From Octopus sinensis (Eukaryota), in the NCBI RefSeq assembly GCF_006345805.1, contig NC_043003.1, positions 89,962,001 through 90,026,000 of the forward strand: a DNA stretch of 64,000 bases, in the 5' to 3' direction. The stretch's first letter is position 1. Each line of letters starts with the position of its first letter. The notes under the pieces are model-generated. The model was not told the DNA's origin and ran no database searches. It was given only the letters and a program-made list of their open reading frames with translations. A program made the translations under genes and the position numbers. Of this stretch, positions 1-64,000 are shown piece after piece.

Positions 1-668
1 GTTATGTGTATGTCTAATAGAAACATACATACATACGTTGTGTGTGTGTGTATGCTTATGATCATCTTTTTAATGCCTATGTTTCTTTGCTTGCATGGAT
101 TAGGTGATATTTGTTGAGACAGATTTTCTATAGCCAGTTGCTCTTCTTTTCACCAACTGTCACTGTTACTAAGGCAATATTTCCCTCGTCTTTTGAGCAT
201 AGACACTATAGTGGCTAGATGTGTTCCCACAAAAGATTGCAAACAAATGACACAGTTTGTAGAATGGTGACTTTTGTTTACAATTAGTGCTCAATGTCAA
301 GAGAGAAAGAGAATTGGAGAGACAGAGAGAGTAACACACACACGCACACAAACTCACACATACCACAAGCTTCTTTCAGTCTGTCTACCAAATTCAGTTA
401 CAATGTTTTGGTCAGCTTAGGAATGTAGTAGAAGATACTTGCTTAAGGTGCAATACATACCGTATTTTCCGGCATATAATTTTTCAGACCATAATTTATA
501 ATAAAAAAAGGTAGATTGACTTAGTCACCCAAGGCGACTTTGGAGGACTGAAACTCCCATATAAAATGCAGCAGGATTTGGGAAGATAGTGACAATGTTT
601 GAATGCTTACACTACATGTTTACATTGTATATTTTGTTGACCCGTATACCAGAAAATACAGACAGCGC

Positions 669-700
<32 letters not shown>

Positions 701-1077
701 GTACATATTGGCATGTATGTATGTACATACTAGGCATATTTCTATTGATTTGGAAGAAGGTTGCTGACTATATGTTTCAGATAAATTATTCTGTAAGTAG
801 CATCCACATTTCATATGTTTTGTATACTCAACACAATTTTTCAATGATAACTAATCTTATCCAATGTTCTTCCCTCTCACTTCAAATAAAAGCATTTCTT
901 CTGATGACATTTTGGCAGTTGTCATCAATCACTGCTTTCTTCTCCTGCTTTATCTTCAAATTATATATAAAACTCTATCTCTCTCTCTCTCTCATCCAAA
1001 TATATAAAAATATTGCCAATATTTACAGTGTTAAGTGGAAGTAACCTCTTTCCTCCTCCTCATCATTTTAATGTTAA

Positions 1078-3254
1078 CTCCTTCCCCAGCAAAGGGTTAA
1101 CATTTTTTGAGGAAAACATTTCATTTTCAGATGAACTTTTTTATTGCTTTTTTTATTATTTTAATGCTGATTATGGAAATAATTTTTGTTTTTATCTATT
1201 TCCAATATTTTACTTGAAATTTTATTTTGAAGATACCATTTTAGGCAAAATTCCAATATTTTTTTTTATTTATCGCTTTCTTTTTCCAACTTTATCATCA
1301 AAAGTAAAGGGGAATTACACGTTTATTTTACTCGCTTTTTTTTTTAGCATGTCTTCTCAAAAATCTTTTTTTTTTAATATATATTTTTTTTCAATTTTCA
1401 CAACTGAAAGTAAATGTAAATAAAATACTGTACTCATTTTATCTTTTATTTTACCTCATCTTCCCATACATCTTACTTTCTCTGGCATTTTATGAATGAT
1501 TATTTGGTATGGTATTTTTCAAAGCATGGTGGTGCACATTAAGGTACATTACAGAGTTTACACATATATTGTGACTCTTTCCTGACTGGTTTCCCTCTAT
1601 GGTCACATTTCAGACAACACATGGCACATTTTCTTGTTGAATTTATCTTCTTTTCTGTTGTTCGGATTTCCATTGGAAAATGTCCTGGTGTAAAGCACGA
1701 ACATCCTGGTGAAGTCGAAGGTCTCCCTACTATTTTAGTAGATTGTAAATCTGCCCCATATTTTGTGATGATATCTTGTATAATCAGTATACAAAATTTC
1801 AGATGTGGGAGGGCTGCTTTTCCTGCCTCAGTGACTGCTACATTGTACACTAAGAATTCCATACTGCAAGATCCATCAAATGGAAGAAGACTTTCTTGTA
1901 ATATTTCTTACTCCATTTCCTTGTGATGAGATAATCTACTAGTTATTGGTCCACCTTGTCAACTCCATCCATTGTAAAATTGTAATCATATACAACTGCT
2001 GGTTTCTTCACAGGCCCTTGTCTTGTCTCAACACCCTTCATAGCAGATTTGTGAATGGTTGAAATACTGTAACTTCCCCTTTTTTCAATTTTGCCCTTTT
2101 CAGCTGTTCAGGCACTTGCTTTCTATTCAAATGAGAGTTCCATAAATATCAGTGTAGCGACTAACCAGAGTATCAGCTAATTGCAAACTAGTGTAAAAAT
2201 TATCCACAGTAACACAGTAACATTTACAAAGTAAAGGCTTCAGCAGAGACAGCACAACATGAGAACTCCTGGGATATTCCCTATATTCTGAATCAAACTG
2301 TATTCCTTTGCCAACATAAATGATTACTCTAAACACATATCCAGTCTTTGCTTCACACACACAAAAAAAAAACCTTAACTCCTTTTTAGAGGTATGTACT
2401 GCACCTATCCTAAACTTCCCTTGACTAGCATAAGGCTTTCATCTATAGATAAATGTTAGGGGTATAACACTTTATAAAGTTCTCTCTAAACATCATAAAC
2501 ACATCATAAACTTTATACAATTTTGAGTTGGGATGTGTTTCTGCATCAAAAGTTTAATTATTCACAAAATGAAGAAGATACTGTTTTATCTTATTATGAC
2601 ATTTCAAACTGATCAGCTCCTGAAAAATTGGTCTTTGAAGTAGTTCATCTTTCAACCAGTTAATTTCTTGATCTGGCATTTTCACAACACCCCCAAGTAT
2701 TTTCAAGGTGAAACACACACAAATTTCTGCTTTTGTTACAGGGCACCACATACAATCTCTTTCTCCACTTATTCAGCAGAGCGATTAGTTTTGTCCACAA
2801 CTCAACCAATAATTCTGTTGTCACAAAAAAGACAAAAAAGAATCCAAAGGAGTCATATCAGCTGTGTCTTGATTAATTGATATTCCAGGATTTTCAGTGA
2901 CTAAGAAGCATGATGGTGGAGGAAGCATGCTGTCTTCTGACACCACATCAACACCAAATTTGTCCATCCTCCTCCTTCTCCCTTGAGAGAGAATAGCCAT
3001 TATCAGACAAGCTTGCACTCTCATCTCATGTATCCAAGCTTCTAATAGAAGGTTCATACTCATTGTCATCTTCTGAGCTCAACATCTAAGCATAATTTGT
3101 ATTTAAACAAAAAAAAAAAAAAAAATGAGAATTGATGTATAAACTCATTTGTGACTGTTTTTGAAATGATATGTTTTGGATGAGTTTACTCATTGCACTC
3201 TGTAAAAGACAAATTGGGTGAAGACAGGTGAACTCATCTTTGCCAGGTGAGGGC
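1078..3254 (-). mobile_element. Decayed piggyBac transposon
   Basis: Minus-strand fragments CEAKTGYV...VTVDNFYTS...GTL (DDD core) and a C-terminal Cys-rich domain CAMC...RKESQYMCKLCNVP. Degenerate ~17-bp TIRs (ctccttccccagcaaag / ctttgccaggtgagggc), flanked by TTAA (1074-1077) and TTGA (3255-3258). Many stops and frameshifts. Confidence 0.85.
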
Positions 3255-5087
3255 TTGAGGCAGATTTTCTATAGACTGATACTCCAACTGGACATGTTTT
3301 CATGTAAGATTGAAAATGGACACCGCTTGTATAATGATGTCACTCCCTCACAACTATCATATGATGTCAAAACAAAGAGACAATAATACATGTATACACA
3401 CACTTATACACAAATACACTTTCATATATATGTATACATATATATATATATATATGACAGATAACTTTCAGTTTCTGTCTAGCGAAGTCACTCACAAGTG
3501 GTCAGCTAGGACTATAGTAGAAAACATTTGGCAAAGGTGGCATGCAGTGGGACTGAACCCAAAACCACGCAGCTGAGATTCAGACAAAAATATTTCTAAA
3601 TTTCCTACTTCCACAGTTTTCTCTATTCTCAGCAAACACAAGAATATGTTGTTGAAAGCCAAGACTCCCTCTGTCAAATCCAGCTACATTGATGCCTAAA
3701 TTGAGGATACTATTATCCATTCCCATTTTCCCTGCCAATGGGCACCAACATGGTCATGAAATTAAGAAGTTTGCATTGCAGCTACATCATTTCGGATTCA
3801 ATAACACTGCATGTCACCTAGCACAAGTGTCTTATATACTAGCATCAGGTCAATCAAACCCTTGTGAGTAAAGTTTGGTGGATAGAAACTGCATGACTGT
3901 CCATTCGGGACACTGTTCCTATTCTTGAATTGTAGACTTAGTTACCCAGTCATTACCATTTGGTTTCTTGAGTATATTTAGTGGAGTTTACTCTGTTGTG
4001 CTCAGGGCCAAGTCTTGTATCTGAGGATAATTTTACCAATTTTGCAGACCCTAATAAGGGATTTATCGACCTGTTCTTCTTTCTTTAATTAAGCTATTTG
4101 AAAGAAAACATTAAAATAATTCCTTTGGTGCCTTACACTGCTTATTTTACTCAATGGTTAAACACAAGCTTTTTCTTAGGAACTTGTATATTGAAAGTAC
4201 TTCTTAAGATGAACAAATTTTAAAAAGAGGAAATGTGGGTACTTCAAGTTTAAATTTTAGGTTGATTCTCCAATGTTTTGTTCACTTTACAGGGATATAA
4301 AATGATGTGTTTACTCACAGTTTTTAAAAGTTACCTATTAATCTATCCATTTGTCATAAACAAGAGTTTTAGCAATATTTAACAATATAAAACTTCCCAA
4401 ACTATACACTTGCTTGGTCTCAGTTTCCATTTATATTTCATGGTAAGTCTATTTCTTCACTCTAACAAATATTGTTTTGAACAACAACTGAAATGAAAGC
4501 CTGTTACCTTCATATTTGGAATGATGCATATGTCTCTGTTGCTAGAATGTCAGATTGAACCCAACCAAAAACCTGTTACATAAGCCTACCATGTATCACC
4601 TCCTCTAATCTATGCTTTACTGTAAACTGAATGTCTTGTGCCTTAAGGGACCCACCAGACCCTTTACAGTCTTTTCCACCCATCATCTCCATCCTGAACT
4701 TGGATGAGATACTTTAACCTGTTCATCTTTCAAGAACTTTCTTAATCTTCTTTTTGCATTCATACTTCTCGCACTTGACTTTCCATGATATATCTTCTTT
4801 AAGTGTGATAACACAGGCTGCTATTTTAAACTAATATTGCTTCAGTTGCACATGAAGAAATTTTATTCAACCAGCCAGCTAATTGCAACCTCAGTAATTT
4901 TTTAATCACTCTCTTTCTATATCAGTGATGGCAGATTTTGCCTTGGCATCAGTTCTTGTTATTCCTTCCCTGCCTTTATCTTATTAAGTACAACATAATA
5001 AAAATTCCAAATACTTTGTATCTGCAAATCAAATATTTGTTTTTTTAATCATTTGCATAAGCCTTTCTGGATCCCATTATTTTTTAG

Positions 5088-5340
5088 TGTTGCTGGTCAG
5101 ACCACATTACTTCGACAACCAAACCAAAGTTCAATCTACCAAGTACCCAGTCATTCAAGCAATGGACCAGTAAACACAAGTTCTTCAACTCTTGGATCCA
5201 ACACTCATTCAGTGTCTCCTCGGCATAGCTCTCAATCTTATATCAATACTTCAATTCCTGAGATGGAAGCTGACCGTACACCCTACCATTTGCGCAGTAT
5301 AGACTTCCGTTCTAGTATGTCACCCACATCATCACAGCCT
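5088..5340 (+). CDS. DLG5: DLG5-like MAGUK, exon a (Ser/Pro-rich linker)
   Basis: tttttAG|T acceptor and CCT|GTAAGT donor; open frame VAGQTTLLRQ...SPTSSQP; ends in phase 0, matching the next exon. Confidence 0.75.
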
Positions 5341-6032
5341 GTAAGTTGATTTCTTCATAAATCTAGTAACTAAGTCAGTCATCTATTTTGATTTCTTCAG
5401 AAAGATTGTAAGCTGCAAATAAACAGAGTCCATTGTGCTAATTGTGAATTTTGGTTCATATCATTTTGATTCACTTAGATTACTAATGATTTTGAACAAA
5501 AAAAGCATAAATATTATCACTTCCTTTTACTCTTCTCTATAAGTCTTGAGGCCTGTTATCTCTGTAGTAAACCATTATTTAGGTATGTAGTAAGCTTTGT
5601 TGGGTAGGTAGCAACAAAGTAAAGTTTGCTTTAGCCTGTTTAAAGATTGCTATGTAAACTGCAGAATCTGTAAAAGCCATGTAACCCATATTAACATCTG
5701 TAACACACATGAAATGTTTGCATGTATAGATGTGTGTGTACAAGTATAGCTAATCTCTGGATGTTGCTAATTGTTTTATCTACTTGGTCAAAGAGAGGGA
5801 GAAAGGCTGTAGTAGTTGTTAGTATACATCAATGTTACAAAAACACAGACTGGACAGTCTAATTTACAAGACTACACTGTCTTCAAGACATACACAGGGT
5901 TTAAATGTCACAAGCAAATGTATATAAAATGGTTGAAGGATGGTGCAGTGATGAGATTCAAAGAAAGTTTTATGTATATATGTTTGTTTTTTTATTATTT
6001 TAACGTTTTTTTTCTTTTTCCTGATCTTTCAG

Positions 6033-6240
6033 AGCACCAATAATAATACTTCATCACACAATGAAGACTTTCCATACAGTCGGCTTCAGCGCTACCCATT
6101 ACATTCTCGTGAGATTCAGGAGTTCAGTGGATGCTCTACATTTCCAAAGCATGGTCATGAACGAATACGTATTCCATCCAATACCAGTGTAGTAACGAAA
6201 TCTTCTGTGGGACGAATTTCTACAAGTTCATTTGAAGTTG
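6033..6240 (+). CDS. DLG5: DLG5-like, exon b (linker)
   Basis: Polypyrimidine tract + ttcAG acceptor, G|GTAAGG donor; STNNN...STFPKHGHERIRIPSNTSVVTKSSVGRISTSSFEV. The RIRIPS motif resembles the DLG5 linker before PDZ3. Phase 0 to 1. Confidence 0.85.
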
Positions 6241-6546
6241 GTAAGGAAATCATAAACTTCTTTCTATTCTGTTTCTTTGAGATTTCTGCTGCAGTACGTC
6301 ATCTTCATCATCATCAACATTGTTTTAACATCCACTTTTCCATGCGTTTCATGAGTCAGGCAGTTTATTGAGACAAATTTTGTATGGTTAGATGTTTTTC
6401 CTATTGCCAACCCTCACCTGTTTCCAAGCAAGGTAATATTTCCCATGGCCAGACATTGCTTCTATGACTGTAATCCTTGTTTACAACCATCATGTCAAGA
6501 CAAGGGTACACTCAAAAATGCATGCACACACACACACATATAAAAC

Positions 6547-6851
6547 TGTTATATCCTTATGCCTCCAATATTGTAGTACGGTCGATATTGTTGACATTAG
6601 ATAAAGAGTACACTGTAACCGTGTTATAAGAATACAAAATGGAAACAGCGGCAGTAACAAACATGTAACAAACCAACAATCAATATTTCTAACACACTAA
6701 CTCAAACTGTAAACTATACTTGGACTTCGAAAACCAAACTAAGAACTGCCAACTACATCAGACTGCTACCATTTTGTATGTAGTGGCCCTGTCTATTCTC
6801 ATCTGCTACCATTTTGTATGTAGTGGCCCTGTCTATTCTCTCGCCACGACA
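6547..6851 (-). repeat. 3' LTR of the Gypsy element
   Basis: Direct repeat of 11025-11314; contains a ~40-bp internal tandem duplication (ctgctaccattttgtatgtagtggccctgtctattctc x2). Confidence 0.9.
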
Positions 6852-9800
6852 TCTCCCTTTTTTTTTTGAGATTTTGAGTTCCGAAGGAATAAAGAAATTT
6901 TATTTATATTATTATTTTTTAGTATCTTTTTCGCTAGGGCCTTATCTCAAGGTGTTCGGTCTGCTTCCATTTTTCTCATGCTTGTTCTATGGGACTCCAC
7001 TACTTTTGGTGCTGGGACATCAGCTACATCAAAAAATACTTCCAAAGGAATTTCTCTCCATTCTTTGGTATGTCTCTTCTCTACCTGATTTATGTGTCTC
7101 CTTTGTTCTCAGTATGGTCCTTTAATTTCATACATCATACTTCCTATTTTTTTGGTTACAAGGCCATCCTCCCAGTCTTCTTTATCATTTTTGTAGGTTT
7201 TAAAATCTCCTACTTTGAAATGGTTCGCATTTCCTTTACATCTTTTTTTTGTCTGGCAATAACTTATCAAAATTGATTTTATTCTTCTCATGAACATCTA
7301 CTCTATGGGTGACTTTCCTGAATTCGTACTTTGGATTTGGGGTTAATCTAATGCTTCATCATTACATAATTCATTTCTAGCTTTTCTTAACACTCTTTTG
7401 AACATGTCCACAAATCTTTCTACCTGCCCATTTGACCTTGGATGGTAGGGTGGAGTGAAAATATGTTTTATCACATGTATTTTACCCCAAGAATTGCATT
7501 CCCTTACCAGAAACTAACATGTCAGGAACACCATACCACGCAAATAATTCATATAGGAACTTTATAGTTGTCTTAGCGGTTGGTTTATTGCATCTGCGTA
7601 CCTCTGGCCACTTTGTACAGCTGTCTACAATGATTTGATAGTAAGCGCCATTCACCAGTCTGGCTTAGTGGATATGTAACCTAGACCATGGGTTCTCAGT
7701 CTCCGGCCATGATTGATATTTTACTGGTGGGGCTTTGGCCACAAGCATGCAACCTTAACATGTTCTCACCAAATTTTCGATATCCTGGTTCATAGTCAGC
7801 CAATAGATGTAGCTCCCCATCAGAGCTTTCATCCTTGAAATTCCTGGGTGTCTGCTGTTGAACTGCTATACATGTTTTTGTAATGTAGTTGGTCCAACAG
7901 CTCTTTGCACATACATCAGAATATCATCGCATATTGAGAAACTACTCAAATTTTCTATTTTTATTCTGCTTATTTTTCTAAAGCTTCTTTCATTTTTGTT
8001 AAATCCTCATAGCCTACAGATTTCATCATTATGTCCTGTGCAGTTACTTGCAGTTCTTGGATAACATTAGTCATAATACATTTTATTTCATTTTCTGCCT
8101 GCAGTGCGGCTATCACAGTATCCTCTAGTGGTTCTGTATTTTGGGGAATTAGTCTCGATAGACAGTCCACATGACCAATTTTTTTTGAAATTGTAATTTA
8201 GTAATATTATACCCCAAAGTTGTAGTCGGTTCATAAACCCTTTATGGGTAGGTAACCCTTTCTTTGCCCCATAAATTGATAACAATGGTTGATGATCTGT
8301 TTGTAACAGAGAATGTCTACCATGTAGAAACCTGTGAAATTTTTTACAACAAAGATAATCAATAGAGCTTCTTTTTCTGTTCGTATTTTTTCTCTACCAT
8401 TGCTATTGAGCACAAAACATGAATCACTGGTTGCATAATTCCATCTTTATACTTGTGTAGCAAAACTGCTCCTATTCCATACTCTGAAGCACCAGATGCT
8501 ACAACGTCTATTTCAGGATCAAATGTGCTAGAGACAAATCTGCGATTAAAATTTTTTTGAATTCTTCACACATATTTCTGCAATTAACTGACCAATTTCA
8601 CTTTACTTCCTTTTTCAATAAGTCATTCAATGGAGCTCCTGATTTGTGATTGTTAGGAATGTAGTTTTGGTAGTAGTTTGCCAGCCCAAGAAACGCTTGT
8701 AATGTTAGTATATTTGTTGGAGCAGGCATATTCTTTATTGCGTCTGCCCTCGACAGTCAGGCAGTATACCATTTTTCTCAATTATTTGCCCTAAGTACCT
8801 AATTTGAGGCAAAAAGAATTCACATTTTTCTTCACTCATAGTGAACACATACTCTTTAATTTTCTTGAACACAGCTTTTATATGCTTCACATGCTGTTCA
8901 CTTCAATTAATCTTGATCTATATATCATCCAAATAAGGGATTGCAAAGTCACAATCAAATAACATAGCGTCCATGATTTGCTGAAATATTACCGGTGCAA
9001 CCTTTAATCCAAAAGGTAACCAGGTATAACTGTACAATCCTCTATGTTTATTTATTATCAGATACTTTGAGCATTTGTCATTTACTTTAATCTGTAAATA
9101 AGCATCAGACAGATGCAATTAGGAGAAAATTTTTCTACCATTTAATTTTGCAAAAATGTCCTCTGGAGTCAGGAGTAGGTGATAGCATGTTTTTAAGCAG
9201 CCATTTAATCCTGTAGAGAAATTGGCACACAACCTAATCTTATATTTTTTTTAATGCACACAGTGGGCGCCACCCACTTTGAGTAATCCACCTTTTTCAT
9301 GATTCCACTCTTTTCCAGTCTGACCAACTCTTCATTTACAATTTCAATTGCCACAAATGGTACTTTTCTGTTAGATTTAAATACAGGCACAGCATTTTCA
9401 TTTCCTTGAAAGCAGGCTTCAGTCTTTTTACATAGACCTGAGTCCTCTAGTAGTACTTGAGGAAACATCTTTTTCAATTTTCTCCTCAATTCCTCAGATG
9501 ATTTATTTTTAACAAGACAACCATTTATGTTTTTGCCATAGATACTTAGGAGGAGGTGTTATAAGTCAAATAACTCCAGCCAATCTGTACCACACAGATT
9601 GATTGTTTTCTCCACAATGAATATTTTTGCTTCGCATGTTTCTCTTTGGAATGTGACATCTGTACACATTTCACCCATGAAATGTAATTTATCACACATC
9701 ATGCCATGCACAATTTTCTCTGTTTTACATAAATTCAGTTTCCTGATTTTCCTCCATGTATCCTAATTTATGATTGAAATATCACTACCTGTATCCAACT

Positions 9801-10777
9801 ATAGTTTAATATTTATCCCGTTTATTTTTATGTGTATAAATTTTCTTGTTTATGTGTTGTAATCACTTTCTGCTGAAAACACCTTAGAAATCTTTGCATT
9901 CAACCCTCATAATCTTGTCCTGCAGTGTGAGCTCTTGTGACCAAGTTTCTGACAACTGTAGCATCTTTGGTTTTTAAACAGACACTCTTTTCTGAAGTGT
10001 AGGCCTCTACATCTATAACATGGATTGGGGCCTGACACTCTTTTTGTTTGTACTTCCTGGGTCAACACATCTTGAATTTTTTTCATGTTGTGCCTCAGTT
10101 TTACCATTGTTTAACATTCTTCTGCAATAGTCTGTAGAGTTAAGTCTTGATTCGCTTGCTCCATTTTGAGAGAATCCTTGCCCAAATTTCTCTATCTTCA
10201 GTTGCCGTAAGGCCTTGTACGAAGATAAAGGATTTAAACATACCCTGAGTGAGTTCATGAAGTTTAAAGTTTACACACATACGGTTGACTACTCCAGCAT
10301 ATGTAATAAAGTCGTCATCATCATTTTTTGTTAAGTTCCAACACTCCATTCAAGTGTTAAATAACAAAGTTTTGTCACAAAAGATATTTGATAGTAATTC
10401 AATAGTTTCTTAGAAATCAATCTCACTCAACTTTTTGGGCAATATAAAGTTAAAGTAGTATTTATGCTCACCCAGAGCTATCTTGCATATTAATAGCCTC
10501 ACTTTCTCCTCATCCAGCCATGACTTGCAATCTTTGTTAAAAGTGTTTTCCTGCCTTCTATAGTACACAGGAAATGTAACACCCTCCTCCAGATTATAAG
10601 TGAATTCTGAAATCGAGTTTGCCACGCCATCTGGTATAAATAAACTCACTGAATTTTTGGACTTCCTTAACTGTAACTCAATTAACTGTTGTTGTTGTAA
10701 TATTTCCTTCTGCAACTCCTGTAGTTGTTCCTGTTGCTTCTCTTGAAGCTGTATTACTGTAGCTAATAGGTTCTCCA

Positions 10778-10975
10778 TCATTATCATCATCATCATCGTT
10801 TAATATCCGTTTTCCATGCTGGCATGGGTTGGACGTTTTGACTGGGGCTGGCAAGCCAGGAGGCCACACCAGGCTCCAATCTGTTCTGGCAATGTTTCTG
10901 CAGCTGGATGTCCTTCCTAACACCAACCACTCTGAGAGTATAGTGGGTGCTTTTTACGTGCCACCGGCACAGGCA
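10778..10975 (-). mobile_element. RTE-type 3'-end fragment with (GAT)n tail, inserted at the Gypsy gag start
   Basis: Reverse complement of the GGAAGGGCATCCAGCTGTAGAAAC...GCATGGAAAACGGAC-(GAT)n end seen at 40730-40875. Confidence 0.8.
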
Positions 10976-11024
10976 CAAATGATCAAATAATCAATGTAAG
11001 CTTTGAAAAATCCTTGTCACTAGA

Positions 11025-11314
11025 TGTTATATCCTTACACCTCCAATATCGTAGTATGGTTGATATTGTCAGTGTTAGATAAATAATACCTTGTAACAGC
11101 ATTATAAGAACACAAAATTGAAACAGCAGCAGTAACAAACCAACGATCTTTTACGAACCAATCATCAATATTTCCAACACAATAACTCGAACTGTAAACT
11201 GTACTTGAACTTCGAAAACCAAACTACGAACTGCTGACTACATCAGACTGCTGCTATTTATCTGTAGTGGTCCGGTCTCTTCTCATCAGAGGGTGTCGTA
11301 CTTTCGCCACAACA
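11025..11314 (-). repeat. 5' LTR of the Gypsy element
   Basis: Runs TGTTATATCCTTA...TCGCCACAACA and is similar to 6547-6851. Confidence 0.9.
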
Positions 11315-11741
11315 AAAAAGAGGTCACAGGATGTATTTATGAACGATTTCAGACAAAGAACACTAAACTGATAATAATAAAACTGAAGTGAAGAGCAAGT
11401 ATATAGTATATATGGTTAATTGGCATAAAAAAAATGACCATCCCCAAATATAACAATACACACATACACACACCACATACACAATGGGCTTCTTTCAGTT
11501 TCCATATAGCAGATCCACTCACAAGCCTTAGGTTGGCCTGAGACTATAGAAGACACTTGCCCAAGGTACTACTTTGTAAATCTGAACCCCAGTCAGATTT
11601 CATTGTTGGCTGCTTAGTTATAGAAAATGATATTGCATGATGAATCTTCCACTCCCATATTTTATAACCCCACCCATACACACATCCTATCTCTGCATTT
11701 AATTATTTATTAATCACACATCAAATTTGTTAATATTTGAT

Positions 11742-11955
11742 TTAACCCCTGTTTAAATACACTGCTTTTGTTTCAATTAATCTTGAAAATAAAGACTTCA
11801 GCAAAAAAAAAAAAAAAAAAAATCATTATTAAGCTTGTGTTCAAAATATAAATTCACATGAAATTTTGATGGAAGGTTTTAGTTAAGATCTATAAAACAG
11901 GAAGTTTGTATCAGAACCTGATCATTTTCAGGTGAGTTAGTACCACAAGGGTTAA
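11742..11955. mobile_element. TTAA-flanked MITE (piggyBac-type); related partial copies near 26515-26735, 28645-28765, 32690-32903, 44505-44730 and 61650-61910
   Basis: TTAACCC...GGGTTAA ends. Shared internal text (tttcaattaattttgaaaat...gaaattttgatggaaggtttt...gtatca.agaacc) recurs in both orientations. Confidence 0.7.
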
Positions 11956-12059
11956 CAATATTATTATTTATTTAGTGAATTGTGTTGAATTTAGATAATT
12001 TAGTGTTTTATTATTATGTAATATCGCCTAATTAACTCTATGTTAAATTATTCTTGCAG

Positions 12060-12174
12060 TATCAGAACGCAGCAGTCCAATGTCACCTGTGATGTTTCCT
12101 TTGGAACGGAGTTCCACACCTTCTCTAGTGCCACCTTTATCTAATTTTTGGGTCCATTCGAAACAAGGAAGGAA
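12060..12174 (+). CDS. DLG5: DLG5-like, exon c
   Basis: ttgcAG acceptor, AA|GTAAGG donor; (V)SERSSPMSPVMFPLERSSTPSLVPPLSNFWVHSKQGR(K). Phase 1 to 2 fits both neighbours. Confidence 0.8.
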
Positions 12175-12882
12175 GTAAGGAAATGTTTTTAATCACCTCA
12201 TCAAAGGAAGAATAATATATTAATATTATCTTTCTTTTTTTCTTTGCTAGTTAACCTGGGCACAAACATTAAATATTTGTTCATATTTGTATATGCTGTT
12301 TGGATGTGAGTAATTCCTGTGCAGTACTTCATGTCATCATTGTTTTAACATCTGCTTTTCCATGCTTGTGTAGTATTAGCAGTATTCATTGATACAGATA
12401 TTCTATGGCTAGACATGTTTACACAGAAGATTAGAAGCAAGGGACATCAATTATATGACAGTGTCATTCATTTACAATTTTTATGTAATGTCAAGACAGG
12501 GAAATACATGCAAAGATACTGTCTCATGAATGTGCATGTGCACACACCTACTACTTATTTGTACTTGTGGTGACATTCACCTGGCGTTGATTGCGCCAGC
12601 TCCAACCAATAAGTTGCTTGGAGTTTTAGTGGAAATACAAGTTCATATGTCGTCCCGGTCACATGCATATATACTTTGAGATAGTGTGATCTGTAGCAGC
12701 CTGTCTTGCCATCAATTGCCGACTATCACAGAGGACTCAATGACCAATTATCAGAGCAAACAACACCTGGGTTTAAAGCAAGTTCTAGAGACAAGCTTTA
12801 ATAAAACTTCACTCCCAGTGATCTTCCAGCATTCCAGACACCAGTGTAGAACTTCTGAGTGCCCATGCTATTGCCAGATAGT

Positions 12883-13731
12883 TAAATCAAATCAAATCAA
12901 ATCAAAATAGATGAACATCAATGGAATTTGTATCTTTGTGGTACCAGTGCCGGTGGCACACAAGAAAACCATCCGAACGTGGCCATAGCCAGTACCGCAT
13001 CGACTGGCCTCCGTGCTGTGGGCACGCAACAAACACCATCCGATCGTGGCCGTTCGCCAGCCTCATCTGGCACCTGTGTCGGTGGCACATAAAAACACCA
13101 TCCGAAGACCCGGCAAGACTAGTCAGGCCATAACCCGTGGCCCCTACCTGGGACGTAGTCAGTCCACCTGTGCATACCTTCCTTCTTGTGACACTTGTGA
13201 AGACCTGTTGAGGCAAGTGAAAATCAAATCAAATCAAAACAAATCAAAATAGATGAACATCAATGGAATTTGTATCTTTGTGGTACCAGTGCCGGTGGCA
13301 CACAAGAAAACCATCCGAACGTGGCCGTAGCCAGTACCGCATAGACTGGCCTCCGTGCTTTGGGGACGTAACAAACACCATCCGATCGTGGCCGTCCGCC
13401 AGCCTCATCTGGCACCTGTGTCGGTGGCACATAAAAACACCATCCGAGCGTGGCCGTCTGCCAGCCTCGTCTGGCACCTGTGTCGGTGGCACATAAAAAC
13501 ACCATCCGAGCGTGGCCGTTCGCCAGCCTCGTCTGGCACCTGTGTCGGTGGCACATAAAATCACCCACTACACTCTCGGAGTGGTTGGCGTTAGGAAGGG
13601 CATCCAGCTGTAGAAACACTGCCAGATCTGACTGGCCTGGTGCAGCCTTCGGGCTCCCCAGACCCCAGTTGAACCGTCCAACCCATGCTAGCATGGAAAA
13701 CGGACGCTAAATGATGATGATGATGATGATT
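12883..13731 (+). mobile_element. Young RTE-type 3' UTR fragment with an internal ~340-bp duplication and 61-bp tandem units
   Basis: An (AAATC)n-led block is repeated at ~12885 and ~13222; near-identical 61-bp units (accatccgagcgtggccg...gtgtcggtggcacataaaaac); ends in the common 3' motif plus (GAT)n. Confidence 0.8.
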
Positions 13732-14616
13732 ATTGAACCTACACTAGGTTCATTCATCCTTTTGACAGGTCTTGTATTTAGCCCTGCTGGGTTCCTAGCA
13801 ACCCTCTTCACAAGGCAAGCCTAGTGGAGGAGCTGGTTTAGTCGCCAACGATCTGATCATGCAACAGATTGTACTGGATTCCATGTTACTAGTAACATTC
13901 ATGAGAGACCTCACAAGTGGCCTGATATCAGCACACACATGCACGTGCAATGTCCTTTCAGTTTCCATCTACGAAATCTACTCACAAGCTTTTGGTTAGT
14001 TTGCAGTTGGACTGAACCTGGAACCATGTAGTTGGGAAACAAACTGCTTAACCACACAGCCATCCCTGTACCCAATGTAACTGAAATAATATCAAGCATA
14101 AAATTTCTGACATATAAAATAGAAATTTATGTACAAAATTTCTAAGCACAGTTAGCTATAAAGTACATTTTTATAAAAATTATTTTCAGTTGTTCATTTT
14201 AAATGTCAAAATATTTTTTGTTTATGTAAGTTCATTTTTTTTCTGGGGCAGTCCAGTAAAGAGGTTTATTAAGTATAAGTATGTATGATATTTCTACACA
14301 CATACACTTAAATATGTGCCACACACACACACACACACATACAAACACTTACAAACAGATCATGATAGTTTCCAGTTTCTTATTACTTACATAAACAAAT
14401 AAAAAGGTAATACATTGTTTGGAGTTTAAAAGAATTAGCTGCAGGTAAATTCTGTAGATTAAGGAAATATTATAAGATTGTCTTCAGAAAATATGATGAA
14501 AGTTTTGATTTAAAATTTTCTTATCCGATGGAAATGTTAAATGTTATAGCTTTGCTTCGTAGTTTTATTATGCTGTCCTTGTTCTACCATAATAAGAATA
14601 TTCATTTCTGTTTCAG

Positions 14617-14779
14617 ACCTAAACCAGGTGATACACGAAGTATGAGCATTGAAATGTCTTCAGAACCTGTTGGCTTCAAAATTGAAGCCTCGAAATCTGG
14701 GGGCATTTTTGTTTCATCTATAAGTGAAAATAGTTTAGCTGTAGAACATGACTTGTATGTTGGTGATCAACTTCTTGAA
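14617..14779 (+). CDS. DLG5: DLG5-like, exon d (N-terminal half of the first PDZ in the window, PDZ3)
   Basis: tttcAG acceptor, GAA|GTAAGT donor; PKPGDTRSMSIEMSSEPVGFKIEASKSGGIFVSSISENSLAVEHDLYVGDQLLE is a PDZ pattern. Confidence 0.93.
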
Positions 14780-15562
14780 GTAAGTTTCCTTTGCAATTTG
14801 AAATTAACAGGACTGATAATAATAATAAATTAGCTGTCAATGTTTAGGGGTGGAACCAAGTTTCTCTCTTTGATTTTTTGACTGAAGATCATGTTATAAA
14901 AAACATGTTTGATTTCTATAAATATCTGCTCTTGTATGTAATTCTCATCATTATCATCATAACTCTCTCTGGTGTGGGCCTTTGTGTCTAACTCTACTTT
15001 CCACATGGGGTCCTCAGCACAGAAAAACAACTGGTACTCAGTCGGTTATGATGACAAGGGTTCCAGTTGATCCAATCAACAGAACAGCCTGCTTAGAAAA
15101 TTAACATGCACATGGCTGAGCACTTCTCAGATGCTCATTTACAACTATCATGCAATGTAAAAAACAAAGAGACAAAAGCATGCAAAGCTGTGGCTGTGTA
15201 GTAAGAAGCTTGCTTCCTAACCACATGGTTTCAGGTTCAGTCCCACTGCATGGCACCTTGTGCAAGTGTCTTCTATAGATATGGGCTGACCAAAGCCTTT
15301 GCAGTGGATTTGGTAGAGAGAAACTGAAAGAAGCCCACTGTGTGTGTATGTATATATATATATATATATATATAAAAAGCAATAAGAAAATGGAGGGGAT
15401 CTTGAGGTGGTATTCATCAACTTTTAGACATTATATTATGTCCTATTCATTTCTAAAAAAACAGTTATAACAATATACATACATAACATATTATGCTTTA
15501 CATATATAAAAGTACCAGTAATTATAAAAATATACAATGTAGAATATAGAAAGTAGAATAAT

Positions 15563-15686
15563 TTCTTACAGCCGTTTCAGCCAAGAGGTCATAGTACCCC
15601 ACTTTACTTCCATCCCTTCAGTGAACTGAAGTATTTGGTAGATAAGATTAAGGTACTTGGGGGTGCCTCTGGGCTTCAACAGAGAG
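15563..15686 (-). ncRNA. Degenerate hammerhead ribozyme motif
   Basis: Minus strand: TCT-CTGTTGA-AGCCCAGAGG...CCTCTTGGCT-GAAA-CGGCTG-TA-AGA; one core substitution (A6 to T). Confidence 0.6.
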
Positions 15687-15748
15687 TTTAGAAAGTTTAT
15701 AAGGTTAAGTTGTAAATATAAATACATACATATATACACACTTTTACA

Positions 15749-16919
15749 TATGCTGATGACCTTGCTCTAGTAGCTGAGTTACTGCCAGAACTAGAGACGA
15801 AGTTTAGGGTCTCTAGTTCTTGGTCTAGAATCAAAGGGCCTTAGGGTTAACCTATCAAAAACCAAAGACTTAGTAAGTAGGAAGGCTGACAAATCACAAC
15901 CACCTTCAGGTAGATGGCCCTGCTTGATCTGTAGAAAAGGCATGGGTAGAAATTCCAAACGTGTACCCGGTGTAAGCACATAAAAGGTGCAGCAATATCA
16001 AAGGAAGGTTAACCAGGAAGATAGTTTTCGTGTGTGGCAGATGAACAAGAACAATAAACACTGAAGATGTACAGAAAACAGATTCCATCACATGCCAGGG
16101 GGAAAAACCAGAAGTAGTTGACAGCTTCCACTGCCTAGGCGACCAAGTCTGTAGTGGGGGTGGTTGCTTCAGCAACTAAAGTGAGATTGCAGCGATGGTC
16201 GATGCCAGTGTTGCATGTCCAGCCCATTTAAGAGTAACCTTGATGTGTTGGGTGATATGATATACTTGAGAAGACCTGCTGAGTCAAGTAAAACCAAAAT
16301 TGTAGTTGTGGCCAGTGCTCCTTGACTGGCTCCCATTCTGGTGGCACATAAAATGCATCATCCAAACATTGTTGATGCCAGTGTCCCTTGACTGGCTCCT
16401 GTGCCGGTGGCACATAAAAAGCACCATCTGTGCATGGTCAGTGCCAGGTCTACCTGACTGGCTCCTGTGCCGATGGCATGTGAGAAGCACCATCTGAATG
16501 TGGCTGATACCAGTGCCCTCTGACAGGCTCCCGTGCCAGTGGCACAATAAAAGCACCATCTGAGCATGGTCAGTGCTAGGTCCGCCTGACTGGCTCCTGT
16601 GCCGATGGCATGTAAAAAGCATCATCTTAATGTGGCCGATGCTAATGACCCCCGACTGGCTCCCGTGCTGGTGGCACATTAAAAAAAGCACTATCTGAAC
16701 ATGATTGATGCCAAGGTCACCTGACTGGCTCCTGTGCCAGTGGCACATAAAAAGTAACCACCACACTCTTAGAGTGGTTGGCATTAGGAAGGGCATCCAG
16801 CTGTAGAAACATTGTCAGATAAGATTGGAACCTGGTGCATCCACTGGCTCTGCAGACCTCAATCAAAACCTTCCAACCCATGCCAGCATGGAAAACGAAT
16901 GTTAAACGATGATGATGAT
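15749..16919 (+). mobile_element. RTE-clade LINE 3' fragment (YADD to 3' UTR and (GAT)n tail)
   Basis: Starts YADDLALVAELLPELE and matches 39487 onward; ~60-bp tandem array at 16320-16760; same 3' end motif. Confidence 0.85.
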
Positions 16920-17251
16920 AAATATATTCTTTCTTTCATTTACTAGTTTGTCATTTGACTGTGGCCATGCTGAAGCACTGCCTTAAAGGGTTTTTAGTTG
17001 AAGAAATCGACTCCAGGACTTAGTCTATTGCTCTCTTTCTCTGAACCACTAAGTTATGAAGATGTAAACACACCAACATCAGCTGTCAAATGATGGTGGG
17101 GAGAGAAACACAGACACAAAGATACATACACATACACACACATATATATATATATATGTGTGTATACATATTTATGTGTGTGTGTGTGTGTGTAATTCCA
17201 AGAGAGTTAGAGATTGTGAATCCAACCAACTAAGGGATACTACATAAATTA

Positions 17252-17800
17252 AGTTGTTCATGAAGGAGTCATACCCAATGACTGGTGTAGCAGCACCATA
17301 GTCAGTTGCTACAAGGGTAAAGGTGATGCTTTAGATAGAAATAACTACAGGAGTATCAAATTATTGGATCAGGTGATGAAAGTTATGGAGAAGGACATAG
17401 CCCAACTAATTAAGGAGAGAGTTAGCCTAGATGAGATACAGCTTGGTTTTATGCCATGCAGAAGCACCACTAATGCTATATTTCTGGTATGGCAATGCAA
17501 GAGAAATATTTAGCCAAAGATAAACCTCTTTTGTTGACTTGGAGAAAGCCTTTGACAGGGTACCCCATTCTCTTATCTGGTGGTCAATGCAGAAACTGGG
17601 GATAGATGAGTGGTTGGTAAGAGCTGTACAAGCCATGTTTAGGGATGCTGTTAGTAAGGTGAGGGTTGGCAACAAGTATAGTGAAGAATTCCAGGTAGAA
17701 GTAGGGGTTCATCAAGTATCAGTCCCCAGCCCCCCTTTTATTCATCATAGTCCTTCAGGCAATAACAGAGGAATTCAAGACAGGCTACTCCTGGGAGCTC
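17252..17800 (+). mobile_element. RTE-clade LINE RT fragment
   Basis: IPNDW...YKGKGDALDRNNYRSIKLLDQVMKVME...DLEKAFDRVP...GVHQ; homologous to 38925-39483. Confidence 0.88.
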
Positions 17801-17868
17801 AATATAGTTTATACTTATGTGGAAAAAATTGATTCAAATGACTATTTCTACTTGTTTTCTTATTGTAG

Positions 17869-17971
17869 GTTTGTGGCATCAACATGCGAACTGCAACTTA
17901 TCAGTTAGCAGCCAGTGTATTGCGTCAGTGTCGAGAAACCCTAACAATGTTGGTGCAATACAATCCACACA
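17869..17971 (+). CDS. DLG5: DLG5-like, exon e (PDZ3 C-terminal half)
   Basis: ttgtAG acceptor, A|GTAAGT donor; VCGINMRTATYQLAASVLRQCRETLTMLVQYNPH. Confidence 0.93.
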
Positions 17972-18984
17972 GTAAGTTACTTTCCGAATGTCTGTTTTCA
18001 TGATTTACATTCTATCGGTGATTGTTGGTTTATTGTTGAATTTATTAGTTTCAAGCTTTGACACAAAGCCAGCAAATTCAGGTGATGGGGTCAGTTGATT
18101 ACATTGACCCTAATATTTTACAAACCCTTGAGGGGATGGAAAGCAAAGCAGAATTTGAACTCAGATCATAAAGACAGATGAAATGCAGCCAAGCATTTTG
18201 CCCAACATGCTAAAGGTTCTGGTAGCTCGCTACCCTAATTTGTATTTTAATAAGATTATTTAACTGAAAGCATTGAATGTTTCATTATCATTTAATGTTC
18301 CCTCTTTCATACTTGGATGGGTCAGAAGGAATTTCATAAATTAGATTTTCTACATGTCATGAACCCTCACTTGTTTCCAAGTAAGGTAATATTCCCCCAT
18401 GACCGAACATGTTTTCATAGAAGACTGGAAATAAACAACAACACTTATATAACAGTGGTGCTTGTATACATTCATCATGTAATGTCATGACAAGGGTACA
18501 CATACAAACACACATGACATATATGAAGGCTTCTTCCAGTTCCTATCTACCAAATCCACTCACAAGGCTTTGGTTGTCTAGGTCTGTAGTAGAAGACACA
18601 TGCCCAAGGTACTACACAGAAGGAATGAACCCAAGATTCTTAATCACACATCCACATACTTCTTTTGCACTATGACACAATTTGATTTTCCAAAAAAAAA
18701 GTGTTCACCCCTCCATGAATGCAATCAGTATACTATGTGTGGGTGTATCTATATATATGAAACTGAGAATGCATGTCTGTCTGTTTGTCTGTCTGTGTGA
18801 ATCTCTAAAACTTGAGAACTACTCAACCAATTTCATTCAAATTTTACACATGCCTTACTTATGTAGTGTCATGGGCAAAAAAATGTTTTAACTTCTTGCC
18901 TAGGGCGAGTCCACAGCAATATCATATCTTCTCCATTATTTCAGTATTACGTGTCAAAAGTGAAAGAAAAACATCTCTCTATTG

Positions 18985-19191
18985 CAGGGGTGGGCAAACT
19001 TTTTTGATCGCGGGCCGCACAGTGCATCTTTGGAACCTTGGCGGGCCTCATTTATAAAAATCAAGTGAAAATATTTTTAAAGGCGGTTATAGACCTATAA
19101 ACACACAATTGATTGAAAGGAAATTTTGTGAAATATTCCTCTCGGCGGGCCGCATGAAAACCTATGGCGGGCCGTAGTTTGCCCACCCCTG
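18985..19191. mobile_element. hAT-family MITE
   Basis: TIRs CAGGGGTGGGCAAACT / AGTTTGCCCACCCCTG, a perfect 8-bp TSD CTCTATTG on both sides, and subterminal GCGGGCC repeats. Confidence 0.92.
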
Positions 19192-19426
19192 CTCTATTGT
19201 AATGTCAGATGCTTTCACTTTAATACTGAAACTATTAATTAAAGTGAAACTATTATATAACAGGGATGAACTGTAACTGGACATCCATTCTGCTAGAAGA
19301 AGATCCGCTATGGTCTTATATGCTATACCACTGGTTTTCAATTCACACTAATCAAATTCATATTCAATTTTTCACCCTTATTATTTTAAATTTACATGTG
19401 TATATATATATACACATGTAAATTTT

Positions 19427-19456
<30 letters not shown>

Positions 19457-19457
<1 letters not shown>

Positions 19458-19820
19458 TACTCTTTTACTCTTTTACTTGTTTCAGTCATTTGACTGCGGC
19501 CATGCTGGAGCACCACCTTTTAGTACTTATTCTATCGGTCTCTTTTTGCCGAACCGCTAAGTGATGGGGACGTAAACACACCAGCATCGATTGTCAAGCA
19601 ATGCTAGGGGGACAAACACAGACACACAAACACACACACATATACATATATATACATATATACGACAGGCTTCTTTCAGTTTCCGTCTACCAAATCCACT
19701 CACAAGGCATTGATCGGCCCGGGGCTATAGCAGAAGACACTTGCCCAAGATGCCATGCAGTGGGACTGAACCCGCAACCGTGTGGTTGGTTAGCAAGCAA
19801 CTTACCACACAGCCACTCCT
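19457..19820 (-). mobile_element. tRNA-derived SINE family A, near full length; other copies ~365-455, 3460-3570, 11485-11590, 13955-14070, 15185-15340, 16930-17130, 18525-18660, 20808-20965, 23070-23460, 49230-49612, 59170-59325
   Basis: Minus-strand head GGAGTGGCTGTGTGGTAAG...GGGTTCAGTCCCACTGC (A/B-box-like), CTTGGGCAAGTGTCTTCT core, internal (TG/TA)n, tail GCATGGCCGCAGTCAAATGACTGAAACAAG(TAAAAGAG)n. Confidence 0.85.
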
Positions 19821-19867
19821 ATATATATATATAGATGTATATATATATATAGATGTATATATATATG

Positions 19868-19901
<34 letters not shown>

Positions 19902-19926
19902 TATAGATGTATATATATATATATGT

Positions 19927-19972
<46 letters not shown>

Positions 19973-20044
19973 TGTATATATATATATATATATATATATA
20001 GATGTATATATATATATATATATATATATAGATGTATATATATA

Positions 20045-20136
<92 letters not shown>

Positions 20137-20166
20137 TGTATACATATAGATGTATATATATATATA
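19820..20166. repeat. (TA)n / TAGATG(TA)n microsatellite; similar long tracts at 49020-49230, 49860-50335, 52004-52430, 52838-53278, 53953-54422
   Basis: Directly visible; these tracts produce the YIYI... spurious ORFs. Confidence 0.97.
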
Positions 20167-20285
20167 TAAATTAGAAAAAAGACACCTTTTATCAATTCAA
20201 AATGAACAATTAAATTACACCATCTAGAAAATTACATAGAATAGAAATATTAAAATTAAAATAAAAACGTATATAATTGGTAGAA

Positions 20286-20374
20286 TAACGACACCTGTTT
20301 CGTTGCTATATTTAAGAAATGATTATAGTAGTAGTAAAATCACTTCAATATAAATATAGCCACTCATCAGGTTA
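20286..20374 (-). ncRNA. Hammerhead ribozyme motif with intact core
   Basis: Minus strand: TAAC-CTGATGA-GTGGCTATATTTA...TAAATATAGCAAC-GAAA-CAGGTG-TC-GTTA; long stem II, GUC triplet. Confidence 0.75.
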
Positions 20375-20421
20375 GAAATAAACTAAAATAATAAAATAAT
20401 TAATTAATAAATAAAAATACG

Positions 20422-20487
<66 letters not shown>

Positions 20488-20606
20488 GTGTTTTTTTTCT
20501 AATTTATATATACATATTATATTGTGTGAAATTTGATTTAGTATTTCTAAATTGAATTTTTTTCCCTGTAAGTTTGGATTTATATTCCCTCAAATAATTA
20601 TTATAT

Positions 20607-20649
<43 letters not shown>

Positions 20650-21238
20650 ATATATGAATGTATATATATATATATATACATGTATATGTATAGATGTATA
20701 TGTATACATGTATGTGTAGATGTATGTATATATATATAGATGTAAATGTAATATGTACACATATATACATGCATACATATATACACCCCCACACACACAT
20801 ATATAGGTGCAGGTGTGGCTGTGTGGTAACAAACTTCATTCCAAAACACATGGTCCGGGGTTCTGTCCCACTGTGTGGTAACTTGGCATGTGTCTTCTGC
20901 TATAGCCTCAGACCAACCAAAGCCTTGTCAGTGGATTTTGTCGACAGAAACTGAAAGAAATCAATTGTATATATATGTATGTATATATGTTAGTTTACGT
21001 GTGTGTCTTTGTGTTTCTCCCTCATCACTGCTTCACAACTGGTGTTCATTTATTTACATCCCCATAATTTATTGGTTTCACAAGAAGAAACTGATAGAAT
21101 AAGTGCCAGGCTTATCAAAATAAAAAAAAACCCACTAGGCATTGTCTCATATTTTTGTTTGCCCACTCAGTTATATCTATCAATTTACCTTTGTGTGTGT
21201 GTATGGATTTCGTACATAGGAAGTGTAACAAATTAATC

Positions 21239-21290
<52 letters not shown>

Positions 21291-21517
21291 ATATGTAAGT
21301 GTATGTGTGTGTCTTTGTCTCTGTGTTTCACCCTCATCACTGCTTCACAACTGCTGTTCATTTATTTACATCCGCATAAATTACTGGTTTCACAAAAACA
21401 AACTAATAGAATAATTACCAGGCTTATCAACATAAAAAAATGCACTAGGCTCATATCTTAGTTTGCCCACTCAGTTGTACCTATCAATTTATCTTTGTAT
21501 GTGTGTGTGTGTGTGTG

Positions 21518-21604
<87 letters not shown>

Positions 21605-23549
21605 CCCTAATGGGGGCCTTAACTCCCAAATTTTAGTAATTTCTTTTATGATCCAAAACTAGGTCAAAAGTACTGAATAGATCTTTATGAAATTTGGAAA
21701 TTATATACTATGCATAAGGACCATAACCCCCATGACAATTCATATATTTTTGCTGTTGATGAAATTTTAATCACAGATATTAGACACAAATGAAGTAATA
21801 TTTATAAAATTTCATCTTCTTATAATTTAGAAAGACCCCTCCATGGGGACTTAACACCCACAATTTTGTCATTTTATCTAAGCAAAGACGAATACTGTTG
21901 TACTCTTGGAAGCTGTAGGGTTACCCAAGCATAAAAGATTAGCATTATTTGTAATTCAATGGTACAACAGTGTAAGGGTTTGCTTTGACATACAATTAGA
22001 TTGTGATTTCTGCAATGTGCTGCATAAATTGTCAAGTAAATGAGAGGCATCTTTACCTCTACTGATTCAGTTGCAAAGTGTTGAGTAAAGTTGTTTGATT
22101 GCAGACCTCCTTTCAGTCTTTTTATTATCACTGGGTCACACATAGTCCCCAAATGGTAACATTGATTTCAAGGCCTTCCCAGATGAGTGACTGGTTATTC
22201 AAAGACATTTATAGATTGTATATTTATTCTGTCCAGTTACATATCAGTATAGTGGTCATTTGCCAACCCCAACTTTCATTTCTCCTTAGCCCTCATGTCA
22301 CACAGTTGTTAATGTTTATTTCAGTTGGGTCACCCCCTTCCAATTGCTATAGATTCCTAATGCCTGTTACGGCTGTGCCTGTCACCTGGATGGGGAGAAA
22401 TCCTACATTGGGAGTGGTAATGACTAGGGTAGGGTAGCTGACTGCTTATTGTGATCATTCGCCTTTTGGTTTCCTGTAGCTTTGCTCTCTTTTACAAACC
22501 CAGTGAACATTATATTTCCTATTTCAAAGAAATTCAAACAATAGATATAAGACCCAAGTTAAAAAGATTCTCAACAATTCAACTTCTCTGCTTCACATTA
22601 AGATACCCACCCCCAATAGGGGCCTTAACTCTCACATTTTAGAGCTCCATGACCTTCATTTTTCAGGAGTAAAATCTTTTTAACAGGTTCAATAAGACTG
22701 GAATTTTGTAATGTGCACATAAAAATCAGTAGTATGGGATACATGTGGCATGATTACAATTTTTTTAGGGTGTGTAAAGAGGGAAATAACCCTCATCTGC
22801 AGTTTTGATGAAATTCGAAACATAGATATTCCAGTTCATTACAGAAAATATAACAGAAAAGTCTAATTCTTCAATTGAATGTAACACGAGCAACGCCGGG
22901 TATCTCTGTTAGTAATATATATATACAAACACGCACAAAAGAAATTGTAATTAAAATTTATCGTTAGTTGTATTTATTTGTTACTTATATCACATTGTCA
23001 AGTGACCTACACCCCACCAAAATATTGCCATGCCTCCTAAGGTTGGAGATGGGCCTTGAGAAACACATTCTTTTATTCTTTTACACCTTTTAGTCATTTG
23101 ACTGCAGCCATGCTGGAGCACTGCCTTAACTGGTTTTAGTTTAAGAAATCGACCCTAGAACTTATTCTTTGTTAGCCTATGGTCCCTTTTGCCAAACCAC
23201 TAAGTTATGGGGACATAAACACATCAACATTAGTTATCAAGCAGTAGTGGTGGGATGAACACCAACACACTCACACAAATATATATACATATATATGACA
23301 GGCTTCTTTCAGTTTCAGTCTACCAAATCCACTCACAAGGCTTTGGTTGGCTTGAAGCTATAGCAGAAGACACTTGCCTAAGGTGCCACGCAGTGTGACT
23401 GAACCCAGAACCATGTGGTTGGAAAGCAAGCTTTTTACCACAGCCATGCCTGCACCTGCATCTAAACACATTTTATTGTAATTTTACTTGAATTTATTTC
23501 AGTTTGGTATTTCATTATTAAGAAAAAAACATATTTTTCTTGTTCACAG

Positions 23550-23703
23550 AATTCAACAGTGAACGGTCTGAAAGCAATTTGTGCTCCTCACCATCAGATT
23601 CCTCTGAATTATCCAAAAAACCAAATCATCTAGTCAGTAATGAAACTATAACTCCATCCAGTCCATCTTCAGAAAACACTCACCACAGAATTAGTACCCT
23701 CAG
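23550..23703 (+). CDS. DLG5: DLG5-like, exon f (inter-PDZ linker)
   Basis: cacAG acceptor, AG|GTGAAC donor; (K)FNSERSESNLCSSPSDSSELSKKPNHLVSNETITPSSPSSENTHHRISTL(S). Phase 1 to 2 fits. Confidence 0.82.
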
Positions 23704-24916
23704 GTGAACATTTATCCCAAAGATTTGTACATTCATATTGTCTGGTTAAAAATACAAACTTGTCTTTTTTCCTCAGTTTTGCAATTTAATTTTAGTTTTC
23801 AATTCATTTAAAGTTTGACATAAAATGAAAATCAATGATATTTATGTATTTTGTTTTGTATATATGTACAAATTACTTTAAGTCTTTAAAAATTGTTGAC
23901 CAGAAATCAGGAACATTTATTGGTTTCAAATTTTGGCACAAGGCCAGCAATTTTGGGAGTTGGGGTTTATAGTGAGTTACATCAACTCCAGTACTCAAAT
24001 GGTACTAATTTTATTACCCCGAAAAGATGAAAGGCAAAGTCAACATCAGTGCAATTTTAAACTCAAAATGTAGAGGTAGACAAAATGCCACTAAGCAAGG
24101 AACTGCATTTATTAAAATTAATAACATCATTTCTAGTCATTAAAAGACTCTGAGAAGTTAAATTCTGTATTTTGCAAAATATCTAAAAAAGATATATATT
24201 ATCAGAATATCTTTGTCATTTTAACAAAGAAGTATAACATATGTAATATGTTATATATATATATATATATATATAAAAAACATATTACATATTCTAATCA
24301 AGTTCCTGGGAGATTTCTTATTCTAAATTTCTAGCTTCTTTATCATTGATAAGTAGAATCAGTGTTTTAGATAGATACTTATGTGTGGGCCCACTTGGAG
24401 TTTGGATGTTAAGGGACAGTTCCTCTGATGTGATCAGATATAGCTACTTTAATAGATTTTTTTTTATAGGTAATAAAACTTTGAGTCTAAGTTAATGCTC
24501 AGATATTTTGTCCTCAACTATAATAGTCTACAGATTATTGAATTAACATATTTCAATCACACCTCTTTTCAAAAATAACAGATTTAAGTTGCTGTAATTG
24601 AATTCTAACAACTATTTAAATTATATTTGAGATGTGCCTTCACTAACAACCTAAATGTTTTTGTAGATTATTATTAACAACTTTGTTTTATTTATTACTT
24701 ATATTTTAACTGATAAGATCCCTCATTCTTAAATGCCATCAAAGTAAAGTATACATTCCAATGATGGTATAAGACAGTAGCTTTTAAATAACTGGAATTC
24801 AGTAGTCAAATTATATCAAAGATATAATCTGACTACTGAATTAACAAATTAAAAATGATTAAATTTTTAATTGATTTTTATTCAGTTCTCTTTTTAAGAG
24901 ATGAGGAATTGTGTAC

Positions 24917-25401
24917 ATTATTTACATTTGTCAGATATTTGTCCTCATTTTGTTTGTTGTTAACCCAACATTTTGGCTGATATACCCTCCAGCCTTCTTC
25001 GGGTGTCTTGGGGAAATTTCAAACTTGGGTTCTCATTCCTAAGGTATTTTTTGATGTTGTTGTTGTTATTATTATCATTATTATTCAAGTAACTGCCTGG
25101 AATCGAACTCGGAATCTTGGGGTTAGTAGCCTGCGCTCTTAAACACTATGCCATGGCATATGGCTTAGTGGTTAAGAGTGCAGGTTACTAACCCCAAGAT
25201 TCCGAGTTTGATTCCAGACAGTGACCTGAATAATAATAATAATAATAATAATAACAACAACAACGACAAAATACCTCAGGAATGAGAACCCAGCTTTGAA
25301 ATTTCCCCAAGACACCTGATGAAGGCTGGAGGGTATATCAGCCGAAATGTTGTGCTAACAACAAACAAGATGAGGACAAATATCTGTCAAATGTAAATGA
25401 T
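24917..25401. mobile_element. Palindromic head-to-head dimer of a tRNA-headed, hammerhead-tailed element
   Basis: Two ~240-bp inverted arms centred near 25157. Each arm has an A box (TGGCTTAGTGG), a B box (GAGTTC/TGATTCC), (AAT)n and a hammerhead-like core. Confidence 0.85.
25312..25355 (+). ncRNA. Minimal type I hammerhead ribozyme motif (Penelope-type)
   Basis: acac-CTGATGA-a-GGCTG-gagggtatat-CAGCC-GAAA-TG-TT-gtg; stem III looks like ACGT decayed to ATGT. Confidence 0.65.
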
Positions 25402-26096
25402 TTTTATCCCTCTTATTTATTGTAATTTTTGTCTTCTTACTAATCTCCACTCATCTAATTTTATTTACTACTATATTTAAAGGCATGAAGTTATATATAC
25501 AGTTTTTTAAAGACTCAGATGTCTATTTTCTGAGTATAGTTCTTTATCTTTTCATACTTAACACCTCATATTTAACTACTTTATCTAAAATCACAGTGGT
25601 TGTGGATTAGCTTCATCCTTTAAGATATCTTTTATGCATTCAAAACTGTTGTTAGTTAATTTTTTAAAAAATTAAACTAAACAGAAAATTCTTAAATTTA
25701 AAGAACCCAACAACAAGTGCTGTTTCTTATTCGTTTAGTTGCAATGAGTGGAAGGTCTGAAAATTGCAAAAGAGTCTCAATTCAAATTTTCTTACAAGAG
25801 TCTTGTTCTGATCCAATATTCTAAGCATTGAAATTATTTTTTCTTGAAGTATATTAGCACTAAGACAAATTTAATGTTGAGAGAAGAATCTCTTATGTAT
25901 GAAGTATTTATTTAAACCCTTTGTAAATTATGATTTAAGATAATAAATTCTTATAAGTCAGTTATAAAAACCTTAAAGTAAAGACATAGTATATCTATGT
26001 TTCTATCATTGCTGATCAAATAAACCTGTTTTGTGATATATCCTATATATTGATCCATTACTATTGATCCTATTTGTTTCTGTTTTCCATTTCCAG

Positions 26097-26286
26097 CTCA
26101 CCTGACTCTATGCACCTACCATCCAATCAGTGCTGTGTCCAACTGAAGAAAACTAAGTCCACCAGTAGTTTAGGATTGTCTTTTGTTGGCGGACAGGGCG
26201 GCATTGGAGTGTTTGTGAAGGATATCCATTCAAACAGTATAGCGGATGGTGTGGAGGGCCTCTCAAAAGGATGCCAAATTTTAGAA
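26097..26286 (+). CDS. DLG5: DLG5-like, exon g (PDZ4 N-terminal half)
   Basis: ttccAG acceptor, GAA|GTATGA donor; ...KKTKSTSSLGLSFVGGQGGIGVFVKDIHSNSIADGVEGLSKGCQILE, with an SLGL carboxylate-binding loop. Confidence 0.93.
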
Positions 26287-28135
26287 GTATGATGTTTAGT
26301 ATCCTTCTGTTTTTTTTCCCTCCCACTTCATTACAATAGAGGACATTTTAACATTACTAAAGTACGGATACAAACACAAATGTTGCTTTTTTAACATCAA
26401 AATTAATAGCATATTAAGAATCTCATTGTAGACCACATCTGATAGTAACTCCCACAGTTTATACCTTGATATAAATAATAAAGGTGAACTGGTAGTTTGC
26501 TTCACTGGTTAGCATTTTCGTTATATTTCTATTGAAAAATACTGGCCCTGTTTCAATTAATTTTGAAAATAATGAAGAATTTCATAAAATAACTTTGCCA
26601 TTATTAAGCTGGTCTCTGGAGCATAAATTAACATGAAATTTGAATGGAAGATTTTAATTTATATCATTTTAAAGCAGGAAATTTGTATCATATGACCAGG
26701 GGCTATTTCAGGTGGTTTGGATTCAGAAGGATTAAGTATCTTAGTCAGGTCATTCATTCAAATTCTAGTGCCTTTGTCCTTAGAATTTAATGCATGCAGA
26801 TATGTTCTTTTAGATTTGCATCTCTTAGATTTCCACAATGACAACAGCTGCAACAAAGTGATTAGAAAATGAAATTAATGAATGAACCCATAGTTGATAA
26901 TGAGATGAAACAATGAACCATTTCTCAGACATTAGGTGTACATTAGGTTATTTCTCCTTAGTGCTATTAATCTTTACTTACTTTTCATATAATTAATGAG
27001 CAGCTCTAATGATGTGCTTATTGGGCACTATTTAGAATTAGGCTGAAGCTTTTCTGTTGCAACCACCAACAACAACACCACCACAGCTGTCATCGTCGTT
27101 GTCATCATCATCATCTTTCCTTATAAGTGCCATATTAACCGCCATTTGTCCATGCTGACATGGAATTAATATGAATGAGGATGAAGTAGTTGTAAGGCAG
27201 TGGTGTTGTATGCTACTTTAATTTTCATTTTTAATATAGAGTAAATTTACAATGACTAATTGCTTCCCTGGTTGACTAATTATGATAATTTATGTCATTA
27301 AATTCTTGTCTAAATTGCAATATTACAACCATTTCTCTTAAGTTAACATTTGGCTTCACTAACATTCTTTGATATAATGTAAAGTTTTTACCTTCTTTGT
27401 TTATTACACTTATACGTGCATACACAGCATTAGAAGATGTTTGGAAATTTTGTGTGATAAATATGTATTAAAAGGTATGTGGCACATACAATTACAGTGT
27501 ATGTGTATCCATATATAGTCTAGTGGTGTTACCTCTTGATGGATCTCTTTCTGCAATAGTTTTATAATAAGAATATCAACACTATGTGGATGGGTGGGTA
27601 AGAGCAAGCAAGAGAGAGAGAGAGGTTATTATAACTCAGTGGTAAACATGAGGGAAGTCTCGAGTGATTCTGGATTCTTTATCTCTTAAAAGAAATAAGT
27701 TTTAGACCTTGAACATTTTGTAAGAACTTCCAGGATCTGAACAGAATTTTTCTGAAAGGAAATGCCAGCTAATTTTGTACAAGATTTGGAGATCAAAATT
27801 CTAAACAAATAACAACCAAAAGTTTTCAACTACAGATATTTAGCCTAGAGATATTACTTTATAAATACTGCCAGTCATGTTTATGGGATTTTCATTGCTT
27901 GTGAGAATGCTTCAAAAACATACTCAGCCAATTATTTTTAAAATAAGTGGAGAATAAAACACATAACAGCAGCAGTATTAAAACATTAAACAAACATTTT
28001 TTTGTTTTTATTGCTTCAGGGTGTAATATGTAGTATATTTTTCTTTAATTCTTTCAATTTATGCTTATTGTTGCCAAATCTGTATTAAATAAAATCCATT
28101 TTTTGCCCCCACCAACCCTTGCTTTTGTTTTCTAG

Positions 28136-28238
28136 TTCAATGGAACCAATTTACGGCATGCTACCATTGAACAGGCTATGAGAGAGATATCAAAGGCCAC
28201 CAACTCTGTGAAAATTATCTCTCAGTATAATCCTGAAA
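28136..28238 (+). CDS. DLG5: DLG5-like, exon h (PDZ4 C-terminal half)
   Basis: tctAG acceptor, A|GTAAGT donor; FNGTNLRHATIEQAMREISKATNSVKIISQYNPE. Confidence 0.93.
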
Positions 28239-28357
28239 GTAAGTATCACATCATATAAAAATCGTCCAAACTGACATGGTTCCAATATCGTTAAATATTT
28301 ATGCTTTTTTATAATTAGTTTGGTGTTAAACTTTCTGGTCCACTTTTTCTTTTTCAG

Positions 28358-28601
28358 AGTACTTTCAAGGCAGATGCAATTCAGGATTTCCTTTTTATAT
28401 ACGTGCCCACTTTGACTATCATCCAGATGATGGTGAAGAGAAAGGGGAGCTGTCTTTCAATAGGAATGATATTTTACTTGTAAAAGAAGGATTTTATGAC
28501 AACCAATCCGGGGACCGAGATAGTAACTATACATCTTATTGGTTAGGATGGTTAATCAATAATCAAGGCAAGAAAGTAAAATATGGAAAAATTCCCACTA
28601 G
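28358..28601 (+). CDS. DLG5: DLG5-like, exon i (SH3 domain)
   Basis: tttcAG acceptor, AG|GTGAGT donor; FYIRAHFDY...ELSFNRNDILLV...YWLGW...GKIPT is a MAGUK-type SH3 pattern. Confidence 0.95.
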
Positions 28602-29804
28602 GTGAGTAGCTGTTATAAATTAACTGTTTCAGACAAATACATTAAACCTCTTGATACCAACCTACTTGATACTACCCCTGGTTCAAGTATACAAACTTTA
28701 GTTTTAAACTGATCTCAATTAAAACCTTACATTAAAATTCCTTGTTAATTTATATTCTAAACCAATGGCTCTCAACCTTTTTTGCCTATGAACTTCTTAA
28801 ATTTCTATTCTACCTTTGTGAACCCCCATAACCTCCATTCAAAAGATTCTATTATATTTTTATAATTCAATATTATTAGGAATTGAATAGAAAAACTGTT
28901 AAATATTTCAAGTATTGTAAAAGCAGAACCAATTTATTGCACATAAACTTCAACAACTAACTAAACTCTATGGAAAATTAATGTATATTTATGACTAGTA
29001 AAATAAGTCATAAATATACAAGGATATATTTATCTCTTTGTCAGCTTTGCCATTGAATCCCATAATAAAAATCATGAAAATAATGAATATAAATGACTAA
29101 TTCATCAGGACAGAAAAGACATTACACACACATATATATATATGTGTGCATACACACACACGCATACAGAGTTCATTATAGAAGATACTTGGTTTTTTTT
29201 TAACTTAAACATCAGTTTCATTTCTTTTTATATATTGGTGGACTGTATTACAGTCTTAGCTAGAGTGAAAAAAGTAAATTGGCTTGTAATACCATTCGTG
29301 TCTTTTCCATATTCAGTAATAGTAATGTCTTTCTATAGTAATTAACAGTGTTGTCCTTCCATAATTATTAATAGTTACACAACCTCTGTAGAGAGGCAGA
29401 CAAAATACCATTCTGCACTAAGTTACATCTTTTAAATCAAATCCTGTTGGGGTCAACCTAGCTTTCCATTCTTCCAGGGTTGATAAAGTAAGTACTAGAC
29501 AAGTACAGGGTTTGATATAATTGAGCCTACAGCCATAACTCCAAATTTGTGGCTTGTTAGAAATAACTTGTAAATGAAAATAAAATATCTTGAAATAAGA
29601 ATCAATAAATATGAATTCTGCTCTGAAACATCTCTATTTGTCCTATTAAGAGACCTAATTCAAAAAGCAAATTCTCTGTACGTGGATATATAATTCTTTA
29701 ATCCTTCAGTTCCTATAGAACACATTACATTATATGATTTATGAACTTTATAAATAATTTTTATCTTTATGATTAGCCCATGTCTATCTATATTCATGCT
29801 GCAG

Positions 29805-30016
29805 ACTTGGTCCTAACTTTGATCTCAAGAGAAGTAGTTCTGAGAGCTTGAATCTCCTTGAAGATGAACTCAAGTGTTCCAGGAGAGGCTCAGGAACTGT
29901 CCGGCGCAGTTTTTTCAAGCGGAAGAAGCATCAGAGAACCAATTCTCGTGACAGTCGCGATCTCACATCTTTTTCTGATATCTCACTTAATGTTGAACTC
30001 CTTCCTGTTTTAGATG
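29805..30016 (+). CDS. DLG5: DLG5-like, exon j (HOOK region)
   Basis: tgcAG acceptor, G|GTAATT donor; LGPNFDLKRSSSESLNLLEDELKCSRRGSGTVRRSFFKRKKHQRTNSRDSRDLTSFSDISLNVELLPVLD. The RRSFFxRK basic motif is characteristic of DLG5. Confidence 0.92.
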
Positions 30017-33000
30017 GTAATTATTATTTTGGTAATATCTTATTCTCTCTCTGAAATTGAAAAATTTTAAAAAAAGAAAATGTGTTTTTTTCTTTATTGT
30101 CTATGAATTTGTTTGTTTTTTTCTTTTTACTCTCTTCATTTTCATTTAGTCAAAATAGCATTTCTCCAACAATTTTAGCTTTTCAGAACTAACCATGGTT
30201 ATATGTTCAGAAATTAGGAACACAAAAAGAGAAAAAAAAATTGGGATTATATTGAAGATTTCTACAGAAAAAATTTCATGCTTTGAATATTTGATAATTA
30301 TGAAGTGGAGAAGATTCATTCAGTTAAAGAAATATTTAAAATATTTTGTCAAGGCTCATGCAGAGTTGCTACCATACTGGACCAAATGCTTAGCAGTATT
30401 TCTTCTGTTTTTGTGTTTTGAGTTCAAATTCCACCAATAGATAAGTTTCAGAGCAGAATTCACATTTATTGATTCTTATTTCAAGATAATTTATTTTCAC
30501 CTACAAGTTATTTCTAACATGGGTACAAGCCACAAATTTGGAGGTGTGGCTGTAGAATCAATATTAAACCCCTGTATTTGTCTGGTACTTACTTTATTTT
30601 CATCTCCTCAGGGTTAATAAAACAAGTACTAGTTGAGCAGTGGGGTCACTGTAATTGACTAGACCCCCTACCATCCAAATTTCATACCTTGTACCTACAG
30701 TAGAAAGGATTGTTGTTATTATTATTATTATTATTACTACTACTACTACTAGGATGACCTGTGAATATTTCATGGCATTAAGGATAAACTTACTGGGTTA
30801 TTTCTAAAAACTTTATCCAAAAACCTGAAAGCATAGCCTGTGTTGTGTCTGTATCAAAAGAAAATTACTTGTCTGCTAAACACTGAAAAGTGAAGGAAAT
30901 AGGAATACAATGATTACTTAATGTACTTTATGTATACACTTTATATACTTTATGCACAATTTTAAAGACTTAATACACAACACTCTCTGTTTCTCTCTCT
31001 CTTTGCCTTATTCTCTTTTTCTCCTTTTTCTTTTGCTCTCCGCCTTTCCCTTCAACTAATCATGTGAAAGCATTACAAGTAGGCTAGATAGCGGAGGAAA
31101 AAAAACTTGGTTCAAAAAGATAAATTACACATCTCGCTCACCACCACCTCTCTCTCCCTTCCTCCCCTTTCCACTTCTTCCCTTCCTACCCTCCCCCTTC
31201 AACTAATCACATGGAAGCATTATGGACAGGTTATGTAATGGAGGAACAAGCAGAGTTATTATCAGATTATTATCAAGACAATGAGTTGGCAGAACAGTTA
31301 GCATGCTGGACAAAATACTTAGCAGCATTTCATCCAGCTTTATATTCTAAGTTCAAATTCTGCCATGGTTGACTTCACCTTTCATCCTTTTGGGGATTGA
31401 TAAATTAAGTACCAGTGAAACATTGGGGTCAATGTAATTGACTAGTTCCCTCCCCACCAAATTCAGGCCTTGTGCCTTCAGTAGAAAGGATTATTGATAT
31501 TATTATTGTTATTATTATTTTTGTCTTGCAATTACTTGGTAATCCTATCAGTGCAGGTATCACTTAAAAGCACCCAGTCTACACTGTAAAGTGGTTGGTG
31601 TTCAGAAGGACATCCAGCTGTAAAAGCCTTGCCAAAACTGACCTCACCTGTGCTTGTGCTACGTAAAAAGCACTACTCATCTCGCCTTGGCTTGTGCCAC
31701 ATAAAAAGCACTAAGTCCACTCTGCTGAGTGGTTGGTATTAGGAAAGGTATCCAGCTGTAAAAATCCTGCCAGAACAGTCATAGAAGTCTGGTACAGGCT
31801 TTGCCTTGCCGGCTCTTGTGGTACCATCCCACCCATGCTAGCATGGAACACGGACGTTAAATGATGATGATGACAATGATTATTTGCTGGAAGCTTGAAA
31901 AAACATAGAGGGAAAAGGATATTTTAAGTCACCAGCCTTTTAAGTATCATAGATAACATTTCCTATGCATTGTATGAATGTGCATAATTACAAATATATT
32001 CAACAAGGCTGTTATTGTGTTTGGGGAGAGTCATATTGTCTATCCACTGGTTCAGTTTCTACTCGTTACTTATGTTTTTTCTTCCAAAAGTTTTGTTGCT
32101 TTTGCAACCTTGTCAATGGATGCTGTTATTGTATTTTGTATATTTATATTTGATATAATAGATCTCCATGGAAAGGTGTTGATCTAAGAAGCAATCATCT
32201 GTAATATAATTTTGACATTTTAAAGGAAACGGATTCAGTTGATTCTTCATCTTTTTAAATACTTGATCACTGACCATGAACACTAATTATGGTGTTACCT
32301 CATTTGTGGTTTATCAAACATGGTTTCTATGAGTGGATGCCTTTCTTAATGGTGACTGCTTTACAAAGTGTATTGGGTGCTTTTTTTCATGGCACAAGCA
32401 TTAGTAAGGTTTCCAAGTAACTTACAAAAAAGTCCCCTCAACTGAGTGGGGTTGTAGTAGAGAGGGAGGTGCTTTTATGCCAGATATGGAGAAGCTAAAT
32501 TATGATCAAGGGACAGGAACAGGTGACTAACTTGCATTATGTAAGTGGGGTGGAAGTATGTTACATATATTAACTTTTATATGGAAGAAGTTGACAGTGC
32601 CTTCAAAGTTTCTGCTTGCTTTCCTTTATCAGGCTGTCTGATGAAGGTGAGCCAATCAAAACTTCAAAGCCACTCCCTATTTTCTCCTTGAAACCAAACC
32701 ACCTGAGACCAAATTTTTTTCTATGTCAAACGTCTTGCTTTAAAGTGATCTAAATTAAAACCTTCCATCAAAATTTATTAATCTTTGTTCTACATTTCAG
32801 CTTAATTTTGGCAATGTTATTTTACTAAGTACTTCATTCTTTTCAAAATTAATTAAAACAATGTCAGTGTATTTCAACAGAATTATGGTTACAAAAGGGT
32901 TAATATACTTGGACTCTACTTCTAAAACGTATCAAGAAATCCTTCAGTTTCATGTTAAATTGCTTTTATATACAGCTTGACTTAAAATCAAAGTATATAT

Positions 33001-33037
33001 ATACAGATATCAAACATATATATTTTTCTCTTTTAAG

Positions 33038-33079
33038 ATGGTTATTTTTGTGGATTTACTAAAGTTGAGAAAAATGAAG
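33038..33079 (+). CDS. DLG5: DLG5-like, 42-nt microexon k
   Basis: tttttctcttttaAG acceptor, G|GTAAGT donor; (D)GYFCGFTKVEKNE supplies the Y/F-x-x-V strand expected between HOOK and GK in MAGUKs. Phase 1-1. Confidence 0.75.
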
Positions 33080-33611
33080 GTAAGTGTATTTATTTTTATG
33101 CCTGTCCAAAAATAGTTGATATATACCTAAAATGGTTATTCATCTTAGTAATGGAATCAGTAGAGCAACTGACTAAATGCCTTGCTATATTTAGTTTCAC
33201 CATCAATATTTTCAACTGAAATTCCACTGCTGACAACTTTACCTTTTATCTCTCCATGTTCAATCAAATCAATATAAGTATAATTGGCACCGTTGAATGC
33301 CAAAACACTACACATGGATTTGATCTTGTAAACCACTATTACTACTGTATCCCTGCTGTTATTTGGTATTTTAAATTTGACATGTTAGTTTATTTATCTC
33401 AGCTAAATAAGAAGTGAGTAAAAATATTCTTCTAGTTTCTTGTAACCACTTATCCACTATATTTAGTAGAATTTGCAATTAACATTCCATTATCTAAAAC
33501 CTTGTATGATCTGTTATCTGAGGTGAACAGTAATTGATAATTTCTAAATAACAATTAAGAATAAACATCCATTTGGCAGATGAGATATCCACAACTCTCT
33601 GGAAAACATAA

Positions 33612-35731
33612 TCTCTATATTATAAATCTGAAATGCGAATAGTTTGTTTGTCTGGTTTTAGCATTAGAACGGGTTAAAGGGCACTAGATCCCATTGGATT
33701 GACTCCAAAATTTACAGGGACATGTAAAATGAGGTGAGGATGCGAGTGGGCTAGGTTAGAAATCCCCATCTTAAAAGGTGTTGTTGCTAGGGCCAAAAAC
33801 ACACACTTTAACAAGTTTATTCTCATTCTTTTATGTGTCTGTCTTTCTCCATCTCTCTCTCTCTTTCCTCCCTTCCTTTCACCTTCTCTCTATACCGTCG
33901 TTTCACAGCGTCTATTATCTTTCCCCTGCCACCATCACATTCTATTATCTGCCTGTCTTCGTCCATCTCTCTCTCTCTCTCTTTCCTCCCTTCCTTTCAC
34001 TTTCTCTCTATAACGTCGTTTGATAATGTCTACTATCTTTCCTCCACCAGTGCTGTCACTCTCTCTCTCTCTACGTCTGTCTGCATTCATAGAGCGAATT
34101 ATCATTGCCATCACCACCACCACCATACAATCATGAGAATCTTTCTCTTAAAACAAATCATCTTTAGGTTTCAAAATATTTTATTTTTCAGTCCTCTCTT
34201 TCATATATCACCTTTTCTTCCTCGATCTCTCTCTTTGCCCCCTTCCCTCCAATTTCTCTCTCCATAATGACGTTTGACACCTCCGCCGTCTCTCTTTCTT
34301 CTCCAACGCGTCTCTCAATGTATTTCTGTTTGTATCTATAAAGACGAAATGTGACAGCCGCAAAAGTTTAAATATTCCCACCACAGGTCTTTCAGAAAGG
34401 TGAATTATTATCTCCCACCACCACCGCACAATTATAACAGATATTATTTATCAGAAGATATGTTATTATTTTGCGTGGATAAAAGATTTAAAGATAAAAT
34501 ATTTGTATGCTCAAGGCGACCGTCATTAACAAAAATTTGTCGGTAAATTTGAAAAATTTTCCAGTTTTGAAATATTTACTTCTTAACTATTTCATTCGTT
34601 TTCTCATTGTAAACCAAATCATCTTTAGGTTTCAAAATATTTTATTTTTCAGTCCTCTCTTTCATATATCACCTTTTCTTCCTCTATCTCTCCCCCTTCC
34701 CTCCACTCTCTTTCTATAACTACGTTTGACAGCTTCGCCGTCTCTCTGTTACTCTTTCTTCCAAAATTTACAGGGACATGTAAAATGAGGTGAGGATGCG
34801 AGTGGGCTAGGTTAGAAATCCCTATCTTAAAAGGACTGGTTACTAGGGCAAACAACGCACACTTTGACAAGTCTTCCCTCTTTCATATATGACCTTTTCT
34901 TCCTCCGTCTCTCTCTTTTCTTCCTTCCTTTCACGTTCTCTCTATAACGTCGTTTGATAGTGTCTGTACTCTTTCTTCCACCACCCCTCTCACTGTACGA
35001 TTGTCGTTTCTTCTGCATGTCTTGATTATCTCTTCATTCTTGAAAATAAAGACATTAAAAAGAACATGGTTCATAAAGAAGATTGGGTTAAGATGTTTGC
35101 AAACATTTGATCCAACTCATTTGTCTCTTTATTCCTCATTTTCCGATTCATTCTGAAATGTGAAAAGTTTGTTTGTTTGTCTGGTTTTGGCATTGAGAAT
35201 GGGTTAAAGGCCACTAGATCCCATTGGATTGACTCCAAAATTTACAGGACATGTAAAATGGCGTGAGGATGTGAGTGGGCTAGGTTAGAAATCCCCATCT
35301 TAAAAGGTGTCGTTGCTAGGGCCAAAAACGCACTTTGACAAGTCTACTCTCATTCTTTTATGTGTCTGTCTTCCTCCATCATTCATTTTCTTTCCTCCCT
35401 TCCTTTCACTTTCTATCTATAACGTCGTTTCACAGCGTCTACCTCCCTTCCCTTCACTTTCTCTTTATAACGTTGTTTCACAGCGTCCTATATCTCCCCC
35501 TCCCCGCCTTTGACAGCGCTTTCACACTCTCTCTTTACGTCTGTCTGCATTCGTAGAGAGAATTATCATCACCACCACCAACACACAATCATGAGAACAA
35601 ATATTATGAATCAGATATTTATTGGGTTAATTTATATATGTGTGTGTGTGTGTTCTATATATATATATATATAATTTGTATACATAATGCATACACACAC
35701 ACACACATATATATAATGCGTATATATGTAC

Positions 35732-35770
<39 letters not shown>

Positions 35771-36498
35771 ATGTGTGCATTATGTGGTCGGTTGAGCTGA
35801 AAATATGCACACCTATGTTAAAAGGGCTGGCGAGTTTGCATGGCAACTATTTTTTTCCTCAAATGAAAGGCATGACCTCTAGGACAAAATTCTTCGTCTT
35901 ATAAAATGTGGCCCGAGTAGACCCGAATGAAGTCGGGTTATATTAACCAAAATGTGAAAGGGGTCTGAATGGGGCTGGAAGGGGATTAAAATTTACAGGA
36001 GCATGTGTTTAGGAATTTTCTTTTACATCAAGTTCAAAATTTTACGCCAGCCGTTAAACTGCCACTATGTTACTGTCCGTCATTAAGAAATGACAGCCAT
36101 GGTGACCTTAATATCTTCAGCTTCTATCCCTTCAAACTTTGGTTTCCAATATTTTTTTATTTTCATTGAGCTCGCAAGTTCGTCTGTCCCTTTTAAATGT
36201 TAGCGTTTTGCTGTCTGCCTTGAAGCAGACCTTTCCGTTGTCACTGCCTGATATTTATGATTGATCTTTCAAAATATTTTATTTCTCAACTTACTCAAGA
36301 TCTTTTGTTGTTTATAAATGGGAGAGAGATAGATAAAGATAGAGAGTAATAGAAAGCGAGGGAGAGTCCGAGAGAAAGGAAGAGTAAGAGAGTGGGAAAG
36401 TGAGAGAGAAACAAAGAGGGAGAATGTGGTGATAAAAAACAGAAAGGAAGCAACAACCAGACTCTTACCTGCGCGTAGAGCGGGTCATCTTAAGCTAG
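33612..36498 (+). mobile_element. Non-autonomous Helitron
   Basis: Inserted between A and T; 5' TC; 3' hairpin ACCTGC-GCGTAGA-GCGGGT about 10 nt before the terminal CTAG. The 5' module is repeated internally (~33630, ~34760, ~35150). Confidence 0.82.
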
Positions 36499-37977
36499 TT
36501 TATTATATATTTTCTGTTTATCACTGTGATGCTGTGTAGTCATAGACAAAAATTTTTATTCCAGTGTTAAGAGATAATTGTAATAATGGAGGTTATGTAA
36601 GGATAAAAGCACTAGAATATCCAGCTCCAAATTGCAGGCATATGATGAAATTAGCCAATTTTTATGGTGTCTTTGTAGTGGAATGTCTGGTTAGCACAAG
36701 TGTTAAGATGACAGTTTAAAACCAATATTTAAAATTTGTGTATGCATGCATGCCTGTGTGTGTCATTATCATTATCGTTTAACTTCCATCTTCCATGCTG
36801 GCATGGATTGGACAGTTTGACAGTTGGTAAACATGGGGACTGCACCAGGCTCCTTTGTGCTTTGGTATGGCTTTTACAGCTTGATGCCCTTCCCAATGTT
36901 AACCACTTCACAGAGTGGACTAGGTGCTTTTTATGTGGTGCCTGCACCAGCCAAATCACATATGCACACACATATTTTCAAGGAGAAGGTTGACAGTAAC
37001 TTCAAAGTTTCATCTTGCTTAACTTCATCAGACAGCTAGGTAAAGGTGAGCAAGCCAAAATTTTGAAGTCACTATCAAATTTTTCTTTGTAAAAGTTTAA
37101 TAAACATGTACTCTATGAAAAAGTATTGAGTAATCTTTCAGTTCAATGCTAAGATGTTTATATATATAGCTTGATATACAAACAAAATGTATGCATGAAT
37201 GAATGGATGATGTGCTCAACTGAATGTCTTATGCTCAAAAACCTGTTGAAATATGAAGAACTTGTTTCATGTTGTTTGAACACCAAGGGGAGTAAAGACA
37301 CATTAATCATTCATTGACAGGTTAAATTTAGCGACTGTCCCCAATTGATTAGCTATCAAAACAAATTTCGTTTACTTAATAAATGCAATATGCAGAGGAT
37401 AATATTATCCAGTTAATAGAATGCTGACCTGTAACCCATATACACTTTAGTTTACTAATTGCATTTATAATCAGTGTTAACATTCTCAAATATTGAGTTC
37501 CTCAGTGTAGCCTTTGCTATGAGATGCAGTTTATATTTACTGTGTGTACTTTTTATGTTCATAAAATGAGAACAATAGCATTGTAAAGATAAGGAATAGG
37601 TAGCTTTATTTATATTTGAAAGTTTTTTTATTAGATACATGAAAATATGTAATTTTGTATATATGTAGTTAAGAATCAAACTTCTTAACCACAGAAAAAT
37701 AAAAATATAAACTGACCATTTCATGACTTCAAGAATTTTAAAAAAACATTAGAATAAATATTACACTTTGTTGTCAACAAAATCCAGAAAGCTGCACATA
37801 CAGGCTTGAAAGGCAGCAAGTTACAAACTCCTAGTTAAGAGCAAATTTGAAAAGTTAGTTTCAGCATTGTCTACATAAACTCTCAGATGTTTGTTTTGTT
37901 TGAGAATTATGCTGTTTTTCAAAATTATGTTTCTATTTTTAGGCTCAACTACTAAAATGTAATGCTTTCATTTTTAG

Positions 37978-38079
37978 GCTCAGGTATTCGTCCTGTTATT
38001 TTGCTTGCTCCTTTAGCTGAACCTTTGATCAACAAGTTAACTGCAGAGTCCCCTGATAAGTTTTGCAAGTGTGATATCA
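37978..38079 (+). CDS. DLG5: DLG5-like, exon l (start of GK domain)
   Basis: tttttAG acceptor, A|GTAAGT donor; GSGIRPVILLAPLAEPLINKLTAESPDKFCKCDI (RPV motif, degenerate P-loop typical of MAGUK GK domains). Confidence 0.92.
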
Positions 38080-38654
38080 GTAAGTTAAATATTGAAATAA
38101 TATTTAAACCTAATATTCAATTGTTTTAAATATGTTGTTCATTTTTTAATTGTTTTACTTTTCAAACCTAACTTAACATATAGACAAGATTTTTTTTCTT
38201 TAAAACATGATTGAGCTGGTGAACTGGCAGAATCATTAGCATGATGGGTAAAATACTGAGCAGTATTTCATCTGTATTTTCGTTCTGAATTCAAATTCCA
38301 CTGAGGTCAACTTTGCCTTTCATCCTTTTGGGGTTGATAAAACAAGTACTAGTCAAGCACTGGGGTTGATGTGCTCCTCACCCCAAATTACTGGCCTTAT
38401 GCCAAAATTTGAAATCATTACTTAAAATGTGATGAACTTTTTGATAATGAATAATTGTAGTGGTAAAACTTCTGCACTCATCATTGTCAATACTTATTTT
38501 TATGAATCTATGTGGTTTTGTGTACATTATCATCATATTAACATCCACTTTTCCATCCTTGCATTCATCAGTCAGAATTAGTTGAGGCAGATGTTTTTAC
38601 AACTGGATGCTCCTTACCTTTTTCAAGTGATATAATCTTTTTCTAATTACCAGA

Positions 38655-40875
38655 TGTCACAGGAGAGAAATGTGTCCGCACACATGATGGTGCACTTGCT
38701 TTTAATGATTCTGAAATGAAAGAGGCTTGGAGAAGTCATTATGAAAAACTGCTGAATGTGGAGAATGAATGGGAGGAGGAGAGCCTGCCAAATGTTGACC
38801 CAGTAGAGGGACCAGCTATCCGAATAGACAGCTCCCTGGTAGATAAAGCAATTAAGGGTATGAAGCCAGGAAAAATCCCCAGCCCATCAGGAATCACTGC
38901 TGAGATGCTTAAAATATCAGGTAGTTCATGATGGAGTTATACCCAATGACTGGTGTCGCAGCACCATAGTCAACTGCTACAAGGGTAAAGGTGATGTTCT
39001 AGATAGAAATAACTACAGGGGTATCAGACTGTTGGATCAGGTGATGAAGGTCATGGAGAGGGTCATAGCCCATCTCATTAGGGAGAGAGTCTGCTTAGAT
39101 GAGATGCAGTTCAGTTTTGTGCCAGGTAGAAGCACCACTGATTCTATATTCCTGGTTCGACAACTGCAGGAGAAATACCTAGCTAAAGATAAACCCCTAT
39201 ACTTAGCTTTTGTGGACTTGGAGAAAGCCTTTGACAGGGTCCTCCGATCCATTATCTGGTGGGCAATGCGGAAACTGGGGATTGACAAATGGTTAATAAG
39301 GGCTGTACAGGCCCTATACAGAGAGGCCTTTAGTAAGGTTACAATTGGCAATGAGTATAGTGAAGAATTCCTGGTCTGGTACAAGTAGGGGTCCACCAAG
39401 GATCAGCCCTCAGTCCCCTTTAATTCATCATAGTCCTCCAGGCAATAACAAAGGAATTCAAGATGGGTTGCCCCTGGGAGCTCCTCTATGCTGATGACCT
39501 GGCCCTCAAAGCAGAATCACTACCAGAACTAGAGAAGAAATTTCAAGTCGGGAAGCAAGGTTTAGAATCAAAAGGCCTTAGAGTCAATATAGCAAAGACC
39601 AAACTTCTAGTAAGTAGGAAGGCGAACTTATCACACATCCCCTCAAGTAGGTGGCCTGCTCAATCTGTAGAAAAGGTGTAGGTAGAAACTCCGTAAGATG
39701 TACCCAGTGTAAGCTATGGACACATAAGAGGTACAGCAACATCAAAGGGAAATTAACTGACAAGATAGCTTTCATGTGCGGCAGATGCACAGGGGCAATA
39801 AACACCACAGATGCTCAGAAAACAGATTCCATCACACTCCAAGGGGAGAAACTAGAAGTAGTTGATAGCTTCCATTACCTAGGTGACCAAGTTAATAGTG
39901 GGGGTGGATGCTCAGAGAGTGTTACCACTAGAATAAGAATAGCCTGGGCAAAGAGTAGAAAGCTTCTACCCCTACTGGTGACAAAGGGTCTCTCGCTTAG
40001 AGTGAAAGGTAGATTGTATGATGCATGTGTGCGAACTGCCATGCTTTATAGCAGTGAAATATGGGCCATGACTGCGGAAAACATGCATAGGCTTGAAAGA
40101 AATGAAGCTAGCATGATCTGCTAGATGTGTAATGTCAGTGCCCATGCATGACAGAGTGTAAGTGCCTTGAGAGAAATGCTGGACATAAGAAGCATCGGAT
40201 GTGGCATGCAAGAGAGATGTTTGTGCTGGTATGGTCATGTACTATGGATGTATGAGGAGGGATGTGTTGAAGGAATCTGGGGTAGAGGTAGACCCAGGAA
40301 GATATGGGATGAGGTGGTGAAGCATGACCTTTGAACATTATGCCTCACAGGCAATGACGAAAGACTGAGATCTCTGGAGATATGCTGTGACTAGTTTGTT
40401 CATGGCTGTATCCTATACCAGTTTCTCATAAACCAGTCCCACCCCATTCAAAAGTAACTTGAATCGTGGGGCGACCAGCTGTACTTGAGGAGACCTATTG
40501 AGTCAAGTACACCAACAATCAAAATGAAAATCAAATGGAAATTGTGGTTGTGATACCCGTGCCGGCAGCATGTAAAAAGCACCATCTGAATGTGGCCGAT
40601 GCCAGCGCCACCTCAACTGGCTTCCATGCCAGTGGCATGTAAAAGACACCAACCAATCGTGGCCACTGCTACCCTCCATTCACCCTGTGCTGGTGGCACG
40701 TAAAAAGCACCCACTACACTCACGGAGTAGTTGGCATTAGGAAGGGCATCCAGCTGTAGAAACTCTGCCAGATCAGACTGGAGCCTGGTGCAGCCTCCTG
40801 GCTTCCCAGGCCCCAGTCGGACCGTCCAATCCATTCTTGCATGGAAAACGGACATTAAACAATGATGACGATGAT
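38655..40875 (+). mobile_element. 5'-truncated RTE-clade LINE (RT, Cys-rich insert, 3' UTR, (GAT)n tail)
   Basis: ORF fragments 38716-38931, 39032-39388 (FVDLEKAFDRV), 39463-39681 (LLYADDLAL) and 39651-40124 (CSIC...CTQC...H...CGRC, FHYLG, YSSEIW); frameshifted. Confidence 0.92.
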
Positions 40876-41626
40876 GTTTTCATAGAAGAGTAGAACTGCA
40901 TAACACTGGTTGTATGATGGTGCTACTCATTTACATGTAACATTACAAAGTCTTGTCTTAATATTGTCAAGACAAGGAGGGACACATATGTACCACAGGT
41001 TTGTTAGTGTCCATATATGAAATTAGCACACACTGTTTTGGTTGGCCCATGTTTATAGTAGAGGACAGATGCACAAGCTACCATGTAATGAGACTAAACA
41101 TCATCATCATCATTTAACATCCACTTTCCATGCTGGCATGGGTTGGATAGTTGGCCAGGATCCAGCAAACTGCAAGACCACATTGTGCTTGTGTCAATTT
41201 TGTCATGGTTTCTATGGCTGGACGCCTATCCTAATGCCAACCACTTTACAGCATATATTGGGTGCTTTTTTGTCATGGCATCAGCACTAGTGAGATCATC
41301 AAGCAGCTCATGAGTCTAACCTCACTTTTAAATGAGAGGAAGTAGAGCAAAAGGTGATTTTATGCTTAAAGACTAGAGGTTATATATAAAATAAAAATGA
41401 AGAAATTCTTGCAATGCGAATAAATGAGCCTTACAATATGGAGTGGCTGTTTTGGCATTTCTTTCTCACCATTTTATTGGGTAATGCATTTTCCATTTTA
41501 TCAGACATGGCTACAAAGCATTTGCATGACTCATTCTAATATATTTCTTAATAAATCCAAGAATTACACTTATTCTTTATATTCTTATCTGGCATTTAAC
41601 ATCAACACTTTCTATTTTCATTGTAG

Positions 41627-41754
41627 CTACATTGGAAAATAATGCCCAGAATATAGAGAAGGGACAAGCTGAAGGCTTTATTTTAGAATGTTACAAAAGA
41701 GAAAACTATTGTGAATGTTATACTGTATCATCTGTTAAAAGAATCTGTGATAAG
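41627..41754 (+). CDS. DLG5: DLG5-like, exon m (GK)
   Basis: ttgtAG acceptor, AAG|GTATGT donor; TTLENNAQNIEKGQAEGFILECYKRENYCECYTVSSVKRICDK. Confidence 0.9.
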
Positions 41755-42075
41755 GTATGTCTATTCTTCAAAACACTATTGACAAGTCTTCTCCTTTGTA
41801 TGGGACTATGACAATGGAGCATTAATCTCGTATAGCAATTGTTAAATGTTCAACTTATTGTATTAGTCTCATATAACTGGTCGATTTAATATTGTGACAG
41901 TTGTCACTTTGTTTCAGTTGTTAGATTTTGTCCTTGAATACACTCTCATTAACTTTGTTTTTTTTCATAGCTGGTTTATAAATCAGTTTAATGTTCTATT
42001 TTTGTTGTTGTTGTTGTTCTTCTTCTTCTTCTTCTTCTCCTCCTCCTTCTCCTCCTCCTCCTTAAGAAGAAAAAT

Positions 42076-42786
42076 AGCAAGCTGGCAGAATTGTTAGTAG
42101 TATTTCGTCTGTTGCTATGTTCTGAGTGCAAATTCTGCTGAGGTCAACTTTGCTTTTCATCCTTTCAAGGTTGATAAAATAAGAACCAGTCAAGTGCTGG
42201 GGTCAATGAAATAAGTACCAGTCAAGTGCTGGGGTTGATGTAACTGACCGAGTCCCCTCCCCTAAAATTTCAAGCCTTGTGCCTTTAGTAAATTGCTGGC
42301 CTTATGCCAAAATTTCAAATCATTATTATTATAGACAGCCGAATTATTAGCACAGCAAAATACTTGGTAGCCTTTCATCGTTTTGGGAGCAATAAACTAA
42401 GTATCAGTCGAGCACAGTCATTGTAATTTCGTAGCACCCTCCCCCAAAATTTCAGGCTTTATGTCTGTAGTAGAAAGAATTAATATTAACAATGATTTTT
42501 ATTATTATTACGTTTAAATATTTGTTGTGCAAGATTTATTATTATTATTATTAAGGCAGTGAGCTGGCAGAATCGTTAGCACACTGGATGAAATGCTTAG
42601 CAGTATTTCGCCCATTGCTGCATTCTGAGTTCAAATTCCACCGAGGTTGACTTTGCCTTTCATTGTTTTGGGCCGATAAATTAAGTACCAGTGAAATACT
42701 AGGGTTAATGTAATCAACTCATCCCCTCCCTAAAATGGCTGCCCTTGAAGTAAAATTTGAAACTATTATTATTATTATTATTATTG

Positions 42787-42827
<41 letters not shown>

Positions 42828-43260
42828 CATTATTATTATCATCATTATTATTGTTATCATCATTATTAAGGCAGTAAGCTGGCAGAATCATTGGCACGCT
42901 GGGTGAAATGCTTAGTGGTATTTCATCTTCCGCTATGTTCTGAGTTCTAATTCTGTCAAGGTCACCTTTACCTTCCGTCCTTTTGAGGTCAATAACTTAA
43001 GTACCAGTGAAACACTGGGGTCGATGTGCCTTTAGTAGAAATGGTTATTAGTATTATTACTATTATTATTATATAAGGTGGCATGTTGGCAGAATTTCTT
43101 TCAACTCGTTACATTCTGACTTCAAATGCCACCAAGGTCAACTTCACCTTTCATCATTTAGAAGTTGATAAAATAAAGCACCAATGAAGTACTGGTTGTT
43201 GTTATCAGCTATCCCCCTCCCCCCAGAACTGCTGGCCTTGTGCCATAACTAAAAAGAACT
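42076..43260 (+). mobile_element. Tandem cluster of ~5 tRNA-derived SINE family B copies separated by (ATT)n; dispersed copies ~18050, 23925, 29395, 30355, 31280, 33150, 38212, 47930, 58598, 63620
   Basis: Repeated GAGCTGGCAGAATCGTTAGCA...GAGTTCAAATTCC...GACTTTGCCTTTCATCCTTT.GGGGT.GATAAA.TAAGTACCAGT. Confidence 0.85.
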
Positions 43261-43507
43261 GTTGTTGTTATCTGATAAAATTAGTAGAAGTTAGATACCA
43301 AAGGTCTCTTTTATCAATTGAACCTTGCATCTACAAATATAATTTTTTTACCTATTTTAAAAATCCTTGTTTTTATCTCCTCAGTGCAGGCATGGTTGTG
43401 TGGTCTAAGAAGTTCACTTTCCAACTACATGTAGGCAATACTCTATGTGGGTCTTAGTTGATCTTTGAAGAACTAATCAGTATTTGAAATATTTTCTTAC
43501 ACAAAAG

Positions 43508-44094
43508 AGAATTGTAATGTTATTATCAGTCCAAATATGTTTGAGGCACATTTGAACTGGTGAACAAGCTTCTCACTGCATTTTGTCATGGAAACTATAT
43601 CATGTTTGTTGACAAACGGTGTGTATACACCTATATCAGCTCGCAACACTGTCTACCCAAACCATGAGATGCAAGCATTTTGGAGTAGTTATCTCCTCTT
43701 CGGTCACAGACACCAAGCTGTGAGCTGATTAAAGAGGCTAATTCTTTTATGCTTTTCCAGTTGCCATATGGTAACTGGCAGCGCTGTGTGGTGGCTCACC
43801 ATGAGTAAATTATGGAGTGGGAGTGCTAAGCAAGGATAAGTAAAATTGTTATGTTATTATCAGCCTAAATATGCTTGAGGCATGTTCGAACCAGTGAACA
43901 AGTTGCTGTTTTGTCACAGAAAATATATCCTGTTTGTTGACAAATGATGTAGACACCATTTGTCAACAAACAGGATATATTTTCTGTGACAAAATGCAGT
44001 GAGTAGCTTGTTCCTTGGTTCAAATATGCCTCAGGCATATTTGGATTGATAATAACATTACAATTTTACTTTTCACTGCTTAGAGCTCACCCTC
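43508..44094. repeat. Direct repeat plus 280-bp palindrome
   Basis: 43508-43631 is repeated at ~43843-43955; 43814-44094 is an imperfect palindrome centred near 43951. Confidence 0.8.
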
Positions 44095-44351
44095 TGTAAC
44101 AAAGGAAAATGTCTAGTCATTTAGATATCATTTTGGCAATCTTGTGTATATGTAAGGTTGCCATGAGAAATCGTCAGAAATTTTGAGACCAAATGTTTGT
44201 AGTAACTTTGAAGACTTTACTTGAGTGTTGTTCATGAAAGGGTCAGGTACCACTTCTCAGTAAGTCTACCATAGAATTTCCTTCCCATTTGAGTCTACGA
44301 TTTTGTTGTCATCTACCAACAGTGATGCATGTTATTGTTTTCCTTTGCTAG

Positions 44352-44461
44352 AATTGCCATTGTTTGCTGAATGTAAGTCCAGAAGCTATTGACCGGCTTC
44401 ACCGGCAGCAAATATTCCCAATTGTTTTGTTAGTAAAACAGAAAACACCCAAGCAAATAAG
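44352..44461 (+). CDS. DLG5: DLG5-like, exon n (GK)
   Basis: gctAG acceptor, AG|GTATGT donor; NCHCLLNVSPEAIDRLHRQQIFPIVLLVKQKTPKQI(R) (HCLL...AI.RL...PIV GK signature). Confidence 0.94.
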
Positions 44462-44744
44462 GTATGTTTGTATTCTTCACTTGGTAATTTTTAAAAAATA
44501 TCAATTCAGCTCTTTTGATATTAACTCACCTGAGATCATCTGTGGTTCTATGATTAATTCTTTTTGTTTAAAGTGATCTATATTTAAAATTTTCCTCAAA
44601 ATTTCATGTTAATTTATGTCCCAAACACCAGCTTAATAATGAGTTATTTTACTAAATTCTTCATTATTTTCAAAATCAATTGAAACAAAGGCATTGTATA
44701 TCAGTACAAATATGGTAACAAAAGAGTTAAAATTTTGCTTTCAA

Positions 44745-46374
44745 TGAATCATTCTCAAGAAACCAGAATTTTGCAATATTATTTTATTCACTTACTTTTA
44801 CATGTTTATCACCTTCAAAGCATTCTCCATTTGAAGCAATGCATCAGCCCAGACACATTTTCTACTGTTTGAAGTAGTCCAAGAACTCTTGCGTAGTGAT
44901 GCCTTTTAACACCTCCATTGAATTTCTTTCCTTCACCTCTTCCACATCATCATCATCATCATCCGTTTTCCATGCTAGCATAGGTTGGACGGTTCTACTG
45001 GGGTCTGTGAAGCCAGAAGGCTTCATCAGGCCCAGTCAAATCTGGCAGTGTTTCTACGGTTGGATGCCCTTCCTAACGCCAACCACTCCGTGAGTGTAGT
45101 GGGTGCTTTTTACGTGCCACCCGCACTGGTGCCAGACAGAGCTGGCAAACGGCCACAAACGGATGGTGCTTTTTATGTGCCACCGGCACGAGGCCAGTCA
45201 GGGCGGCTCTGGCTACGGTCGCGAAACGGAAGGTTCTCTTACATGCCACCGGCACTGGTAACACATCTGCAATTTCCTTACTCTTAAGGACTTTTTTCAT
45301 TCAGGGGAACAAAAAAAGTCACAGGAAGGAAGATTAGGTGAATATGGAGTGTGGGTAAGCGGTGTCATGCCATTTTTGGTCAAAAACTGTCTCACACTCA
45401 AGATGCTGTGTGCAAGCACATTATCATGACGCAACCACCACTCTCCACTTTGTCACAGGTTGTGGCATTTTCCTGTCACCGCGTCTCGCAAACACTTCAG
45501 AACTTCCACGTAAAATGTTTGGTTAATAGTTTGACTGGGAGGAACAAATTCTGTGTGGACAATCCCTTTCACATCGATGAAACAAATCAGCATCGTCTTG
45601 GCATTGGACTTCACTTGATGCACTTTTTTGGGGCGTGGTTTCATTGAATGCTTCCATTGATTTAATTACTGCTTTGTTTTCAGGCCATAGCACCAGCTTT
45701 CCTCATCAGTGATGACCTTCAAAAAAGGGTCTAGATCAACTTCCAACTATTCTTTCAGTTTATGTTGTGCATTCAAATGTGACTGCTCTTGATTTTCCAT
45801 GAGCAAGCGGGGCACAAATTCTGCTGCAATTTTCTTTTCATACCCATTTCCCTGCTCAAAATTTGTTGGCAGGACCTCCAGAATACACCAATCATATCAA
45901 AAAGTTTGTCAGTTGTTTGGCAATGGTCCTCCAAGATCAGTTCATGAATTTTCATGATGTTTTCATTCATTTGGGTGGTTGACAGTCACCCTGAACAAGG
46001 TTGGTCTTAAAGCAACAAGTAACCATTCCTAAAGCATGGAAACCACTCTTAAACTTGTGTTTTGCTCATGACAGCATCCTTGTAAGTTGCCTGAAGCATG
46101 ACAACAGTTTCGGCCACCGTTTTCCCCAGCAGAAAACAGAATTTCAAAGAAGCACACTGTTCCTTCATTTCAGCTATTGCAAAAATTGATGAACTGGGGA
46201 GAAGCACTGCAAGACAATGATGCACCATGTGGCAGCACAACCATACTTGATAACACTGGTCAGCAGACTGATGCCTGAGGGTTGCATCAGGTGGTTTCTA
46301 GTAACAGAAGTCTGAATTACAACTAGCTTACCCCGCAGAGAATGTTTCCAATTACTTTGGGGTATCCCCTTGTA
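44745..46374 (-). mobile_element. Decayed mariner (Tc1/mariner) transposon
   Basis: EQCASLKFCFLLGKTVAETVVML (N-terminal HTH) and PRPKKVHQVKSNAKTMLICFIDVKGIVHTEFVPPSQTINQTFYVEVL. The TIR-like end reads TACAAGGGGATACCCCAAAG on the minus strand from 46374. Interrupted by an RTE 3' fragment at 44945-45280. Confidence 0.87.
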
Positions 46375-47282
46375 AATGCCTCTAACTTTTCTAGATGGGA
46401 CAGATCGATGTGGTTGATGTTCACCTTTAACATCTATAGATCAACACAGATAGAAGAGGAATACTAAAGAGTTACATGTCTGAAGAAGAAGCTCACTGTT
46501 GTCAGGTTAGATATGGTAGGAGAGACAGAGTTAGGATGATGAAAGGAGAATTGGGAGCACTTAGTGGAAATAGTTTTCAAGAAACTAGTTCTTAGGAATA
46601 GAAACTAAAATGCTACAGTATGTCATTAATCTCAATATTACTTGAAGCAAAGGCAGTGCATTTGAACAGAAATATAGTAAAAAAAAAGAGTTAATAATCT
46701 TGTAGCCTCAATATGTGACTCCATTGCAACATACATAAGTATATTCACTGATACATAGATGTACACATGTAGAGATATTGTTGTAGCAATACAGATTATG
46801 GGACTGCAGAATGTTCTGTTCAAAGAAACAATACAAATGTCAGCAGTAAGGCTTGTAATTACAATCATGTAGAAAGTAGGCCAGGATCTTCCTTTCAACC
46901 TGGGATGCCATTTTCATTCACAGGTTGACAGAAAATTAATTTGCCTCTTGTCCCTGTATGCAGTTGCTAGCAAATTCCTTTCTGCTGTTGAATTATTTCA
47001 CCTGTTTTTTTTTTATATCCAGCAGCATCTTTTCCCTACTTGCGACTACTGTAGCACATATGTTGCCACAGCTTCTAAATCAACCACATGTTTGACTGAA
47101 GTGAAAAATCAGTCAAAAAATAATGTCCTTTTTCCTCATATGAATATTGAACCCACAGCAGTACTCAGTTCTGGTTTCATAAATCTTCTAAACTTTGAAG
47201 TCTTTTATTGTTTTATTTACATTCTGTATAATGATTATATTCGTGTATGTGTGTAATGTATGTGTATATGTTTCTTTTACAG

Positions 47283-47392
47283 AGAAGTTCGAGATGTCCA
47301 GTTTTGGACAGAAAAAATTAGTAACAAAAATTCAAAAGAACGTTTTGAACAATTCCAAAAAATAGAACATGATTACCGGCATTTTATAACAG
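47283..47392 (+). CDS. DLG5: DLG5-like, exon o (GK, penultimate coding exon)
   Basis: tttacAG acceptor, G|GTGAGA donor; EVRDVQFWTEKISNKNSKERFEQFQKIEHDYRHFIT. No stop codon reached. Confidence 0.92.
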
Positions 47393-48188
47393 GTGAGACT
47401 CCATCATTACTTCTTTAACATAATTCCTTTTCTGTCTCCCATATATGATTTGAAAATCTGTTTTAAAAAAAAACAAACATTGTAGATATAGTTGTATATC
47501 TCATATCTTACACCTATATTATCAAAGTTTCAATTATTTGACTGTAGCCATATTGCCCTTAAAAGTTTAGTTGGTTATGTTATTCCCTATACCTATTTCA
47601 TACAGTCTCATACTTATCTGTTGAACCACTAATTATGGGACAAGTTGGTGGAAACACATACATATAGCCATATGTATCTATGTATGATATGTATATATTT
47701 ATGTAGGTGTGTGTATTAAACTTTTACAAGGAAAAGATTGGCAATGACTTCAAAAATAATTTTGGCTTGCTCCTTCATCAGACTCTACATGCACTCTACA
47801 AAATATATTGAGTACTCTTTCAGTTTGATACTAAATTGTTTTTATAAAGAACTTGATATAAAGCAAACAACATATAAGAAACTAAATTTTGTTGTAGTGA
47901 TTGTTATACTATTATTCTTGCTATTATTGGCAGGGACACAATGACGAAATCACTGCTGCTGGTGTCAACTTCGACTTTCATCCTTTCACAGTCAATAAAA
48001 TAAGTACTAGTTGCATTACGGGGTTGATATGATTGACTATCCTATTCCCCAAAATTTCAAGCCTTGTGCCTATAGTAGAAAGGATTATAACGAGAGAGAA
48101 GATATTTTCTAAAAATAAACATGTGCCAGCATAGTTCTGTGCATGTCATATATATATATATATATATATATACATATTTATATGTATG

Positions 48189-48221
<33 letters not shown>

Positions 48222-49184
48222 ATATATATATATGTATATATATATGTATATATATAATATCCACATATACATATAAAACTGCACAGGGTTACCTAACAAT
48301 TTTTCTACATTTTCCCTTGTTTCTCTTTGGACTTTCTGCTCTCCGACGAATATCTATGCTTAAAATGTTAACACATCTCTCCTTTCACTCAGCGTTAAAT
48401 TCATGTATTGCTTGTGCACATCTTCATGTTCCTTTTTTTTATTTATTTCAATTATGTGTTCTTTGAATTGACTATTCAGTCTACTTATGCGTGCCTTTCC
48501 TTCATTGGACACTAAACTCTGCTTGCGAAGACTTGTTGAGGGAAATGAATCGGAATCAAAATCGATGACTGGCACCCATGCTAGTGGAGCGCTAACAGTA
48601 CCATACAAGTGAGATTGTTGCCAGAGCAACAAGCTGCCCTCCATGCCGATGGCACATTAAAAATCACCATTTGAGCGTGATCGTTCCTGCGTCGCCTTAC
48701 TAGCACCTGTGCTGGTGGCACATGAAAAACATTCCAAGCAAGGTCATTGCCAGTGCCACTGGACTGGCTCCTGTGCAGGTGGCACATAAGAAGCACCATA
48801 TGCGTGTAGCCGTTAGCGGTACTGCATGACTGGCCCTCATGCCAGTGGTACATAAAATCACATACTACACTCTCGGAGTGGTTGGCATTAGGAAGGGCAT
48901 CCAGCTGTAGAAACTCTGCCAGATCAGATTGGAGTCTGGTGCAGCCATCTGGTTCGCCAGACCTCAGTCAAATCGTCCACCTCATGCTAACATGGAAAGC
49001 GGACGTTAAACGATGATGATGTATATATATATGTAAATGTATGTATATATATGTAAATATATGTGTATATGTGTATGTATATGTGTATATATATATATAG
49101 GTATGTATATATATATATATGTATATGTGTATATATATATATAGGTATGTATATATGTATATGTGTATATATATGTATATATGT

Positions 49185-49229
<45 letters not shown>

Positions 49230-49442
49230 TCCTTTTCCTTTTCCTTGTTTCAGTCATTTTGACTGCGGCCATGCTGGAGCACCGCCTTTTTTAGTCGAGC
49301 AAATCGACCCCGGGACTTATTCTTTTGGTAAGCCCAGTACTTATTCTATCGGTCTCTTTTGCCGAACCGCTAAGTAACGGGAACGTAAACACACCAGCAT
49401 CGGTTGTCAAGCAATGCTAAGAGGACAGACACAGACACACAA

Positions 49443-49477
<35 letters not shown>

Positions 49478-49886
49478 CATATATACGACGGGATTCTTTC
49501 AGTTTCCGTCTACCAAATCCTCTCACAAGGCATTGGTCGGCCCGGGGCTATAGCAGAAGACACTTGCCCAAGGTGCCACGCAGTGGGACTGAACCCGGAA
49601 CCATGTGGTTGGTATGTATATATATATGTATATATATATGTGTGTATATATATAATTCAGCAGGACTTAAACGACATGCAAAGGTACATGAAGCCCAGTT
49701 GCAACTACAGCCGGCTATTACCAGTAAAGGTTTTAGGTGACAGTTTTGTACAAGACATTGTAGATCTTTAGCTGGGCTAAAAAGTCAAATTCGATCACAG
49801 CACCAGTAACAGTTAAGCTTCGTGCAATGGCCATACTCGATAACGAGGGGGCAGCCATAATGTATGTATGTCTATATATATATATG

Positions 49887-49951
<65 letters not shown>

Positions 49952-50301
49952 AGTATATGTATATATATATGTATATGTATATATATTATATGTATATATA
50001 TATGTATGTATATGTATATATATATTATATGTATGTATATGTATATATTTATATGTATGTATATGTATATATATTTATATGTATGTATATATATATTTAT
50101 ATGTATGTATATGTATATATATATTTATATGTATGTATATGTATATATATTTATATGTATGTATATGTATATATATATATATGTATGTATATGTATATAT
50201 ATTTATATGTATGTATATGTATATATATTTATATGTATGTATATGTATATATATTTATATGTATGTATATATATATATATATGTGTATATATATGTATAT
50301 G

Positions 50302-50333
<32 letters not shown>

Positions 50334-50353
50334 CTTTATTTAAAGCAGCAGAA

Positions 50354-50510
50354 AATTCAACAAAACCTGTTACTCTGAGTTTCCCGTTGCCATTCATTGG
50401 ACAGTTTTTGCTAGCAAATTTACTACCTGCGGATAAAAGTTAATTAGTTAGGACAGTTTTTGTCCGATGAACGGCAACGGGAAACTCAGAGTAACAGGTT
50501 TTGTTGAATT
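50354..50510. repeat. Inverted-repeat element with a hammerhead-like motif in each arm
   Basis: 50-bp inverted arms 50354-50403 / 50461-50510; TGT-CCGATGA-ACG-GCAA-CGG-GAAA-CTCAGAG-TA-ACA. Confidence 0.7.
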
Positions 50511-51743
50511 ACTCTACCACTGGTATTTGAGTACTCTTTTTTCCACCTTGTTTCACATTTATGTGTTTACTCTGGTATATATATATATATGTATGTATAT
50601 GTATATATACATGTATATGTATATATACATGTATATATATGTATATGAATCCTATGTCCCTAAAGAAACTATTCAGTTCACCTTGATTATCTCACTTCCA
50701 TTTCTTAATATATAATTAGTCTAAGATATCTTTACAAAATATATTTAACCAAATAGGAATGAATATACCATACCGGTTTTAGTTTAACAGCCATAAATGT
50801 TAAAAAACTTCATTGCAAACTTAGAATTAAATTCTTCTTTTTTATAATATTCTCCAATACTAAGTAGTATTAATCCTATGTCCCTAGGGAAGCTATTTGG
50901 TTCATCTTGATTATCTTACTCCCATTTCTTAATATATAATTAACCTAAGATATTTTTACCTAACTAATTAACTTTTATCCACAGGTAGTAAATTTTATTC
51001 CCATTAGATCCTATATTTTAATTCATTAATATCAACTCACTATCCATGGAATTTGAATAATTTACTCTTTTAAATTACCTCTCTTCTTATTATAAAATAT
51101 CGCCTTCTACTAAACCTATGAATATCTTCCTTCTTTGATTTTCCCTCTGCCATCTTTCTTAGTATATATTTTGACCCCTAATATGTTCACTTGATTAATA
51201 AGGCTTTTTCCCCCAGTTAATAAGTACTATGCCTACTCATAATAAGTGATTGTCTCTTTCTCCAAACTTGAATAAATTTTAGATTTATATTTTTTCCTTT
51301 ATTCTAAGGTGTCAAAATACTTGGAACTTATAGACCAACTGTTGTGATGATGTGCATAGGGTTTGTAAGGTCTCTGCATTCTCTGTGAATGTTATTGTGA
51401 CCATTTGACATTGACCTAGTTCTCCTAATCTGTTCATCAAATAGTAGTAGTTGGCATTTAGTTGTGACACTGCTGTCTTCTACATAAATTCCTTATATGG
51501 AGCTATGACATCCCCTTTACCCCATTTCTATAATTAGAAAATCTTTATTGTCTCCTTTCATTTGTTCTTCCCTCTCAGAACATTACAGTAGTCTGGAACA
51601 ACTAAATCTTAGTCAGTCAGTTGATGGGCTCCACTACCTCAAATGTTCTTACAATTTAAGTCCACATCTTTGTCTATGTATCTACCTTCTCTATAATGTT
51701 GCCACTTGATACGAAAATTTTTGTATTAATGGAAAACCTCTAT

Positions 51744-51834
51744 AATTGGCTGATGAGTGCTCAGCATTTTAAAATTGTTGTAATTCTTACAACATTTAAT
51801 AAAATAATGTAGTACGAAACGATCGTACCAAATT
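51744..51834 (+). ncRNA. Hammerhead ribozyme motif with intact core
   Basis: aaTTGG-CTGATGA-GTGCT...AGTAC-GAAA-CGATCG-TA-CCAA; palindromic stem III ACGATCGT; predicted GUA cleavage after 51827. Confidence 0.8.
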
Positions 51835-52208
51835 ACCGGAGTCATTCTTGTTGCTTATTTTGATTATATATGTATATATATATGTATGTATGTATACTGC
51901 CAGATCTGACTGGCCTGGTGCAGCCTTCGGGCTCCCCAGACCCCAGTTGAACCGTCCAACCCAGGCTAGCATGGAAAGCGGACCTTAAACGATGATGATG
52001 ATGATATGTATGTATATGTACATGTATGTATATGTATATGTACATGTATGTATATGTATATATATACATGTATGTCTATGTATATATATGTATGTATATA
52101 TATATATGTATGTATATATGTATATATATGTGTATATGTATATGTATTTAAGTATATGTATGTGTATATGTATATATATATGTGTATATATATGTATATA
52201 TATATATG

Positions 52209-52240
<32 letters not shown>

Positions 52241-52254
52241 CGTATATGTATACA

Positions 52255-52291
<37 letters not shown>

Positions 52292-52429
52292 CGTATATGT
52301 ATACATATATATGTATATAAGTATCTATATATATGTATATATATATACACATGAATATGTATATATATATATATGTATGTATGTATGTATGTTGGTATGT
52401 ATGTATATACATATGTATATATATATATG

Positions 52430-52697
52430 TAAATAAATAATTAAATGGAGTTAAAGGCAGGTGTTATTCAAATTCTTTTACTTCCGACATGTTTCAAAGA
52501 TATCAATATACATATCCATCATTTTCTGTTAAAATGTCTTATTGGCGAGTTTCATTTCTTCACTTCTATGAAGAGAAGATTACATTGTTTTACACCAATT
52601 TATTCCTTTGGAATAATATCAGTGATATGTTCGAAACGTGTCGGAAGTAAAAGAATTTGAATAACACCTGCATTTAACACCATTTATTTATTTATTT
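52430..52697. repeat. Inverted-repeat element containing a degenerate hammerhead motif (52562-52648, +)
   Basis: ~65-bp inverted arms (52430-52495 / 52633-52697); ACTTCT-ATGAAGA-GAA...TTC-GAAA-CGTG-TC-GGAAGT. Confidence 0.7.
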
Positions 52698-52920
52698 ATA
52701 TATATTATGCAATAAATTTCACGTAAACCCGAAGTTTCTACCTTTAAAAACAAGGAGTTACAACCTTTTTACTTGTGTGATTTTTTGCTACCCTGGTAAT
52801 TATTGTTAACAACGGAAAAATACACACATCTTTTTTTATATATGTATATATATATATGTGTGTGTGTGTGTATGTATATATATGTATGTGTGTGTACATA
52901 TATGTATATATGTACATGTT

Positions 52921-52984
<64 letters not shown>

Positions 52985-53061
52985 TATATGTATATATGTA
53001 CATGTTTGTATATATATGTGTGTGGTGTGTGTGTACATATATGTATATATGTACATGTTTG

Positions 53062-53096
<35 letters not shown>

Positions 53097-53139
53097 ACAT
53101 ATATGTATATATGTACATGTTTGTATATATGTACATGTT

Positions 53140-53189
<50 letters not shown>

Positions 53190-53278
53190 ATATAATATAT
53201 TATATATATATATATGTGTGTGTGGTGTGTGTGTACATATATGTATATATGTACATGTTTGTATATATATATATATAT

Positions 53279-53952
53279 TGCATTTAGTTTTGCATGCTGA
53301 TAGCACAAAGCTTGAAACTTTTCAGCATTGAACTGCATGCTATTCTTTTCAGCCCACTTGTATATTTTGTCCAGCTCACATTGCAGGTGCTTAGTGTCTT
53401 CAGGGTTCTGTATTGCCTGTGAAGCTTTTGTATCATCTGCATAACTTGTGATCGTGGCTCTCTGCGTGGCTGAGGGCATGTCTTAGAGAACCATTATGAA
53501 CAGTAGTGGTCCCAAAACAGTGCCTTGCGGAACACCGCTCACTATTTGTGTATTAATGGAAGTGGCCCCATTGGCTACTACCACCTGGCTTCTATCCTTC
53601 AGAAAGTCATGAAGCCATTCTCCCAATTTTCCAGCTATGCTAAGATCATGCAGTTTGTGACATATCATTCCATGATCAACTTTATCAAAGGCCTTTGCAA
53701 AGTCAAGATATATGACTTCCACATTTGAGTGGTTGAGCAGTTGTTTCATCACCCAGTCATAGTGTTGTAGGAGCTGAGTTAGTCAGCTTCTTCCTGGTCG
53801 GAAACCATGTTGGGTGTCAGGCAGCAAGTCGTTTTCTTCAAGGAAGGTGATTAGTTTCCTTCTGACTATTCGTTCCATGAACTTGCTGATGTGTGAGGTC
53901 AGAGAGATAGGTCTGTAGTTCTTGGCCTCCACTCTGCTACCTCCTTTATGAA
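53279..53952 (-). mobile_element. Duplicated internal RT fragment of the same CR1-group LINE, bounded by (TA)n
   Basis: Highly similar to ~55253-55923 ([10 protein letters not shown]...FAKAFDKVDH...YADDTK...KFQAL); both ends abut TA microsatellite. Confidence 0.9.
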
Positions 53953-54145
53953 TATATACATATATATATGAATATATACATACATATATATACATATATA
54001 TATATAATATATATATATACATATATATATATACATATGTGATATATATATACATTATATATATATAATATATATATATACATATATATAATATATACAT
54101 ATATATATCCATATATGTATATATATACATATATATACATATATT

Positions 54146-54199
<54 letters not shown>

Positions 54200-54348
54200 T
54201 TACATATATATATACATATATTTACATATATATATACATATATTTACATATATATACGTATATTTACATATATATATATATACATGTATTTACATATATA
54301 TATATATTTACATATATATATATATATTTACATATATGTATATATATT

Positions 54349-54389
<41 letters not shown>

Positions 54390-54422
54390 CATATATTTAT
54401 TTATATATATATTTATATATAT

Positions 54423-57400
54423 GATTGATTGATTGATTCTAGTTTCAGCTTATGAGCTGTGGCCATGCTGGGGCACTGCCATTTGGTGTTGCTACTTGGT
54501 TTCACTTCATGAAGGCTTTCTAGCAACTGCTATTTGGTGCATGAGAGAGTTCGATGCAGCTGCCCTCATCTGCCCCTCCTGCCGTGAAGTTGGTTCATCT
54601 GGGACACCTGACAGGAAGAGATCCAGCTTCATTTTAAAGACATCTGTATCCACCCCATGCAGGTCTCTCAGGTTCATCGGGAGGATATTGAAGAGCTGTG
54701 GGCCTCGGAAGCCCAGGCTATCACAGAATCTTGTCCTACATCTTGATGGCAAGTTTGGAGTCCTAGGCACCACGCAGTGGCGCCCAGTTCTGACATTTGC
54801 GTAACTCTCGATGCCAAAGTTGAGGACACTTCCCTCCAGGATCTTCCAGATGTATATTATGGCATATCTTTCCCGCCTACGCTCCAGGGAATATAATTTT
54901 AATTTCTTGAGTCTTTCCCAGTAGCTTACATTCTGCATAGAGGTATCTTCTTCGTGTAGCTACGTTGGATCGCCTCGAGCTCTGTGATCAACTTGACACT
55001 GGATGGTGACCATAAAACTGAGAGCAGTAGTCAAAGTGGTAGGACAAGTGTCCTCCAGAGGACCATCATGGTTTCTTGTTCTCTTGTTCTAAAGGTTTGA
55101 GGATCCATCCGGCCAGTCGTCTACATTTCATTGCCAATTTAGCAACATGTACACGAAAGGTCGCGTCATCACTCATGTAAATACCTAGGTCACGCACTGA
55201 TTGTGCCTCTGGGATTGCTATTCCTCCGGGTCCAGTGTATTCATTGGGTATTGCATTTAGTTTTGCATGCTGATAGTATAGAGCTTGAAACTTTTCAGCA
55301 TTGAACTGCATGCTATTCTTTTCGGCCCACTTGTATATTTTGTCTAGCTCACATTGCAGGTGTTTTGTGTCCTCAGGGTTCTGTATTGCCTGTGAAACTT
55401 TTGTATCATCTGCATAACTTGTGATCGTGGCTCTCTGCGTGGCTGAGGGCATGTCTGAGAGGGCCATTATGAACAGTAGTGGTCCCAGAACAGTGCCCTG
55501 CGGAACACCGCTCACTATTTGCGTGTTAATGGAAGTGGCCCCATTGGCCACTACCACCTGACTTCTATCTTTCAGAAAGTCATGAAGCCATTCTCCCAGT
55601 TTTCCAACTATGTTGAGATCACGCAGTTTGTGACATATCATTCCATGATCGACTTTATCAAAGGCCTTTGCAAAGTCGAGATATATCACTTCCACATTTG
55701 AGTGGTGAAGCAGCCGTTCATCACCCAGTCATAGTGTTGTAGGAGCTGAGTTAAACAGCTTCTCCCTGGTCGGAAACCATGTTGGTGTCGGGCAGCAAGT
55801 CATTCTCTTCAAGGAAGCGTGCAGCTTCCTTCTGACTATTCGTTCCATGACCTTGCTGATGTGTGAGGTCAGAGAGATAGGTCTATAGTTCTTGGCTTCC
55901 GCTCTGCTACCTCCTTTATGAATGGGGCATATTTACCTTCCTTCAGTTTTCTTGGGAGTTTGCCAGCTGCAAGGAAGCTCTGAAAGAGGAACTGCAGTGG
56001 TCTTGCTAGGACTCTCTTACATGCTTTTAGGAGGATTGCCGGGAACCATCGGGGCCAGTAGCTGAGTCTGTTTCATTTCATCTATAGCCTTGATTACATC
56101 GTCTTCCTTTATATCGATGTAATCTATCGTCGCCGCCTCTGATTTTATATCTGCAGTGGTAAAAAAGTCAGTTGGATTGGTGATTTGGAGATGCCCAAGG
56201 GGTGGAGTGAAAACACTCTTGAATTGCTCATTCAGTATTTCACTTACCCTCATTGGTTTTCCTGTAAGTGTGCCATCCTTTTCGATGAGTGGCCCTATTC
56301 TACAGTGCACCGTAGCTGTTTCTTTGGCATACCTGTAGAAAGCTCTGGGGTTAGATTTTATGTTGTCTATAGCCCAGGCTTCTTTGTCTGCTCTTTCCTT
56401 TTCATGGGAGAGTTTCATACATTTTTCGATTTCCAACAGTTTTATTTTTAGGCGGGACTTTTCACTGCTTTCAATCTGTTTGTTTAGGCGATTTGAAAAT
56501 TTTGTACGCCGTCTCATTAGAATTTTCCTCTCTCTGGGGATTTTGTTCTTGTGTACAGTGGCCTTTCTCTCTGGGACATATTTGTAGCATATGGCTTGCA
56601 TTACAGACATGAATTGTTGAAGTTTCACGTCGATGTCTGGCGAGGGAGAGACATTTAGGCAGTTTTGTTTGAGGATCTCTTCCTCAATTGTTTCCAGTTT
56701 GCCTTATGGTAGTTCAAGCTGGAAAGATTCTGGGGGTTTCTTGTAGGCTGCATGTCCGTGCTCTTTTTGGCCCGTACATGGTCAGCTCTATCATGTTGTG
56801 ATCCGAGAGTAGTGTCGGTGTCACTTCACATTATGGATGAGATCCATGTCATTTGTGAAGCAGAGATCCAGTGTGTTACCTGCCCTGGTTGGTTGGAGTA
56901 TTACCTGCTCCATGTACAGGGTGTTGATGAGGTTCAGGAGGGACCTCGCCTGTCCTCATTCACATCTTGTCATTCCTGGGAGAGAAAGGCCCTCGGGCCA
57001 TCTGACATTTGGCAGATGAAGTCTCCCATAACAGTACACTTATGTGGTTTGTTCTAACGTGGTTAGAACTTCTTCTATTTTTATAAGGCAGTCTTCAAAC
57101 TTGCCCACATGGCTTGGGGCATCTGGAGGGCGATATGTAACAACACAACTACATCAAGTTGCCTAATATGTACAATTAGTGTGTCAACACCGAGTTTGAG
57201 TATGACAAGAGGACCTGGGGTGTGAGGTCCTCACGGATGTACATAGCAACACCTCCATGACTCTTTCTTTCCTGTCGGTCCGTAGTACAGCATACTGTGG
57301 TATGTGTAACTCCGCATCTGCTATATCCGTTTCAGGTGCGTTTCCGTTAGTGCTATGCATAAGCTTGATTGCATGCAACAAATCTCTCAGGAACGGGGGT

Positions 57401-58304
57401 TTTGTCCTGTTACTGAGTGTTTGCAGTCCTCTGATGTTCAGTAGGAGCATCGAGGTGAGGTGTACGTTGTTGCCGGTGGTGTCCATCCGGGTCTGTTTGC
57501 TGTGGTGGTGGTCTGGTATATAGTGGGGTAGTCCCACCTGCGGGCTTGGGTTTGATGAAGCCAGGTCAGCTGCTGTACAATCTTTTGTGCCATGCACAAA
57601 AAAGATTGTTGCTCAGCACTGCCCTTTCGACAACATCATGTTGGTGGTTTGTGGCACGCACAACATCTGCGTACCTCCGCTTTGGGGCAAGTGGTGCGTG
57701 GTCCATCCCTTTTCCTTGTGTTGATGGTTTGTCCATCTGCCTCGTGTCTCTGTGGCAGGGTCCCCGATGTGCAAAGCGCAGCCTGCACCTTCCTTCCATG
57801 CCAGCAGGAACCTCTCAGGTAGAACTTACACACCCGTGTGCGCTGTTTGTTTCCATCTTTGCGGTTCCACTTCTATTCCTGGTTTTTCCACCCTTTGGTC
57901 CTGCTTGAGCTTTTCCTTTAGCTCTACCAGCCCTTCCTTTAGTTTCTCCTCCTCCTCTACCTCTTTCACCGGGTTCTCGTCTCCATGGCCTTTGCTGCCG
58001 GTTGGAGAACTTGCACCTGGGTTCACTTCCCGGCAGGTTTCTCATTCAAAACCTCCTCCCGGCATCCACCAGGTGGGGGTGACTTCTTTCATCGTCTCCA
58101 TTCTTGTCATCTTTGCCCCGCTCGTTCTCAAAGATGGCATCAAATGCGCCAATGTGCGACCGTACAAGCGCATATGAGCGCACGAATTCCCGTCTCTTTC
58201 GCTCCATCTGAGCCGCTGTCCTCTTGTAGCCTCTGCTCTTCAGCGCAGCCGCAATCACCTCGCTAGGGCTATCTCCGCCGGCGCACCCCCATGCTTGTAC
58301 GAAT
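54423..58304 (-). mobile_element. Near full-length CR1-group LINE (ORF1 with CCCH-like finger, APE endonuclease, RT, 3' UTR, (AATC)n tail)
   Basis: RT motifs YLDFAKAFDKVDH, SGVPQGTVLGPLLF, YADDTK and LYSLERRRERY; EN-like LLNIRGL...RTDR, GDF, SDH; the tail appears as (ATTG)n at 54423-54436; the 5' end runs into the N gap. Confidence 0.92.
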
Positions 58305-58404
58305 NNNNNNNNNNNNNNNNNNNNNNNNNNNNNNNNNNNNNNNNNNNNNNNNNNNNNNNNNNNNNNNNNNNNNNNNNNNNNNNNNNNNNNNNNNNNNNNN
58401 NNNN
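58305..58404. other. Assembly gap (100 N)
   Basis: Run of exactly 100 N; probably a placeholder of unknown true length. Confidence 0.99.
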
Positions 58405-58405
58405 A

Positions 58406-58449
<44 letters not shown>

Positions 58450-60151
58450 TGTATAGGTCTATATGTATACATGTATATGTATACATATACATATATATGT
58501 ATAGATGTATATGTATACATGTATGTGTAGATGTATATATAGATGTACATGGAATATGTACACATAGAGATACACATATATACATGCATATAAATTATGG
58601 CGGCGAGCTGGTAGAAACGTTAGCACGCCAGGTGAAATGCATAGCTGTATTTTCTTTGCCGTTATGTTCTGAGTTCAAATTCTGCCAAGGTTGACTTTGC
58701 CTTTCATCCTTTCGGGGTCGATTAAATAATTACCAGTTACGTAAAATTATGAAACAGGTCTGTTGATCCCAAATTCTTTGTAAACTAAATATATCTCCTT
58801 CTGTGTATATATATACTACCAAAATATGATTTTTTTGAACTTATAATTTTCTGTGTATATATATAGATACTTCCAAACAAACATGATTTCTAATGAAATC
58901 CTAATATTTTTTATGAACTTTTTAATAATTTCTCAAGATTTTTTCTGTAAACGGTTTTTAACATGTTCTTATTATTATCAAAGAATGTATATATGTATTG
59001 TAATATTTTGTGACAACCAGTACCTAACACAACAAAGCTTTTTTATGTTACTTTTGACAATCTTTTTCTAAATAAGTGAAACCGGTCAAGTGAATAAACA
59101 TCTTTTAAATTTCATTTTCAAACCTTCTTTCATATATATATATATATATATATGCAGACACATATACAATAAGCTTCTTGTAGCCTCTGTCTATGAAATC
59201 TACTCACAAGGCTTTGATTCACTTGAGGCTATAGTAGAAGATACTTGCCCAAGGTGTCATGCAGTGGGACTGAACCTGAAATCATGTGATTGGGAAGTGA
59301 ACTATTTCACTGCATAGCCATGCCAATGAATGTGTAATGTCTATCTGTCCCATAAACTTGTGTGATGAAAAATCATTTGTTTTATCATTCCTGATTAGAG
59401 CTACCTATCAATGGAGTGGTCAACCCTATTGTTCCCAGTATATTTGCAATCCTGAAAGGTGGAAAATAAGCAGAGGCATGTTACAATTGCAAGACTACTT
59501 CAAAGGTGAAACAAGAACACCAGCAGTGAGTTTTGAATTTCATGAAACATGAGCTGTATATATAATTTAATATTTTGTCAACACAACCATTTTTATCTGA
59601 AATGGCTCCGGACAGAAATAGGAGATAAAATAATAAAATAGATTTAGTGTTAAATAAAAGTTATGTTTGTTATCTGTTGAGAAGGCTGTGACTTTCATAA
59701 GTGCCATTCATTGGAATCCTTTCCTGCATGTATTAGTGTGCATATGTGTTTGTGTCTGCATTGATTCTATTGGCCACTCAGTTATAATGATTAAGCATCA
59801 GAGGAACAGAGCATTTCTTATGACAAATCAAGAGATGTGTCATCAAAAACAAATAAGCTGAGTTATAAAAATAACAATAAAACAAAGAGAAGAGAATGAA
59901 GCCTATCCACAGCAGCAAGTTGTTTCCATACCAATCATTAATTTATAGTTTTTTGTTGTCAGTATTGCAGTGATACAATCTGACTAATATAGGGTCCCCA
60001 GAATAATTATCTCCACTTCCCTTATTACTTGACACTAACACTTTTGTTGCTTTCTGTTTTTCTTCTTTAGCCTATTCTTTATGTTTTCTTTGTTTAGTTG
60101 TATTTAAAAAAAAATTAAAATATTCTTTTTATTTCCTACTGGCAAAAAAGA

Positions 60152-60554
60152 TTGGATCTGTTCAGTTTTACTCATAGATCTTTTAATTATTTGTTTTAAC
60201 TAAACAGTTTGAAACTTTGTATACTAGTGTAATTTCTCATGCTCAACACGAGAGAACAAAAAAAAAAGAAGGGTTTATGCAACAAAAATAAAATAGAAAA
60301 GAGTGGTGACATTTAGTAGAGATTACCCGGAAGTTGTTCCTCTTCAATTACCATCGCAAGCAGCAGTAGATTTCTTCAAATGAATACATGTTGATTGGTT
60401 AAAATTACCCAAATACAACTTTAACACGAAATAACTTCTAAAATCTGAAATTTTGTCAAAAATATTGAAAGTAAACTGTGTTGAGTGTGAGAAATAACTG
60501 TTTAGTTAAAAAAATATAATTAAAAAATCTGTGAGCAAAACAGAACAGATCCAA
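60152..60554. mobile_element. MITE with ~90-bp terminal inverted repeats
   Basis: TTGGATCTGTTC.GTTTT.CTCA.AGAT...AACTAAACAGTT...TTTCTCA..CTCAACAC at the left end is mirrored at the right end. Confidence 0.75.
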
Positions 60555-63500
60555 AAAATTAAAAGTGTTGGTTGCACTACAACTTCTGGTGAAATCATAG
60601 GAGTGTCACATTGGAATATACAGTGTGCCTTGGCCAGTTTTAGATATGACTGAGTCTATTCTTCTTTAGGGTCTACCACACACCTGATTTCTTCCATAGA
60701 CACAGATAGAAAATACAAAAAAAGAAGAGTGAATCCTAATGATAGGACTGGTACTCTATCAACGTTCATCATCATCATAATATAGCATCTGTTTTCCATG
60801 CTGACATGGATATGATGGTTTGAATGGAGCTAGTAAGCCAAAGAGCTGCATCAGGTTCCATTTGTCTATTTTGGTTTGGTTTCTATGGCTTGATGCTCTT
60901 CTTAATGTCAACCACTCCATAGAGTATACTGGCAGTCTTTTACATGTCACTGGCATGGTTTTCCTATCATGTATCACTGGCATAGGTGCCTTCCATGTGT
61001 CACTGCCACAACTATAGTTAGTTTGACATGTCATCTCAAGTATAGCAAATCACCAGAAATCTGTTACTGCTTCCATGAGACACAACATCTGAAGAACTTG
61101 GAAGAATAAATGCAAAGTTGAACACTGCAGCATTTGAATGTAGTGCAGAGAACCAGAATAAATGCTGCAAGGCCATCTAGTTGATGCTTTAACAACTCAG
61201 CCAAATTACCAGTTGATAATGTTTACAATTAGGAGGACTGAAACTTTGAGAATCAAGTGTTTTTCACCAGGAATGTAGCTAAGTACCAATGATGGAATAC
61301 TGTTGATTCAGAAGTTGCTACCTCAGTGACTTGGCTAGTTGTGACTATCTAATGTTTACAGCTTCTAGTTAAGTAGTCTTATGTTCTGAGTTCAAATATT
61401 GTTGTGGTTACCTTCAACTAGGGTTGATAACATAGGTATCAGTCAAATACTGAAGTCAATTCAATTCCCTGACCTTGAACACCACAAAATTTGTGTCTTT
61501 ATTCATCATCATCATCATTTTAATATACACTTTTTCCATGCTTGCATAGGTTGGACAGAGTTATTGAGGCAGATGTCTTTCCCAAGGTGCTATACATTGG
61601 GACTGAACCTGAGATCACTTGGAAAGCAAGCTTCTTATCGAACCCAATTAATTTTAATTAATAAACCGTCTGCTCCTCTCTTGCCTATCTTTTATTACTA
61701 TATTTATGTTGAAATACACTACCATTGATTTGATTTAATTTTGAAAATATTGAAGAATTTAGTACCACAGTCATAAATTAAACAAATGTATACATAAATC
61801 TAAGAAATTTTGATGTAAAGTTTTAACTTAGGTCACTTTAAAGCTGGAATTTAAGTTTGTATCATAGAACCAGAGGTGGTTTCAGGCAGGTTGAATGTCA
61901 AAAGGGTTAAACAACAACAAGAAGTAAAATGTAAGATCTTGTTTTATTATCTCAAATAAAACTGTGTAACAATAATAATGGGGAGGGAAAAAGAAAACAT
62001 TAGAAACATAAAAAAAAACCAAAAGAAAAACCGAAATGAGCAGAAGTTAAAAAGAAATATTCCACATTAAAATGAAATGGATATTAAAACGAAATATTGT
62101 ATCATGCATTAGTTACTGTGTTTATAGTTACACATTAATTCTGCAGTTTGCTGCTTTTGGTTGTATTAATGTTGTGACACCAATCAACAGAACTATGGCC
62201 ACATCATGCAATCACAGAAGGCATATAAAGTTTAAGTATCAATGCAACCAACAGTTGTTGCTAGCTTAGCTCACATCTCTCTCAACACATCAGCAACACG
62301 ATCCTGTATAACAAATGTATACATAAATCTAAGTTTTCAACAAAATCATTCAGCAATACACACATACGTGTACACACTCATATACACATTAATCTCCAGA
62401 AAAGAAATATACATACATAATGTATTATATATGTATAACTATTGTGAGTTTTTAGAGTTAGGCATTAAGCCTTAGGCAAGTAGAGTTGTTTTGTAAGGAA
62501 GCAGTGTAAGGGTCACAATACAATATGGACATTAGTAATGTTTGACACCTTACCTGCTTCTTCTAATGTTAACATTTCTTTTTAAAGAAAACAATTAATG
62601 CCTGTCTGCCATGCTCAATGTAATTAATTAATTAGTCATGCTACAAACAGCCAACTTATCACAATAAATATATAAGAGAAGATGCAGCCATGTATAATTG
62701 CTGACATCATAATTGTCACCACCACCATCATTATAATCGTCAACACAACGCTTTTGTTACTCCAATCGAATGATTGTTCAAGCAACAAGTTTCATTGCAT
62801 ACATACATACATACATGCATGCATACACATTCATGGTTTTGATATTGTTAAATTTTCCAAATATATTTTTATTTATGTAGAAATTATCATTGCTTATATT
62901 CCTTTCACCATTAGCATAATTATCACAATAATAATCATTAATACCACTATTCAAATAATTAAACAAACAAACAAGCAGTTCACAGTTTTTACTAAAGTTT
63001 CAAACCCAAGGAGAATTGCCAAGATACTCAGTATTGTCAATGACTGGTCTGGTATTGCCATCTTCACATCAACCACTCAGAAATAACAACTGTCAGACAC
63101 CAGCCTAGATAGTACTGTTATAAACACACATGCACGCACTATATACAGACATATATATTGTGTGTGTGCATATGCACACACACACACACACATAAAGGGT
63201 TTCAACAAAGCTACTAAATTATGCAATGCAACTTTTTTAATAAGCATTTTCAGTCTATTTGCAGTCTGCACATTTAATAACAGTTTATCTCATTTGAGAA
63301 TGATTAAATCTCCAAACTGCAAGAGACTATGAACATTCACATCACATATGTATGTATATATATATATATAAATACATATATATGTCAACTGTACAATTAT
63401 ATTTGTTCTTGGTAGAACAGCAGCAAAAAATTCAACTCAAAACCTCTTTGTATTTAGACCAACCATGGAAACACTTGGTAAACTTTTTGTTTTCACGATA

Positions 63501-64000
63501 TTTGGGAGCAAACAATAGGACACGCTTGTGGTCAGGCTGCTTATTGCGCATGTGTTGTATGTACACCTGGAAAAGTTGAAAATATACTTCATGTAAATAA
63601 TAATAATAATGGTGGTTTCAAATTTTGGTACAAGGCCAGTCATTTCAAGGGAGGGAGTAAGTCATTTACATCAACCAGCAACAGCAACAATCCTTTCTAC
63701 TACAGGCACAAGGCCTGAAATTTTTGGGGAGTGAGGGCCTATCAATTATATCGACCCCAGTATGCAACTGGTACTTAATTTATCTACTCCAAAAGGACGA
63801 AAAGCAAATTCAACCTCGGCGAGATTTGAACTCAAATGCCGCTAAGCATTTTCCCCAGCATGCTAACGATTCTGCCAGCTTGCCCCCTTCTAAATAATAA
63901 TAGTAATCTTTTCTACTAGAGGCACATGGCCTAAAATTTGGTGAAAGGAGATAGTTGATAACATTGACCCCCAGTACTCAACTGGTACTTATTTCATCAG

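What the first reader, a model, noticed from the sequence alone, without database searches (positions are those of the whole stretch)
15563..52697. About eight hammerhead-motif loci scattered through one gene's introns
Seen: motifs at 15563(-), 20286(-), 24960/25312, 32591, 36990, 50354/50461, 51744(+) and 52562(+). Apart from the related pair at 32591/36990, stem sequences differ, yet all share CTGAnGA (or a one-base variant), stem II, GAAA, a palindromic stem III (ACGATCGT, ACAG.TGT, ACGT, ACTC.GAGT, ACTT..AAGT, ACG.GT) and TH. Most sit in inverted repeats or between (TA)n tracts. Inference: several non-autonomous PLE/retrozyme-like families are abundant in this genome (about one locus per 5 kb here), with no intact PLE ORF nearby. 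This could be a largely unannotated class of ribozyme-bearing repeats.
Basis: partly seen in the sequence, partly recalled or inferred. Interest (0 to 1): 0.75.

Follow-up and report, generated by a model that had tools for sequence, protein, structure and literature searches.

The report
Penelope retrotransposon stubs carrying hammerheads
The hammerhead-ribozyme motifs are real, but they are the mostly decayed cut-short ends of several Penelope-like jumping-gene families (five of seven traced to protein-coding copies), a known kind of genomic debris; only a tRNA-like start in one family, which likely acts as a promoter, is unusual.

Summary
In detail: nine loci of seven families carry minimal type I hammerhead motifs. 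Three pass a strict descriptor (0.02 expected from shuffles); the rest are decayed or variant. The interpretation needs correcting. Five of seven families (25312, 51744, 20286, 50461, 52562) run, in longer copies elsewhere, into GIY-YIG-type coding ends of Penelope-like elements (PLEs). They are 5'-truncated, often inverted, PLE ends, not a separate non-autonomous or retrozyme class; 15563 and 32591/36990 stay unlinked. One locus per 5 kb is local. A blind 720-kb sample gives one locus of these families per 40 kb and one intact canonical core per 144 kb. Core letters decay neutrally after insertion but show no shared variants, which fits selection on source elements only. Six loci lie in introns of a DLG5-like gene; three lie past the last exon found. 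PLE minimal hammerheads are published (PMC4209133), and this scan reported the same reading on other DNA several times. The residual novelty is a tRNA-like A/B-box head in the pLTR at 25156, where short copies begin; promoter activity is untested.

The parts
15381..15751 (-). Family E element (no coding partner found); hammerhead 15564-15685 with long helix II, core A6U in this copy
20170..20424 (-). Family C 3' end between (TA)n tracts; hammerhead 20286-20374, core intact; longer copies reach a GIY-YIG-type C-terminus about 2.3 kb upstream
   Evidence: element limits approximate
24879..25154 (-). Family A inverted arm (tRNA-like head, (AAT)n, hammerhead 24962-25007 with U4C and G12A, long tail)
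25155..25401 (+). Family A pLTR arm: tRNA-like head, (AAT)n, ORF start, hammerhead 25311-25356 (core intact, U.G in helix III)
25156..25226 (+). tRNA-like head with A-box and B-box matches (box consensus recalled), candidate RNA polymerase III promoter
32575..32694 (.). Family F palindromic element, both hammerhead arms broken (32633-32676+, 32593-32637-)
36958..37168 (.). Family F palindromic element; minus arm 36992-37036 keeps all core letters but has weak helices I and II
47704..47785 (.).
50329..50415 (-). Family D inverted arm (short 3' end), hammerhead 50367-50404 broken
50416..50451 (-). 36-nt filler at the family D inversion junction matching family B 3' UTR (window 50960-50995)
50454..50580 (+). 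Family D arm with tail, hammerhead 50460-50497 (U4C; A.G plus 2 bp and GNRA loop in helix II); longer copies join an RT + GIY-YIG-type ORF
50644..51868 (+). Family B 3' UTR and end; hammerhead 51746-51831 intact; longer copies join a GIY-YIG C-terminus
52425..52708 (+). Family G end with short inverted arm (52425-52505-); hammerhead 52562-52648, C3 lost and helix III shortened; longer copies join thumb + GIY-YIG-type coding sequence
6036..47391 (+). Host gene, DLG5-like MAGUK (PDZ, guanylate-kinase-like; name DLG5 recalled): 14 exon-like matches from 6036 to 47391; terminal exon not found

Best explanation
These loci are the 5'-truncated, often head-to-head inverted ends (pseudo-LTRs) of seven Penelope-like retrotransposon families, five of them traced to protein-coding copies, and each carries a minimal type I hammerhead motif that is predicted to self-cleave only as a dimer and is likely a decaying passenger once inserted. 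Inferred mechanism: the element's GIY-YIG endonuclease nicks AT-rich or (TA)n DNA. Its reverse transcriptase starts inside the RNA just downstream of the hammerhead, at one of two sites (the short end and the tailed end). It copies back through the uncleaved hammerhead and usually stops early or at the RNA's 5' end in the pLTR, and a second, inverted copy is often added. The hammerhead is kept by selection only in source elements; inserted copies mutate neutrally and likely do nothing for the host gene.
For: Shown: coding links. A: GIY-YIG-type C-terminus directly upstream in the copies (30 fetched by that junction) and ORF start downstream. B: GIY-YIG match in L402, L397 (Pfam E 3.5e-4, 2.9e-3, below the curated cut-off). 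G: thumb and endonuclease upstream, 35% identical to B's, E 1e-18. C: endonuclease end in 3 of 8 fetched loci. D: 551-aa open frame in L433, profile match to a Pfam RT + GIY-YIG PLE protein, probability 94.5%. PLE signatures: two alternative 3' ends (A 17 short, 13 long of 30; D 17 short, 29 long arms); inverted partner upstream in 20, 10, 9, 25, 1, 16, 8 of 30 copies of A-G; (TA)n within 450 nt downstream in 30, 30, 30, 27 of 30 copies of B, C, D, G against 23% of random stretches and 6 of 30 for A. Structure: 209 descriptor hits in all fetched DNA fall into 27 clusters with unrelated stems and five or six pair types at each tested position; 14 of 27 have a perfectly palindromic helix III. 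Selection: singleton changes 18 of 1390 in core against 199 of 16617 elsewhere (p 0.70); shared variants at 0 of 50 core against 73 of 598 other positions (p 0.004). Literature: PMC4209133, PMC11167929, PMC8557442.
Against: Families E and F were not linked to any ORF; F is old and nearly always a palindrome with a fixed centre, which could mean it spread as a non-autonomous unit. Pfam support for the B and G endonucleases is below cut-off and L433 matches no Pfam family. Clade names rest on recalled motifs; no tree with named references was built. The 30 copies per family are the best matches to the window copy, not a random draw, and shared variants may include recurrent mutation. Cleavage was not tested; RNA reads showed no pile-up of ends. 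Tandem internal-deletion derivatives of family A exist, so part of that family is retrozyme-like.
Confidence: 0.88

Rival explanations
1. Family A's pLTR contains a working RNA polymerase III promoter, so it sheds short transcripts (head, hammerhead, tail) that PLE enzymes copy in trans: a SINE-like unit built into an autonomous PLE.
For: A-box in 10, B-box in 7, both in 6 of 12 distinct full heads, always 45 nt apart, none in 50 shuffles; relaxed ARAGORN folds 3 of 12 against 0 in shuffles. Of 30 arms that reach the head, 24 stop within -14..+13 of its first base and 6 read on into the ORF end. No T4 run between the head and about 600 nt past the hammerhead in L329.
Against: Family D shows an equally sharp wall of 5' ends next to its core without any tRNA-like head (53 of 56 arms; 14 of 16 incidentally fetched arms), so a wall follows from any pLTR start site or fold-back point. 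A short natural palindrome sits at the wall. ARAGORN at default finds 0 genes in 31 loci and Rfam no tRNA. RNA reads show no start pile-up.
Confidence: 0.3
2. The loci are non-autonomous non-LTR retrozymes that spread through circular RNAs.
For: No PLE ORF in the window; E and F unlinked; tandem deletion derivatives of A with two hammerheads exist in about 10 of 30 loci; PMC7229834 and bioRxiv 10.64898/2026.07.22.740005 describe PLE-related retrozymes.
Against: Retrozymes are defined there as tandem direct repeats of 170-400 nt. No hammerhead locus in the window is a tandem array; pairs are inverted; five families are collinear with coding PLE ends.
Confidence: 0.1
3. Intronic hammerheads were co-opted by the host to modulate the DLG5-like pre-mRNA.
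For: The window is richer than the sample (3 intact in 64 kb against 0.44 expected, P 0.01); two of three intact copies are sense to the gene.
Against: The window was chosen for this feature; most copies are broken; singleton decay is neutral; monomeric minimal hammerheads showed no cleavage in vitro in PMC4209133.
Confidence: 0.03
4. The motifs are chance matches in AT-rich, repeat-rich DNA.
For: Only 3 arms pass the strict descriptor; isolated folds of 25309, 50458, 52560 and 36990 are not unusual (z -1.4, +1.1, -0.7, +1.2); the U3-A8 variant descriptor has real background.
Against: 3 against 0.02 in the window, 5 against 0 in 20 shuffles of 600 kb; family majorities restore full motifs; stems differ between families yet pair.
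Confidence: 0.01

Closest known systems
Minimal type I hammerheads (min-HHR) in pLTRs of metazoan Penelope-like elements (Cervera and De la Pena 2014, PMC4209133; read parts 1-2 of 4, and passages of supplement file 2; file 1 not searchable)
   Same: Type I order, short helix I, palindromic helix III, optional extra nucleotide between 9 and 10.1, U3-A8 variant, many heterogeneous families per genome, mostly single motifs from truncated PLEs, dual motifs 100-700 bp apart on opposite strands; molluscs (Lottia, Crassostrea) in the supplement.
   Different: No octopus entry in the searched supplement; several families here have 50-90-nt helix II regions and 4-bp palindromic helix III; density is higher than the 2,000-9,000 per genome quoted there.
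PAc, Poseidon element of Anolis (Frangione et al. 2024, PMC11167929; passages)
   Same: Family A: ORF starts at the hammerhead, two 3' ends (tail), AT-rich targets; hammerhead cleavage not needed for insertion in vitro, which fits amplification of U4C family D copies.
   Different: Family A has a tRNA-like A/B-box head in the pLTR; none is mentioned in the passages seen.
Neptune and Nematis EN+ PLE clades (Craig et al. 2021, PMC8557442; passages)
   Same: C-terminal GIY-YIG, cysteine linker in B and D, (TA)n targeting, inverted 5'-truncated partner, 30-40-nt tail.
   Different: Clade labels for B, C, D, G (Nematis-like) are from recalled motifs; G lacks the linker cysteines; 3' UTRs are long (1.1-2.3 kb in B, C, D).
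Non-LTR retrozymes (PMC7229834, passages; bioRxiv 10.64898/2026.07.22.740005, part 1 of 5 and passages)
   Same: Non-coding hammerhead units related to PLE pLTRs; family A has tandem deletion derivatives.
   Different: Window loci are single or inverted, not tandem direct repeats, and carry minimal rather than canonical hammerheads.
Schistosoma Sm-alpha SINE-like elements (as reviewed in PMC6765202, passages) and Helenus/Ajax small-RNA-derived LTRs (PMC10886601, passages)
   Same: A polymerase III-type promoter joined to a hammerhead, or a tRNA-derived sequence inside a terminal repeat.
   Different: Here the head is part of the pLTR of a protein-coding PLE, not of a non-autonomous element.

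Membership tests
PLE minimal type I hammerhead | Core CUGANGA...GAAA...UH in type I order with helices I and II | tested here: met
   Majority sequences of A, B, C, E, G pass; 3 window copies pass; D and F are variants that fail the descriptor.
PLE minimal type I hammerhead | Short palindromic helix III | tested here: met
   All seven families; 14 of 27 clusters perfectly palindromic.
PLE minimal type I hammerhead | Stems differ between families yet stay paired | tested here: met
   Five or six pair types at 1.1:2.1, 10.1:11.1 and 15.2:16.2 over 27 clusters; pairing is built into the descriptor, so the shuffle controls carry the test.
PLE minimal type I hammerhead | Self-cleavage as a dimer | not testable with these tools
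   No assay; one search shows no read-end pile-up in fragmented, unstranded RNA-seq.
EN+ Penelope-like element | ORF with RT and C-terminal GIY-YIG collinear with the hammerhead end | tested here: met
   A, D, G (81, 83); endonuclease end only for B (81, 82) and C (88). Not shown for E, F.
EN+ Penelope-like element | Optional 30-40-nt or longer tail (two 3' ends) | tested here: met
   A and D counted; seen by eye in B, G.
EN+ Penelope-like element | Inverted 5'-truncated partner | tested here: met
   1-25 of 30 copies per family.
EN+ Penelope-like element | RT phylogeny places families in named clades | not tested
   No named reference proteins were available; labels are recalled from motifs.
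Non-LTR retrozyme | Tandem direct repeats of 170-400 nt each with a hammerhead | tested here: not met
   No such array at window loci; a subset of family A copies elsewhere does form tandem derivatives.
Non-LTR retrozyme | Abundant circular RNAs | tested here: inconclusive
   No unit-length back joint among the 15 joints shown of 67; library not suited.
tRNA-derived SINE (family A) | A and B boxes at tRNA-like spacing | tested here: met
   6 of 12 heads have both, 45 nt apart; 0 in shuffles; consensus recalled.
tRNA-derived SINE (family A) | Non-autonomous: head not part of a coding element | tested here: not met
   The head follows the ORF stop codon by about 34 nt in coding copies.
tRNA-derived SINE (family A) | Transcribed by RNA polymerase III from the head | not testable with these tools
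   Only indirect: wall of 5' ends, also seen in head-less family D.

The most novel reading that the evidence does not exclude
A protein-coding Poseidon-type PLE has captured a tRNA-derived RNA polymerase III promoter in its pLTR and uses it to shed short hammerhead-bearing transcripts that its own enzymes retrotranspose, making a SINE that is built into its autonomous partner; the locus at 24879-25401 is one such product.
Probability: 0.3. Interest if true: 0.6.

Novelty: new member of a known kind. Interest (0 to 1): 0.3.

Why it matters
As it stands it extends a published pattern to a genome with very many PLE hammerhead families (27 clusters in under 2 Mb read; about 19,000 intact canonical cores estimated), useful for repeat annotation and as a natural variant library. 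The contrast between neutral decay of copies and invariant cores across source lineages is indirect evidence that the hammerhead matters to PLE propagation, which is an open question because cleavage was dispensable in vitro (PMC11167929); family D's amplified U4C subfamily is a ready test case. If family A's head is a real polymerase III promoter, it would show one route by which a SINE arises from inside an autonomous retroelement.

Tried and rejected
Rfam scan of the window: dominated by (TA)n matches to miRNA models, no hammerhead in the 150 of 188 rows shown. Antisense coding in the T-rich upstream of B, C, E, G: six-frame check gave no open frame; the regions proved to be sense 3' UTRs or coding ends. 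Apparent links from chance neighbours (L077, L189, L048, L209, L105) were rejected as insertions into other PLEs' (TA)n. Default ARAGORN and Rfam on family A heads: nothing. Homolog search with the B endonuclease fragment: none at E 0.001 among 69 candidates. Terminal exon of the host gene: not found by alignment in the window or the next 80 kb, nor from loose read ends, which were crowded out by a repeat. Sequencing runs: no RNA holder listed on record; three raw RNA runs of a related label from one study were laid: family A is covered but shows no discrete starts or ends. Upstream partner of family E: 42 matches listed but not read; family F not pursued. Sense-strand depletion in introns: not testable with one gene. 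Lunse et al. 2017 (dimer-cleaving PLE hammerhead variants) was not available, so whether the family D and F variants are already described there is open; bioRxiv supplements were not seen. Searches for prior description; none returned a paper on octopus PLE hammerheads or on a tRNA-derived promoter in a PLE pLTR.
Full report
Setting. The window is G000:C7:89962001-90026000 of a 2.72-Gb animal genome; its repeats look like those of an octopus (recalled, and also said in earlier scan notes). A DLG5-like MAGUK gene (name recalled) runs on the + strand: a 723-aa homolog with PDZ and guanylate-kinase families matches 14 exon-like pieces from 6036 to 47391. The last piece ends in a GT donor and RNA reads stop there, but the terminal exon was not found in the window, which has a 100-N gap at 58305, or in the next 80 kb. 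So 15563, 20286, 24960/25312, 32591 and 36990 are intronic; 47704, 50354/50461, 51744 and 52562 are probably in a last intron, not shown.

Check of the observation. A strict type I descriptor gives 3 hits in the window against a mean of 0.02 in 100 block-wise dinucleotide shuffles, and 0 in the reversed window. Each named locus was searched in the genome; first-look candidates were 944, 1845, 1280, 1078, 593, 27 and 2307, of which the best 30 loci each were fetched. They form seven families (A 25312, B 51744, C 20286, D 50461, E 15563, F 32591/36990, G 52562). Majority sequences restore a full minimal hammerhead in A, B, C, E and G; 14-22 of 24-30 copies per family pass the descriptor. D has a U4C core in its youngest subfamily and a 2-3-bp helix II with a GNRA loop, with an A-U to A.G change between subfamilies; F is old, 72-90% identical, and palindromic. 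Profiles find nine loci in the window, one new. Of 13 arms located, 3 are intact by the descriptor.

Density. Seventy-two 10-kb stretches taken at round coordinates hold 5 intact canonical motifs (0 in 20 shuffles of the first 600 kb), 9 when the U3-A8 variant is allowed (0-4 in 15 shuffles) and 16 with one mismatch (1-7 in 8 shuffles). They hold 18 loci of the seven families. That extrapolates to about 19,000 intact cores (6,000-44,000) and 68,000 loci (40,000-107,000). The window is several-fold richer than the sample, but it was picked for this feature and the families were defined from it.

What the loci are. The genome holds many GIY-YIG elements (147 matches among 150 scored of 5029 candidates), some with stop-free RT + GIY-YIG frames of 775-781 aa and hammerhead variants near their 3' ends. 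Walking upstream linked five window families to coding PLEs. A: the endonuclease C-terminus ends about 34 nt before a tRNA-like head, then (AAT)n, then an ORF start that runs through the hammerhead. B: a GIY-YIG C-terminus about 1.3 kb upstream in 7 of 12 fetched loci by tblastn, besides partial ones. G: thumb and endonuclease. C: endonuclease end in 3 of 8 loci. D: a young family (99% identical matches) with a 551-aa frame that matches the PLE protein of L305 by profile at 94.5% and has 1130 database homologs. E and F were not linked. PLE insertion marks are present: two 3' ends, inverted partners, and (TA)n targets for B, C, D, G but not A, as described in PMC8557442 and PMC11167929 (passages).

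How it most likely works. Shown: collinearity with coding PLEs, truncation, inversion, tails, targets, covarying stems across 27 clusters (209 hits, not independent). Inferred from PMC11167929: reverse transcription starts inside the RNA downstream of the hammerhead and copies through it, so every insertion, however short, carries the motif; this explains hammerhead-rich stubs without ORFs nearby. Across five families, private changes hit core and non-core positions equally (18 of 1390 against 199 of 16617), while variants shared by two or more copies occur at 0 of 50 core and 73 of 598 other positions (p 0.004; CpG sites, position 7 and the window copies left out). This fits selection on source elements and neutral decay afterwards; the copies are not a random draw. 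Cleavage is predicted from PMC4209133 to need a dimer and to be weak; it was not tested.

The unusual part. Family A's pLTR has A and B boxes 45 nt apart, and 24 of 30 arms that reach the head stop within -14..+13 of its first base. B, C and G show spread-out 5' ends. Against a special role: family D has an equally sharp wall without such a head, a short palindrome sits at the wall, default tRNA finders are blank, and RNA reads from a related label show no start pile-up. I put a working polymerase III promoter at 30%. Six literature searches returned no description of it; the nearest are Sm-alpha and Helenus/Ajax (passages). Earlier scan notes reached the same two readings on other DNA; I had formed them before looking, and those notes are not independent support.

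Verdict. Real feature, known kind: PLE pLTR stubs with minimal hammerheads (PMC4209133, parts 1-2 of 4 read). The 'non-autonomous, unannotated class' reading is largely not supported. Interest 0.3.

Noticed in passing
window 50416-50451 and 50960-50995: The junction of the family D inverted pair holds 36 nt matching the 3' UTR of the neighbouring family B element in reverse: a templated filler between two different PLE families.
   Followed up: partly
L305:1174-2610 and L308:7003-8439: Young RT + GIY-YIG PLE family (98-99% identical copies) with a 479-aa upstream frame overlapping the 781-aa ORF in another frame, and a U3-A8 hammerhead variant at its 3' end.
   Followed up: partly
L313-L315, L318, L319, L340; L325, L337, L341: Internal-deletion tandem derivatives of family A in which the ORF N-terminus is joined back to the pLTR at two recurring junctions, giving two hammerheads in direct repeat (retrozyme-like); several cluster on one contig.
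   Followed up: partly
family D, e.g. window 50460-50497 and L092-L111: A subfamily with U4C in the core and an A.G mismatch at 10.1/11.1 has amplified recently beside a U4 subfamily; a natural test of whether cleavage is needed.
   Followed up: partly
family F, L151-L180: Old palindromic element with a nearly fixed centre a few bases upstream of the core; may have spread as a fold-back unit.
   Followed up: no
window 52769-57612 (-): A decayed non-LTR retrotransposon (RT-like frames) interrupted by long (TA)n tracts lies next to the family G locus.
   Followed up: no
window 1539-2438 (-): Frames resembling a piggyBac-type transposase (recalled motifs) upstream of the first exon matched.
   Followed up: no
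window 13373-13565 and 16311-16754: Tandem 62- and 66-nt units of a very abundant dispersed repeat that is highly covered in RNA reads (seen as passenger).
   Followed up: no
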